From Oikopleura dioica (lineage: Eukaryota > Animalia > Chordata): a stretch of DNA of 64,000 nucleotides. Within the stretch, counting starts at the first letter, position 1. The number at the start of each line of letters is the position of its first letter. The notes beneath the pieces are model-generated. The model ran no database searches and was not told where the DNA came from. It saw nothing but the letters and a program-made list of their open reading frames with translations. Location: contig OU015569.1 in assembly GCA_907165135.1 (NCBI GenBank), positions 10,354,001 through 10,418,000 of the forward strand, read 5' to 3'. The position numbers and the translations under genes are program-made. Below, piece after piece: positions 1 through 64,000 of this stretch.

Positions 1-429
1 CGAATCATCATTCGAAATAAAAAGCAAGAGCCGGGCTTCTTTCGAGCTTAGCAGGATAAATTAGAATACGGCGAGATCTGCTTAGCTCTTTCAATTCTCT
101 CAAGTCAAGAATAATTCTATTGCCTAGCTGGTTTTCCTAGTTGCAAGGTAAAGACCTTTAACTTGAGTGTTGAACTTGAAAAACCAAAAATCGGTCGGTG
201 CCTTTTTCTCTCGATGTGAAGAAGAAATCCGTCGAGACGGTCGTATTTATACGCTTCTGCTACTGAGAAAAACTGGAAAACTACCTGCGTCATATCATGC
301 TCAGTTTCTGCATCGAAGCCAGTTCCCATACCTTCTTTTTAAAGACATAAGCAGGTTTTAATTCAAGAATGCGTCTCAAGAATAACCAAACATGCTACGA
401 AGGCTTGTATTAGTAATGAGTTTACTCTG

Positions 430-464
430 AGGAGCATACTGTACGGACCCTACAGTATGCTCCT
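430..464. repeat. Perfect 14-bp inverted repeat (hairpin)
   Basis: aggagcatactgta (430-443), loop cggaccc, tacagtatgctcct (451-464). Confidence 0.85.
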
Positions 465-603
465 TTCTGTGTGATAAGGTGAAGTTGTTTTTTTATTCGA
501 AAATGTGAACTTTCTTTTTATAAAAATAATAAATTTGTAAAGGCAGTTGTTAAAGTTGGTGCTAATTTGACAGTGAAATTATATTATCATTGATTGTGAT
601 TCA

Positions 604-2191
604 TTATTCTTGAGATTGGCGTTCTGGAATTTTATACCAATCGTAGGCCAAGGCATCTTCCGCTGTGATCCGTGTCTCTACATCCGCGTCCATCAACGCC
701 CTAAATGATGAGTAAAATCAGATGCTGGAAGCAGGTTTGTATTTACAGGGTTAGGGCCTTGAGATCGGGATGAGAACAAAAAGGCTCTCTGTCAGGAATA
801 AGGTTCTTCATGTCTCGCTGTCTTGCAAGCATCACGTCTTTTGAAAGGGTTGAGGGAAAAGGTCTTCTCATGGTGACTATGATGAAAAGCACAAGCCCCA
901 AGCTCCAGCAGTCTGCGATAAAGGGCTGGTAAGGCGTCTCGCTGATAAGTTCTGGAGCCATGTAGGAACGAGTCCCGCAATAATTCTCGGAGAGAGTATC
1001 ACGGTCAGCTCGTCTGGCGAATCCAAAGTCGGTCAGCACGGCTTTCAGGGGCTTTTTCTTTATAAAAAATATATTTTCAGCCTCAGATTGAAATTCATTA
1101 TGAAAATCTACTAGTTTCGAGGCCTAAGATTCTAGAACACCTTGCTCTCTAGAATCTAGAATCATTACGTTACCTCTTCGTTGAGTCGCAGAAGAATGTT
1201 GCTCAACTTGATGTCTGGGGTCGGCAACTTGCCACGAAATGTCGTGGCAAGACAAGGCAAGGCAAGTTACTTGCCATGGCAAGTTGATGGCAAGACAAGT
1301 AACTTGCCATGGCAAGTTGTAGAAATGGCTAGTTCTGGCAAGAAAATTTCAAGTAGTTTGCTAGTTTCTAACACAAGCGGAGATTCAGATCTTGTCCGAT
1401 GGGTCTTTGAGTAGTTCTTAAACCTCTGACCGACTGTCTTGTTGTTCATTCTCTGTGAAAACGACTTGATTTTCGTGAAAAAATGATTTTTGAGCATAAA
1501 CTCTACGGAAAAAACCAAGGAAAATGGACCTAGACATGTACTTGCCATCAACTTGCCAGGAGACTTCCTTTGGCAAGACAAGGCAAGGCAAGTACTTGCC
1601 TTGCCAAACTTGCCATTTACCTTGCCATTGGCAAGTTGGCAAGTGGCAAGTTGCCGACCCCAGCTTGATGTCTCGGTGAGCAATACCATTTTTATGGAGA
1701 TAAACGACTCCCTCCGTGATATGTCGGAACATTTTTTTGCACATACTTGGTCGAAGCCGTCCATGGTCTGCGAGATAGGTTGAAAAGTCCTCCTCGTAAA
1801 GTTCTAACAAATTGTCTCGTATTTTTAACATGTCAACCGTTTGTCAATGTACCTGTAACGATGAAAATGGTGTCGTTAGGCTCATAATATCCGGAAAAAA
1901 GTGAAAATGTCAGGTTTTTATGCCAAACAGTTTCGGCGACCTCAAGTTCGCGGAAGAGTTGGCGCTCTCCCTGGCCTCCTTGGAAGTCTAAAAACAAAAT
2001 AGACAGACTTCAGAATAACGCGACTTACCGATAAGTTTGATGGCCACGGGTTTAGTTTGTCCCTCGTCGCCGACTTTCATGACACCTCTGGAGACGGAGC
2101 CATAGCCGCCTCTCCTAATGAAGACGTCCATTTTCACCCCAGCTCGTTCAAGAAATTCAGCAATATCCTTGGGGGCGTTGTTTTCCGACAT
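604..2191 (-). CDS. Testis-specific serine kinase (TSSK)-like CAMK kinase, catalytic loop interrupted by a MITE
   Basis: Exons give RGGYGSV...VAIK, HRDIK|LSNILL (split by the element at 1215-1663), TDFGFAR, YCGTRSYMAPE and ADCWSLG. The ordinary introns are GT-AG. Stop at 604-606. Could be a disrupted allele. Confidence 0.75.
1215..1663. mobile_element. 449-bp non-autonomous hAT-like MITE
   Basis: Perfect 21-bp TIRs (ctggggtcggcaacttgccac / gtggcaagttgccgaccccag). 8-bp target-site duplication cttgatgt at 1207-1214 and 1664-1671. Many subterminal cttgcc/ggcaag repeats. No transposase. An 8-bp TSD is typical of hAT elements. Confidence 0.93.
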
Positions 2192-2389
2192 TTCTGGCTT
2201 TTATCTGACTGCAGAAAGCTGAGTTGCGAACTTCCCGGAAGAATAAGCCAATCAAAGACCGTCTTAATAACAATAACAAATGAAGTCCTTTTAATTCGAA
2301 CAAATTAATCAGACATTGTAAGTGAAGCCAAAATAAGAAGAAATAATCATTGAAGCTTAATTTAAGTACAGAAAACGGTCAAATTACAG

Positions 2390-5203
2390 TCAAACGGTGT
2401 CGTAGTCGTCGATGGAATCGTCGAAAGCGTCAGAAAGCTCCGAGCTGGATGTGTCGTAGTCGATTTCGGCGGTGAAGTTTTGCGAGAGAACAAGCAAATC
2501 CTGAAGCCACATAACGCGCTCGCGAAATTCTAAAAGCAAATCATCGAAGTTCTAGTGCGCTAGACAGAACCCTCATTTACTGCGTCCATTCTGTCGAAAA
2601 GCTCAATCGATAGGGCCTGTGTTGCGTCAACGGATTTCAAGTGTGCGGAAGTATTGACGAATTTCAGATCGGATTCGTCTTTGAATTGGCTGTAGTGAGT
2701 CCTTAATTGCGATCGTTTAGTTGAATTTAAAGAGCATTTTTGAGTAACTTGAAGTTCTCCAAAGCATCTTGAAGTCCCATGATCATCCCACTGAAGTCCA
2801 CGAGCGAGTTCACAGTATCAGTGACAGTAGAGTTGAGCTAAAGATCGTTTTTTTGTTAAAAAGAATATAATTTTTTCGTACTCTTAGAAGGTTGTCCTCG
2901 TTGTCGCTGAGCTTCTGCGAAATATCGTTTTGGTATTCTTCTAGATGCGTAAGAATGGTGGAGGTGGAGTTGATGCTGTCGTAAATATTCTGTAATTGTT
3001 CGTCAAAGTCGACCATGACTGATGGTTGCGCGGAAGGGACTGGAGTTGTGTCCAGTCCGATTCCAGGTGCTGCTCGATCTAACACCGGATGAGCGCACTG
3101 TTAGTAACTCCAGTAACGATTTGGAAGTCCAAATCCAACAACTAACTTATTCACTACTTTCCTTTATTGGATCGGAAAATGCACTCGAGATATTCGTCGA
3201 TGCAATAAAGGACGACAAGGGCGAAATCAACGAAAACAAGGAGTCAAATTGATCAAATAACAAATTCTAGGGGCAAGTGTTCACCCAGGCCCATGGGCTC
3301 AATACGTGACCAGATCGAGTTCAATTCGGTTCGAATGCGCGTGTACCGCTCCCCTACTGTTCGGCGAAGGTTTTCAAGCTTTTTCAGCTTGAAAGTTAAT
3401 CACTCAACACAGAGAAACGAAAACCCATGGCGCTACCTGGTTGAATTGACGCGATATTTTGGCCTCAAAGTTGCGGATGCGCCGCGAATTTACCTTTCCC
3501 AGGGAGTCGCTGTCGGCCAAGCTGACTTCGAGGAGACTCAGTCTGAAACAGAATAAGCGCGAGCGTGAGGATTATTTTTCACCCTGGGAACAGCGCCCTT
3601 ACTGAGTGGAAACTACTGAGCTAATGAAAATTATCCCGACGGCCATCGATCATTTGTCGATTGATTTAAAATTTCCCAATCCGTTTTTCAAAAACTCACC
3701 TGTTATTTTTTTCTTGTACTCTTTCTTCTATTCCGTCTAGGCGAGAAATGAGATGAACGAGTTGGCCTCCTGCCTCTTCGGATGTGAAATTCTCCGGCCT
3801 TAAAATCCGTTTCAAATGAGTTGAAAACGTTGCGAGTTAGTATTGGACTGGTAGACTGACAGAGTCGTATTCCTTCAATTACTAGAACAATTAGCGAGTG
3901 TCTTAATTAAATTCCTCGTTAGGAAAGTGTCTGAGATGGCAACCAGATGTGATAAATGGTCGATTCGAGATTATCGCTGTCGCCTTCAGAAAGCAATTAT
4001 CGAACGTACTTGTCAGCCGCTGACGTTTGATTCATTCGATACTCCATGCTGTCTATTCGAAAGACCAGTTCCTGGATCAGCTCCTCCTAAAAGTTCAGAG
4101 TTCATAACTAGCCCAAAGTTGCTTTCTAAAAATTCAACCATTGTGGAGTTGCCGACGATAGGAGCATTAGACGACTGGTCAACAAAAGTGACTGTTTCAT
4201 AGTCAACGAAGCTGCTTCCGCTTCCTTCTGTTCTCTCCAGAAGCATATTTCGTGTATCTTCAAAATTATTTCATCAGCGAAACTCGGCGATAACCTTACC
4301 AGTTTTGAGCGCCCCAAAGTCAGCCCGAGAGTTTTCCAGGTCCTCCTCAATGACTGCCATGCGATGCTGCATTTGTTGATTTCGACTTTGTAGCTCTCGA
4401 ATTTGCTCGGTCTGCTGTCTAACAACTGCCAGTAGCTCCTCCGTAGACGGGCCCATCGAAAACTCAGCATCGCGTCTTGCTCTACTCGACTGTCGAAGAT
4501 ACTGGCGCCCACGGCGTCGATCACGGCTGATTCTTCGGATCTGCTTTTCTTGCTTCTTCAATTTTTCCTAGTTTGCTTCTGCGTTACTATCTGAGAATAT
4601 TCGGGGGCTTACATTCAACTGCTGGAAATAAATTGAGCTTTCGCGTGAAGATTCTTGAAGCAGTTTCTTTCTCATATCTTCGCAAATTTTGGGCATGAAG
4701 AAAGGTTCATTTTTTCAAATAGTAATCATTACCTTCATAAATCCAGTTAAGTGACTTTATGTGCTTTGGATTATATCTCGTATTTCTTGATAAAACATCG
4801 CCCTTTTTCAAAGATTTTTTAATAAGAAGATTCGATAAACTCGATCTGTAGGATGAACTCTGTTCCTGTCGGGCTATAAGCCGCCGTAGTCGATTCTGGT
4901 TATGTCTTTGTAGTGCTGTTTGTCCCTTTTAACACTGGTCAAATACCTAATTCGATACTTTATTGACTTTATTTATAATCGCCGGGAATGGATTGATTGC
5001 GTTCTTATTTTTATACAAAAGAAGATTTTCTCTTTAGTAAAAAATAACCTTGAAAATTTGAAATAAAAAATAGCCAAATGCATCATGCATTGGCATGTTC
5101 TACGATAGATTTCTTCGACCATTTTCTGCGCTAGCATTCTCGTGAAATCACTACTGGCCCAGACGGCTTCGAAAATGAAGCTCAGCGTGAGGAGAAGCCT
5201 CAT
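2390..5203 (-). CDS. Putative secreted coiled-coil protein of unknown function (multi-exon)
   Basis: Signal-peptide-like start MRLLLTLSFIFEAVWA. Coiled-coil ORF pieces at 4274-4561, 4013-4246 and 2810-3085. The last three exons join by GT-AG to a stop at 2390. Middle exons are unresolved and this could be two genes. Confidence 0.5.
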
Positions 5204-6151
5204 TTTTTGTTTGACCTTGAATCTCTCTGATTATCTTAATTAACATCTGAACATTTAACTGATGATGCTTGTTTGATGGCGCCCCCTTCCTCACAAAGTA
5301 CACGCTAGCAAGAAAAAGAAAGTAGAAGAAGAGTTCAATGTGAAAATCACTTTAGGTGGGATCAAACGGCTTCCAAAGGAAGAATAAATGCCACCTGGCT
5401 TCCTAATTGAAGAACACTGTATATCACCTAATCGAAGATGGATGGATCTGAACTTTTAAGAAGGCAACTTGAAGTTGAGCAAAGAATTTCTTCCCTCGCC
5501 ACCGTCTAAAAAGTCTTCGTAGAAGCACAAGTCAAGGAACTTATCTGAGTTAAACTCTGACTTTTTTCTGTATGGAAAGCTTTAGCTTCTCGGCGTTTTT
5601 TCTAAAAGTAATCAAAAATTTTCGGAAAAAATCAAGAAAAATTTTCACCGCCGCAAATTGTGCCCTCCGGCGACTACCCTTGAGCGTGTGACACCAACCG
5701 TCAGTTCATTCATCACTTCATAGACTTCTCTTATAGGTATGATAATTTTAATCAATCAAAAAAATTCTTGAGACCCTTGCGGATAATCTCACCAATGAGC
5801 GGCCGCCCCTTTGAAATTTCGTAACTCCGGACGCGAATGTCCTTCCCTTTTTTCAGACAGAGAGAAAACCTTCCTTGCCCTAGAAATTCATGCTCTTCTA
5901 TGTTGGATCTAATTTTTTAGAAAAAAAACTTGCCATGGCCGTGTGCACAAAGATCATTAATGTAATGGCGGACTCGTGGCTGTCAGGGATGCGTTTAGTA
6001 AACACCACGGAAACAGTGTGCACGCCAAAGATTCAACCTTCAGTACATTGGGCTGTAACTAAACTCCCGAATCCTGCGTGCTTTCGATCGACCGAAAATG
6101 TTATTTTAAATAAGAAATTTAGAATCTAAAAATGTTTTCTAGCAGAAAAGA

Positions 6152-6526
6152 ATGGACAATTCTGAACTGGAGAACGATGGTCCTAAAATTGATTGTGGCC
6201 TCAATCAAGTCTCGTCGGAAATGGAGATTCAAGAGAATTCTCCGTCACTATATGCTGCTACTGATGTAGACTTTCCTTCTGGCATGGGTGTGCACAGCTT
6301 TTCAATGCGTTCTAGCGTACCAGTGTCGCATGAAAGTGAAGAAAATGCACCTCCTTCGATCGAGTTCGATGCTTCAGAGACCCTCGCTTCAGAAACTAAC
6401 GCGCATATAACTGATGGATTTGGCGAATCCGAGCCTCTACTTACTGGTCCGCTTTTCGACTGTTCCTCCATGGAAACAGATATTCACGGACTTGGAGAGA
6501 TTGATTCTGATTTCTTTGCCAATTGA
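6152..6526 (+). CDS. Acidic, Ser-rich 124-aa ORF (orphan gene or last exon)
   Basis: ORF preceded by an acceptor-like ttttctag. Protein-like disordered composition. AATAAA downstream at about 6651. Confidence 0.4.
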   Translation: MDNSELENDGPKIDCGLNQVSSEMEIQENSPSLYAATDVDFPSGMGVHSFSMRSSVPVSHESEENAPPSIEFDASETLASETNAHITDGFGESEPLLTGPLFDCSSMETDIHGLGEIDSDFFAN

Positions 6527-9500
6527 AGGGAAAACGTTCAGTCTTCCTTGATTTCAACTGCCAGTTTTTCAGCTGCCAAATCAAAGAAACTCTTTACTTC
6601 ACTTTTACTATCACTTTATTCACTATTACTTAACTTTCACATTCACATATAATAAAAGAAGAACCCACTCAAGAGAGAGAGAAAATGCCACTTTTTCTTA
6701 CAGTGCGAGAAAAACGGATAAGCGCGTATCTTGGCAGGACGATAATTGTTGAAGGGTGTTTTATCGGAAACAAACAAGTCACATCTGGAGTGGGGAGAAA
6801 AAATCACGACCTTTTCAGAAAGAGCATAATTAGCGAACGAAGCAAAATATTTTGACTTTGCGCACGTGAAATTGCGAACTGTCCCAAATTGAATGCTAAA
6901 ATGCTTGTAGCTCTTCTTTTAGGAAGAGTGGTTCTAGGGAGCAGTGATGTTTTAATGTGATTGAACATCACTAGAAATCTGAAAAGCGTCGGGAAGAACG
7001 AAAAGTGAAAAAGAAATGGTGCAGGCGACAAATATATGTAGTAGAATACAGGTGCGACCGCACTAATTTAACCCGTAAGCGTAATTCCTTTGCAGAACAA
7101 GCAGTGGCACAGATGGCGCATTTCACCGCCGCAAACTATTCGCCAATCACTTGTGGTCGACCTTTTTTCGAAAAAACGAAAAAATCGCCATAAAACGAAA
7201 AATTTGTTTCGAAAGCGCGGATTAACCAGCACAGCTGGGACACCTAACCCGAAATAGCGCACCTGCGCTTCCACCACCGCCAAATACGCACAAGCGCACC
7301 ATTTTGAGTCCTTTTAATTGTCAATTACTGCAACAGTGTTACGGCACTTCTATAGTGCCTCTTCTACAGTAATGACGAACAAGCTTGAAAACTTAGTTTT
7401 GAACAAATTTTCCTCCTTTTTCGCCACTTTAAATTTCCGTATTGTTGGTTTAATATTGTGCCAAGAGCTAAAATGGGATCACTAGCGGCGCTGGCCTTTG
7501 AACCAGGCCAGGTGCACCTTCTAGAGTCAAAATTCGATCTCGCGCCGCTGCATATTGTAAATAACATATTGCGCATATTTATATGTCGATTATTTATATT
7601 CGGCGGGTAATCTCTTCTGGTTCCACCACCTGCACCTTCCATAATATAATCCTATCGAGGCGCAAACAAAATAAAAATAAAACTTGCTTTTTCGAAATAC
7701 TCTAAATTCGAATCTATAAAACTCGCTCGACAAATTAGTCGGCATAAATGCGAAATAAAAAAGCTACTAATACAGTAATCTTCCTTTCCATAAAAAAAAA
7801 GGATCTTGGAATTTTGCGAGCTCGAAAAAAAAAAGCCTTAACGTCTGTTTTGGCTCTTTATGTCCTCAATTTTCCCTCGATTGAAGCAACTAACACCCTC
7901 AGCTGCTGGCTGGAACGCTTTGATCGGGTGTTGTTTTGCTTTGGAAAGCTTGAAGAAATAAAGAAAGAGGACCTTTTTATGGCTTATCACGCGCATGGCG
8001 TGGATCTCGGATCAATGGCTTGTGAAAAATCTGCTCTCTTTGCTATCTGTTATTGCTTTGGATATTATTAAATCCATCTCAAAGGGGAGCAAAATTCAGC
8101 TGAAGGGAAAGCCCTTGAAAATCGAATTGGGACGCGTTGTGGGAGAATCTGCTCGCCGCAAAACAAATGTTTATTTCCGGTGGAAAAGCTATTTTATACA
8201 ATTGCCCATTTTTCGAATTTGGAAAAATATCAATCCGCGCCGAAATTCATCAACTTGAGAATCAACTCACGTGCGCGGCTTTGATCGCTGAGAGTTAATG
8301 GCAAGACATGTTGACAGTCAATAGTCTACTGTCGTTTAAAACAACACTGAGTCAACATTTTTGACAGTCCATCTTGAATTCGAAAAAATGACAATATTTT
8401 ACAATTGGAAAAGTGCTAATTTACGATTGAATAATTCTTTATAAAACCTAGTAAATCAAGAAAAAGACGCCTTTGCAAGAGGGAATTTAATTCCAGAGGT
8501 GCTCACGTTGATCGTAATAAACTGATCATTTCGGAAGATGAAAGCGACGATTTTTTCTTTATTGGAGGTTACTTCTCGATTGGCAGGAGGCTTAGCGTAA
8601 AATCGGAAAAATAGCTATTCAAGCGAAAGAAAAAAGAGTCTGGCCAGCTTTAGAATTTCTGAATTGTACATTTTCAACCATAAAAGAGGGTTCTTAGCTT
8701 ATAACCCCCCTAACCCTAATGTATGTTTTTTTGAATGTCTATTCCCTTAGACCTAAAATTTTTGAGGAATAAACTTGATTTTCATTTGTACCCGAAGCTG
8801 TGAGAATAAAAACAAATGTCAACAAATGATGACACGTGGGCCTGACACGTCTAAAATTCCGAATTTTTGTGGTCTTGCATTTCGGTCATCACTGGCGAGG
8901 TATTATTGGCATCACTGGATTCTTCAAGAGATATTTATTAGTAGCCTGGACAAGTTTTACAACGCCGCAGAAAAAAGCGGTGAACATCTCACAATTCCTG
9001 CTTTTATCAAACGATTTCTAGCCATTTTTATTAAATCGATCAGAAAGTCAGCAAGGCATCGCGGCGCTTCCTGTTCCGAGCTAATGATCAAACGCCAATC
9101 AAACGGTTTTCATTTCCTTCTTTATGAAATAAGAAAACGGCGAGCCACGGTGCTAAATGGTGATAAGCGGCGCTGATAACCGCCACTCTTCCGATCTTCG
9201 CCTTCTGCGCCGAAAGGATAAACGCTAATTGCGTTTGAAATACCGCCCTAAGGTGCACTACCAACTGGAACTTCTTCCTTGAGATAATAAACAATCCTCA
9301 TTCATATAAAACACAGCCTTCAAGAAAACAGGAAGGAGGACCAATATCTATAGACTAACCCTAACCCCAAAGGTTTTTCTTTGATAATTTTTAGGGTGCT
9401 TGTTAAATCAACAACACATGTTATAGTACAGTAATGTACTGGTCATTTCCTTTCTCCAATTCGGCCTATTTTTTGTGAGCCCTAAACTCCAGAAATAGGT

Positions 9501-11966
9501 AGCTCAGAGGAAATCGAGGCTATAATGGGCTATTTACCGAAATTAAGGTGCCCTTAGAAGGTGGTAGAATATGTAGAGCGTAAATTTCAAGCGTTCGGAA
9601 TCAGATAAAGTGCCAGAAAGAGGTGAGTAATTGTTATCGGGAGACATTTTGCAGTTTATCGTGACACCTCCAGGCGAAGATCGCATCCGGAATTGCTCGC
9701 CAATTAGCAGCTCTCCATCATGATAGATTGGTCACTTTTAGAATGTCGCTACATGAGGAATTTCAACACGGGGAAGGGAGCAAACCCGCGGAAACGGAAA
9801 AGTGTAAACACAAATGTAAAATCTAATTAGATCAAGATTTTCGTATTTGGCGATTTGAAAAACGCCGTGTGAAAATTCAGAAGGCGCTGAGACGTCGTTT
9901 TTTGTCATTTCGATTACTCTTCTTCTTGTTTTAGGAATTTGTGTTTTCTCTTTCGGCGAGCATGTCGCTAGAATTAGCGTTGCAGCTGGCGGCGGCTATG
10001 GCGGTTGTGGGGGTGCTGTGCCTTAGCTCTAGTAAAGTAATACACACAGCTGGCCAACGTAAATTGTTACTATTTCAAATAGTTAGTTGACATTTTCGCT
10101 GTCAGCGCCGAATTCGCACCTTAGACCGCCAAAACAACTAAAACACACCTTCTATGAAACACCATAAAAACAATTCCAGAGCACTAAACAATTACTCCAC
10201 AATTTTTAATTTCAACTGCGCAGATTCATAAACAAAGCGCAATTTCATTTGATTTCTTAGATTTTCCAGAGTGAGAAAATCTAAAAAAAGAGGGCTGAAA
10301 GAAAAATCAGATGGCGGGTGTGAATGAATATTCAAAAAACGTTCACAAGCTGTTTCTTTTTTTTCACGCCTGTTAAAAAGTCGAGCGCGTAATGGGTCAG
10401 CCATCAGATTGAAAATTGAAATCATCTTCGTTTTCTCGACGAATCGCTACGAAAATGGGCCACCTGCTAAATCTAACGATAGCTTTAATGGAGCCAGTCA
10501 CTGATGGAGACGAATGATACGAGATTCATAGAGAGTACGAATTTCACACCTCCACCCCTAATCGCCCCTAATCAAGGCATAATATTTTTCTACTTAGCCA
10601 CATTGTCATTCTTCATGACAGTTGCCCAAAATGGCCCAAAAGCTAACATGTATAAAAGTAAGTTTTAGAAAGGGCCCCTCCGCGCTGAGCTCCTTGCAAT
10701 TCATGAATTTAATTTAGTAATTGCGGTTTCGAACCGCTCTGGGAAGATTTCCGGAAACGACATTTTGCATCGACAAAGAGAAATGTCTTGTTACAATTTG
10801 TACTGCTGTCAATCGGGAGCTAGCGGGGCCGACCTTCGCTTAAAAAAAACACCGGCAGCGAATTTAATCAAACATTAATACCCATTTATTTCGAGCATCT
10901 TTCGTAACTAGTACAAGCAGAAGTGGGAAAATGAATGATTCAAAGCTGAATTTGAAGAATTTTCAGGCTGCGAAAAAGGTTGTTTTTGATCGTGCCGCGG
11001 TGGAAATAGATCGCGAGAGAAAACAGAAAATAAACTGTTTTCACGCATTTTGACTTTGATTCAGCTGGAAATTTAGAACTTCGAATAATCGCTTGTTATG
11101 AGAGGCTTTCATATGGAATTGGGATTATTTTCGCCCGCCTAAGATCGCCTCCCTTTTCGAGGAAATGAAAAAGAACAGAAAGATGAGAGTGAGGAGCTGC
11201 TCATCTAAGCGCTCAAATGTGGTTTTTCGCGCACAACCTCTAAGTACGCTTAATTCTCAGTTTTCATACCAAGACATTTCTTTCTTTCTATAGAAGATAG
11301 AGACTCTGTATCTAAACGAAACGAGCTGCTTTACATAAAACTTAAATTGACACGATCTAACGTGTCCATCCACTAATTGCAATTTGGTTTCAATTGGCGG
11401 GGTTTGCTCTTCGTAGGTAATATAATCATATAATAGAATATTGATCCCTAAACGCCAGCTGTGTCGCCACTAGAAATATGAAATCACGAATATGATGAAT
11501 CGTATTTTATTCAATTTAAAATTACTTTCCAATTCTTTAGTCAATAGTCTTTTTATTTGTTTTCGGAATTTTTGTTAAAAATAATTCATTTAAAATATTT
11601 ATTTATAAATCAATTGTTGCTTCGATACATTCGACGCTCAATAAAGTTGATGAAAGTCAAAAATTGAGGCAAGTAAGAGTTTTATTGTCAAAGGAAAATA
11701 ATTAGGAGGAGAATCTATTTCTTCTGCTTTGGGATTGGTCTTTCTGTTTGCACAGGTGGCGCCCTCGCGTTCAGAATACCGCTCGGTTCATGCTCGACGA
11801 TTCTGCTTGCCTCGCGCGCGCCCCCGCTGTCGTGTGGCGTAGCCTCTTGCTATATCTATACGAGTGCGTGTGGTGCTTCTTCCAAAATACAAATTCACCT
11901 AACGCTTTTTTCTCATCGTAAATACACTTTTCGAAAAACAAGAAAAAACAAAGTCGAAACCGAAAA

Positions 11967-13094
11967 ATGCCGAGACCATCGAGAGACTCTTACGGAGACC
12001 AGAAGCCCCCATACTCTTATATTGCCCTTACTGCGATGGCGATTCAATCCGCCCCCGATAAAATGATGACCTTGGCGGAGATTTACAAGTTCATCATGGA
12101 CCGCTTTCCCTATTATCGAAAAAACACGCAGCGATGGCAGAACTCGCTCCGGCACAATTTGTCCTTCAACGATTGCTTCATCAAGATCCCCCGCCGAGCT
12201 GATAAGCCTGGTAAGGGTTCCTACTGGTCTCTCCACCCAAGCTGCGGCGATATGTTCGAAAATGGCTCGTTTCTTCGCCGACGAAAGCGATTCAAGACCG
12301 TTGGGGGAAAACGGGTCGCGATTGACGACGGCTCACCAGAAGCTTCACCTCTGAAACCCGCTGCCCCTTCTTCTCTCAACTCCCCGTACTCACTTTCAAA
12401 CTACGAAAATAGCACCATGCAAAAGCCTCCAATTGGAATGTCCATTCTTCCGAAGCTCTCCGAAATCGCTCCTCCTCCAGCGCCAGAAAGTCCGCACTCT
12501 AATTCGTCCGAGAAGAAGTCCTTCTCGATCGAATCACTAATGAACCCAGGGTCTCTTCCAGCTCCAAATCCAATGATTCCTATTCCTCAGATGCCCATGC
12601 CAATGCCTGGCACTCTCTTGCCGAACCCAGCGATGCCAGGAAACGGCGCTACACAATCGCCGGGACTTTCGATGCCGCTCGAGATGTCGTTGATTTACCA
12701 AAAAGCAATGATCCAGCAGCGGCTGCAGCAGCAACAAGCGCTAATGGCCGCACAACTCCAACTTAGCCAGCTTCAACGAGCTCAAACGATGCTGCCGACT
12801 TCGAGTCCTCTTCCCATTCCGACTATTCCCGCGCATCCTTTCCCAGTCGCTTCCTCCGCGAGTCCAGCGATAACGCAGCAAGCACAGGCCCTACAACATC
12901 TCCTAGAGGTCCAGAAACGCGCCCGCGCCATCCTCGAAAGTCAGAAAATCCAGCTACAGCTAAAGAACTCCTCTCCTGGCGCAGGAAGCCTAGATTCCTT
13001 CACCGCCAGTGGCAGCGCATCGAGCGGCAGCAACTCCGACCCGGAAGAAACGATCGTCGAAGTCAAATGCGAAAATTCCATTGCCGCCATTTGA
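11967..13094 (+). CDS. FoxB: Forkhead box transcription factor, FoxB class (intronless)
   Basis: [27 protein letters not shown]...[21 protein letters not shown]...[18 protein letters not shown] is the FoxB signature. eh1-like motif FSIESLM. Pro/Gln-rich C-terminus. Confidence 0.97.
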
Positions 13095-14798
13095 AACTCT
13101 TATTTTCTACACTATTTTTTCTCATTACATTCTACACACTGCTCTAATCAAATCTGTATATTTTTACTCGATTTTTTTCTCGATATTAACATTTTCTGCG
13201 TATTTTTTTTGCTGAAATGCTCTAATCTGCTATTCACCGACCCTAATAAACTCATCAATTAGGAACAAATCAATGCGGTTCTATCACTCTTTTTGGGGCT
13301 CTTGTTTGACAGAAGGCCACTTTTCTTAAAATCGCAGTGGAGTTGAAAATAGGCAAGAAAGTGGTGCAATGGTGGTGCTGGTTCCTTTGATTTGTGTTGT
13401 TTTGGAAACAAGCGCAGATGGTTGCGGCTCGAGCTCGGAGGTTAAAAGAATTTTTTTTCGAAAACGATTCAATTTACCCGATTACTGCGCCGAGCGGGCT
13501 GTAGACACTACACCAAGATCTTATTTCAAATTTTGTAATTTTTAATCGTAAAAATACAAACATTCATTTCTATAATTCATAATTCCAAAAAAAAAAATGT
13601 AAAAACGCAGCTGAGGCGATATTATTTGTTTGGTGTGAGTGGCGCTCTCTTTTTTGGAATGTACTACTGCCTAATTTCCATACCATACAAGCAAGCAAGC
13701 AAAAACATTATCATCATCTGCAATAAAAGAAAATGAAAATTGTTCAATACTGCAACTTATCAACAGGCCCGTATAGCAATAAGCGAAGTTTTTGAGTGAT
13801 TTTTTTATGTATTGAAAAAAGTGTTGATTGCCTTTTGTCGCGCGCAGGTGATGAAACTTTTTTCTAGCGCCTAGGAATCAAAACTGACCTTAATTTCATA
13901 CCTCTTCAATGAAAATATTTGCGGAACGGTTCTTCACTCTTGCGCAAAAGCTAACCGCAAGAGTTATTTCTTTTTCGCAGAGCAATAAAAGACGCTGCTT
14001 TTTCCAAGTTTATAGCGACAAGCTTGTGGATTCAGCTTGGAAAATGGTAAAATTTGTAATCTTTATTTGTTTCTTTACGATTTCACAGCTGCATCCCAAA
14101 GCTCCAAAACCTAGCAGACAAGGTCATCATCAAGGTCAGCACTCAAGACATCATCAAAAAAGAAACGCTTTTTATTTTAGAATACAGTCGATGTTTCAGT
14201 AAAAGACATGTATCGAGATGAAAGTCGCTTTCTCTGCAATTTTTTTCTCTTTCCAGAAAGCTTATAATTCTCCCTGTAAAAACTGATTTTGATGAATTCG
14301 AAGGTACCTCCATTTGAAGAAAAACGAAGATGATGGTGATAGTAATGACATAAATGAAGATCAATATCCCGGCCTAAATTCTCAAATTCAATAACTTCTT
14401 TAAATGCCATCAAATAAAATAAGCCGAGTTTGACCCGATTTACCTGAAGAGCAACATTGCACAAAAGGCTGGAATCAGTTCGCCGTGGACATTTCCACTT
14501 TTCGAAAAAAATCATTAAATCGCTGCTGCTCATTGAATCTTTTTATCTCCTCCCATTAAATGACTCGCTTTGGGGCTGAAGAAAAACACATTTTAATTTC
14601 TGCACATTCAAATTGGTGACACGTGAACAGCAGGCAAATTAGTGTAAGGCTTATTGATTAAGAATTAATCACACTCTTTCATCCCCCCCAACCATTTCTC
14701 TTTATTATTCTGCCTCTAAGTCTAAAAAACGTTCCACTTTAGTAATACTACTGGGGGTTATCCAAGACGAAAATTGGAACAGACATATGGAAAATCGG

Positions 14799-15906
14799 TT
14801 ACTTGAACCACTCATCGTCAATAATTTGCTGGCTAATCGGTTTCATCTGATTTATTTTCTAAGTTGCGATTAATACTAACATTGACCGCCTTTTTTCCAA
14901 AATTACTTTACTCATATATTTTACTATTGATAGTGTTTCAGTTGAAATCGGAAATTTATATCTTGAGGAAATTTTGTCGTCAGTCCTTGTTGTCTTCAGT
15001 ACCATTTTTTCAAAGGAAGTGCTTTTCGTTTCGCAATCGTTTTCGACTTTTTCGATGGGTTTCTCACGGGTGTGCTTTTCGGTGTCAAGGAAAAGTAGCG
15101 GACACATGCCAAGTAAACAGCCGAGGACGATTCTAAACGAAATCAATTGAAAAATGCAACAGAAAAATTGACGAAACTTACCCGAACGCCTGCCCAGAGT
15201 TTCGCGCTACTCTCGCATGCGTAGAATCTGCTTCTTGAGCAGAGAACTTGGGAGCTGGGAGTCCCATTCGATCTGCAACCAGTTCGATGTAGCCGCCTAA
15301 AGAGAGCATTCCCATTTGCCGATTTGCTACTCATTTTGCTTACCGAAGAAGATTCCTACAACGTCTGAGATGGTGTTACCAAGGCCGGCTGCAGCAAGTA
15401 CCGATATGTGAAAGTACACGCCTATATGAATCATGCTTTTATCACGAAATATATATTTGCAAACCTAAAGTTGCCTCAAAGTAGTCTCCAGCGATCAACA
15501 TCACAAAATTATCTAAAAAGCCGAATCCAATGAACGGAACAGCATTGTGGACGAAGCAAATTCGCAGTTGCGTATTCGATGGCTACGAATGTTCGATACA
15601 ATCAAAGACGAAAACGCTAGAATAAAAGAAACCTTGACTGTAACAGAAGTCCGCGCGTGCATTGCGATATTCTCATCACCCTCTCGACGAAGTCGTCGGA
15701 GCTCATGTTCGATCGCCTGTCGCTTCTTCACATCCAGAGTTTTGCAGAATTCTAGTTTCGAAAAAATCCTTTTTCGTTCAATTTTTCTCTGGTTTACCTT
15801 TGACATCATAATTCCCAGCTGATTGCGAGGACTTGAAAAACGAACTGTTGAAAGAGCCAGCGGACTGGTTTCTCAAAGACGCTTGCAAAATTTTTCGCCG
15901 GAGCAT
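14799..15906 (-). CDS. TMEM65: Transmembrane protein 65 (mitochondrial)
   Basis: Spliced exons read QLRICFVHNAVPFIGFGFLDNFVMLIAG...LAAAGLGNTISDVVG...GGYIELVADRMGLP...IVLGCLLGMCPLLFL. Arg/Ser-rich transit-peptide-like start MLRRKILQASLR. The last exon is tentative. Confidence 0.88.
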
Positions 15907-16193
15907 TTTTTGCGCGAGACTGAAAAAGGAACCAGCGAAATCGAAGAAAAGCGGCTTGAGATCTGCATCTGCGCGCGATCACCGTTGAAAAGCCGAAAAT
16001 ACGAATTTCTTTTTAGAATTAATTATTATGTAATAGACTATTAGTAGTTGGCGAGCGTAGCTTCTATCAGCGAGACACGACTGGTAGTCGCGAAGACAGA
16101 CTAATTTTGATGTCAACAAATAAACATACAAACTGTTAGAATATAACTCTTACTGCGATGGAATTAATCTACTAAAAGAGAGAGTTATAAATT

Positions 16194-17244
16194 ATGGCGG
16201 TCTCTACACTTGCAGAGGCACTAGCCACTTTTCAGGTGTTTGCCACTTTTTTATTAAGTTCATTTTTTATCTTGTAAACTAGCTCGAATGCTCTTGGACA
16301 TCAGCAAAAATCGAGCTGAATCAAAACATCGCCGTCTTCGAGGATTCAATCACAGCTGACAAAATTTCAGATCAAAGCATTTTCCTTTATGTAAACGACA
16401 ACAACAACGAAAACTGTCGATTCAACAGCCTCTCACACGAATGGACCTTCAACGAATGCGCGAAGAATGGCAAGAACAAGATCATCTACGATCGTAATCA
16501 TGAAATATTTTCATCGCCAAAGGTGGCTTACTACTTTTTGTCGCTATGAATTGAGTGATTTGAAAGGTTCTTTTCGAAGTGGAGTGTTTGACGGCAACTT
16601 CTTCTAAAAGCGTAACAGGTTTTATTAAGTATAAATTAATTCAAAATCCCATTGACGAACTAAGTTGACAACCCTTTTCTCCATGCTGACCAAACTCCCG
16701 GCTTTCCTCCTTTCGACGTTGGGTCAATATCTGATAATCCTGACGAGGAACTTGAAGATGTCCCGAAGCTTTCCAGTTTCACTCCACTTGTAGGACTATC
16801 GATCTGCATCTGGATTAAGAGTATCCTAGACTGTTCCTTTAAAATTCATCTACACGAACGGTGGCACTGAAGTACCAACTGTAGGAAACAAGCTTCTGGT
16901 CGACGACGAAGTAACTGTGTCACTCAATCTTGAGGGCTTTCCTGAAGGAGTTGGAGGTGCATTAGGCAAATGCGGAGTGAGCTTAGCTGGAAGAAAGACA
17001 ACAATCTTCAATGACGGATGCGCAACTGTAGAAGGAGTCCGTGCAAACGCACTCAATAGCTTTGACTTTGCTCTGCCTTTCTGCAGCGATTTCTCAACAA
17101 AGCTCATCGGTAATTGATTTTGGGATGCAAAAAAGCGAAAACACAGTTTTAGAAATATCCTGCACTGGAAGTTTTTGCACAAGTGATTTTTGCGAAGGAG
17201 AACTTCCTTTATGCCCGTCTGTTCATAATTTCATATCTTGCTGA
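16194..17244 (+). CDS. Divergent zona pellucida (ZP)-module protein
   Basis: GT-AG exons give a ZP-N-like Cys pattern (LECSWTSAKIEL...NCRF...FNEC...FEVECL) and a ZP-C-like part (GKCGV...IFNDGC...FDFALPF...LEISCTGSFCTSDFCEGELPLC). Confidence 0.6.
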
Positions 17245-17676
17245 AAGAACAATCGCTACTATAAAACCTGCAAAAAGTAATAAAATTTCCCTCTTGTCTT
17301 GAAAGTTTTTGATATCTTCCATAGTCACATGAGGGCTTGATATTTTCATCACGTGATTTTTACGCTGAGTAAAAAGATTAATGATTATTGTCTTGGGGGC
17401 AAAATCTACCGGTAGTGTCGTTTACTCGTCTTATAAAATCACTTAAGAGCAGGCGGCAAGGATTATTGTTCGTCTCATTGTCCGACTAGAAGCGTTTTGT
17501 GTGTCCAAACTACTTAGACCCCGCGCACTCGTGTGTGCCCAAGGGCGTCAAACAAAAATATTACGAGAAGTAGATCGGACGAATAGTTTTATGACTTTTA
17601 TAGATACTCGATCATCTTCGAGGACAGGAACCTTCTGAGCGAAAGAAAGAAATACTCGAAACATCAAAAGAAAAGA

Positions 17677-20600
17677 ATGAGCCAGAAAGACAAGTCAGAA
17701 CTCATTTATCGCAGAGTTCGAGAGATTTACGAAACGGAAGAGACGTTTGTCAATAAGCTTAGGAAAGGTCAACTTTGTCAGCTTTATTTGTTTTTGCTTA
17801 ATTACGCAGAAAGCGGCTAGTAGTAGAGACCGAATTAAAGAGAGTTCATCAGCGCTGGAAAGAAAGGCATCGAGCAGATACCCGAGCTGAACAATGGCCT
17901 CTGTGAAAAAATCTCAGACGTTATTCACGCCTTGCGTCCGGGTATAAAAGAACTAAACGTGTACAAATACTTCATTCTTCTATTCTAGTCCTTAATTTTC
18001 ACAATGAATATCTACTTATCAAGTTGAAAAAATGTGATGGGCAAATGGATGCAGGAATGAGTTAACAGAGCTCTGTAGTAAATTCGCGAATTAAAGTTAG
18101 TCACAGTATTTCTGTATTTTCTGTCTACGCGAGTAACTCAAGGATCAGACATCAGAATGTCAAAAGTTGCGGATATCTTCTGTGAACTGGACAACGAAAG
18201 TCTTTTTGAAGAACATTACCGGACTTATATCAAGCACTATGCAAAGTACACTCATTTTACGAAGCTGATGAGTCGGGAAGAATACGCGCCCATTCAAGAG
18301 CTGATTCAAAATAGCTTGAAACTCAAGCTCGGCCACGACGCATATCTTGTGGAGCCAATTCAACGGGTCTGCCGATATCCAATTCTCCTCAAAGCCGTGT
18401 TAAAAAGTGCGGAAGACACGAACTCTCCGGCAGCGGCAAAACTCGCGACGGCGACGGAAATCATGGAGAAGCAGGCAAGAGTGATCAACGAGCTGCAACA
18501 GACTGCGGACCATTTTATAGATGCGCGCGATGAATCTGTTGTCAGAAGAACAGTTAGAAAAGCTCGCGGAAAAGCTCTTCGAAGGGATAAAATTCACAAA
18601 GCAAAGGATCACAATTTTGTGTCGAAGTTTTTCAACCAGCCGACTTTCTGTGCCCACTGCACCGATTTTATTTGGGGCATCAACGCTAAGCAAGGATTCA
18701 AGTGCACTTGCTGCCAAGTCTCCGTCCACAAGCGATGCTACAAGTACATCAATTTCAACTGCACAAGAAGAAGTGATGGAACAATCAAAGCCTCACTAGA
18801 AACCAAAGCTCACGATTTCGCAGAACAGAACTATTATAAACCGACATTTTGCGGACACTGCGGCGTCCTGCTTGTCGGATTTACGAAACAAGGCCTGCAG
18901 TGTCGAATCTGCTCGCTTAACGTCCACCGCAAGTGCAAAGATCTGGTGGTGGGCTGCATTCCAGAGTCTGAACGCAATGAACGCTATGGCCGAATCAACC
19001 TCAAAATTGAAATTTATCAACGACGGTGCCATATTGATATTTTTCGTGCGCATAATCTACCTCCGATGGATGCTAATGGCTTCTCCGATCCCTTTGTCAA
19101 GATATCCATAGCTTAGGGTTTTAATCTTTTACTGATATTGACAAAGAGCAAACAAATAACACTTGCACATCTTTAGTAACAGTTTAAACGACTTTTGATC
19201 GTTATGAATTCACTTGAAAAACCCTAAAATAAGACCCAGAACCGAAAAATCAGAAAATCAAAAAAATGAAGACAGAAATAAAGTCAAAGAACCTCAATCC
19301 AATTTGGAACGAAAGTTTCGTTTTTGAAGTCGGCCAACTAGACGTCTCATCCCGAATTATCGTCTCTGTCTACGACCACGATTCCTTCGGCAGCAATGAT
19401 TTCATCGGTGCAACTTCTTTCTCCATTTCCGAAGTTCAAAAAAGCACTGTCGACGGGCTTTATCGTCTGCAAAATCCAAGAGATGGTCGCCTTTTCAATC
19501 ATTTGTTGGAGCACAATACGAACAAGTATGGCGAGCTCATAGGACTGATGAACATTAAAAAATCCGACGATGATAAATCGAAAGTTGCTCTTAGCGACTT
19601 TGACCTTGTATCCACGATTGGAACGGGGAGTTTCGGACTAGTGCTTCAAGCAAAGTTGAAATCTGGACGAAATGTTGCCCTCAAGAAACGCGGTTAAAAT
19701 AATAACTTTTCATCGTAAACAAATGTTGAAACTATTAGACCATCGAAAGTCGAAATAACCCGCATAAAAGTGCATCAGCAAAGGAGAACTCAATACCGAA
19801 GCAGACATTGATGCAGTTATCGAGGAAAAAAAGACGCTTCAGCTGTGCAGAGAGTGCAATTACATTGTGGACATTTTAGCTACGTTCCACACACCTGAGT
19901 ATGTGATGCTTGCTCTTGAATTCCTACCGGGCGGCGATCTGTACTTTCACATTATGAACTCTGAATTCAATGTCTTCTATTTGAACGATGTGCTCTTCTA
20001 CACGGCTCAAATTTCCGAAGCCTTGGATTTCATCCACACCAACAAGATTATCTACCGGTAAAAAGAGCCACTATATCACCAAGTATTTTCTAATAATGAT
20101 CAACACTCGCGAAAGAATGAATTTAGCGATTTGAAATTGGATAATGTCGTTTTGGATTCGAAGGGATACGTGAAACTGGTCGATTTCGGTTTGGCAAAGA
20201 GCGTGGAGGAAACAAACGGAAAGTCGAGAACTTTTTGTCAAGGGTCATTAAATTTGAGTTAGCTGCAGTCTTGTTATTAAATGCATTTATAACAAATATA
20301 AATGCTCAATTATTTTTGACCCCGAGATAAGTGGAACACTCGAGTACATGGCTCCTGAGATTTTGGCGGGATTCGAATATTCCTATTCTGTCGATTTCTG
20401 GGCACTTGGAGTTTTAATCTTCGAAATGATCTACTCGATACGACCATATCAATCCCACGACGAGGAGAAACTAAAGCAAATGGTCCTGGAGGACCCGATT
20501 CGCTTCCCAAGACAAATCGTAGAAAACACCATCCCTTCTTCTGTTCAAAGTCTGCTCAAGCTGCTTTTGACCAAGAGTCAAGATGACAGACTCAAAAGCT

Positions 20601-20910
20601 ATAGAGAAATGAAAGAACACGCGGCTTTTGAAAATTTCGACTGGGAAGGGTTGAGAAACCGGTCAATCATACCTTCAGTTATTCCAAATGTGGAGTCCAA
20701 TTTGAACTTCGACCCTGAGCTTGCACATTACAGGAAGTGGTTTTGCATTTTCTTTTTTTGGCATGGATCATGATTCATGGACGATTTTAAAAACCAAAAA
20801 AAAGTCCTCAATTATCGCAAGTGCAAAATGTAAATATCAACTTGGATCTGTTCTTCGACAACTTCGAGGAAATTTTCTGTGAAGACTTATTGATAAATTC
20901 TGCTAAATAA
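17677..20910 (+). CDS. RhoGEF (DH) domain fused to a conventional protein kinase C (C1A-C1B-C2-kinase)
   Basis: DH motifs: VREIYETEETFVNKL, VLNFHNEYL, YLVEPIQRVCRYPILLKAVLK. Pseudosubstrate-like RGKALR. Two C1 domains. C2 domain with MDANGFSDPFVK and YDHDSFGSNDF. Kinase motifs GTGSFG, VALK, YRDLKLDN, DFG, TFCGTLEYMAPE. Nine exons. Confidence 0.9.
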
Positions 20911-21111
20911 ACGTTCTTTGTTCTCACCTTCCTAATTTCATAAAAACTGCGGTATTTCCAACGTGAGTAAATGAGTAAGTCAGTGGGTGAGGTATTTCTC
21001 GGGAAAGCACCTGCATGAGTACATTTTTGTTCTGCCGAATGTTCGTGCCCTCTGGCGTGGCGGATATAAACGTGCGATTGTGTTCCAAAAAGATCCATTC
21101 ACGAAGAAAAA

Positions 21112-21822
21112 ATGAAAATTTCTGCATTATTTTTGAACGTTGTCGTAAGTTTTAAATCTTCTCCAGAGATAGAAAATTGACCCTCGAGATAATTAATAAA
21201 ACGAGTTCAGTTTTCTACTGATCCAACTTCGACCGAAGCTGCCGAACAGTCCAGTACAACTGTGGTTACAACGACAGGATCAGATTTAGCTGCTACAGGA
21301 GCTTCATCTTCTTCGACGGAATTGCCAAGTTCGTCGACGACAACAACAGAAACGCCAGCAGAGTCTGAGCCATCGGTTGTTCCCGTTTGCCCGCCCCAAA
21401 GTGTCCCATCCGTAGAATATGATATGAAAATCAAGACCACCGGAGATCTCTTCGCCGGCACAGATGATCCCGTCTACATCATGTTCAACGGAGAGAACGT
21501 TTCAACTAAACTGACTCAAATTCCGGATGACCCACAACCTTCTGACTTTGAACGAGGGCAAACAGAGTAAGAAGAAAAAAATTAAAAATAATTTTCAAAA
21601 GTTCTTCTCAGCGAATTTACAGTAACAGTCACTGGAATCGACGAAATCAAATCGGCGACAATCATCAAACCAGGAAACGACAGGTGGTACGTGGAAGACT
21701 TCTCGCTCACCGCTGGAAACTCTACTCTCGAGTTTGATTGTTTTAAAACGCGAGTCGATGGCTCCCAAAAACCGCTCGTTTGTACACTAAAAGAAGATGC
21801 TGCTGATGATAAATCTGAATGA
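21112..21822 (+). CDS. Secreted Ser/Thr-rich protein with a PLAT/LH2 domain
   Basis: TATA-like atataaa at about 21064. Signal peptide MKISALFLNVVFS, mucin-like stalk, then YDMKIKTTGDLFAGTDDPVYIMFNG...DFERGQTDEF...WYVEDF (PLAT). Two GT-AG introns. Confidence 0.8.
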
Positions 21823-22453
21823 TTACAGACACTTGTGATAATTTACTTGAATTCTAAATAGAATTTCTAAGAAAAAAAATTGTTAATCTCCATTCGATCT
21901 TTCAAGAGAATCTGGGCATATCTTGACCTGTTGTTGGTGCAAGAGTTTACGAAGAGGAAATTGCGAGCGAAGTTGACATAGTTTTAAGTTCTGTCGATTT
22001 ACTGTCTTGACACAACGTACGCATTTAGCACCTTCTCGGGGAAGACTACAGTTGTTGGCACATTTCGAGGCGAGATGAATCTGCATTAAAATAAATTCCC
22101 CTGGATAAATTTGGAAAATAAGCAGACAACGGGAAAATAAATTTTTGATAAGGAGAGACACAACGCGTGCCTGTTTTTGATCATCAGGAAAGTGTTTAGA
22201 TAAGCTTCCAGTCTATGAATTTTTCAAAACGCAGAAAGCAAAATCAATCCAAAAAAGTTGGCACTTGGCTAGACTGAAGCAAGTGTAGAGAGAAGTTTGT
22301 GCGTTTACTCTAGTATCGAGATACGCTTCTGAGGCGATAACCCCACTGAATGTGAAAAGCCCTTTCGATTAATAATGTATTTCATTTCGGTCGTTTATTA
22401 TAGTTAAGAAAAGATGCAAGAGTAAAGAAAAAATGTGAATACTGCACCAAGGC

Positions 22454-23235
22454 ATGGACATCAGAGATTTACAAGAAAAAATTAGCCAGCTAGCGGCAAG
22501 CACAATTAATGACTTTGCGAATCAAGTTCAGGTAGTAGCAACTCGCAGCGTCACTCCCCTTTTCTTGAGCATTTAGACACTCCTCAATGATTTCAATTCA
22601 ACTCAAAATGCCATTCCTTCCAATGAAACAGGTGAATTTCGTTTAAAATGAGTGCTTTTTCGAGTGAGTTTCGAACTTTCTTTATAATCGGGTCAAAGAA
22701 TTCTTCAAGAAATTCTTCAAGAAGTCAATTTGCTTTATCGAAACCGCGTAAAGTTACTGTCATAACTATCCTTCAACACTGAATATTTTGGAATCCAAAT
22801 CATGCCCGAACAGAATTTTCCCCTTCTGGCAATAATTACGTTTTTATTCTTTCGAAATAATGCTTTTTGATTATTTAAAGATTTATTTAATATCCATTGA
22901 CTACATAAACCCTGTCACTAATTGCTTCAAGCTATAAACCTGACTTATCTTTTTAGAAATAGAAGCATCCACAGAAGAGTTTCTATCAGGAGAGTCAGGA
23001 CGTAATCTAACAGAAACAAACGAACACTCGACTGGATTTCATGGAACCACCACGCTTATTATTCTCTTCGTTCTTTTAGGCATCGTTCTCGCCGCAGCTG
23101 TTGGCACACGAATATGGTAGACTAGAGGACTTCATTGAAAACCTGGTCTAACAAATCTCCTTCAGGAACAGATGGCGGAAAGCAAAGTCAAAAGAGGAGG
23201 ACCGTCGACAAGTTTACTTGTATAGTTGGTACTAA
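22454..23235 (+). CDS. Small single-pass membrane protein of unknown function
   Basis: Four GT-AG exons in frame. N-glycosylation sequons, TM segment LIILFVLLGIVLAAAVG, basic cytoplasmic tail ending YLYSWY. Confidence 0.55.
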
Positions 23236-23710
23236 CATGGCCTGATGCTTTTTGCGAGATAAACTGCTCCATAAACCTGCGATTCATAATTCTGCCTCAT
23301 AAACTGCTCGTTTTTGTAAATATTAAAATAAAAAAACGACAAGATTTGTATGAAAGCCATGTATATTTATCCTGACAGAGAAGAAGAAAAAGGGTGCGAC
23401 AAAGTTGTTCATAAGATTTTAGTTTTCGAACTCATGAAATCTTATGCTTTCGTGTTTTAAAAAGTTTGTTACGTCCAGAATGGAGGAATCATTTATTTAA
23501 GCCAATAAATTAAATTTAGGTAAAGCTGTAATGAGATAGGGTCAAGACAACTTAGAGGGTTCTCAATGGAGCAATAAATAATATTCGATATGTCTGTGAT
23601 AGGGCTTTAAAATCTTTTCAAAAAGAATGATCAGAATCTCAAAATTGATCATTCTAAAAATTAAATAAGAAGTTAAAGCCTTGCCTAATCTGTTGCTTTG
23701 TAAATGTTCT

Positions 23711-24910
23711 TTACTTGAACTTTCTCAAGTCCTCAGAGCGAACGACCTTCATGGTCTTAGAAGAGGCAAACACTCGCTTGGTGCCGACTGTGACCAAGAA
23801 GAAGACGGGAACGAAGAGGCCAAGGATTCTCATCAAAGCGAGTTGTCGGTTATCCTAAACAATTGATTGATCTACCTACAAAAATCTGCTTCTTTTACCT
23901 TGGAAACATCGGTGGAGTATCGCAGGAAGGTGACGATATCTTTAGCGATCTGGGACATGTATGGTGGAGTGTCATCACCCATCTCCTTGTAGTCAACAGT
24001 TTCGTTGTAGATAGGCTTAAATAAACACTGAGGAAGGGATTTATAGAGTTGCATCAGTACCTGAGCCATACCAATAGCACCACCAGCGAAGTAGGCATTG
24101 TAGTTCATGCCTTCAGCGACTTGGACACCAGCTGGGGGATCGCAGTAGCCAGTGAGAAGCTAGAACATATATAGTTAATACAATTGTTGACTGTAGGGAT
24201 GACAGTGGAACTGGACTTACAGAGTAGAGGTAGTTCTCGTTGCCTTCTCGGGCCCAGCAGATGAGGGAAAGATCTGGGGGGAGGGCACCAGCGTTGGCGG
24301 CTCGCGCGGCCTTCTCGTTAGCGTATGGCTTGGGGATAGTGTCAAATGGCTTGCATGGTCGAACGACGGGGTTGCCTTCATCGTCGGGGGTGTCGTCGAC
24401 GCACTCGAACTCCTTGGCAATCTTCTTGACTTCTTGCTCGGTGTGGGACTTGCCGATCAACTCTCGGAAGTAGAAATACTGGAGAGAGTGGCAGGTGGAG
24501 CAGACCTAATTGACAGCGAATTGAGAATCGTTTCGAGTAGAGAGATAAAAGCGCTTACCTTCTGGTAGACGTACCAGCCTCGTCGGAGGGCAGCGGCATC
24601 AAGGGCGTTACCGAACTTGTTGAAGTCCCACTCGTAGGTAGGAAGGTGGGGTCCGCCACCGGATGCCTTGGCCTTTTTCGATTCCGTGAAGCCTGAATAG
24701 GATTTTTTCAAAATCACTTGATGATTTTCGGCAATTTTTTAATTTAATTTATCTTGAATTTGAATGCATAATCTTTGGCAAGAAATCTGTTTTTCCTGAA
24801 ATTGATTTTTTGGGAAATATCTAATCATTCGTACCGTCAAGGGAGACGAAGAATGTTCCAACAGCGCCGCCGGCGAGTGTTCCGGCTGTAAGTCGGCGAA
24901 TCGCTTGCAT
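23711..24910 (-). CDS. CYC1: Cytochrome c1, mitochondrial complex III
   Basis: ALRRGWYVYQKVCSTCHSL (CxxCH), ARAANAGALPPDLS, YFAGGAIGM, QIAKDIVTFL, C-terminal TM helix. Confidence 0.95.
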
Positions 24911-25153
24911 TCTAGAACCGAAGAATTATATTCTCTTGCGACTACGTCATAACGTGAATAGTTTGCCCCCGGGAGCGTGCGTTAGCTATGCAATGAGTTT
25001 GAGTGTTGACTCACACTATTGGTCTGATCTTATTTCACGCGCCCGAAGCGAGAAAAAAGTCCTTTTTTTCAAGAGTTTTTTTATGAAAAGAATATTATGT
25101 TGCAGTATAAAAATAGAAGCTCAGTTGTTAAGAATATATAAGAATAGCAAAGA

Positions 25154-27346
25154 TCATGTAAGAGAAACACCAGTAACTTCTTGGCAGAGTCCGTCACCAT
25201 GCGATCGTTCACTGAGGAATCGAGACATTCCTTTGACTCTAAAGAAAAAGGGATTTACTTAACTAGTAGAGTGGAAGCGCCCTTACCTTGAGAAATATTG
25301 TCTTGCTTGGAGATGCTTTCTGTGAACCTTCTGGAACATAATGGGACCGTAACCGTCCTCGGGGCTGGCCAGACTCGCGTGCGCTTCTTCTTCTCTTTTG
25401 GTGATAAGGAAGCAATTCCACGGGCTCCAGTTTTCAGATTTTTTCCACTTGCAGAGGGTGAGATCTTCCTGCGTGTGCGAAAGGGCCGACTTCATCGACC
25501 AAATATTCAAAACGAGATGTCGAATGTCGCCTTCAGCCATTACATAAACAAGCTAGAAAGAAAGAATCACGTGTTATATAATCGCGCCGCAATAGCAAAA
25601 GGTGCTCTTACATCTGAGTCTGGATACTTCTTCTTGAGTTCTTTCATCACTTGCTTGATGTCGATAATATCAGGATGAGGATTTGGATTGACTTTTCCGC
25701 GGTGCGCAGCGGTGAGCTCGAAGTTAGGCGGAGCAGCGTAAGGCCAAATTGCAAGAGGCCAGTGTGACAAGTAATTCGACGATGAGCCCATTTTGACGAC
25801 CTTGCTTCTGAGTGCCTCTGCGTCCTGAAAGAGAAAGAAGTGGTTAGAGAAGACGAGAGGAGGTCTACGTACCTGAGGAACAGTGAGATGGCGGGCCGCT
25901 TCTGGATTGAACTTAGGATCTCGACAGAATTGCAAGTAAAGATGGAGAATACGCGCGCGTAGTCCATTGAGCAGCGACGAGTTGACGCCGCGTACAAGCA
26001 TTTCGGCCTCGCGCTCGGCCAAGCCAATCAGTTCTTTAGTGAGTTTACAGTCGGGCACGCCGGCAACAATGTTCTTAAGGGTGAGCAGCATGTCGATGCG
26101 CTCTTCACGATTGAGGCCTTCCATTTTCAGTGCGTTGTAGAGATCTCGAAGCTCCTTGGCGCGGAGCGTGTAGCCCGTTTCCATTTCAAACTGGCCGGGT
26201 TCTCCGGTCCAATTCACCATTGAAATCCACTTGCCGTCCTTGGCCTTCCATTTTCGTGGGGCAGCACAGGCGTTCAAGAACTTGGCAATTTTCAGGTCTT
26301 AATAACAGGGCTAGAAGTGGATCGATTCGTGCAATTAACCTTTAGTTTCTTGATTGGCTCGGATTTTATGTCGGCCAATGGCGGCAACAAGTTGTGCAAC
26401 TTGCTCTTCGAGAGTCGCCAAAGCAGCCTTTTGTTCCGCCAGGGTTTCGGAGTTCGCCCGGATAAGGGCTACCTGCTCATTTCGCCAGCTCGTAAGCGCC
26501 GCCCAAACCAAGTCGAAGTCTTTTTTAGAACGCGGGTTCAATCTCCCTTCCAGATTCTTCTGGCGCCGTTTTCTACGTTCTTCTTCGATGCGCTCCTTTT
26601 CTTCTTCGAGCCAGTTCTCATACTAAGCAACTAAGATTAAGAACTTGATTCAATGAAAAAGGCCTTACCGCTTCTCGATCTTCTTTCAACTGCGCAGTAA
26701 TGATTTTAGCAAGATACCGCCTGAAGTATTTCTGAATAACAACCGCCGCATCGTTCCGTCTTTTTGCTATCGTATCTGCAAGAGTGTATTCACCAGGCGT
26801 GATGATGATGTCGTCACGGGTTGAGACATAATGGCCAGGCTAAAAAAAAACATAATTTTCCGCCGCTAAAAGGCGTTTTTTACCTTGGTCATCTGAGTTG
26901 AAGCATCCTGCGAAGTTTGGAAAGTGACATTTTTGTACTCGTATGTTTGAGTATCACGATTGTTTCGCTCGCAGGTGATCTTCTTGATGGCTCGATTGGT
27001 TTGCGTTTCGGCATTGTGAAACTCTGATTTTTTTTAAATACAAAGATGAGATCATTATCATTTACCGTTGTGGTTGAGTTTGTGCCTCCAGCCACCAAGC
27101 CATTGTTTTTTGCCTGTGTAGGGATCGATCTCCACTTTAGTGGGAATATAATCTGGCGTTTCGTTAGTCTCCTCCTTGATTTCAATTGGAGTTATGGGGA
27201 AAGAGATATGTAGTTAATTCAACCTGAGGAGTTATTGGCGTATTATTTACAGGATCTTCGTATTGGACTGGGCTTGGATCGTCAGGCAGCGGATGGACCG
27301 CGCCATTCTCATCCCAATCTTGCGTTCCCTCCAACGGGTGCTCCAT
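25154..27346 (-). CDS. IQUB: IQ and ubiquitin-like domain-containing protein (ciliary radial spoke)
   Basis: KQWLGGWRHK...FHNAETQT, NPRSKKDFDLVW, RAKELRDLY, FNPEAARHL, WSPWNCFLITK. Confidence 0.88.
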
Positions 27347-27517
27347 CTTAATGAAAAAGAGGATTTTAGATAAAAACTTTTCCGGGTTGATAGTTCTAGA
27401 GATGGTGTATTTAGATTTTTTGTATAAAATTAAATCCCAGGCTTTAAGATATATAAATAAAAAAATACAGAAAAAATACAGAGAAAATTTTTCAATGGAA
27501 AACTAGTAAGAAGAAGG

Positions 27518-28763
27518 TTAGACAATCATTTCCAAGTCGCAGGCATATTCGAGCATTTTTTCTGTAACTTCCTTCGAAGGGATGCCTTCCTTGACTTCTT
27601 CACGTGGGAATACGATAACGTTCTCGTCGTAGTCCCATTTGTGCTTCGAGCAGATCTCCTACAAATTAAGATTGTCGGAAAAAGGCGAAAAAAATGAACC
27701 TTGAGTTGTTCTGGAGTTTGGAGGCTCATCAGGCGATGAATTTCGCTGGTCTTCATTTCTTTGTAAGCAGATTCAATATTTGCAGCGATTTCGTCACGAA
27801 CAGTTTCTCGTATGAGCTCCATGAAGTAGCGATAGTCCGAAACGGGGAGCATAAAACTGCGATCAAGTATCTACGCGTTTTAGAACTTCATTCGAAAATT
27901 ATCCTCCTACCCGGTTATATCGCCCTTCCATCAAGCATCGTTCAATTTTTAGCGGCTGCGTGATAAATGGGCTTTTCTCCATCTCTTCGAAAGTGAACCG
28001 CTCAACTTCTGTATGAAACTCGGCGAATTTTTCTCTGCCAAAAGGCTGAAATTTTCCAGCATAAGGTTCATGGAATAGAAAATTGTTCAAGTTACCTCAT
28101 GAGATTTAGTCCAAGAATTTTGACTCGATCATAGGACTTTGGAAGGACTTCTCTGAAGTCAAAGTGATAGGGCTTGAGCTGGGCGATGTATCTATGAAAA
28201 GCTGGAATGTCACGAATTTCGAGGGAGTATAACGCGCCAATTTCGAGCATCTGTCGCGCGACCCGGAGTTCCTAAAAGATGTTGAGCTTTTAGACTTCAG
28301 CTAATTATCTTCAATAAAAGAACAGAAGAGCATGCTGGTCGATAAGTGGGTAATTGAATGATAAATGTATGACGATTGGTTTATCTTAGAACCTGTCACC
28401 TACCCTGTTCTTATGATATTTATCATATTTAAATTTCGGTTTATTACTCTTTGGCTCTTCTTCCGGAATGTCCATCTTCTCATCCTCGGCCTCACAGCCA
28501 TTGTCCTTCAAAGGAAGGAAATTCATGCCCGTGATGTGAATTTTGAGTTTGGCGAGGGTTTCACCAGCTGCCTCGAGATTTCGATTTTTAATTGAGAACT
28601 CTGTGAGCAGCTGATTGATAAGTTCCATTGCCTTTCGATACTTTTCTTCGGCCGGATCAAGTGGCTTCAAAATCTTACTTCTCGGCGGTCGTCTCGCCTT
28701 CATTTCTTCCGACATTTCAGGCAACTTTCTGCGTGCTTTTTCCTTTGATTTATCGTCTGCCAT
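27518..28763 (-). CDS. PSMD8: 26S proteasome lid subunit Rpn12
   Basis: ARQMLEIGA...RYIAQLKPYHFD, ILGLNLM, AEFHTEVE, LMEGRYNR, ETVRDEIA, EYARDLEMIV*. Confidence 0.93.
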
Positions 28764-28976
28764 TCTGTAAAATGTTAACGTTTCACTTTTTAGGTAGAAC
28801 GACGCGAAGTTTATGACTTTGAAGAGAAGTTGGTTAGTGAATAACCAGTAAAATAAATAAATAATAAATAAAAAATATACAGAAACGAGGAACAGTTATT
28901 TCGTAAGGAAAAAAGTGGCTCTTTCTTGCTAGTAATCTTCTTGATAGATGAATAGTATTAAACACATCGTCGTGGT

Positions 28977-31476
28977 TTACATCTTTGCAGCTTTGTCGAC
29001 TACAGTTTTGAGTGTCTCCCAGACCTCGTTCGCTGTCTGGGTAAATACAGTGGGATCAACGCCGTTTGCTGGGAAGGCAGAAGCAGTCACTCCGATCCAG
29101 TTCTAAAAGGAAGTGATTCTAGAGAAGGGCGGCTATTTCTCACGTCATAAACCATGTAGCCGAGCGCGTATCCATCGGGAACCACTGGTCCAAATCCTCC
29201 AAGCTTGACGTGTGGCGAGTTGAGAGTGGATGTAGACATGCGGAAGTAGTTCATTACTTCAAAGGTCTTGTCCAGCACGAATTTCGGCTGAAATAAATGA
29301 TAAAAACAGAGATTAATTCAGATATTTACTTGTTCAGCACCCTTGACGGTTGCTTGGTATCGGATTCCAAAGAGATGTCGATCGAATCCTTCGCCAGAGA
29401 GACAGTCTTTAGTCATTACATTGTGGACCTTGATTGCCTTTCTCAAAAGCCTGTCGATTTCACGGCAATCTTCTACATTGTTAAAGTCGGCGTTGACGTA
29501 GAACTTGGCGAGTTCGACTGCTTCATGAGTGCAAGGACGAATAGTTTCAGTTCGCCCGTGCTGGAAGGCGCAAGTTGATGCGGACTCGTACGTTGCGCAT
29601 TGATAGCCTTAGAATAATACGATGCTTAAAGGAGAGTCAGGGAGGCTTACCGTGCAAAAGTCGATGCGCGATTTGAAGGGATAGCTGAAGGAAGCCATCT
29701 GCGCCCAAGTTGCGCGAGTTCATCCAAGTTCTGTTGACTTCGAAGTTCTGGCCAAAAGAAACTTCAAGCCCGTTGATTTGCTCGTTGTGATAGTTGATGG
29801 CACTTTTGATTTCGGATTTTAGGTTGTCAGATAGGACGAACTTGACTTCCGTGGGCGCGTCGGTAGAGATAGGTGAGCTCATTCCTTTGATGTCCGGGTT
29901 GAGGGTGCAGTCCGATTGGATGTGTTCCTGAACTAGAAAAAAGATAAAACTGCATGCAGAGAAGAAAACAGTACCTTTGTTGAAGTAGCTCAATACGCAC
30001 GCTCCATCGCCCCAAGCGTGCTCAAAATTGAGGCCTGAGGTTCCATCAGGTTTCACGATGATGGAGAAGCTTTTATCCACCCATCGATTTTCCGCTGGGC
30101 CCCAGAGCATGGTCGAAAGAACACCAGTAGTGTCAGTTGCTAAAAGACAAAATAAGCAAGTTTTATGCTTTATTCTTTCCGCGTAAATGATGAAATAATG
30201 GCGATAACTGGCTCACCACAAAAAGTTTCGTTTTTAACGTCAAGTCTTACTATAGAAGGAGCAAATGTATGTGATCACAATTTTAGTTTTACTTACTGTC
30301 ATCCTCATCCAAATTCAGAAGGAACATAGCATCGTCAATCAAACTCAGCGCGAATTCGTTTCCTAGTTCGACCAGCTCTTGTCTATTCGCAGTCCATTTA
30401 TCTCGATCAGTGTTTGCCAAGGCAGATACAGCGAATTCCGTCTTGCCTTTTTTCTCGGCATCGTCGATAATCTTCTCAATGTCGGTGTAGATGTCCTCGA
30501 CGGATCGAGCATTTCTGTCACCGTTCGGGCCTTTGTTGAGTACGTCTAGAAGGTAGAAGCGGCCACGGGTGAGGACGATAACGTGGTTCGCCTTTTCGTC
30601 AGCTTTTCTTATCACATCTTTTTCCGCTGTTGGAATACGCGTCGAGTAGAACAAGTTTTCGATCTGAGACATGTCCAGTGGGAAGCTTCCGTTGGCAGCG
30701 TAGGGCAAGTATCGAATCGATTGATTGTCGATGCCCTTGGAAGCGATGGAGATGCGCATCTTTGGTAGAAGCTTGGTGAGTCGCGCAACATTGTCGCTTG
30801 GAGGGTCTTTCATGTTGAAAACCTCTGGCGGCAGGTGACCATCGGCGAGGGTGAGATAGTACTTTGCCGAGGCCCAGCAGTACATTGCCGCGCGGGATTT
30901 CTGATTGTTCAGTTTTGGATTCGGGTGATCGTTCCAGACAAGCAAAGGGTTGTAGTTTACCGGCAGCGAGCGACGGTCGGACAAGTACATGTCGCTCCAC
31001 GGAGCCCAGAGATGCGAGCTCTCGGGATGCGCCTTGTCTCTAGCTCGCAGCTCAGCGTCGAGCACAGGCCCATCGTTCTCCACGAATTCTGAAAGATTCG
31101 GAATTAAAATTTTAGAGTACTCTAGCAAATCATTACCATTCAAATAACTTCTAACTCGTTGAATATCTTCTTTCGTTATTTCTGGGTGTCCTTCGAGCGC
31201 TTCTAGAGAGGTGATATATTTGTGCAGGGATTGATTCAAGGAAGGAATAGGCAGCCGCGGTAACGCACCCTAAAATCCGCTAGAAAACATGGACGTTTTT
31301 GTGACAGTTTACTTGGAAATGAAATGTTGGCAAAATCGTCCGGGCAAGATGGTCTCTTGGGTGAAATGCTTTGAGGTAGCTTAAGAAGTAGTTTGTTACT
31401 TTTTGAAATTGAAGCGTTTTTTGTACCTCAAGGTAGCATGGAGCTGGCGTCTTGATAGAGGTCTGATTCGATTCAT
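28977..31476 (-). CDS. CPT2: Carnitine O-palmitoyltransferase 2
   Basis: PTFHFQGALPRLPIP, DMYLSDRRSLPVNYNP, FPLDMSQ, NRWVDKSF, FEHAWGDG, GFDRHL, GGFGPVVPDGYALGY. Confidence 0.93.
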
Positions 31477-31627
31477 AAAATTGACGATTTCAATCTAGAG
31501 AGAAATTCGCTTTAGTAAATTCTGATAAGTTTCTAGGTCAGGATGAGTGAGAGCAGCTTGAGTAATAAAAATACAAGAGGACGCGCACCCAGATTATAAA
31601 ATCCACAAGATCGAAGGTCGTTTACAT

Positions 31628-31699
31628 GACTCCTTGGCGCAACGGTAGCGCGTCTGACTCCAGATCAGAAGGTTGCGTGTTCGAATCACGTAGGGGTCA
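31628..31699 (+). tRNA. tRNA-Trp (anticodon CCA)
   Basis: 72-nt cloverleaf GACTCCTTGGCGCAACGGTAGCGCGTCTGACTCCAGATCAGAAGGTTGCGTGTTCGAATCACGTAGGGGTCA with A/B boxes and a downstream T-run terminator. Confidence 0.97.
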
Positions 31700-31928
31700 A
31701 ATCCTTTTTATATTTTTTTGTTTATTTTTGCTAATTGTAAAATTCACTGAAGATTTCATAGGTTTTTCCATTGATGAGTAATTGTAGTAACAGTGAAGAG
31801 AGGTTGAAGAAGTCTCAGGGAACGATTCTTTTGGCAGCGTTAAGTTTGGTTCAAGTCTTCCTTGAAAATCGGTCTGTTTTCATAATTGCGTTAATTTTCA
31901 TCCTAATAATCTCTTCGCGGCTTTTCTA

Positions 31929-34608
31929 CTAGAGCGTCCAGGAAGGTTTTTGACGCGTGTTGGCACCGGCACGTGACGAGATGCGGCTCCGCAGGTAGCC
32001 GCGGCTATCTGTCGAAGTTTTGCGGCTTAAAAGGGCTCGTTGTCGGGTAATAGAATCGTTGTTTTACCTTTTGGCCTTTTTCTCCTTTGACTTTTTGAGT
32101 TTGAGAGCAGCGTCACTATTGCTTCTTGGTTTCACTAGAAAAGAGAGGCTACAAAGGACACCAATAAATATGATTTCTAACCTTTGTAGATCCTGACCAA
32201 CCAGTTTTCGGTTGTGTAGGCTTCCTCTAAGTGCTTCAACTGAAAATATCCAGATAAGTTATTCATGAAAACGAAAATGTAACTAACTTTTATATTCTTG
32301 ACGCCGATTTCCGTATTCCTAGTCCGGTCAAAACCCTGCGGTCCATTCATATCTCCATGATCGAATTCCCCAAACCTGTATTATAAACGGATTATTTTCT
32401 AGTAAAATAAGCATTCGGTACCTGTAGAAGCTTGTTTTGTACATGACACTGTCTGTGAATGTTTTTGGCGCGCTCGCATCGACTTTGTATTCTCCCTGAA
32501 TCCGTCGGATAGTTCAATCATCTTTGATCATGAAGTTACCTGTGGAGTGAAATAGTTGGACTCCTTGATTTCATCTGGATGCTCTCCTTCAGCGATTCTG
32601 ACCATCCAGAGGAACTTGTTGATGTCATCGCCCGAGTAGCCGATGACACCACCGAAGATGACGAGAACGTAGTCAACATTGAGCTCCTGCATTATTTCAT
32701 AAGCTTTATCTTCATCACTAGCCATTGCTTTGCCCACCATGGCGATGTGCGTGTTGTTCCAAGTATTGTTATCAACGAGGGTAGATCGATCGGCCATACC
32801 GGCGATTTGATAGCCGTAGTCCCACCAGGACATGACTCGGGACTCGTCGGGGGTGTTCGTTCGGAGCCAGTAGTATGCTTCGCGAAAGTCGTCAAGAATG
32901 TTTCGTGTTCCATCGCGGTTGTGGGTGGAAAGAACGACGGAAGGTGAGGAGTAGGCGTTGGAGGTGACCCAGGTGCAGTGAGTGCCGAACATGAACAAAA
33001 TCATCACGAGCAGAATGCAAATAATCGAACGCAGTTGATTGGCCACAGCGATTTCTTCTTCGGTTGGAGCTGGTGCGGATTCATCCTCTTCACTCTCGGC
33101 AGGAGGCGGCTTCGAGGAAATGAAACGGTTGAACAACTCGCTAAACACGATCGCGGAAAGAATACAGACGATAGGAGTAAGGGTGAGCATGAGGCGGACC
33201 ATGACGCCAGCGAAATAGGCAGAAAACACGCCGTAAATGATGAGGAAGACGCGGGAGTCGTCGTATTGCTGGACACAGAGCCACAGTCCAGCGGGGAAAA
33301 CGGCGACAAGAATGTGTAAGTCAAAGAAGAAGGAAGTCCAAGTTGTGGGCTGATGTTCGGACACGGAAGAAATGATAGGAATATGAATGCGAGCGTAACC
33401 AGTGTCCCAAAGCGAGTAAAAACGACCACTCCAGGGGGCGACGATCCCCGAGGCCGTCAAGAAGATGATAGCGGCGAGACCAAGAGCGAATACGAGAAGA
33501 CTGAATATCCAAAAAAGCCGCTTCATTTTTTGCTCGCCTAGGCGATGTTTCAGGAAACCGAAAAAAGCGATGACTTGTACGAAGCCGAAAACCCCGAAAG
33601 AAGCCATGTGCTCACTTGTGCGAATCGGCTGGAATCCAACAAAGGGAATGTTCATTGCACACAGTTGCCCGATCGTGTAAAATGTCGTGTACGCTGTGTA
33701 ATGTCGAAGTGAAAAGCGACCGATGAGGATCAGGACGAACACGTGGAGTGGGATGATGTTGATTATGTACACGTATCCACCCCAAGCAGATACCATGTAG
33801 AAATACGACAAAGCGCAGAAAGTAGCCCACTAAAAATTAAAGTGAAGAAATTGAGTTGGCAATTCATAAGAGACATACCATTATAGAACCACTTTTCATC
33901 GCCTTGATCCACAAGAAATAGGTAAACTGGAGAGCGAAAATAGCGATTCCTTCATTGTCGTAAGAGCCAGCCACTGATCTTGAGATGTATCCTTATGTAA
34001 AAAAAGTTTAAAATGGATAGATAATCTTTGTCTTACCTGGTGCAATAGAGATAAAAGCAGCAGCAAATAAGCCTGCTCCATCGGACCAGAGCTCCTTGAA
34101 AAAGATTTAGGGGGTGTTTCAAAGAGCATGTTACCTTAGTCAAAAGATAGGTTGAAAGAGCTGTTAGCCCAGAAAACAGGGGAGCGGTAAAGACGCAAAC
34201 ATCCTTTATAAGTACAGAAAAGCCGAGAAAATTGGAGATCGAATGGATGATCCCTGCTGTCAACATGAGGCCAGGATAAACAGTGCCGCCGACAATGCGG
34301 CCAAGCGGATACCATGCTCTTTCGTCGAACCAATTTAAAAACTCGTAGAATCCGTGTTCTGTCAAACGCTTTGTCGCACGGAAGTTGAACCAGGGATCGA
34401 ACTCGTGGATGATCGATTCAAAGCGGATCACAGCAAAAAGCCTGCGATTGACGGGATCATCATTTTTTATCAAAGGAGTTTCTTCTTACCTGGAACTGAA
34501 TCCGAGAATGCACACTGATGTTAGAATAACAATCGTTAGTAACGACTTGATTGCTTTGACGTTGCTTTGACATTTCAAGTCGACGATCGGTGTCACGGGA
34601 TCAGACAT
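31929..34608 (-). CDS. STT3B: Oligosaccharyltransferase catalytic subunit, STT3B type
   Basis: [56 protein letters not shown] (B-type). 3' end uncertain (stop at 32005 or 31929). Confidence 0.93.
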
Positions 34609-34848
34609 TTCAAAATCATGCAACGATTTCTTAAAAAACGATGTTCGCTACTTATCATTAGGATGGGAAAATACGCGACTTATCACAGCTACTGATAAAT
34701 TCAAAAATTGTTGATAGAACAATTACAAATTAATTTCACTTTTTTTAAACATCAACGTTTATTGGGTGTTTTTTTTCGGTATTCAATGGCAGTAAGTGAG
34801 GTGGCAAATAAAATTGAGCTAAATGGAAAGCAAGAAGAATTCTTGCTT

Positions 34849-37800
34849 TTAATTTTCTTGCAAGTTGTTCTCCGTCGTGGACGACACGGCTTCGGACAGA
34901 CCTAAACAATCATTTCAACGATTGGTTTTAAGAAAAAGTCTCGTACCAGGAACGGAGTGATCATTATCCGTGTTCTCCCCAAAGAAATGGAATCGTTGTC
35001 CGCTGGACTGGACGGCTTGAGGAGCAGGGGAAACAAGGGCCTGGTTTCCTTCGTGCTGAGATCTCGTACCAACAAGGGTGGGCGTATGTGGCACGCATCC
35101 GTCATCATCATCGTCATTTGTGACGTGGATGATGCCTAAAAAGAGTTGTGAAGAAGCATTTGAAGAGGAGTTTTTTACCAGGAGTAGTTGGGATTCGAGC
35201 AGGAATGGATCTTGGCCGAGAGAGACCAGTGATTCCCTCCAATGGTGGAGGCACCGAGCGAACTGGCGGATCCACCTCAACAGTTGTCGAGACAGTTGGA
35301 GCATCGTCGATTTCAATCGACTCGTTCGCCGCTGCTTGTTCATCCTGCTCGTCGTCAAGGATCTCGACAGGCTCATTATCGATGTCGTCGTTGTTATCTT
35401 CAGTCATGTCAATAACTTCCGGCGCTTCTTCGGCTGCGGGAACTGCGCTTTCGTCCTGACCTTCTTCGTCCAGCTAAATAACAGTTAACATAGTTCAGCT
35501 AGAAGGGGTTACTTACGTTTTCGTTGAGATCGTTTTCCTCGTCGATGGTGATGGGCTCTGCTGCCGGCTCGGCCTCTTCAAGATCATCAATAGGAATTGA
35601 TGTCGACGGCTCTTGGGAAGAAGAAGCATCTTGGGACTCCTGAGACTCTTGATTGATACGGAATCGCTTTGATTCGCCGTCTTCAGAGTCATTGGTGTCT
35701 GATCGACCGCGTTTTTGAGCGCGTGGTGGGGAGCTGATCATGTCCGATTGAGTGGGACCAGACTCGACTTGGATCGTCTGCGCTGGAGCAATCACAGTTG
35801 TCGAGCTTGATACAGCTTGGGACACAACTGGCTGTGTCACGACAGGCATTATTGGCTCGTCCGGTTGGCTGGAATCTGGAACCATGGTGACGGATGAAGA
35901 AATCGACGAAGCCTGAGGAACGAGATTCGAGGCGCTGTCCGCTTCGGCATTGACGACAGTAGAGTTGGAAGAAGGCATGGGTGAAATGATCGCCTGGGCA
36001 GTGGTGCTTTCCTGGACGTCTTCAACGCGAGTCGGAACGACATGTCCGATGACGCGGCCTTGGGGCTTCTTGGGCTCGCGCTGCTGCGGAGTCACTTCAG
36101 CGACGGATTTCGGCTCTGGATTAGATTTTCAGTAAAAAAGTTGTCTAAAGCATTGAACTCACCTGTGGCAACCTTAGGCTGAATGGCCGGTTGCTCTTTA
36201 GCTTCTGGAGTGATCTCTCGCTCCTTGGCTTTCTCTTCGTCCAGCTCCTTCTTCAGCGCAAGAATCTTGCGCTTCGCGTTTTGCATGAGGCGGTTTTTGT
36301 CCTCTTTCGCCTTGTTTAACTCTGCATCCATCTCTGCCTGTCGCTTCTTTTGGGCTTCGATATCGTCTCTTCGCGCATTCACTTCTTTCTCGAGCCGCTC
36401 GTTCAGGTTTTTGATTTTTCCCTGAAACATTTTTTTCATTATGTCCATTTCCGCCTTCGTGTCGCTCTGCATGCCGCCGAGGATGTTTTCGTCGCCTTCG
36501 GTTTGCGTATCTTTCGCGGTGCTGAAATACCATATAATTTTAAATAAACCTTTCTAAAATGTACCTTTCAGGCTTGTTGCTCGCTTTAGCCGCGTCTTCT
36601 TTGAGTTTTTTGTTCTCATCCCGATGCTTGACAGCGATCGTTCGAAGACGCTTGACCTTGTCCTCTGATTCCTTGAACTTAGCCTGGAGAGTCTCCAGCT
36701 CTGTTTTGCTCGACTAAGATGATGATTTTTATTTCGGAAAAGTAAAATTGGTAAATTACCGCGTTATCAGCCGAGCTCGCCTCAAGAGTTTTTTTGTCTT
36801 CTTCAAGCTTCGCGATCTGAGTCTTAAGCGCTGCGGTTTGACCCTGAAATAACCTCTGAAAAAGAGTTTCCTTTGAAGATAAATATAGTAACCTTGAATT
36901 CGAGAAGCTCGTTTTCCTTGCCCCGGAGCTCGGCATTCTTCGCATCGACAGTCTTTTTCCACTACGATTAGGTATCAATAAAAAGGTAATCATTTTTAGT
37001 GCTTACTGTATCAGACTCCAGTCGAATCTGCTTGACCTTTTCGATCGATATCTTGCCGTGGTTTGCCTTTTTGATCTCTTCCTGATGCGCTGTTTTGAGT
37101 TTTTGGACTTCCTCGGCGTGCGCTTTCTTTGCCTCAGTGAGCTCCTCATCTTTCTTGTCCATTGTCTGCTTTGCCTCGGCTTCAAGTCGGATGAGTGGGC
37201 GCAGTTGGTTCTCGAGCTCGGCGATTTTCTGCTCGTTGGACTTGATCTCCTCGAGTGCGCGGTTCTTTTCATCGCGAAGGACGCAGTTGGACTCTTTAAC
37301 AATGTTAAGTTGGTTAACAGAGTCGACGAGTTTTCGGTGCTGCTCTTCCGTCATCGATGGCTTTTTGGCCAAAGCCTCAAGGTCGGACAGATGACGTTTT
37401 AGCTCGGCGATCTGATCTTCCTGCATGCGAGTACGAGTCTGGAGTCGAATGACCTCGGTTTTGGCCATGTCTCGCTCGCCCTCGGCGATAGAAACATCTC
37501 GACGCATGATCTGTGAGAGTTCAAGAAGTCCAGAACTGTCTTCAGTGATGCTGATCTAAACAATGAAGATAAGTTGACGACTTCGGACTTGTGAACAAAC
37601 CTGGCTAGAATCGAGATTGGCAATTGAACCTCGTCGTCTTGAGTCAGTGACTTCTTTGTTTAAAGCTTCGAGCTGCTCATGAAGAATATTATTCTTTCGG
37701 CTCTGTTCCTCAATTCGAGTAGCGCCCTAAATCAATTGTCATCAAAGCACAAATATCGATAAAGATACCTCCTCAACGCGTTTCTGAAGCATTTCTTTCT

Positions 37801-40800
37801 CTTCCTTCCACTCGCTAAATGCTGCGTCATTTCGGGCCTTTTGGACGAGGTTTTCTTCGATGAGTTGGCGATTTTTCAACTTTAGCTCATTCTGCTCCGC
37901 CTTGTACTTCTGAACCTCCGAAAGTGCTTGTCCACTGGCAACTACTTGGTTCATGTAGTTGTCGTTCAAGTGGGAGAGCTCATCGGCCTTCGCGTTCAAG
38001 TTTTCTTTCAAGCTCAAGATCGTTGAGTTGAGAGAGTCGATCTAATTTAAATACAGTTCTTATCGAATATTTTAAGCGAAAAAATACCTCAGTACGAAGA
38101 TTTTGAATGTCTTCCGTGCCAGACTCCTTTTTGAGTCGCTCGATTTCGCTACTTTGATCAGAAATAGTTTGATCTCTTTCGACGACTGTTTGCTGCGCCT
38201 CCTCGATTTCTTTGTCTTTGCAAAGCTTAATTTTCGTGAACTCTTCGATGCTCTCATTCATTCGCTTCTCAGCATCCGACGCGATCTTTTTGAAATCAGC
38301 AATTTGAACATCTTTTCGCTCAAGATCTTCTTTCAAAGATTTTATATCGACTTCGTATCGCTTGAGTTCGTCGCTGAAGTCCGAAGCTGGCTTCATTTGG
38401 GAACCGGGTCCTCCTGCTCTCGTCGGACTCTTCGAAAATTGAAGCATCTGCCGTTGCTTGATTCGTTGGAGCTCTTGAGCGAGAGTCGAGTTCTTAAAAA
38501 TAAGTTGACTTTAACCGTTACTTTTTTAATAAATAACCTTGTTGCGCTCTTCTTCAAGCTTTTTAGAGACGGTTTCTTCCTGCTGCTTGAGTTTTTGAAT
38601 GGCGTCGGCATGCTCCTTGTGGATGCTCTCGATTTTGCTCTCATAAGCTTGCGTCTTGGCGATTTCGGCGTTGAGATCACTCTCGAGCTTGATAGTGGTG
38701 GCGGTCTTTTGCTCGGCGAAATGCTGCTGCAGTTTCGTCATAGTGTCGAGCACGGCGCTCTGCTGGAGTTCGTTCTTCTCAATATTCTTGAGTTGTTCTT
38801 TCAAGTTGTTGATTTCCCACTCCAAGTTGGAGTTCTTGCTCTTAGAAGCGGCCAGGGCAATTTTGAACTGCGACTTTTCTTCAATTGCTTCCATGAGAGA
38901 AGCGGTGATGTTGGACGAGTTCTCGCTCTCCTTCTCGAGCGTTTTTACCAACTGCTCGTGGGATGAGTTAAGCGTCTCTACCTGCTCCTTGCATCGTTTC
39001 AGCTCGTCCTCTTTCGTTACAAGAACAAAGTCTTGGTTCTTGATAGTGACCTCGTACTTGCTGATCCTGCAGGCTAAATCGTTGCGCTCCTTTTCGTGAT
39101 TAACAATCTCCGAATATTGACAAGTGTTTTTCTTTTGAAGCTCTTCGATTTTGAACTTGCACTGGTCCAGTTCGCGCTGCAAAGAAGCCACAAGTTCCTT
39201 ATCCTTCGCATTCGAGAAGGATTTTCTTGGAGAAGGCACCAATGCGGAGGTTTCTTCGATGGAACGAACACCATCGTCCATCTCATTCTCTTCGTCTTCG
39301 ATTCGTCGCCGTTCGAAGTACTCGTGCCAACTTTCCCGTTGCTTTTTGATTGCGTTCAGCTCAGTTTCGATGTTGCTACGTTCGATCTTCTCAAGCTCGA
39401 GAAGATGACCCATCTCGTTGAGCTTTGTTTCCAGCTCTTCCGTGTTCAAGTCAGTAAAGGCCTTGTACTTGAACTGAAGGGCGATGAGCTCATTAGTCTT
39501 GTCGGAGAGCTGCTTCTGGGTGTCAGTGATGATGTTATCTAAGTTACTTCCGTCTTCGATTTTGTGAATCAAATCGGCATTGCGCATGTTGAGCTCCTTG
39601 ATTTGAGCGACGAAGATGTCATTCTCTTCAGCGAGCTTTTGGCGCGATGTTCTCACTTGATGACACTCGAGTCTAAGCGCGCCCAATTCTTGATTCGAGT
39701 CTGCCAACTGATCCGTTAGACTCTGGATAAACCCTTGCGACTTTTCATACTCGTCGCGCATTCGCTGGAGCTGGGGCTCTTTGTCTTTGATCTCGCCCAT
39801 GATTTGACGCTGCATCTGCTGATATGCCTCGTTTTCCGCCTCGAGTTTTTCCGCAAGCTGGGACTTAGTGATGTACTCTGAGTACATCTCGGTGAGTGTC
39901 ATGCCTGATCGGAGGAGCTTGATGGCAGCAGCAGCTATTGGACTAAATTCCTCTAGCTCGTTCTTGTCAAAAGCTGGCCCGGTTCGTTTAACCTCGGAGA
40001 GCATGTCGTTGGCAAGTTTGAGCTCTTCCTCCATCTTGGTTTTTCGCATTTCGAAATCTTTCTCGAGTTCCTCGCAGCGCTGGACGGTCTCCTTCAGCTG
40101 CACGTTCTGCTCGAGAAGCTGGTGCATATCTGCACGGAGCTCTTCGACAGTTGCGCTACTTTCTTCGCCCTTCTTTCGATGCGTTTCTAGCTGCGATTTC
40201 AGAAGATCAACAACGCGGCCCTGAGTGAGAATGTCCGTTTTGTAGAGCTGCTCAGAGTCGGCGAACTCCTTCGCTCGCTCTTCAAACTCGTTTCGTTGCT
40301 GGAGAACCTGGTTGGTTTTGTACTCCAGGTCGCTTTCCAAAACTTGAATACGGTTCTCCAGCGATTCGATCTCTTTTTGTGCATTGTCAGCTTCACCCTT
40401 TCGATTTTTTCGATCCTCATCAGCAAGTTTTTTTGCAGTTTGATATCTCACCTTAGAGATTTCGGTTAGACAAATTAATGTAAAGAGAGATACTATCTTA
40501 CCTTTTCGTTATCGAGCTCCAAAGTGAGACTTTGATTTTCGATCTCTAGCTTTTTTGTCGTTGATCTCAGTCGCTCAATAGTGAAGCCATCGTGTCTCCG
40601 TTCGATTTCGAGAGTGTCCAACTGTCCTTTCACCTGGTTTTTCTCTTTCAACAATGTATTCGCCTTCGTCGCTGTTGACTCGTACTCTTCCATCAGATTC
40701 GTGAGCTCTTCGTCTTTTTGTTTGAGCACTTGCTCCAGCCGCGACTTGTCTGTCAATACTCGATCTCTAAAGATTTAAAGTATATTATTTGAAAGAGATG

Positions 40801-41242
40801 GAAATTATTTACCGCTCGACTTTGATTTTAGTCAAATCGCCATCCTTGTTGTGCATATTTCGATGACATTCCGCAATTTGATCTCGTAGTGCGTTGAGCT
40901 CGGAGAGAAGGGCAGTAGATGCTCGTTTGTCTTGATCATCTTGTTCGGCAGTAGATTGATTCAGGGCAGCAGAGGACTCGGTCGCTTTTTCGAGCAGGTG
41001 TTTTGTCTAGTTAAAAAGAAGATGAAAGAAGGTATTTAAGGAATTATAGGTTCACCTCATCTAACTCATTTTTAAGTCGCTGAACTTCGATCTTTTTTCC
41101 ATCATCATCAGCATCTGGCAGTGCTAGTTCGAGCTTTTTGATGATATTAGAGTTTTTGATCGTCGATAACTCTATTGGTGTCAGTAACTTGCCGAGTTTA
41201 TCTGTCGATAGTTGGGCCGAAATCTTTCGCTTCGGTGCCATC
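34849..41242 (-). CDS. TPR: Nucleoprotein TPR / Megator (nuclear basket)
   Basis: Very long coiled coil with TPR-like motifs SPIAAAAIKLLRSGMTLTEMYSEY, MRRDVSIAEGE and LNIVKESNCVLRDE. Acidic disordered tail with VPHTPTL. Confidence 0.85.
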
Positions 41243-41764
41243 TTAAAATTATAAATTTGAGTGAAGCATAATAGTAATGATTGTATAGTTTCTCGCAGTT
41301 GTTGAAGATGAATGAAGGGCAGTTAGTATAGTATACAGTATATGGATGGAACTTTGTCTCTTTGTAGGTCTCTTTCTGAAGGATCTACTTGCTTCACTCG
41401 ATATAGCAAGGTCGAATTATTAAACTATCTCTGTCCGAATGCCGATTTTAAAGACGAGTTGCTGACGTGGCCTGTAACGGTTGATCGAAAAAGATCAGTT
41501 TTGCGATAAAATGGGTCGTTTCTGATTTTTCGTGGTGCTCAGACGCCAACTTGGAGACGTTTTTTAGCAAAAATAAGACCAATCCAAGAAGCGCACATGT
41601 TGGCCAGCTAGCTTCAATCTAAAATAAGTGCAGTTGACAATTCTTGAACTTTATTTATGTATTGAATGGATACGCGAGGAATAGACAGAAAGAAGAAATG
41701 TGGTCAAAATGAAGAAGCAAGAATGAAGAAGATGAAAATGGATAACTCATAGTGGCGAACTCGC

Positions 41765-43012
41765 TCAATAGTCGTTGTAGTCATCAAGCTGGGCTCGATA
41801 GCCAGGCTTGTTTCGATAAAGAACATAGTGCTGAACGATGAAAAGTGCATCGAAGAGAATGGAAAAGAGCCCAAGGCCGAACTTCGTTGGATCGCCAAAA
41901 ATGTTGCTGAAGTCGTTGTTGTTGACGCCTTGAAGCATCATTTGGAGCATTGAAAGGGATCCTCCAGTGAGATCAAGCAAGACGTTGCCAATTGACCAAC
42001 CTTCAGTTGATTTTCGCCTTAAAATGGAAGTTTTAAACAAAGAGCTAGAAAAAATTCATTGCACCTGTAGTTCATGAGAGCCTGTGGGATATATTTGACA
42101 ATTGTAATGGCGAGTTTGACGGAAGACAAAATTATCAGGTAATCTAGCCAGAGCATACTACCAACGGCGGGAGCGATACAGCCCAAAACAGCAGCAAGAA
42201 TACAAGCGCCGGAAAATAACCAACCGAATTTGCTTACTTTTTGACCATTTTTGTCGTAAATGACAATTTGGAAGCCAGTGAAGGCAGAGGCGAGAAACGC
42301 GTGGAGAGAAAAAAAAATCTAAAATGATTTTGGAAATACTGAAATCAAGGAAGAGTATTTACATCATTCGGCAAGACAGGATTGACACCATCATGCCGTC
42401 GCTCTTCATATTGTGCGAAAATATTCTTGCTGAAGAAGAGCGCCAAATTGTACGCACTGTAGCACGCGAATCCGATGGTGTTGAGCAACACAAAATCAAA
42501 ATTCAATCCCTCAACATTTTTACGCTTGAAATTGAGCCAGATTTGTGGGTAGAAGGATACTGTCCAGGCGACAAAGTACATCCATCCGATGACCTCGTTG
42601 AAGACATAAAGTGATTCGGATTTGATAACGTTCACTCGGGTCACGTCATCGGTCGAGTTTGTGTCGTTGAAATTGATGAACTCTTGGCCGATGGAGACAG
42701 ACTGGAGGATAATGGATGAAGTGTTACTGTCCAGATGAATTTTGCAGTTGTAGGAAGAGAGTGACCCAGAGAGACATGTTATGTTCACTAAAGTTTCCGA
42801 TAAGCTCAAAGGAAAACTAGATTATAAAAATCGAAAATGCTGGCTTTACCTATCGAATCGGTATAATTTGTATAGATGTATGCGTCTTTCGCTTCGTCTG
42901 AAGAAATCTCCCAGCTTCCATTTTTCCCATTCTGTATCCTTATAGAACCAGGTATCGCCACATCCGAGCCGAAACCGAATAAGAGCGTTGAAATAAAATG
43001 CAGATCCAACAT
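41765..43012 (-). CDS. CTNS: Cystinosin, lysosomal PQ-loop cystine transporter
   Basis: [67 protein letters not shown]. Confidence 0.94.
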
Positions 43013-43059
43013 CCGCTTCACACGAACTCTTAAAACTACAGGCTAAGTCAGAATCAGCT

Positions 43060-43555
43060 TCATTCCTCAAGACTATTGACAGTAATATACAGTGAGCAAT
43101 CAGAACAAGGGACGTCAACAGGAAAGTCCACTGTATTCCTGTCTATAGAAAACACTCCTTGGCATCTACATTGATAACTTAGATATCCGCTATCTTCGTC
43201 ATCGGTTTCAAAGTCGAGCAAATCAAGTGTGCCTGAAGAAGGAGCACTTTTCTTGATACCAAATCGTTTATCATAATCTACAGGGGGATACTGGAACAAA
43301 AGCTATTATAAATATTCAAAAAGGCATCTGTATAATATCAAATTTCTATCCCCTATTTGCTAATCGTAACTCTTCATCAACAAGAGTCTTGTAGGCAGTA
43401 GTTAACCGGTCGAAAAGTGAGCTACTGTATTGAGTGTTCGAGTTTTGAGAACCGCACTTGTCCGGATGAGCCGACCTTGCTTTATTTCTATAAGCAGTTT
43501 TTATCTCGCTTGTGCTCGCGTCTGACTTGACTCCCAAAATATCATAATAAGACAT
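43060..43555 (-). CDS. DNAJC24: DnaJ homolog C24 / Dph4 (J domain plus CSL zinc finger)
   Basis: YYDILGV...HPDK J domain. CRC...CSDCSLYI zinc finger. One intron, probably 43278-43359 and non-canonical. Confidence 0.9.
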
Positions 43556-43703
43556 TCTGAACCGTTATCACATTTATTCACGGACACAAGTTTTTTTTCG
43601 TTTTCAGTTGACTAAGAGTTTTTTCTACGTTCTGGCAGCATTGTCAAAATGAGTCTAATTCCGCCTTCAAGGTCTACAGCGGCCGCTGAAGGCGGTGCGG
43701 ATG

Positions 43704-44239
43704 TTAGAAAGTCTTTTTAAAGCCGAACTTCTTCCTTTCGTAGAACAGGTCAGTCTTCGCCGAGCCAAGATTGACAATCTTTGGGCAACCATCTCTGTCC
43801 TACAAAAGATAAAGGTAACTTTCCTTCAATCATATTATTTTTCACCTTCTCGAGCTTGGTGCACTCACGGCAGTAGTACGCGTCCGAAATTCCTGGGCCA
43901 CCACAAATCACACAGCGACCCTGTTTAATTGAAACATACAAAAAAGTTTGACTTGAGCTTGATCTACCTGGAAGGAGCCGTAGTTACATTCGTCACAGAT
44001 ACGGACAAGGGTCGACGGTCGAACATAGGAGTCGCAAATGACACAACGACCATCACACTGGTCAAGGTTTATTAAATACTACTAGAAAAAGGGTATTGAC
44101 ATAACAATCATTCGAATGACCGAAAAATGTCTGGTTTATTGAAATTATCGAGCGTAAACCTCTTCTTATCACAAAGTCTTCCGATGGCAACACCAGCTTG
44201 CTTACGACAAAAAATCAAATCTGGATGATGCTTCGCCAT
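43704..44239 (-). CDS. PHF5A: PHD finger-like protein 5A (SF3b subunit)
   Basis: [25 protein letters not shown]|[14 protein letters not shown]...[20 protein letters not shown]. Four exons. Confidence 0.97.
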
Positions 44240-44450
44240 CACCAAATGTCGATGACAATAATCTGATTAAATTTTTGTTACGTTTATTGTCTGTATAAAA
44301 CAAGTCTTGCTGATTTCGAATTCTAGTTTAATGAATTCCAGTTGAATCCTAAGCACAGGTTTTTAAATAAAATCCGAGCCAATAAATAAGTTTTTTTATA
44401 AATTAAATTATCGAGGGGGAACAGGTGAACATTCTTCTTTTTTTTTTTGT

Positions 44451-45883
44451 TTAGATTTCATAGTTTTGAGGGAAGGCATGGACGTCTCCAAGAACAACCA
44501 AGGATTTAGCGGAGGCAGCGGCTTCGGCGGCGAACGCGCTAACTTCATCGGCGATAACACCAGAGACATCAGAGACCTGGCCAGTGGCAACAGCGGCGAC
44601 GGCAGCCTTGTCGCCCTAGAAGCAATTAATAACCGGAAATTATTTTGAAAACGGATAAAAATTATATCACATAGTTTTGAAGGAACTTCTTGTGAAAAAT
44701 TAGGACTTCGAGAGAATGCCGAGTTAAAAGAATGGACTTACAGATCCGAGCGCAACAGCCTGGGCAAGAGCAGCGCTCGAGACGGCAGAGGCAGCATCGA
44801 AGGCGGCAAGGGAGCCAAGCTTGGTGGAAAGCTCAGCTGGAGAGTGAGCAGAAAACTGGATGACCTGGTTGCCAGAGTAGCTGATGACCTTGCCACCGAG
44901 GCCAGCGGCGACAACAGCGGCAACACCAGAATCGGTGCCAGTGGCGTTGATACCGACGACGGCGACGGAGGCTCCTGGTCGAGCGATGCGGACCTAGATC
45001 ACAAATAAAACAAACAAAAGTAGATGAATATAGAACCTGTCCAGCATAGAACTGGGAAGCAACACCAGCGTTGTTGGAGAAGGTGTTCTCCTGGAGCTGG
45101 GTAACGATCTTCTGGAGGAAGCTCTCAGAGACGCCGGAGCCAACGACGATCATGTCTTCAGTACCGTAGTGGCTGTGGTGGAAGTTTCGGGCCAAGTTCT
45201 CGAGGATTTCATCTCGCTCTTCGAGCATTCGCGGGTTCTCGGAACCGTAACCGCCAGTGAAACCGTTGTTGTTGGAAAGACCACCCTGATTAAAATTCAT
45301 TTTCAAAAAGGATGATGAAAAAGCTTACAGTGAAGGAAGCCTGGTGGAAAGCGTTGTCAACTGGGCAGGATCCGTTAGCCTTGGCCTGGCTCCATGGGTG
45401 GAACATCTCGTATTTCAAGAAGAGAGGCTGGTTGATAGAGGGGACCAAGACATCGGTGGCGAGCTCCTCGATGGCCTTTGGACCGGCAGAGATGGAAACG
45501 ACCGTTCGCTCTCGGTTTCCAAAGGTCTCGAACTCACCGCCCATCAAGTTGACCATCTAAAAAGGGAAGTCATGATTTCGTTGGGGTGAAGTTGGCATAC
45601 TCGCTGCTGGAGAGTAGCAGTGTTTCGGTAGTTGGAGAGACCGAGGGTGTATCGGGTGAAGGTGGCAGCGCCAATGTTGGCAGCGGTTTCATTGGCCGCA
45701 CCAGCCTTGATGGAGACAGCAACCTAAACAACGTTGGTAGGTATTGAAAAGTATGCTTGTCAATACCTGGCATGCTGGGGAGGAGGCGGGAAGTGCGATA
45801 GCGGTGATGCCACTGGAGTACACCTGCGTCGACGCGTTTGCCTGGACGAGAGCTTGAGCACTCTTAGTGAGGGTCGTACGCAT
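44451..45883 (-). CDS. UQCRC2: Cytochrome bc1 complex core protein 2-like (inactive M16 family)
   Basis: VSIKAGAANET, LMGGEFETFGNRE, FHQASF-GGLSN, MIVVGSGV, SLVVLGDVHAFP. No HxxEH motif. About 375 aa and divergent. Confidence 0.75.
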
Positions 45884-46272
45884 CTCTGAAAACAAAACTC
45901 TCTGGTTACTATTGTTACTATCAATCCTTCGAGTAAATTAAAATCTAGGTTAAATTCCAATCGAATCAATGATTCGAGCGATGACGAGCATTAGAGAATC
46001 TGTTAGTCATTTTTGTTCAGTTAGCAATAGTAAACATTACACATGAACAGAGACAGAAGAGAGAAAGACGCATTCATGGCGGCCAATCAGCGTCAACTCG
46101 TTGCCGCCTCAATCGAGTGTGCCCAAGAAAAAAGAGCTATTTTAGCATATACAGTTTTTAATTAATCAACACTACTATGCGACTTGGACCAGTGGGCTAA
46201 AAACAAAGACTTTTCTAGAAAGATTCCTGATATTGATTGCACATTTTAATTTAATCAATTACAAACAATTAA

Positions 46273-46649
<377 letters not shown>

Positions 46650-46697
46650 TCTGAGTACTGTTACAGGACTTTAGACTTTAGTTCGCTTGAATTGAAT

Positions 46698-47338
46698 CTA
46701 CAGAATATTGTCAAACAGTATGTCAAAGGACTCAAAGTATGTTTCATTCGAGGATGCGGATATATAATTCGGTCGAAACCCGTGCCAAGGGACTATGAGG
46801 GCGCTGCCATCTGAAGGTCCCAAAAACTGAAGAATCTTGAATTATTTTAGCACGAGTTACTCTATCTTACGTGGAGTAAAATGAGGATGAAGTCGATAAA
46901 TGCTCCGATTCCAGCCATTCCACATGTTGACAATTTAATAAGGCCAATCACAGGATATCCGAGATAAAAACGATCTAAAGAGCAGTTGAACAAGAGTTTC
47001 TTTAACAAACTAATAGTACCTATACCAAAGACACCAAGAAATATGCTAAGAACGACGGCAGTGGCGTAATATTTTCTATTTGTCCAGCGACAAGGAGCGA
47101 AGACTTGAATCGACTCTGAAAAGACGGTCCCGTTGAATTGCTTCTCCTGGCCGCCATCTTCTGTACAGTTGATGCCTTTTAGCGGGGCACAGCGGAGTCG
47201 GAGCTGCTCTTCGCGAGGGCATCCTGCGTATTCTTGAGTTTCAAGATCGATCGGGGGCAACTCGCAGATAAATTGATTTTTTCGTAAGTTCCGACATTCA
47301 AGAGCGCTTGCGATCGCTAACAGAAAACATATTAGCAT
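46698..47338 (-). CDS. TM2D1: TM2 domain-containing protein 1-like
   Basis: Signal peptide, Cys-rich ectodomain, PCRWTN...LSIFLGVFGIDRFYLGYP...LGPSDGS. Confidence 0.88.
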
Positions 47339-47620
47339 CTGAATAAGTAATATAATGCAGTAGCTTGTACATAAAAAGAAGAAAGATACGCAACGGCTTT
47401 GAAGTTTTTCAGATTTTTTTTTGGATTTTGGATTACGATCATTAACCGAAATCATCGGATCTTCAATTAGAAAAAGGACAAGAGGGCAGTATGAGGAAAG
47501 GAAAGAAATAGAAAGAGTGAGGGAGAGTGACAAATTTGAATTTTTCCTAACGTACACAATAATTTAGACCGACGATAATGAAATTTTTGTTTTTTCTTTT
47601 TTTTTTCTTGATTTTCGGGT

Positions 47621-49126
47621 TTACAAGATTCCTTGGCGTCGCATGTCGTCGTATGTCTTTCGATTGACAACGTTGCCCAGCGAGTCCTCGAATTCTTCGT
47701 CCATGTGCGGGTTGAACTTTTCCGACGCTTTTTGTTCCTTGAGCTTGGCCCAGAGCGCGAGGGCGTCTTCGATCTCGGTGACGTTGGCGAAGTGGGCAGT
47801 GTTTGGGATTCCTAAACAGCGCATACCGTGCGCGTGTCGCCACTCGCTGAAATGGCGCTGGAAAGCTTTAGGCCCTCGGTAAGTTTGGTTTCCGCAGATC
47901 TGGCACTTGTAATCGATGTTGAGCCCGTGCAGCTTGTAGAGCCAATACGGAATTGGTTTACCGTCCCAGCCGAGTGGCAAGTTCTTCGGGTTGTAAATGA
48001 TGTCGTCTTCTTCCTCTTCCTCCTCTTCTTCGACGAATTCCTCGTCTTCCTCGTCCTCCATTCGCTCGTCCTCAGTTCGTGCTTGTTTCCGCTCCACATT
48101 GTCGCGTGTCATCTCGCGTTGCTCCCCGAGGATTTCAATGAGACGATAAATCTGTGCTTCAACAAATGCAATCTCTTTCTTTCCATTTCTTGCCGCCTCT
48201 TTTCCTTTGCCACTCTTCTTCGCTTTGATGGAAGCGGGGATTTGATCATCGGAGAGGCCCTTAGTCGAAAACAATCTCTCCGCACGGTTAGTCAGTGTTC
48301 CACCGCACTTGAGCCCAAGTGCCATCAACGCCGATTTGAGACGATCGAGGCCGAGTTTTTCAAGCTCCTCAGCTGAGTTGATATTCGTCAGATCCAACGG
48401 AGCGCCGGATGATTTGAGCGCAGTGTTCGATTCAGTCCAGCCAGGAAATTGACCCTTGGCCCATTGTTCTTCAAAGTCCTTTTTGGTCTCAAGAACGTCC
48501 TGTTCGAAGTCGATGAGTGGCTTGACTTTTTCGGCGTATTCGTAGAGATAACTCATCAGGTTATTGACGTAATCCTTGTACGCGAGCGAGTTCTTCTTGT
48601 CCTTGGAGATGTCGAAGAGCTTGTCAAAGATGGTGAGGTAGTCGAGATACTCGATTTTGCTGATTCCCTTGATGTTGACGTAGCGATTGTAGTGCTCGTG
48701 CAGGTCAAGGAATCGTCCGTATCCTTCCTCGTCGGAGAACTCGACCATATTCGGGAGATTATCGTTTTCCTTGACTTGGATGTTCATCTGCTCATATTGG
48801 AAGCAAAGTGGCTTGCCGGCGTCTTGGGGTCGCAGGCGGTGGAATTCCTTTATGTTACGGAGACGGGAGTAGAACTCCGGGAATTCGTTGGGGCCGGCAA
48901 TCTTGTTCATTTCCTCCTTTCGAGAGCCGTCCTCGTCGTTGTAGTCGTCTTCCAACTGCTTGGCGCAGGCGAGGGATCTGTCCAGAAGGACCTTGATTCT
49001 ATGATCGGAGTTGACTTGGTCCCGGTGGGATTGTTTCTTTTCGAGGTTCTCGACGACCATCGCGCCGATGATCCTCTCACGTTCCTCATGCAGTGATCGT
49101 TGCTTCTCGAGAATGGATAAGTCCAT
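47621..49126 (-). CDS. SF3A3: Splicing factor 3A subunit 3 (Prp9), intronless
   Basis: 501-aa ORF with [40 protein letters not shown]...[14 protein letters not shown]. Confidence 0.98.
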
Positions 49127-49795
49127 GTTCTTAGTTTTTCGAGATTGATTTACCTTATGTTATTTACTAATATCGAAATCGAAGTGTCCGAAAAGAAAAT
49201 TGACTCTGAAAGTATAAGAATTTAAACACGAGAAAGTTAAAGATAAAACGCGTACTTTGATAGTTGATAGTAAAAACTGAAAAGTAATAACGAAATTGAA
49301 TGATTGTTGAATTGAAAAAGGCAGGAATGTTAGCAAAAACGGAAGCGGAAGAGTCACAAGAAGATAAATAAGAAAATAACATGAATATTGCGAAGGGCAT
49401 TGCTAACTGTTTATAAGATTCGTTTTATTAATTGAAGGAGCGGGGAAAAAATGAAGGATTGAGGCGATTTACAGTAAATTGACTTTTTAATGACAGTTCA
49501 GTACACAATCGAGTTCAGATTTAGATTCAGATTTTATTTTTTGAAGAAAGAAAAAGCGCGAATATATAGATAGAGAAAGCACCATTTCAATATTTTTATG
49601 CAAAGTGTATGTTTTCTTCATTTTGTTTTTTTTTAATTTCGAGGTCAATAATATTTACTCCTTTTGGTTTAAGGCTGGGTTAGTTCGGTAAATGTTACTT
49701 TGAATAGAAAGAGAGATTTTTGAAAGAGGAGCAGAGGAACGTGCTTTTGGCATTTTAAACGTTATTACAGTTATATTCTTTCCCTTTTTTCATAA

Positions 49796-51036
49796 TTAAC
49801 GTAGCCGAAAGGGCGAGATTCCTTTCACTGGCATTGGCTGATCTTTGTAAAAATCGATAAGAGCTGGAACACTGGAGAATTCTTTGACAGCGGTGGTATC
49901 TCCCTGGAGCTTCCAAAGGCCCATTGAAGGTTTTATGAGCAAATGAGTGAGTCCCAATTCTGAAAAAGAACGAACTGTGAAAATCTATTTTTTCAAAAAG
50001 AGACGCACCTTTAGTTTGAACAGACAGCGCGTAGCTCCCCTGCTCGGAAGACTTTCGAACAAGAAATGAGCCAGCAGGAGTGCCTTTTAAAGCTTCTTCT
50101 GCATGGATTCTTTGAAAATTTGGTTTGTACCAGAAGTGGTCGCTTTCAATCCCAGATCCATCACCATCCATTGATTGTGAGAAGCTTCTTGATATTCGTT
50201 TTGTAATCATTTCCTGGTCAGACTTCAGGCTCTTTTTGAGCTTTTCCCAATCCATCAACGACGAGTCTAAAATTCATCTTTTACCGAATGAGATTCTGAA
50301 GGAACTCACCTCCAGCGACGCTCGGAGAATAAGGAGCAAATGCATTTTGGTTGTATAACATTCGTTCTAGATCTGGAGGAGAGGTTGGGGGATGAGCACC
50401 AGTTGGTAAGGATGCACCTTTAGTCGAAGAAAGCTAAATAAATCGTTAAAATACGAAAAGATACAAGTAGATTATCTACTTCTAAATCACTTCGGCGGTA
50501 AAAATCAAAAGGGGCTTCTTCAAAGCCGGGAGTAGGAGTCGCGTGATCGAGCAACGCTTCATTTGTTCGTGAAAGATCGAGTCTAGTAAGATTTTACGTG
50601 AAAGAAGCTAAATTATAACCGGGATTACTTTGGAATGGATATCTTTGTCGGCCTCGGCGTCGGCGCGGCTAGCGTTGCAGACTTGTCGCCCAGCACCACT
50701 GAGGGTCGCGCTACGACGCTTGGCATGGGCTTCAAATCGGAATGGGCTCTTCGGTGCTGATTCACAAAAGCAGCGGAAGCAGCAGGAGCAGGACGGTAGG
50801 GAAAAACATCCCCAGCAGGTTTGGGGTTATTGTTGTTTCGATTGCTTGAATACAGAAATTAGTTCTCGCAAAGAAAAGTTCTCGTAAACAAGTCAAGTCT
50901 CAAAGTTTGAGACTCAAACGGTAAAGACATGGAGGACTTACTGTGTAGCAACACGGGAGAATTCAAACTCATCAGACACGGAGCTTCCTTTTTCGTCGGA
51001 GCCGCTATTGCCCAGCAATTTATCAATAATTCCCAT
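49796..51036 (-). CDS. Pro-rich adaptor with a C-terminal SH2 domain
   Basis: WYKPNFQRIHAEEALKGTPAGSFLVRKSSEQGSYALSV...HLLI...FSSVPALIDFY. Confidence 0.75.
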
Positions 51037-51213
51037 GCTTTCTCAATTTGTCGAAAAGGACATTCTTTAAATTCAGGAATAAGAAAGATTGCCCATCAGA
51101 TTTGAGAATAAGAAGATTTGAAGATTTAACAGGTCAGTAGTAAACACAATTAGAATAAGGAATGAAACACATTGCACAAAACGAGAAGAACAGTGTTTTG
51201 AATTAATATAGAA

Positions 51214-54200
51214 TTATGATAGGCCAGTACGAGATGAGGTTTTGTTTCGTTCGATTATTTGTATCAGCCGAGCTCGATTTTTCTGCGAAAGACTTGCTCC
51301 AGATTGGCGGACGAGAGCTTGCAGGGTCTTGGCACCAAACATTTTATCACTCTCCACAAAGCCTAAAAGAGTATAATACTGAACAAGCTGGTCGTTTTCT
51401 TACTGTTTAGCTCATCTTCTGTCAAGTAAAACGCTCGTATAAAAGTTTCGGTGTACGTTCGGATCGCAGGAGGAGATTTGACTCCAGAAATTAGCTCCAA
51501 TCTATGAAGGCATTGATGATAGTCGAAGTTCATCTGTGCACGCCCTTCTGCAGACATCTTGCTGATTTGGGAGTATCCTTCAACGAGGACAACGCCGATC
51601 GCTCGAGCTACTTCCACCTAGTTTATCATATTTTGCCATAGTACTTCTTAAAAGTGTAATTACCCATATTATTTCGTATAACTGACTGGAGATACGAAGA
51701 TTGCGACCTATTCTTTGAATAGTTCGTTTTATTTTTTCCATTTGGCGAGCAAGACGATCCACATATTTGCTAGAAACATCGGAAATTGTCGATGTATCCC
51801 ATTTCGTTGCGGCGATATCACTGAAGATTTCGCTCGTTTCCAATACATCGTTGCAGAAAGGAGACAACGTCATCGTTGTGATCTCTAAAGAGAAACTTCA
51901 TCGTCATAGAATCGCTATTTTATGACTGACCAGAAACATTTTAAATCGTTAGTGTTTAAATGTCCTCAATAAAGTAATGATTCACCAATGAGAAGTAAAT
52001 AGGGCCGAGTAGCTACGAACTAGGGTGAGCGGGGGATCGAACTAATAGGGTGTGCCTCTGTAGCTAACCTTGCGGAACGGCTTTGATGCTGTTCGTATAG
52101 AAACGCGTGAGTATCATCATTCTGTTTTCAGGAATATACGACTCCAAGTGGCTTTTCAACTTGGTGAACTCTTTCGCTAAGTTACGAACTGACTCGACGG
52201 CGACGATTCTGTTTCCAAGGCCCCAGAAGTTCTCGGCAGAGAAGTCAACGTTCCCACTATCGCCGCCGATCATCTGCAAGAAGTTGCCCTCTGTCATTCC
52301 AAGAACGCCAGTTTTGAATCGCTCCCGGTTGGTGAAGAATCTGTGGACGCTCCAGAGGTAGACTTCGTAAAGAACAGTGATTCCCTGGATCACTTGTACA
52401 CCAACGGGGTGGAGTACATCAGCCATCTGAATGTATTGCCCGCAGAGGCGAAGGACAGTCATCGCTGTATTCGTCATTGTAATTGAAAAGTTTCCATTTT
52501 TCGATGTTTCCATAACTGGCCTATCGTCTTCATCTTCTATGACAACATCGGCGAGGAGATCTGGATCTTCATCTTCTTCATCTGAGCAAACGTCCAAATC
52601 TTCATCATCATGAGCGTTTTCGATGCCCTTGGCGATGGATTCTCTGTCAAACGGGTCGTTTCTTGAGCAAAGATACTTTTTAGAGCTGCTTGATCCAGTC
52701 CCGGAGCCGGTTTTGGAACGTCCTTTGGAGATCCGTTTTTTCAGAAATTCAAATTCTTTGAGTTGCGTAAACTCGAAGTTCTGCCGCAGGGGGCATGGCT
52801 CCCACGATTCTTGAGTGAGGAAGAGTAGGAGTTCCTCGACCTTGCGATTGTGAAACTCGGTGAAAAACATTGATGCAGACTCTTTTAGCGAGTCCTGAAG
52901 AGCATTAGAGTCACTTTGGCAGAATTCATATCCGACTTCCGTCAATCGCTTAACGATGGTGAGTATGTGAAGAAGAGTGGTATAATCTGTGTTTGACAAA
53001 TTGTTAACGCGTATGAGAGTGCAGCAATTCTTCTGCACCAGTTCCCAAATCGCACTTTTCCGCTGCGAGAGCTTTGAAAAGGCGAGATCGCGCACTGCAG
53101 TGTCCGCCTTTCTGTAATAGCTCTGGATGGAGGTGTAAGAGGAGAGAATTTGCCAGACGATGCTGGCGAAGAGGGTGAGTGTATTGCACAGATCTGAGGG
53201 GTTTGAATTCGCTCGGCGAGGTGAGGATTTGGCTGGGCGTCCTCGCTACTGTTTGCGATTATCATCTCTTGGCCGGTGATTTTGTTGAAGCAGTTTTGCA
53301 GACTATCTTTAGTGAAGTGATTGATTTTGTCCATTATCAATCCGGGCGGGATTTTCAGCAGCTCATAAGCTTCCACTAGGGAGGTAAAACGAATCTCGTC
53401 AAAGTTCGAAATCAAGGAGCACAAAATAGTGTCCAAACTAGCGATGGCAGTTTCGGAAGTGTTCGTGAAGCGCGTCGAGAGCTTGAAACAACACGGAAAC
53501 TGCTTGTACGATTCAGCTATGTCGCGACAGTTGAGCATCAACTTGATCGCTTGGGTGAAGTCGGAGGTGCGTAGGAAATCGTTGAGCGTCGCTTCTAGCT
53601 GGATCAGAGTCTTGATACCGTACAAGATCTCTCGAGCTGCGCGCGCGTTCTTTAGACTTTTTTGCTTTGAAACTATGAGCAACGGGGAACGGCTCTTATT
53701 CTTCATCGCGGAGACTTTTTTCCGCGTCTCGTACGCGTGCATCATCGCTCTAGAAACGGGTAAACAGGAGGAAGTGAAGAGGATAATTTACGATTTGAGG
53801 AGATTGTTGATGTTGTCAATTTCTGACTGGTGCTGGACATAGGCTTTCTCGTTCTTTTGGATTGTTTGATTCAAAGTGTTGGTGATCGATTTGAGCTGGT
53901 TCTTCATTATCTGGATTCGCTCAAATGAGACTTTTTCGTCCTCTCCTTCGAACTCTCGCAGCAATTTCTAAAGAAAGATAGGCAAGAAAACCCTACCAAT
54001 TGAAAAGTTACCAATTTGATTTCATGCTCGCTCAGTTCGAAGATCTCGTTGTCGAGAGAAGCAATGACAGCGGCGTCTGTTCTCGCTCGATACGTCAGAT
54101 TCACATTTTCAATTACTTGCTCGATCTCCTCTGTAGGCGCTTTGATCAGAGTAGGAGCGGGTTTTTCTTTTTCCTCAAACGGATTCTAAATTATTCGTAG

Positions 54201-54479
54201 CGTGTCTTTTTTTGAACTCTTAACAATCTACCGAAATCACATTATTGAGGTTGTCATCGAGGCTTGGGATGACAATATCGACTTCCTCATCGTCTTCCTC
54301 GTCCTCGTCTACCTAAAATAGAATTGCTCGATACTGTTCTCGGAATCCTGTCTTGCCTCTCTGAACGGATTGTTTTCGTCAAGAGAGTCTTGAGTAGCAG
54401 CAGAATCGTTGAATGGGTTTCCTGCTCTGTCGTCCTCATCTTCTCCGAAAGGGTTTCCCGGAGGAGCGGGCCCGCTCAT
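51214..54479 (-). CDS. VPS50: Syndetin, EARP complex subunit
   Basis: FLTQESWEPCP, LKEFEFL, TNTAMTVLRLCGQYIQM, GLGNRIVAVESV, VEGYSQISKMSAEGRAQMNFD. Confidence 0.9.
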
Positions 54480-56608
54480 CTTGCATCTTAACAACCTGCT
54501 TTCAATTTTCGTGACTCGTTTGAATTTCATCAAATTCGGGTCATTATTTTTTCATTTAGAGTAAAAACAGTATTCAATTTCAACAAATTTCAATATTTCA
54601 TAATTACAGCAGTAGTAAAAATCGTAATAATCGATGGTTTAAAAATCGAGTATTAGAAATTAGAAAAAATCTGACTTTTTTAAATAATTTGAAGGGTTTT
54701 TTTAAACACGATAACAAATGCCCGGGCTATTAACTTGTTTCATACTTGTTTATTTTTCGATAAGTTGTTCTCACAAAAACAAAAACTGCGAAAAGAGAGT
54801 GATTCCAAGAAAAAAAGGTTGAATTCAATTAGTCTAAATTGGTAAAGTTGTATTGACAGGGGGTTTTAGAATAAAGAAAAAAATAGAGAGCAGTGCTGAA
54901 TAGAAAGAGAAAGTCTCGGAAACTCATATTTTCGAGAATTTTTATTTGTAATAATTGAATTTATATTTGATATTTACAAAGGTGGAAATTTGTGGCTATT
55001 GGAAATAATCTAAATATATATATATGTATATTTAAAAGAAGGTCTGGAGGATCGGGATCAAATTAGTCAGAATCGTAGTGTCGATTCTGACAATTGACAA
55101 TATCAATGTTCTTATCTGTTGGTATTTTTTGCCAAAAATGGAAACAGGGGTCGATAAGTTCTTCAACGACAATAAATAATAAAAGAAATAAAGAAAAAAA
55201 CGTGTCTTCTTTAAACACTATCAACAAAAGAAGGTCAATGAACTTTACTTGTTGCAACCTTCGGTTGAAGCTGGTTAACTCGAAACTGGTACTGTAAAGG
55301 CAATGTAAGCTGATGTTGACGATGTTTTTTTTATAAAAAAAATACAGAATGCGATTTTGAAATTTTAAGGCATTGGTTATGTCTCAGACTATATCTTCTT
55401 TTTTTTGTTTTGTTTTTCATACCCTTTGACTCGTATTTTTGGCAAAGCGGTTCTTCTCAAATTAATGAGCAAAGGGTACGCTGGAAGAAATAGTAGTAGT
55501 TTGTTTCAATATGTAAATGATCAAAATACAAATTGAGTAAAAATAGTAGTAATAGAGTTGAGTGCGAAAGTTTTTTGTTTCAATGAATGATATGATAAGA
55601 ATAATAAATGATAATGGAACTTATAGATGGAGTGGAGATACTTTGCTCAGACTTTTTCACTTTTTCGTGTGTAAAAAGATGTTTTGGACAAAATTGGACA
55701 TTGGAAACCGGAAATCATTTTGGAAAAATTCAAATTTTGAATTTCCTTTTTAAATTTGAGAAGAGTAAATCTCAACAAACAGGCGATGCAAATATTTTAG
55801 TTGTAATTTTCAACGAAGTAAAAATGTAAATTCTTATTAACAAGTCTTATCTGTAGGCAGAGAATCGAAGCGTAAAGTTGTGGCAAGATATGTGAATTGT
55901 AAAAACTGGTATAAGAGCTGAGAGCGGCGGAGCCAACGTTATCTTTTTCCACGTCAACAAAATAGTATTAACCTGTTACTGCTGCTGAATGCCTTTTCAA
56001 ACGCCTCATCACTTACAATGGCACTTTTAAAAGCAAGAACAAAAAAATACTCCGAATTAACATTTGATTCTACGTATTATTCTTAGACTTCGAAATACTT
56101 AGGGAAGTCCCACAAATTCCTATATCCCGCTCGAAGACAAACTTGATAAAAGTCGAAGCTCCAATTTGGCGAGATGAGATAAGAGTGCTGCTATGTTAAA
56201 TCCGTAAGAAAGTGGACCAAACTTCATTTTCACATTGCCAAGGCTCTTAGAAAAATCTGAGAACAGAAAGAACTATCCACTGAAGTCAAACCTTCGAATT
56301 TTTAGTTGGGCGTTTCTAGTTCCTGCTTGGCCAGAACAAAAAAATAGTGCCGAATGTAAGTAAAAGTTTACAACGGTCTTGATATCTGCAAACTCGAGTA
56401 AAGAATAGTAAGTCAAATTGATGAGGTATATTTGGAAGTCATAACAGCCTAGTCAGTCAAAAAAATATATTAACCTAAAGTAAAATGCAACTTTTTCTTT
56501 TATCAAACAACAGTTTGATGCATTTTTTCGCATTTTTACGGCTGCAAAGGAAATATCGGTAAATTCCATCTTTGCAGAATATAATAAATGAACTTATTAG
56601 ATATCCGT

Positions 56609-59600
56609 TCATTCAATTATTGAAGACGTTTGCCTGTATCCATTTACGTTCTCTTCGAACTCGCTCATGAGATCTCCCGCGTCGTTTAGGTCAAAGATTG
56701 GCTTGGCCTTGTGCCTGCTTCGTTTAGCGGCCTCGCGAGCCTCGTGTCTCTTACGTTTTTGTTCTTCATCTTCAAATAGAACGTTATGTAACCGGATTTC
56801 GGTATGAATCTGTTTGAACACCCATCTATCAACGAAAAGATGAATACGGAAATTTGACGGTGAGGATGAAGTGTACACCAATGTGGGCCAAATGGACTGG
56901 ATTGCCAGCATTAGTTGCCCACCCTGGTGCTATCGAGCATGATTTTTGTTGTTTGTTTGTTTTTTACAAAAAAATTCAACGACGACGGTTGAATTTTCAA
57001 GCGATGGGTGAATAGCTGCCAAGCGATGCGGGGTAGTAGTGTGGTAGTGTAAATGATAGATTTATTAGATAGAAACATAGAATAAATTAAATGATTTCTT
57101 GTTATTCTGATTCTGCTTTCTTGCATCTTTAATCGTTAGCGGAGTCAGAGCTCAAGGTCTTACCATCTTCCTCCGGTAATCCAAGAATGGGACCCTTTGG
57201 TGGCACATGGCTTTGAATTGATGGCTCGCCAAGGATAGCTGAGAGGACATTATCTGAAAATGGTTTTGGCGTTTGAGTCCTTGTTTATTTCTTGATTTTT
57301 CCTACCAGTTGGCGGCGGAGAACTTTTGGCATCAGGAACATCCTTTTTGAGAATCTCTTCTCGCCTCCTTTTCTGGTCGGCCAGGAGTTTGAACTCGTTC
57401 AATGTTCGGTTGTCATCAGACACGCTTAGTTTCTTTTCTGGGCTGGGGTCTGTTGGACTGCCGAAACTCCATGCGCTGCCTTTTCTTTCTGGCGTTGATC
57501 CTTTGACAGGCCGCGACGATCCTTTTTCCGTCGTGTTGTTGTTGATCGGCTTTGCGAATGTAGGCTGCGAGGAGGAGCCACCGTTTGTCGCGTCGCTCGA
57601 GATCTGTTGCTCTTTCGGCGACTTGGCAATTTCGGACTTGATTGTCGGAGGCAGAACGGATGCTGCTTCATCATCTTCGCTCAATCGAGCATCAGCATCA
57701 AGAGGCGTCGACTCCTTTAGCGAGACACTCGCCTCGGGTCTCTTTGCGTGCCCATTCTGCTGCGCCGTGGATTCCGCAGTACTGGGCGGAGTTAGACGCT
57801 CGACTTTTGGTTCAACGACTTCCGTCTTTGGCGACTTCTTTCGCTCAGCCTCGTTGATTGGCGAGAGACTGGGGCCTTTTGGCTTCTGCGTCGTTTCTTC
57901 TTGCTCAGTTTCCGTCTCAGAGTCACTGGAATCGGATCCGGACTCGCTTGAACTGGAATCGGAAGAACTCGAGGACGACTGAACCGAATCTACGGAATCT
58001 TGTTACTGTTATAATACAAGACGTCATTGATATCTTACTGTCGAGATTTCGTTTGTTGTTTGCTCTCGGCTTGATTCCAAGTTCCTTGTCGAGCTGGGCA
58101 ACTTGCTTTTGCAAGGTTCTAGCATTGTAAATTTTAAGGGGCTGGATGACAAGCTGAATTGTCTTCCAAGCATAATGACAACCTTATATTTTGATTAAAA
58201 ATAAACCTCAAACCCTAACTTCGTTAGACCATTTTTTCATGAAAGTTAAAAGCTTTCTTTAGTTTCTACGGTTGCCGCGATTCGAAATTTATAAATAATT
58301 TTTCACAAATTTTTTCATCAAATTTCTTAAATTAGCTAAGCTAGAGCCTTTCCTGCTGATTTCTGATGATTTTTTCTTCCAAGTCTTTAGCAAGTTGCCG
58401 ACTAAAGTTGCATAAGACAATAATCAGAGAAAAGAAAAACTACCTCTTGGAAGGGCGGGAATCACGTGACTCACGAAGAACTCGTTTGACAAACGATTCT
58501 AGAGCACGGAGAGTAACAGGTCTTAGCGTTTCGAAATCAATTTCAATTTCGTCGGGTTTGGTATCCTTCAGATTCGGCTCGTGCTTCTATTTAGCGCAAG
58601 AATCATTAGTTACTTTGCACTGACAGTAGCAAACCTGGATGATGGTGACAACTTTGCGCAGTTTTTCTTTGGGCAAGCGGTTTATATTTAGTGATAGTTT
58701 TCGTTTTTCGTCGTATGTCATCTTCTCCTTCTCTTCTGGATTCTCGGGCTCGACAGTCTCCTCTTTAATCGCTTTCGACGAGGAAGCAGCTTCCGGGACT
58801 CGATGCTGGAGCTTCGTCGCCTTCTTGGCACTTGGATTTCGCTGCTTGGGGATTACTGGTTGAGGAGGTTGCTCTAGGACTAAGAGGACAATAAGTACTA
58901 AAACTAGGAGAGAATATGCTCACCTCTCGGAGGATTCTTTGTCTGTTCCCGATGCAGGAGCTCTGCTTCCGTGGGCTTGCGGACTCTACCACTCCTCGAC
59001 GTTTCATCCCTCCTTACTTGCTTGTTGTGTTTTCTTTGGTGCGATATCAGCAGTTTTTGCTGAATAAAAAGGTTGGCTAAGAGTCGTCTATTGGCCTCAA
59101 AACCTGTCTTTCGGTCAAATCCGCAACTTCATTGAGAATTTCCGTCAATCGTTCGCTAATGTAATCGAGTTCCTCGTCCATCTCCTCCTCCGACGTTGGC
59201 TTTGGTCGTTTCCCTGATTTAGTCGAGTGGCCGGAGCGCTCGCTCGCTGCGTTAGAATTTTCGTTTTCATCATCGAAAACTTCTTCTTCCTCCTCTTCTT
59301 CTTCTTCGCCTTCCTCGTCTTCCTCTTCGTTGTCGCCCTCAGAGCCGGATTCTCCTCCGTCCGATTCTGCTTCGGACTTGACTTCCGTCTGGCCCTTTTC
59401 TTCTCGTGCAGCCTGCTCGATTTCCTCCTCTTCTTGGTCTTCTATAGTTTTCAAATAAATGCCCCACCTATAAAATGAGCATGAATGATGAAGACAATTC
59501 TACTGTCGCATTCTCGTGGAGAGAAGGCCGCTTACTTTTTGTGAAACACATTGTCAAGCTTTTTGGCACATTTGACGACGGCATTTTGCGGCGGATTGTA

Positions 59601-61097
59601 GCGATAGCAGTTGTGAAACATCAGTTCCATGTCCTTTTCGACTTCCGCGGGAGTGTTGTACTTGCCGTCGATCAATTTCTGCCGTATCGTGCCCATGTCC
59701 ATCGGTTCGGTGATGATTTTTGGGTAGTCCGGGAGTTTCAGTTTTTTATAATCTACGGGTTCATAGAACAGATATGCTATACCTAAACAAAGAGGTTAGC
59801 AAAGAAGACGAAAGGGTGGGAAGTTACTTTGATGCTCCGGTGCAAAAAGCGCATCGATGACACCCTTTGCGCCGGAGATCCATCTTCTCCTCTTCTTTGG
59901 CTTCTTATTGTCCGGCTCGGAGCAAAGTGAACCATCAGTGTCGACAGGAGTGCCACTGGGTCTCTTCACGCCGCGGCGTTTGCTAAATTGAAAATATGAG
60001 AAATACCAGCACCCAGTATCTTTCGTACTTGGCGGCCTGGAAGTTTTCCCGAGCGTTGCTGCTCGAGCTACTCGAGCCAAGCCTAGAAGTGATTGCTTCG
60101 TCAGAGTTCTGAGTCGCGTTGTTCTTTTCCGCGGGCTCCTTCCTCGCCGCCGGTGGACGCTGCTTCTTTCCCGGCCCCTTAGACTTTTTCGTCGACTTGG
60201 GTGGGTGCGGCGGTTCGGCCTGAAACACACTGTAAGACGCGGAAACCAGGAAAAGATTTTCGAAATTTCAAGTATTTTCAAAGAAGCTTTATTTTCGTGA
60301 ATAGCGCCAAGTACCTCCAATTCGCTTCTAAGCGTCGGATCAGAGTTCATCTTCTTGACCAGATCCTTGAATGCCGACTCGACCGCCTGACACATCAAGG
60401 TCACATCGTCCGTCGGCTTGTTATAAAGATAGCAGTTGGAAAACATGACTTCGAAGTCGGATAGCGCCTCCGCTCCACTAGAAAAGACCATTTTTAGCCC
60501 AGAGTAGGGAAAAGAAGGATTGCTTACGAGTTGTACTGATAAGTGTCGAACTTTTTCCTGATCGTCGACAAGTCCATGGGCTTTTTAACGACGTCATAAT
60601 AGTCCGGAAGGGAGAGCTTGACTGGATCAACGGGTTTCTGAGAGAGTTTTTATTTTTCGCCAATAACAGTCGCTTTTTTAATTTAATTAACTGGAGATTC
60701 TATTTATTTTTCTAAAAAATGGTTTAAAAATCCATGAATGGCTATCATTTTGACTGATTACTGAATTTGACGTTCATCCATATATAACTGTATAAAAAAA
60801 TTTTCACGAGTCTGCGTAAGACGAAATGAACATTTTCAATTTAATGAAAATGAAGATTTACGAAAATGACTTTCAAGAGATTTTGAGTGACACTGTATTC
60901 CGATTATTTTAATTAACGACGATTATTATTATCGGACTGCTGAGGAAGATTTGAGGATTATGAGTTTTGTGTTTTGTCTGCACCTGGAATGGCCATGCAT
61001 GCTGGTGCTTCTGCACTTTCACCAGTATTTCTTTTCGGATAAAATCGAGTTGATTCGTCCAGCGCGGCCTGTTCCCATTCGCAGCCTCGGTGCTCAT
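56609..61097 (-). CDS. BET-family protein (BD1, BD2, ET, C-terminal motif), BRD4/BRDT-like
   Basis: BD1: TNQL...HAWPFQKPVD...[10 protein letters not shown]2: EPVD...PMDMGTI...[10 protein letters not shown]: [17 protein letters not shown]...[10 protein letters not shown]-terminal motif: [16 protein letters not shown]. Some linker exons are unresolved. Confidence 0.93.
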
Positions 61098-61937
61098 TGT
61101 CCAGAGTTAGGGAAAATGATTTTTTAGAGGGACATCACAAACTGGCGATCATTCGACGATCTGAACCGCGAATCTTATCTTTTCGTTATTTCGCTATTTC
61201 TATTGTAAATAAACTAAGACATGAAAAATCGTGATTTTCATCTTTTGCAAATTTTTAATAGCAGAGAAAGTTGTAAGTAACAAGACAAAAGAATATACCT
61301 TTTTATGGTATTTTCCCCCCACGCGGGCCTAAGTCCTCGAAAAATGAAAAAAATGCGGACTTCTCTTTCTTTCTTTTTTTACTTGAATGTGGGATTCAGG
61401 GAAATTTATTATGCTGAATTAACGAAATTGAAAATTGGTGAAATTGAAGCTACGGTTTTTGGGGTTGCAGCAGCGCGGATATTAAAGTTTTTCTTTCGTA
61501 AGACACTTTTTTGCGCGCTTTGAATAATACCGCAGTTGTCAATGGGACGCGTGTTGTGTGGAAACGAGATCCTGCGGCCAATCGCGTCGCGACGTCGACG
61601 CAACGCGCAATCGCCAATGATTTCCTCCGCCCACGCTTGGCAAATGGGTAGTAAACCGCCACTACAGCCATAAGGGGGCATCTTTGGCGTCGATGATCTT
61701 TTTGAAATGAAGCTCAAAACAGGAAATTCAGCATATCTGGGTTCCAAGTACAATTCTCTCCTTTACTAATTAATTTTATTAATAAAGTTCAATAATAAAG
61801 AGGTTGATTGACTTGAAATTGAAAGGAATGGGCATTTTGAGCAGTTTCAGTAGTTTATTCGATGGCTAGTGCAGTTACTGAGCAGGGAGATGTTGAAAGA
61901 ACATGTTTCCAATTTATTCCTCTTGATGCTGGATGAT

Positions 61938-63686
61938 TCAAAGTCGCTCAGCAGCAGCGGAGGTGACTTGGCGCTCGTTCTGGGTCATGACGCAGATCTG
62001 GCAGAAGAAGGAAGCGAGAAAGTCGCTAAAAAGGTTTATTGATTGGATGAGTTTGTGAAGATTATTACCAGAATTGATCCTTCGGAATGTTGAATTTCTT
62101 CTTGATCTCTCCTCGTTGTCGCCAGACCATCCAGGTTGGCAGCTTGGGAAGAAATTTGAACTCAAATCATGATAGAAATAAGCTCACCATTAGAAAGAAG
62201 AGTCCAGCGAGCTTGATGCCGATTCCAGTGGCAACAAGTTCTGCTGGTGGCTTGAAAGTTCCGGTTTCAATAGCGGTCTTGATACCTCCCCATGCCATTT
62301 CGATGGTTCCAGCACAGCAGAGTGCACCGCCTACAAACTGACTGCAAGGATGACACAACGCGTGGCACTTGGCTTTCCTGTGTTGAAAAAGAAATCACTG
62401 AATAACTTGTATGGGGAATTTCTAACACTATCCTTCGCCGGGATGGAGATAATTCTGTGTGGTGTAGACAGACCAGGCCGGGTTGACGATAGCACAGATG
62501 CAGATTCCGCAGGCAGGGAGGCTGTCGACGCAAGAGAATAATCCATGCTTGAAGTCGTTTTTGTGCACAGAAGCCTTTGAACAGGTCAGCTTTCTAATTG
62601 CAGAACAATCTCTCTAGTTTCGTAGAAAATTCTAAAACATGATTTTGTGCATGTGAGAACCTATCCTGAAGGAAAGAGGCGGGCTGCTGGGTGACGATGC
62701 CAGTCAATGTGCAGGGTTGAACCAGAGGAACCGTGTCATCTGCTGGTGCAGAAGGATCGGAGAGAGTTCAAAATCACCGTCTTTCCGTTCAAAATGCGAA
62801 TGTAAAAAGGAACTTGCCAAATAGCAGTTGTTTACTCTAACATACCCCCCCCCCTAAATTTCCGCGCAATTCGTGGTATTTCGCCCAAGTTTACGTTTCC
62901 TAACTTTTCCGAAACCCCCGAAATTTACGCTTCCTCGCGTTTCCCCGCGTTTCCAAATTTCTTCTCCTAACTTTTCCGCGTGCGCCCAAATTTACTCGCG
63001 ACCCGCTGAAATGCGCGTCAACGCTTATGATTAATTAACGGGCGCGTTATGCAATCATAGCGCCAAATTAAACCAAGGGATTTTAGTCTTTTTCAGGTAC
63101 TTGAGGCGCTAGAATTGGAAATTTTTCGTGGCTTGGACACATAAAAATCGTACCATTCGAGTAACTTAAAATATTGAGGTCAGGATTTTCAAAATGCAAT
63201 GCTCCGCAGAAGTCGTTTTCATCTATCGCACTAGCATAATGTTTTATCAAATATTTATAAACTTCACTGTAACAATAAACAATAATTTTATCAAAGATAA
63301 CATAAGATAGGGCTGCCCTATACGGGAATCTGGCTTTTTATAAAAGATCATCCTTTATTTGCCCGGAGCGAGCAAAACAAGACTTTTGCGCACTCAGAAA
63401 GTTAACCGGCGAAGCTAATCAGCGCCGCGAGCGTAAATTAGGGCGCACGCAGAAAAGTTAGGAGAGGAAATTTTGAGGCGCGCGGAAAAGTTCTGCGGCG
63501 TAAATTTGGGGGTTTTTGAACAAATCAGGAAGAGTAAATTACGGAAAATGTACCGAGGAATGCGCGAAAATTTGGGGGTGGGGTATGTTAGAAAATGAAA
63601 GAAAGTACGGTGATTTTGGACTCTGGCGCGGTATTCTGAGGATACATTGGCGGATCGTCCCGGCTGGTGAAATTGGTGTAAGCCAT
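61938..63686 (-). CDS. PLAC8/cornifelin-family Cys-rich membrane protein, first exon interrupted by a TIR element
   Basis: MAYTNFTSRDDPPMYPQNTAP|SDPSAP...IVTQQP...FKHGLFSCVD...RGEIKKKFNIP...DFLASFFCQICVMTQNERQV. Confidence 0.7.
62763..63624. mobile_element. 862-bp non-autonomous element with long imperfect terminal inverted repeats
   Basis: Outer IR agagttcaaaatcaccgt / acggtgattttggactct. Inner IR starts tctaacatacccc (62836) / ggggtatgttaga (63592) and continues imperfectly for about 170 bp. AT-rich core. No clear TSD. Confidence 0.8.
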
Positions 63687-64000
63687 TTTGAAGTTCTCTC
63701 TCACTTCACAAGGCTGGGCAACTTGAAAACCCTCCACTTAATCTTTGGGGAACTAGCCAGCCCTGGTCTCTGAAAAATGGTCCACAAAAAACTATAGTTT
63801 ACATATGTTTTCTTCTATTTTCGGAGAGTGTGATGCAACCTGATGAGCGAATAGGCTTTTATACCGACGATGAGTCGAGTTTTCGTTCCGGGCGGCGCTC
63901 GTGGGACAAATTCGTGTGTGGGATTATCACTGATAAAATTCTTCGATGGAATCATCATGAAATCCACTGTGCCGCAATGAAAACTCAACTGGCAATTGCT

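Follow-up and report, generated by a model that had tools for sequence, protein, structure and literature searches.

How is an intron excised when it lacks a GT donor? The question is raised by a 64,000-nt stretch of DNA from the Okinawa lineage of Oikopleura dioica (hereafter, the window), in which a sequence-only reading had described eight introns with a non-GT start, an AG end and complementary ends. In O. dioica, 11-12% of introns are non-GT/AG, including GA/GC/GG-AG introns (PMC8008620, PMC7072748). The coordinates, lengths and ends of all eight were reproduced, and a ninth candidate was supplied by a gene model. We consider it fairly probable that these are MITE-born, U2-type spliceosomal introns cut in the N..AG register, in which the inverted repeat has been retained as a bridging stem. 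The introns and the gene hosting six of them are as follows.

17677..20895, + strand: host gene, RhoGEF(DH)-C1-C1-C2-kinase (PKC gene), with six non-GT and two GT-AG introns
17763..17840, + strand: PKC intron 1, GA-AG, 78 nt; weak 4-bp stem, 17767-17770 / 17828-17831
18055..18148, + strand: PKC intron 2, GA-AG, 94 nt; 7-bp stem, 18058-18064 / 18134-18140
19112..19233, + strand: PKC intron 3, CT-AG, 122 nt; 10-bp stem, 19113-19122 / 19218-19227
19686..19770, + strand: PKC intron 4, AA-AG, 85 nt; stem 19690-19696 / 19756-19763, with one bulged C
20238..20331, + strand: PKC intron 5, TC-AG, 94 nt; 6-bp stem, 20242-20247 / 20317-20322
20734..20804, + strand: PKC intron 6, GA-AG, 71 nt; 7-bp stem, 20738-20744 / 20790-20796
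43278..43359, - strand: DNAJC24 intron, CA-AG, 82 nt; 7-bp stem, offset 0
44058..44164, - strand: PHF5A intron 1, AA-AG, 107 nt; 7-8-bp stem, offset 4
62373..62432, - strand: ninth candidate intron, GA-AG, 60 nt; from a gene model blind to stems

All eight introns were non-GT, as claimed, but PKC introns 1, 2 and 6 proved to be ordinary Oikopleura GA-AG introns. Together with the ninth candidate, these three fit the GV-AG rule (GA/GC/GG start, AG end) and resemble the published O. dioica GA/GC/GG-AG introns in the exon-end AG and the A after GA (logo description in PMC7072748). The unusual subclass consists of the five introns with a non-G start (CT, AA, TC, CA and AA), which do not fit this rule. 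Neither PMC8008620 nor PMC7072748 describes CT-, TT-, TC-, AA- or CA-AG introns, end pairing, or loss of the U-rich tract. The 3' AG and the exon G before the intron were invariant in all introns, the preceding exon ended in AG in 8/9, and A+3 was present in 6/9. For the ninth candidate, known from the gene model and lacking a homology or RNA anchor, the predicted end duplex was -8.2 kcal/mol, and an internal 51-nt GT-AG reading introduced a stop.

Full-length spliced cDNAs (L005 and L006; 846-aa ORF) joined the window exons at zero offset for PKC introns 1-5, the last of which interrupts the kinase TFCGT motif. At intron 6, the junction codons agreed with the cDNA (Y-S-A-Q versus Y-S-P-Q), with a 4-codon deletion adjoining upstream; for introns 5 and 6, junction support consisted of cross-lineage cDNA only. 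Comparison of cDNA L006 with DNA of the same lineage (L011, and for intron 2 also L012) gave GA-AG, GA-AG and TT-AG for introns 1, 2 and 3, and the intron 1 joint was also crossed by poly-A reads from a related lineage. At intron 4, six poly-A reads (X5) with exon letters identical to DNA L001 skipped the AA-AG ortholog. Reads at intron 2 were not counted as splicing evidence because their source lineage lacks the intron. Precise absence of introns from mRNA was seen in cDNA and reads of related lineages; for the Okinawa lineage itself, no RNA crossing any junction was seen in the read alignment over 5,401 letters, and the distant homolog L014 gave no alignment over the PKC junctions.

The DNAJC24 and PHF5A junctions are predictions from homology. 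PHF5A exons 1 and 2 correspond gaplessly to residues 1-25 and 26-55 of solved PHF5A, with the intron between codons 25 and 26. DnaJ and CSL zinc-finger domains were recognised in the DNAJC24 exons, and the scanned range offered no GT-AG alternative in frame. SF3A3 searches toward PHF5A/DNAJC24 orthologs returned no usable long contig, and the ortholog comparisons below concern the PKC introns.

End pairing was evaluated on predicted structures throughout. The end duplexes of the non-GT introns had a mean of -9.0 kcal/mol, as compared with a median of -2.5 for the 85 short GT-AG introns. By the Mann-Whitney test, the difference from all 95 GT-AG controls had p 4e-6, and that from the 10 longer controls p 4e-4. 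The controls were mostly ab initio predictions, and the ab initio model, which misplaced most non-GT borders, served for these GT-AG controls only. Own ends paired better than swapped ends (permutation p 7e-5), indicating that the pairing is intron-specific. As a set, the ends are complementary above chance, although the 4-bp stem of PKC intron 1 was not significant alone (shuffle p 0.11). Stems were not equally frequent in canonical introns: end pairing was absent from the GT-AG controls of the window, and the two GT-AG introns of the PKC gene (17942-17988 and 20058-20126), used as internal controls, had no conserved end stem. In TMEM65 and PLAT, syntenic neighbours aligned with Odb3, all introns seen in the window were GT-AG.

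The terminal inverted repeats measured 4-10 bp in the window and up to 14 bp in orthologs. Where the sequence-only reading had described pairing at or close to G+5/C-10, the offset between paired positions was mostly 4-5; it ranged from 0 to 9 across introns and lineages, and the geometry is therefore constrained, not fixed. A stem-guided scan returned hundreds of unspecific matches, so a 6-7 bp stem alone is insufficient to define an intron.

A transposon (introner) origin, which the sequence-only reading had left unconsidered, is supported by two young insertions. One of them lies in the window.

1207..1671, - strand: young hAT-like MITE located in a kinase catalytic loop; the element has 449 nt and perfect inverted repeats of 21 bp

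This MITE is flanked by a perfect 8-bp target duplication ending in AG (copies 1671-1664 and 1214-1207), and the element plus the right copy would amount to a CT-AG intron that leaves no scar and is built like the rest of the class, with an offset of 8 and a GT at +6. The other is a 120-nt GA-AG intron of Odb3 alleles, empty in the window, with an 11-bp stem and offset 8; its exon end and intron end match at 6/8 positions, corresponding to a decayed 8-bp duplication. At the borders of the nine introns, no trace of a target duplication was found (18/54 positions match beyond AG), and no family resemblance was detected among the introns or elsewhere within the window. A transposon origin of the eight introns is therefore proposed by analogy.

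These two absences would also fit an origin without transposons, in which stems were selected at older introns after loss of GT, the helix compensating for the donor or masking a nearby GT. The first bases, which differ by lineage (CT vs TT, TC vs TT, AA vs AG), show that donors do drift. We regard such an origin as unlikely, since a GT start occurred in none of the PKC intron orthologs, the non-GT introns are longer than the GT-AG introns (71-122 nt vs a median of 46 nt), and the Odb3-specific GA-AG intron carries its decayed duplication.

The signal lost from the non-GT introns is the U-rich 3' tract, not the U1-like donor. The T fraction at -14..-4 was 0.16, compared with 0.50 in GT-AG introns, whereas the U1 consensus match of the donors averaged 5.6/11 against 6.4/11 for canonical ones, and A+3/A+4/G+5 were kept in 19/27 cases vs 6.4 expected. 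Of the earlier proposal that RNA structure replaces U1/U6 recognition, a role for end pairing stood, the pairing being absent from controls, intron-specific and conserved; replacement itself found little in its favour, given the near-canonical U1 match and the bases kept at +3 to +5. It is rather improbable that the stem itself defines the 5' splice site, or that excision follows a non-spliceosomal route like that of euglenids. In favour of such a model are the missing G+1 in five introns, a helix spanning +4 to +11, the TT-AG orthologs of intron 3 (helix from +1, 13-14 bp, U1 match 4/11) and the likeness to euglenid geometry (+4..+6 with -8..-6; PMC11282704). The retained donor bases argue against it, as do the exon-end AG in 8/9 introns, the invariant 3' AG and the requirement of Fritillaria non-canonical introns for the U2 spliceosome (PMC13326754); in addition, U1 match and stem strength showed no significant trade-off among the window introns (rho 0.16, p 0.67). 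For the non-G-start class (CT-, TT-, TC-, AA- and CA-AG), it is a tentative and somewhat unlikely possibility that the 5' cut is set mainly by the intramolecular helix, with RNA structure substituting for U1-based donor recognition in a chordate that has the major spliceosome only.

Each junction can slide to the left, as had been noted, by 1-3 nt and not just by 1. The true cut might lie one base upstream, so that the introns would read G..A, with G+1 retained and A as the last base; the five non-G starts would become GC, GA, GT, GC and GA, mRNA cannot separate the two registers, and the stem is compatible with either. We give this shift little credence, as the U1 match totals were 50 for N..AG and 34 for the slid register (N..AG higher in 7/9 introns), G+5 would move to +6, and an invariant 3' AG arises under N..AG only.

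Among the PKC introns, five of the six positions were common to all lineages seen, and intron 2 was missing from the Odb3-type lineage and present in two others (gain or loss unrooted). Fourfold-degenerate sites between the compared lineages were saturated (27-37% identity), and intron interiors varied in length and sequence. With the register picked per lineage, which favours pair counts, 29 pairs were unchanged, seven had double changes, five had one-sided pair-keeping changes and 10 were broken; four of the seven double changes came from one intron, the Odb3-type ortholog of intron 6 (offset 9 there). Own-end pairing was stronger than that of cross-lineage chimeras in 9/11 non-independent comparisons. 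Odb3-type alleles differ by an interior indel of 90 nt that leaves the two stem arms in place. Intron 3 is TT-AG in relatives, with an A:U to C:G change at +4/-9, and intron 5, TC-AG here, is also TT-AG in relatives. Some orthologs paired only weakly, among them those of intron 4 in L001 (-3.5 kcal/mol) and of intron 1 in L007. The stem looks selected because it exceeds the GT-AG controls, is intron-specific and survives saturated synonymous divergence with seven double changes.

The pairing could also be a leftover of transposon ends that has no function and is perhaps renewed in DNA by template switching between inverted repeats: MITEs are expected to leave inverted repeats, and 10 pairs are broken in some lineage. 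With arms that pair through double changes while fourfold sites are saturated and interiors diverge, and that interior indels leave untouched, this is quite improbable. Assembly indels or misplacement, with a nearby GT as the real donor, are very improbable and largely refuted: the Okinawa assembly is Nanopore-based (PMC8008620) and in-frame GT alternatives exist at introns 1, 2, 3, 5 and 6, but independent assemblies and metagenome contigs share the same non-GT starts, related-lineage cDNAs lack the 1-4 extra codons of the GT readings, use of the GT at +7 of intron 3 leads to an in-frame TAG (ORF 18157-19116 stops there), and PHF5A and DNAJC24 have no nearby in-frame GT option.

Under the favoured reading of MITE-born introns, the stem probably helps the ordinary spliceosome excise non-GT introns; larvaceans are without a U12 system (PMC13326754). 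A small DNA transposon would insert in an exon and duplicate an AG-ending target, as in the two young cases. The left copy would remain as the exon end, and the element with the right copy would become the intron, whose first bases would be the transposon end and whose two ends would pair through the terminal inverted repeat. As comparison of lineages shows, the interior and the duplication decay, with 4-14 bp of pairing retained beside both splice sites, and the donor keeps or gains U1/U6-like bases (exon AG, A+3, A+4, G+5). In the pre-mRNA, the stem may bridge the weak donor to an AG without a U-rich tract, mask the GT at +6 to +8 and substitute for definition by GT and polypyrimidine tract in early recognition; it would then have to unwind so that U1/U6 can pair at +4 to +6. 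The cut presumably falls in the N..AG register. G+5, a base needed by U1/U6, lies within the stem, which counts against this reading. Precedents are provided by Fritillaria (PMC11282704) and by the bridging stems of zebrafish, which make U2AF2 unnecessary (PMC4691745).

Both the non-GT introns of Oikopleura and the origin of Fritillaria introns from transposons have already been published. No paper on this stem was found in the literature searched; Denoeud 2010 and Henriet 2019 may mention it. According to Henriet 2019, as cited in PMC11282704, PMC13326754 and bioRxiv 2025.08.15.670264, the MITE-derived introns of the larvacean Fritillaria borealis are likewise spliced by U2 only, with non-GT starts, inverted repeats at the ends and a 3' site built from the target duplication, as proposed here. 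In those accounts, AG/AC and AG/AT predominate as intron ends in Fritillaria, duplications are YAY and the repeat ends themselves serve as splice sites, whereas the Oikopleura class has an invariant 3' AG, a recessed stem, lost duplications and long-term covariation. Amoebophrya introners (PMC7789003) are similarly non-canonical, with end-pairing inverted repeats of 8-20 nt and borders marked by short direct repeats, but form repeated strain-specific families in genomes where U1 was not found; the Oikopleura introns are single-copy, old and common to lineages. Euglenid nonconventional introns (PMC11282704) share non-canonical borders, absence of a polypyrimidine tract, pairing at about +4..+6/-8..-6 and a probable MITE origin. 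They have pyrimidine|purine borders that include no fixed AG, and they are excised as circles by an unknown route, whereas the Oikopleura introns have a fixed AG and retain U1-like donor bases. The closest functional model is the zebrafish (AC)n-(GT)n introns (PMC4691745), in which a bridging helix enforces splice-site pairing and makes U2AF2 dispensable; their long helices come from GT-AG-era expansions of simple repeats, in contrast to the 4-14 bp of unique sequence beside non-GT donors in Oikopleura.

Roughly every ninth intron of O. dioica violates the GT/AG rule, and current explanations have been sought in spliceosome parts, namely U2AF paralogs and snRNA m6A (PMC13326754). A cis-acting stem would offer a rule that is simple and can be tested in an animal kept in the laboratory. 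Non-GT introns also break gene models: the PKC gene, with a cDNA encoding 846 aa, is annotated with 406 aa in the Okinawa lineage and divided into two models in Odb3. Introns that combine a C, T or A start with an AG end probe the tolerance of the spliceosome for losing the G+1/G-1 interaction. Further, the stem would join the birth of introns from transposons to a lasting function, in which an inverted repeat becomes a splicing aid.

All eight non-GT introns claimed by the sequence-only reading were present: introns 1 to 6 of the PKC gene (17763-17840, 18055-18148, 19112-19233, 19686-19770, 20238-20331, and 20734-20804; + strand) and, on the minus strand, the DNAJC24 intron and PHF5A intron 1. 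RNA support for the junctions comes entirely from related lineages, including the cDNAs L005 and L006, which are from lineages other than Okinawa (~75% alike). When window exons were mapped singly on these cDNAs, PKC introns 1-5 showed zero offset at their junctions, and the junction codons of intron 6 matched the cDNA, with an adjoining 4-codon deletion. The L006 cDNA and genomic L011 agreed at 124/124 fourfold sites, so that PKC introns 1-3 are shown by cDNA against same-lineage DNA, as GA-AG introns 1 and 2 and a TT-AG form of intron 3. The AA-AG form of intron 4 in genomic L001 was skipped by six poly-A reads with exon letters matching L001. The PHF5A exons corresponded to residues 1-25 and 26-55 without a gap, and no in-frame GT-AG alternative was found in the scanned sequence near the PHF5A or DNAJC24 intron. 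Assembly indels were excluded as the cause of the non-GT donors, because independent assemblies have identical non-GT starts.

The gene hosting the PKC introns (17677-20895, +) is a RhoGEF-C1-C1-C2-kinase fusion, in which a RhoGEF DH domain is joined to a conventional PKC. Its long exon was 100% identical to OKI2018_I69.XSR.g16357 (Oikopleura dioica Okinawa), and an undivided 846-aa ORF was found in two metatranscriptome contigs (cDNAs). Public annotations shorten this gene or split it in two. A distant homolog (P0152, L014; 42% identical) likewise contains DH and C1, and thus the fusion predates this species complex. Non-coding blocks (8200-11500 and 13361-13513) around a forkhead gene (11967-13094) were 73-91% identical to the Odb3-type sequence L015 despite saturated synonymous sites, and probably have regulatory roles. 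With respect to PKC, the block containing TMEM65 and forkhead has opposite orientations in the window lineage and the Odb3 lineage. PHF5A and the intronless SF3A3 (47621-49126, -), both U2 snRNP genes, lie 3.4 kb apart on one strand within a single tightly packed gene run.

Complementarity of the intron ends was borne out by duplex energies computed between the first 15 and last 20 intron bases. Non-GT introns averaged -9.0 kcal/mol, whereas the median of 85 short GT-AG introns was -2.5; pairing was thus not equal in the canonical introns compared, a check proposed beforehand. Pairing differed from all 95 GT-AG controls, mostly ab initio predictions (Mann-Whitney p = 4e-6), and from the 10 longer ones (p = 4e-4). 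Own ends also exceeded swapped ends (-9.0 vs -5.2, p = 7e-5), which makes the pairing specific to each intron, beyond the GG/CC bias common to these ends. Selection bias is absent within PKC, because all six non-GT introns are cDNA-defined and no conserved end stem was found in its two GT-AG introns; pairing of intron 1 by itself was not significant. A further candidate was obtained independently of pairing:
62432-62373, minus strand, ninth candidate intron, found by a stem-blind gene model, end duplex -8.2 kcal/mol
An unspecific stem scan gave another candidate G-start intron with an end helix (about 3291-3079, -).

Fourfold sites were 27-37% identical between Okinawa and other lineages, indicating saturated synonymous divergence. 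Intron interiors varied in length and sequence, and nearly all orthologs still paired, weakly in intron 4 of L001. With the register picked separately per lineage and comparisons non-independent, 29 pairs were unchanged, 7 had double changes (4 from PKC intron 6), 5 had a one-sided change that preserved pairing, and 10 were broken. Own ends were stronger than cross-lineage chimeras in 9/11 comparisons, likewise non-independent. Intron 3 alleles (L001 1921-2111 vs L003) differed by a ~90-nt interior indel that spared both arms. The long allele contains a hairpin in its interior, as well as the intron's 3' end copied in inverted orientation, which could compete with the end stem. The proposed G+5/C-10 geometry was constrained, with an offset between paired positions of mostly 4-5, but not fixed (range 0 to 9). 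PKC intron 2 occurred in Okinawa and in two metagenome lineages, whereas the Odb3-type lineage lacked it precisely; loss there is the simpler reading of an unrooted comparison.

The exon ended in AG in 8/9 non-GT introns, and A+3, A+4, and G+5 were matched 19/27 times (6.4 expected). Mean U1 match was 5.6, against 6.4 in GT introns, and by sequence the donors retain the look of U1/U5/U6 substrates. The U1 match total (50 in the N..AG register, 34 in G..A, cut one base upstream) favours N..AG. The claim that RNA structure replaces U1/U6 recognition was therefore not upheld: U1-like donor bases persist, and what is lost is the U-rich 3' tract (T fraction 0.16 vs 0.50 in GT-AG introns). Replacement by the stem itself is kept alive by TT-AG orthologs of intron 3, whose 13-14 bp helix starts at +1 with only 4 U1 matches, although the retained donor bases and near-normal U1 match speak against it. 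Since donors are U1-like while the 3' tract is missing, we infer that the stem is a compensating bridge, which would offset the weakness of the donor and the missing tract at the acceptor, conceal the +6 to +8 GT, and act in the manner of zebrafish structured introns (PMC4691745). Across the eight introns, the 3' arms (positions -15 to -10) read TAAC, TGAC, AAAC, or GAC-C, resembling a branch-point motif, and pairing with the 5' arm may thus mask the branch region.

Non-GT introns (11-12%; PMC8008620) and GA-AG introns (PMC7072748) are already known in O. dioica. Also known are non-canonical introns that arose from transposons and carry inverted repeats, in Fritillaria and Amoebophrya, and euglenid introns with paired ends (PMC11282704, PMC7789003, PMC13326754). 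Full-text searches, with Denoeud 2010 and Henriet 2019 outside their coverage, yielded no account of non-G starts or of a conserved end stem in O. dioica. In membership tests, the stem-closed introns fell outside active introners, euglenid introns, and zebrafish repeat introns.

Neither target duplication nor family likeness was found among the eight introns. Two young insertions bear on their origin:
L002 about 1109-1228 (also in L003 and L015), predicted 120-nt GA-AG intron, empty site near window 16398
1207-1671, minus strand, young MITE of 449 nt, 21-bp inverted repeats, perfect 8-bp duplication ending AG
The first is specific to Odb3 alleles and missing in the ortholog from the window. 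Its stem is 11 bp long (offset 8), and its exon end and intron end match at 6/8 positions, a decayed 8-bp duplication. The MITE, presumably of the hAT superfamily given its 8-bp duplication, interrupts a kinase catalytic loop (HRDIK-LSN) and adds 457 nt, and so shifts the frame unless spliced. Together with the right duplication copy it would be a candidate scarless CT-AG intron with GT at +6; alternatively, it may be removable as GT(+6)-AG at the cost of a single S-to-G substitution. From their sequences, the two insertions would show a route of intron birth, and the eight introns are probably structure-bridged spliceosomal introns of introner origin.

What the first reader, a model, noticed from the sequence alone, without database searches (positions are those of the whole stretch)
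17677..20910. RhoGEF DH domain fused to a conventional PKC
Seen: one uninterrupted ORF (18157-19116) contains the DH C-terminal motif YLVEPIQRVCRYPILLK followed by the PKC pseudosubstrate, C1A, C1B and the start of C2, so the fusion is not a splicing artefact. There is no PH domain after DH, and all five Ca2+-binding Asp residues of C2 are present. Known: conventional PKCs begin at the pseudosubstrate, and DH domains are normally followed by PH. Inference: DAG/Ca2+ could recruit a GEF or Rho-binding module and a kinase together, wiring PLC signalling directly to Rho.
Basis: partly seen in the sequence, partly recalled or inferred. Interest (0 to 1): 0.85.

Follow-up and report, generated by a model that had tools for sequence, protein, structure and literature searches.

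The report
Larvacean RhoGEF–protein kinase C fusion
A small planktonic tunicate and several probable relatives carry a conserved gene, transcribed in a sister population, that joins a Rho-GTPase activator to a calcium/lipid-activated protein kinase C; I found no report of this pairing, which could let one calcium or lipid signal switch on a kinase and the cytoskeleton together.

Summary
Confirmed and extended. The window is Oikopleura dioica (Okinawa assembly by size). A nine-exon, 857-aa gene (17677-20910) encodes DH (RhoGEF) - pseudosubstrate - C1A - C1B - C2 - PKC kinase, with no PH domain. One exon carries both the DH end and the C1 pair. The Bergen orthologue (UniProt E4YNY7, 5' end mis-modelled) is intact, with DH dN/dS about 0.035. 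One mostly spliced public RNA contig spans DH to kinase tail. At least four other marine plankton lineages, probably larvaceans, have the same fusion with different introns; three tested form a 100/100 clade with O. dioica. About 265 other PKC-like proteins fetched lack DH, and O. dioica keeps ordinary cPKCs. DH fold and key residues, five C2 aspartates and kinase motifs are kept; the hydrophobic motif has Glu/Asp instead of Ser. Best reading: C1/C2 replaces PH as a Ca2+/DAG-gated anchor for a Rac/Cdc42-type GEF. No activity is shown. Caveats: the C2-splitting intron is non-canonical and often retained, and there are no reads from this strain.

The parts
17677..17762 (+). Exon 1: start Met and DH helix 1 / CR1 with the conserved Thr-Glu (Glu aa 21)
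   Evidence: sister-lineage reads and joints at 17763; orthologue L043 begins the same way
17841..17941 (+). Exon 2 (DH), after a GA-AG intron 17763-17840
   Evidence: junction phase also fits L043
17989..18054 (+). Exon 3 (DH CR2 region), after GT-AG intron 17942-17988
   Evidence: joint 17940>17988 GT..AG in 7 reads; spliced in L042
18055..18148 (+). GA-AG intron present in this genome, absent from the Bergen genome
   Evidence: pairwise alignment with L013
18149..19110 (+). Exon 4, the fusion exon: DH C-terminal 60% (CR3, helix 6), linker, pseudosubstrate, C1A, C1B, first strands of C2
18337..18495 (+). DH CR3 (YLVEPIQR..RYP.LL) to helix-6 Asn-Glu (aa 198-199)
   Evidence: aligns to Tiam1 DH, E 1.4e-6; conserved in orthologues
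18556..18594 (+). PKC pseudosubstrate (basic, Ala at aa 227)
   Evidence: Ala kept in all orthologues examined
18610..18765 (+). C1A zinc finger
18811..18960 (+). C1B zinc finger; Val where the DH-less paralogue and other PKCs have Tyr/Trp before the loop Gly
19024..19460 (+). C2 domain with five Asp, split by intron 19111-19232
19111..19232 (+). Non-canonical intron inside C2 (GC..AA, or CT..AG shifted by one base), ends pair as a 10-bp stem; retention would stop the protein after the C1 pair and first C2 strands
   Evidence: shuffle p 0.002; retained in L042; spliced form indicated only indirectly
19233..19684 (+). Exon 5: rest of C2, hinge, kinase Gly-rich loop and ATP-binding Lys
19685..19769 (+). 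Non-canonical intron (GA..AA or AA..AG)
   Evidence: orthologous junction read in 7 reads and in L042
19770..20057 (+). Exon 6: kinase helix C Glu to YR of the catalytic loop
20127..20236 (+). Exon 7: catalytic Asp, DFG, activation-loop Thr
20237..20330 (+). Non-canonical intron (GT..AA or TC..AG) with paired ends
   Evidence: p 0.002; orthologous junction spliced in L042
20331..20733 (+). Exon 8: APE, kinase C-lobe, NFD motif
20805..20910 (+). Exon 9: C-tail with acidic hydrophobic motif (F-x-x-F-Glu, about 20854-20868) and stop
   Evidence: orthologous junction spliced in L042

Best explanation
A lineage-specific chimera made from a duplicated conventional-type PKC and the DH domain of a Dbl-family GEF, without its PH domain. 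SHOWN: one intact gene and, in a sister lineage, one transcript; DH fold; conservation across several species; purifying selection on DH; ordinary cPKC paralogues retained. INFERRED: C1A/C1B/C2 take over the membrane-anchoring job of the missing PH domain. After PLC activation, Ca2+ (C2) and DAG (most likely C1A) bring the protein to the membrane, where the DH loads GTP on a Rac- or Cdc42-type GTPase while the pseudosubstrate leaves the kinase. Because DH helix 6 runs to within about ten residues of the pseudosubstrate, the closed kinase may also hold the GEF face out of reach, so that both outputs open together.
For: Fusion exon. Intact 857-aa and 850-aa frames in two genomes; DH 84% identical at dS about 2.5, dN/dS 0.035. 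Spliced RNA contig L042 from the 5' end to the kinase tail, nearly 100% identical to the Bergen locus. Reads on both DH and PKC exons. Orthologues with DH, C1, C2 and kinase on one contig: L014-L016, L017, L020; DH, C1 and C2 start: L043. Clade 100/100, outside the nPKC clade. DH model pLDDT 87; top 34 structural matches are all DH domains. CR1 Thr-Glu kept in the three sequences where exon 1 is visible; CR3 Gln-Arg and helix-6 Asn kept in all. Best PDB sequence match Tiam1, then P-Rex and collybistin. Helix 6 continuous to just before the pseudosubstrate, and linker length nearly constant. PH as membrane anchor and DH alone as sufficient for catalysis: PMC8305018.
Against: No biochemical evidence. 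Seven of 20 tested human Dbl proteins have no GEF activity in vitro (PMC8305018). The DH is divergent (at most 21% identity to solved DHs) and the Glu after the helix-6 Asn is Ala/Ser in three orthologues. C1B, said to be the DAG-binding C1 in mature PKC (PMC12721161), lacks the aromatic loop residue. The C2 intron is retained in the only long transcript contig, whose first junction is also out of frame, so no single record shows the complete in-frame mRNA. Reads come from a sister lineage at low depth. Rac/Cdc42 preference rests on weak matches (E 1e-6 to 1e-10).
Confidence: 0.55

Rival explanations
1. The DH binds a Rho-family GTPase or another partner but does little exchange. It targets or regulates the kinase, a convergent answer to the HR1 domains of PKN and fungal Pkc1, with signal flowing from GTPase to kinase.
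For: Divergent DH with no PH partner; inactive DH domains are common (PMC8305018); acidic hydrophobic motif as in PKN and aPKC (comparison from my own knowledge).
Against: The residues kept are those of the exchange surface (CR1 Glu, CR3 Gln-Arg, helix-6 Asn) across species about 45% identical; an effector-type binder need not keep them.
Confidence: 0.25
2. In O. dioica the gene makes two working products: full-length DH-PKC and, by retention of the stem-closed C2 intron, a kinase-less DH-C1A-C1B protein of about 405 aa, a DAG-sensing GEF built like a chimaerin. Splicing of that intron would set the ratio.
For: Intron retained in L042; a loose-end read consensus is a letter-by-letter mixture of spliced and unspliced forms; the intron and its stem are kept in both O. 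dioica lineages with a compensatory change.
Against: L020 has no intron at this point, so the switch is not ancestral; retention may be slow splicing of a non-canonical intron, with the product degraded.
Confidence: 0.12
3. The DH is a structural cap or dimerisation module for a divergent PKC and no longer meets a GTPase.
For: The linker from helix 6 to the pseudosubstrate is conserved in sequence as well as length, as for a fixed intramolecular contact.
Against: The GTPase-facing motifs are the best conserved part of the DH.
Confidence: 0.06
4. Artefact: misassembly, two overlapping genes, or a decaying pseudogene.
For: Three introns break the usual splice rules and an in-frame stop follows exon 4; automatic models of this locus are wrong or truncated.
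Against: Same fusion exon in independent assemblies and in at least four other lineages; dN/dS 0.035; orthologous junctions of two of the three odd introns read in RNA, and the same two junctions are intron-free and colinear in L016.
Confidence: 0.02

Closest known systems
Conventional PKC (alpha, beta, gamma)
   Same: Order pseudosubstrate-C1A-C1B-C2-kinase-tail; five C2 Asp; all catalytic motifs; activation-loop Thr.
   Different: About 200-aa DH in front of the pseudosubstrate; kinase only 36-40% identical to a fish cPKC against 63% for the ordinary O. dioica paralogue; Glu/Asp at the hydrophobic-motif phosphosite; turn-motif Ser only in O. dioica; non-aromatic C1B loop residue.
Dbl-family RhoGEFs, nearest Tiam1, P-Rex1/2, collybistin/ASEF
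   Same: DH fold, CR1 and CR3 motifs, long helix 6 with Asn.
   Different: No PH domain. PH-less human DH proteins exist (9 of 74, PMC8305018) but none is followed by a PKC regulatory region.
Trio, Kalirin, obscurin
   Same: DH and a Ser/Thr kinase in one chain, gained by recombination (PMC5499878).
   Different: They keep DH-PH, and their kinases came from SPEG/titin (PMC5499878), not from PKC; no C1-C1-C2 sensor.
C1-bearing GTPase regulators: Vav, GEF-H1/AKAP13 group, chimaerins, RasGRP
   Same: A C1 domain beside a GEF or GAP; chimaerins and RasGRP are DAG-recruited (own knowledge).
   Different: Single C1, no tandem C1-C1-C2, no kinase; Vav and Lbc-type C1 domains sit with DH-PH.
PKN/PRK and fungal Pkc1
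   Same: PKC-type kinase joined to a Rho-contacting module; PKN has an acidic hydrophobic motif (own knowledge).
   Different: HR1 domains read active Rho (effector); a DH would activate the GTPase (upstream).
UniProt E4YNY7 / CBY37185.1 (O. dioica Bergen)
   Same: The orthologue; Pfam already marks RhoGEF, C1, C2 and kinase on it.
   Different: Unreviewed automatic entry named 'protein kinase C'; it lacks the first DH exons and mis-joins the odd introns. No paper found.

Membership tests
Dbl-family RhoGEF | DH domain by profile | tested here: met
   Pfam RhoGEF E 2.1e-14; model positions 2-180 in genome scan
Dbl-family RhoGEF | DH helical-bundle fold | tested here: met
   Model of Bergen transcript frame lacking helix 1, pLDDT 87; top 34 matches DH, best Z 12.9, rmsd 2.8 over 165 aa. 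The alignment held other DH pieces, so the model leans that way.
Dbl-family RhoGEF | CR1 Glu, CR3 Gln-Arg, helix-6 Asn | tested here: met
   residue roles from own knowledge; CR1 visible in three sequences only
Dbl-family RhoGEF | Tandem PH after DH (usual, not universal) | tested here: not met
   29 aa from helix-6 Asn to pseudosubstrate Ala; no PH hit
Dbl-family RhoGEF | Nucleotide exchange on a Rho GTPase | not testable with these tools
   needs assay
Tiam or another named Dbl subfamily | DH branches with the subfamily; subfamily domains present | tested here: inconclusive
   Best hit Tiam1 E 4e-10, P-Rex 9e-8, collybistin 7e-6; no DH tree built; no subfamily domains
Conventional PKC | Pseudosubstrate-C1A-C1B-C2-kinase order | tested here: met
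Conventional PKC | Five Ca2+-ligand Asp in C2 | tested here: met
   window, Bergen, L017, L020; L016 checked for the last three only
Conventional PKC | Catalytic Lys, helix-C Glu, catalytic Asp, DFG, activation-loop Thr | tested here: met
   (YRD instead of HRD, as in PKCs)
Conventional PKC | Phosphorylatable hydrophobic motif (F-x-x-F-S/T) and turn motif | tested here: not met
   F-x-x-F-E/D in window, Bergen, L017, L020; Ser-Pro turn site only in O. dioica; the paralogue L022 keeps Ser
Conventional PKC | Branches inside the cPKC clade | tested here: inconclusive
   Own long branch, excluded from nPKC clade (98/98), unresolved among c-type sequences
Conventional PKC | Activation by Ca2+, DAG and phosphatidylserine | not testable with these tools
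   needs assay
Trio/Kalirin/obscurin | DH-PH cassettes with SPEG/titin-derived kinase, Ig/FN or spectrin repeats | tested here: not met
   none of these domains; kinase is PKC-type
PKN/Pkc1 | HR1 Rho-binding repeats | tested here: not met
   no HR1 hit; N-terminus is DH

The most novel reading that the evidence does not exclude
The first natural PKC that is also a RhoGEF: a larvacean invention in which one Ca2+/DAG-driven opening releases both the kinase and a Rac/Cdc42 exchange factor, with C1-C1-C2 replacing PH and the pseudosubstrate doubling as the GEF latch.
Probability: 0.35. Interest if true: 0.8.

Novelty: new variant of a known kind. Interest (0 to 1): 0.64.

Why it matters
PKC domain layout is very stable in animals, and DH domains almost always travel with PH. 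A conserved protein that breaks both rules is a natural experiment. It can test whether a second-messenger sensor can stand in for PH, and whether PKC autoinhibition can gate a fused enzyme. It would give larvaceans a one-molecule link from PLC/Ca2+ to actin remodelling, testable in a cultured animal with knockdown methods. It also shows that non-canonical introns hide such genes from automatic annotation.

Tried and rejected
(1) My first guess, a Fritillaria genome (from the intron stems), was dropped: assembly size and database names point to O. dioica. (2) An upstream start at ATG 17591 with an extra intron was dropped: Bergen has no acceptor there and L043 starts like 17677. (3) Canonical alternative splice sites at the odd introns (adding two residues, or losing seven in C2) were rejected for the two kinase introns by sister-lineage RNA and for C2 by synonymous conservation of the residues that would be lost; this strain itself was not read. 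(5) The first structure model lacked the first 84 residues and matched only C1 domains and generic helical bundles. (6) The Atlas feature search gave RhoGEF clusters at 0.88-0.89, a lead only. (7) The nearest O. dioica RhoGEF by profile (L028) is an ASEF/collybistin orthologue; the score (1e-8) is too weak to name it the donor. (8) The other species could not be named. (9) Seven paper searches on the fusion or on Oikopleura PKC found no description (and within the Dbl survey). (10) The joined spliced protein was not sent to any shared search, family or folding tool; those were queried exon by exon or with database records.

Full report
Source. The window lies in a genome of 64,281,565 bases in 19 contigs. 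This matches the Okinawa Oikopleura dioica assembly, 64.3 Mb in 19 scaffolds (PMC8008620). The closest database proteins are named O. dioica.

Observation. The ORF at 18157-19116 exists. Its frame hits Pfam RhoGEF (E 2.1e-14, model 60-180), two C1 domains (E 3e-31) and the start of C2. The downstream exons hit C2 and the kinase. A genome-wide RhoGEF scan covers model positions 2-180 at this locus, so the DH is complete once the three small upstream exons are counted. No PH domain is present: 29 residues separate the DH helix-6 Asn from the pseudosubstrate Ala.

Gene model. Nine exons give 857 codons with a single terminal stop. The Bergen locus (L013, the locus of UniProt E4YNY7) gives 850 codons with the same exons, less one intron. 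Identity by region is DH 84%, C1 89%, C2 93%, kinase 82%. For DH, dN is 0.087 and dS about 2.5 (ratio 0.035); dS was saturated for the other domains. The DH is therefore as constrained as the kinase. The joined model was built only inside local scripts, to check the reading frame and to compare with loci already fetched.

Transcription. No listed run holds this strain's sequence. Reads from a sister lineage, nearly all under 90% alike, cover DH, C1, C2 and kinase exons at low depth and give joints at the DH introns and at the intron after the ATP-binding Lys. A 2705-base public contig, L042, is nearly 100% identical to the Bergen locus and lacks six of its seven introns, so it derives from RNA; it runs from the 5' leader through DH to the kinase tail. 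It is not a perfect mRNA: its first junction uses an acceptor 7 bases upstream and is out of frame (raw reads show the in-frame one), and it retains the C2 intron. Removal of that intron is indicated only indirectly. A five-read loose-end consensus is explained letter by letter by the spliced or the unspliced sequence, seven positions by the spliced one. The residues after the intron show synonymous changes, and L020 is colinear there without an intron.

Distribution. A search of 1.84 billion cluster representatives with exon 4 returned a few proteins that span the DH-C1 junction. Their contigs come from marine metagenome assemblies. L014-L016, L017 and L020 carry DH, C1, C2 and kinase in order on one contig; L043 carries the whole DH, both C1s and the C2 start. 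They are about 40-60% identical to O. dioica and have different intron positions. A C1-plus-kinase tree groups the window, Bergen, L016, L017 and L020 at 100/100 on a long branch, outside the novel-PKC clade (98/98) and unresolved among conventional-type sequences (L043 lacks the kinase and was left out). Several of their introns have non-canonical ends with terminal inverted repeats, which fits larvaceans (PMC13326754), but this is inference. None of about 265 other PKC-like proteins fetched has a DH-like stretch. That is a sample of top hits, not a census. O. dioica keeps DH-less conventional-type PKCs (L022, L023, L024), so this gene is an added copy.

DH domain. A model of the Bergen transcript frame, lacking only helix 1, has pLDDT 87. 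Its top 34 structural matches are all DH domains, best Z 12.9; the alignment included other DH pieces, so this test is not fully independent. The CR1 Thr-Glu is kept in the three sequences where exon 1 is visible; CR3 Gln-Arg and the helix-6 Asn are kept in all. That these are the exchange residues is my own knowledge; PMC8305018 confirms CR1 and CR3 as the GTPase-facing regions and DH as sufficient for catalysis. By sequence the best solved relatives are Tiam1, P-Rex and collybistin/ASEF, which suggests Rac or Cdc42 rather than RhoA; the scores are weak. Helix 6 is predicted to run unbroken to about ten residues before the pseudosubstrate, and the linker is conserved.

PKC part. The pseudosubstrate Ala, five C2 Asp, Gly loop, Lys, helix-C Glu, catalytic Asp, DFG and activation-loop Thr are kept. 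Two departures are shared across the family. The hydrophobic motif has Glu or Asp where the paralogue L022 has Ser, and the turn-motif Ser is present only in O. dioica. C1B has Val or Lys where PKCs have Tyr or Trp, while C1A keeps Trp. PMC12721161 says C1B binds DAG in the mature enzyme, so DAG sensing may be weaker or shifted to C1A.

Mechanism. Most likely (0.55) the C1-C1-C2 unit replaces PH as a Ca2+/DAG-gated anchor, and the DH activates a Rac/Cdc42-type GTPase as the kinase opens. Steric coupling through helix 6 and the pseudosubstrate is a further inference. Rivals: a non-catalytic GTPase-binding module (0.25), a second kinase-less product by intron retention (0.12), a purely structural cap (0.06), artefact (0.02).

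Comparison and novelty. Both halves are known. DH-plus-kinase proteins exist (Trio, Kalirin, obscurin) but keep PH and use SPEG/titin-derived kinases (PMC5499878). That survey of 175 genomes mentions neither Oikopleura nor a PKC fusion in its main text; its supplements were not read. No paper on this gene or architecture was found; subscription journals are mostly outside the library. The architecture is visible in the Pfam marks of one unreviewed entry. I rate it a new variant of known kinds: a real, conserved, apparently undescribed domain architecture with untested function. Interest 0.64.

Noticed in passing
window 19111-19232, 19685-19769, 20237-20330; L013 3766-3954, 4404-4462, 4906-4967: Three introns fit neither GT-AG nor GA/GC/GG-AG: they read G-N..AA (or CA) or, shifted by one base, N-N..AG. 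Sister-lineage RNA fixes two junctions. Two of the three have ends that pair in both lineages (shuffle p at most 0.014), with an A-T to C-G compensatory change in the C2 intron. I found no description of this class in O. dioica, though non-canonical introns there are known (11-12%).
   Followed up: partly
window about 44058-44164, - strand: The PHF5A gene needs an intron of the same class (AA..AG or GA..CA) with a 7-base inverted repeat at its ends; noted earlier by the scan.
   Followed up: partly
window 18055-18148: GA-AG intron present in Okinawa and absent in Bergen, with CAG at both ends and a short inverted repeat; looks like a recent intron gain.
   Followed up: partly
window 17440-17604: Non-coding block more conserved with Bergen than the coding exons, covered by RNA reads; contains a conserved upstream ATG (17591) opening a short frame. 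Possible 5' leader or shared promoter.
   Followed up: no
L043 2692-3171: Intron in an orthologue with a perfect 13-base terminal inverted repeat and a TAT duplication: a transposon-like intron.
   Followed up: no
L026 (G000:C2:10344980-10347918, about 6 kb before the window): A novel-type PKC gene lies about 24 kb upstream of the DH-PKC gene, on the opposite strand.
   Followed up: partly
L024, L025 (G000:C1:9156349-9158213; C2:2401329-2401898): Two more very divergent C1-C2(-kinase) PKC-like loci in this genome; L024 sits on a very long branch.
   Followed up: no
window 21207-21830: Downstream gene with a Ser/Thr-rich stretch; the matching position in Bergen (L013 5810-6624) carries a PLAT-domain gene.
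   Followed up: no
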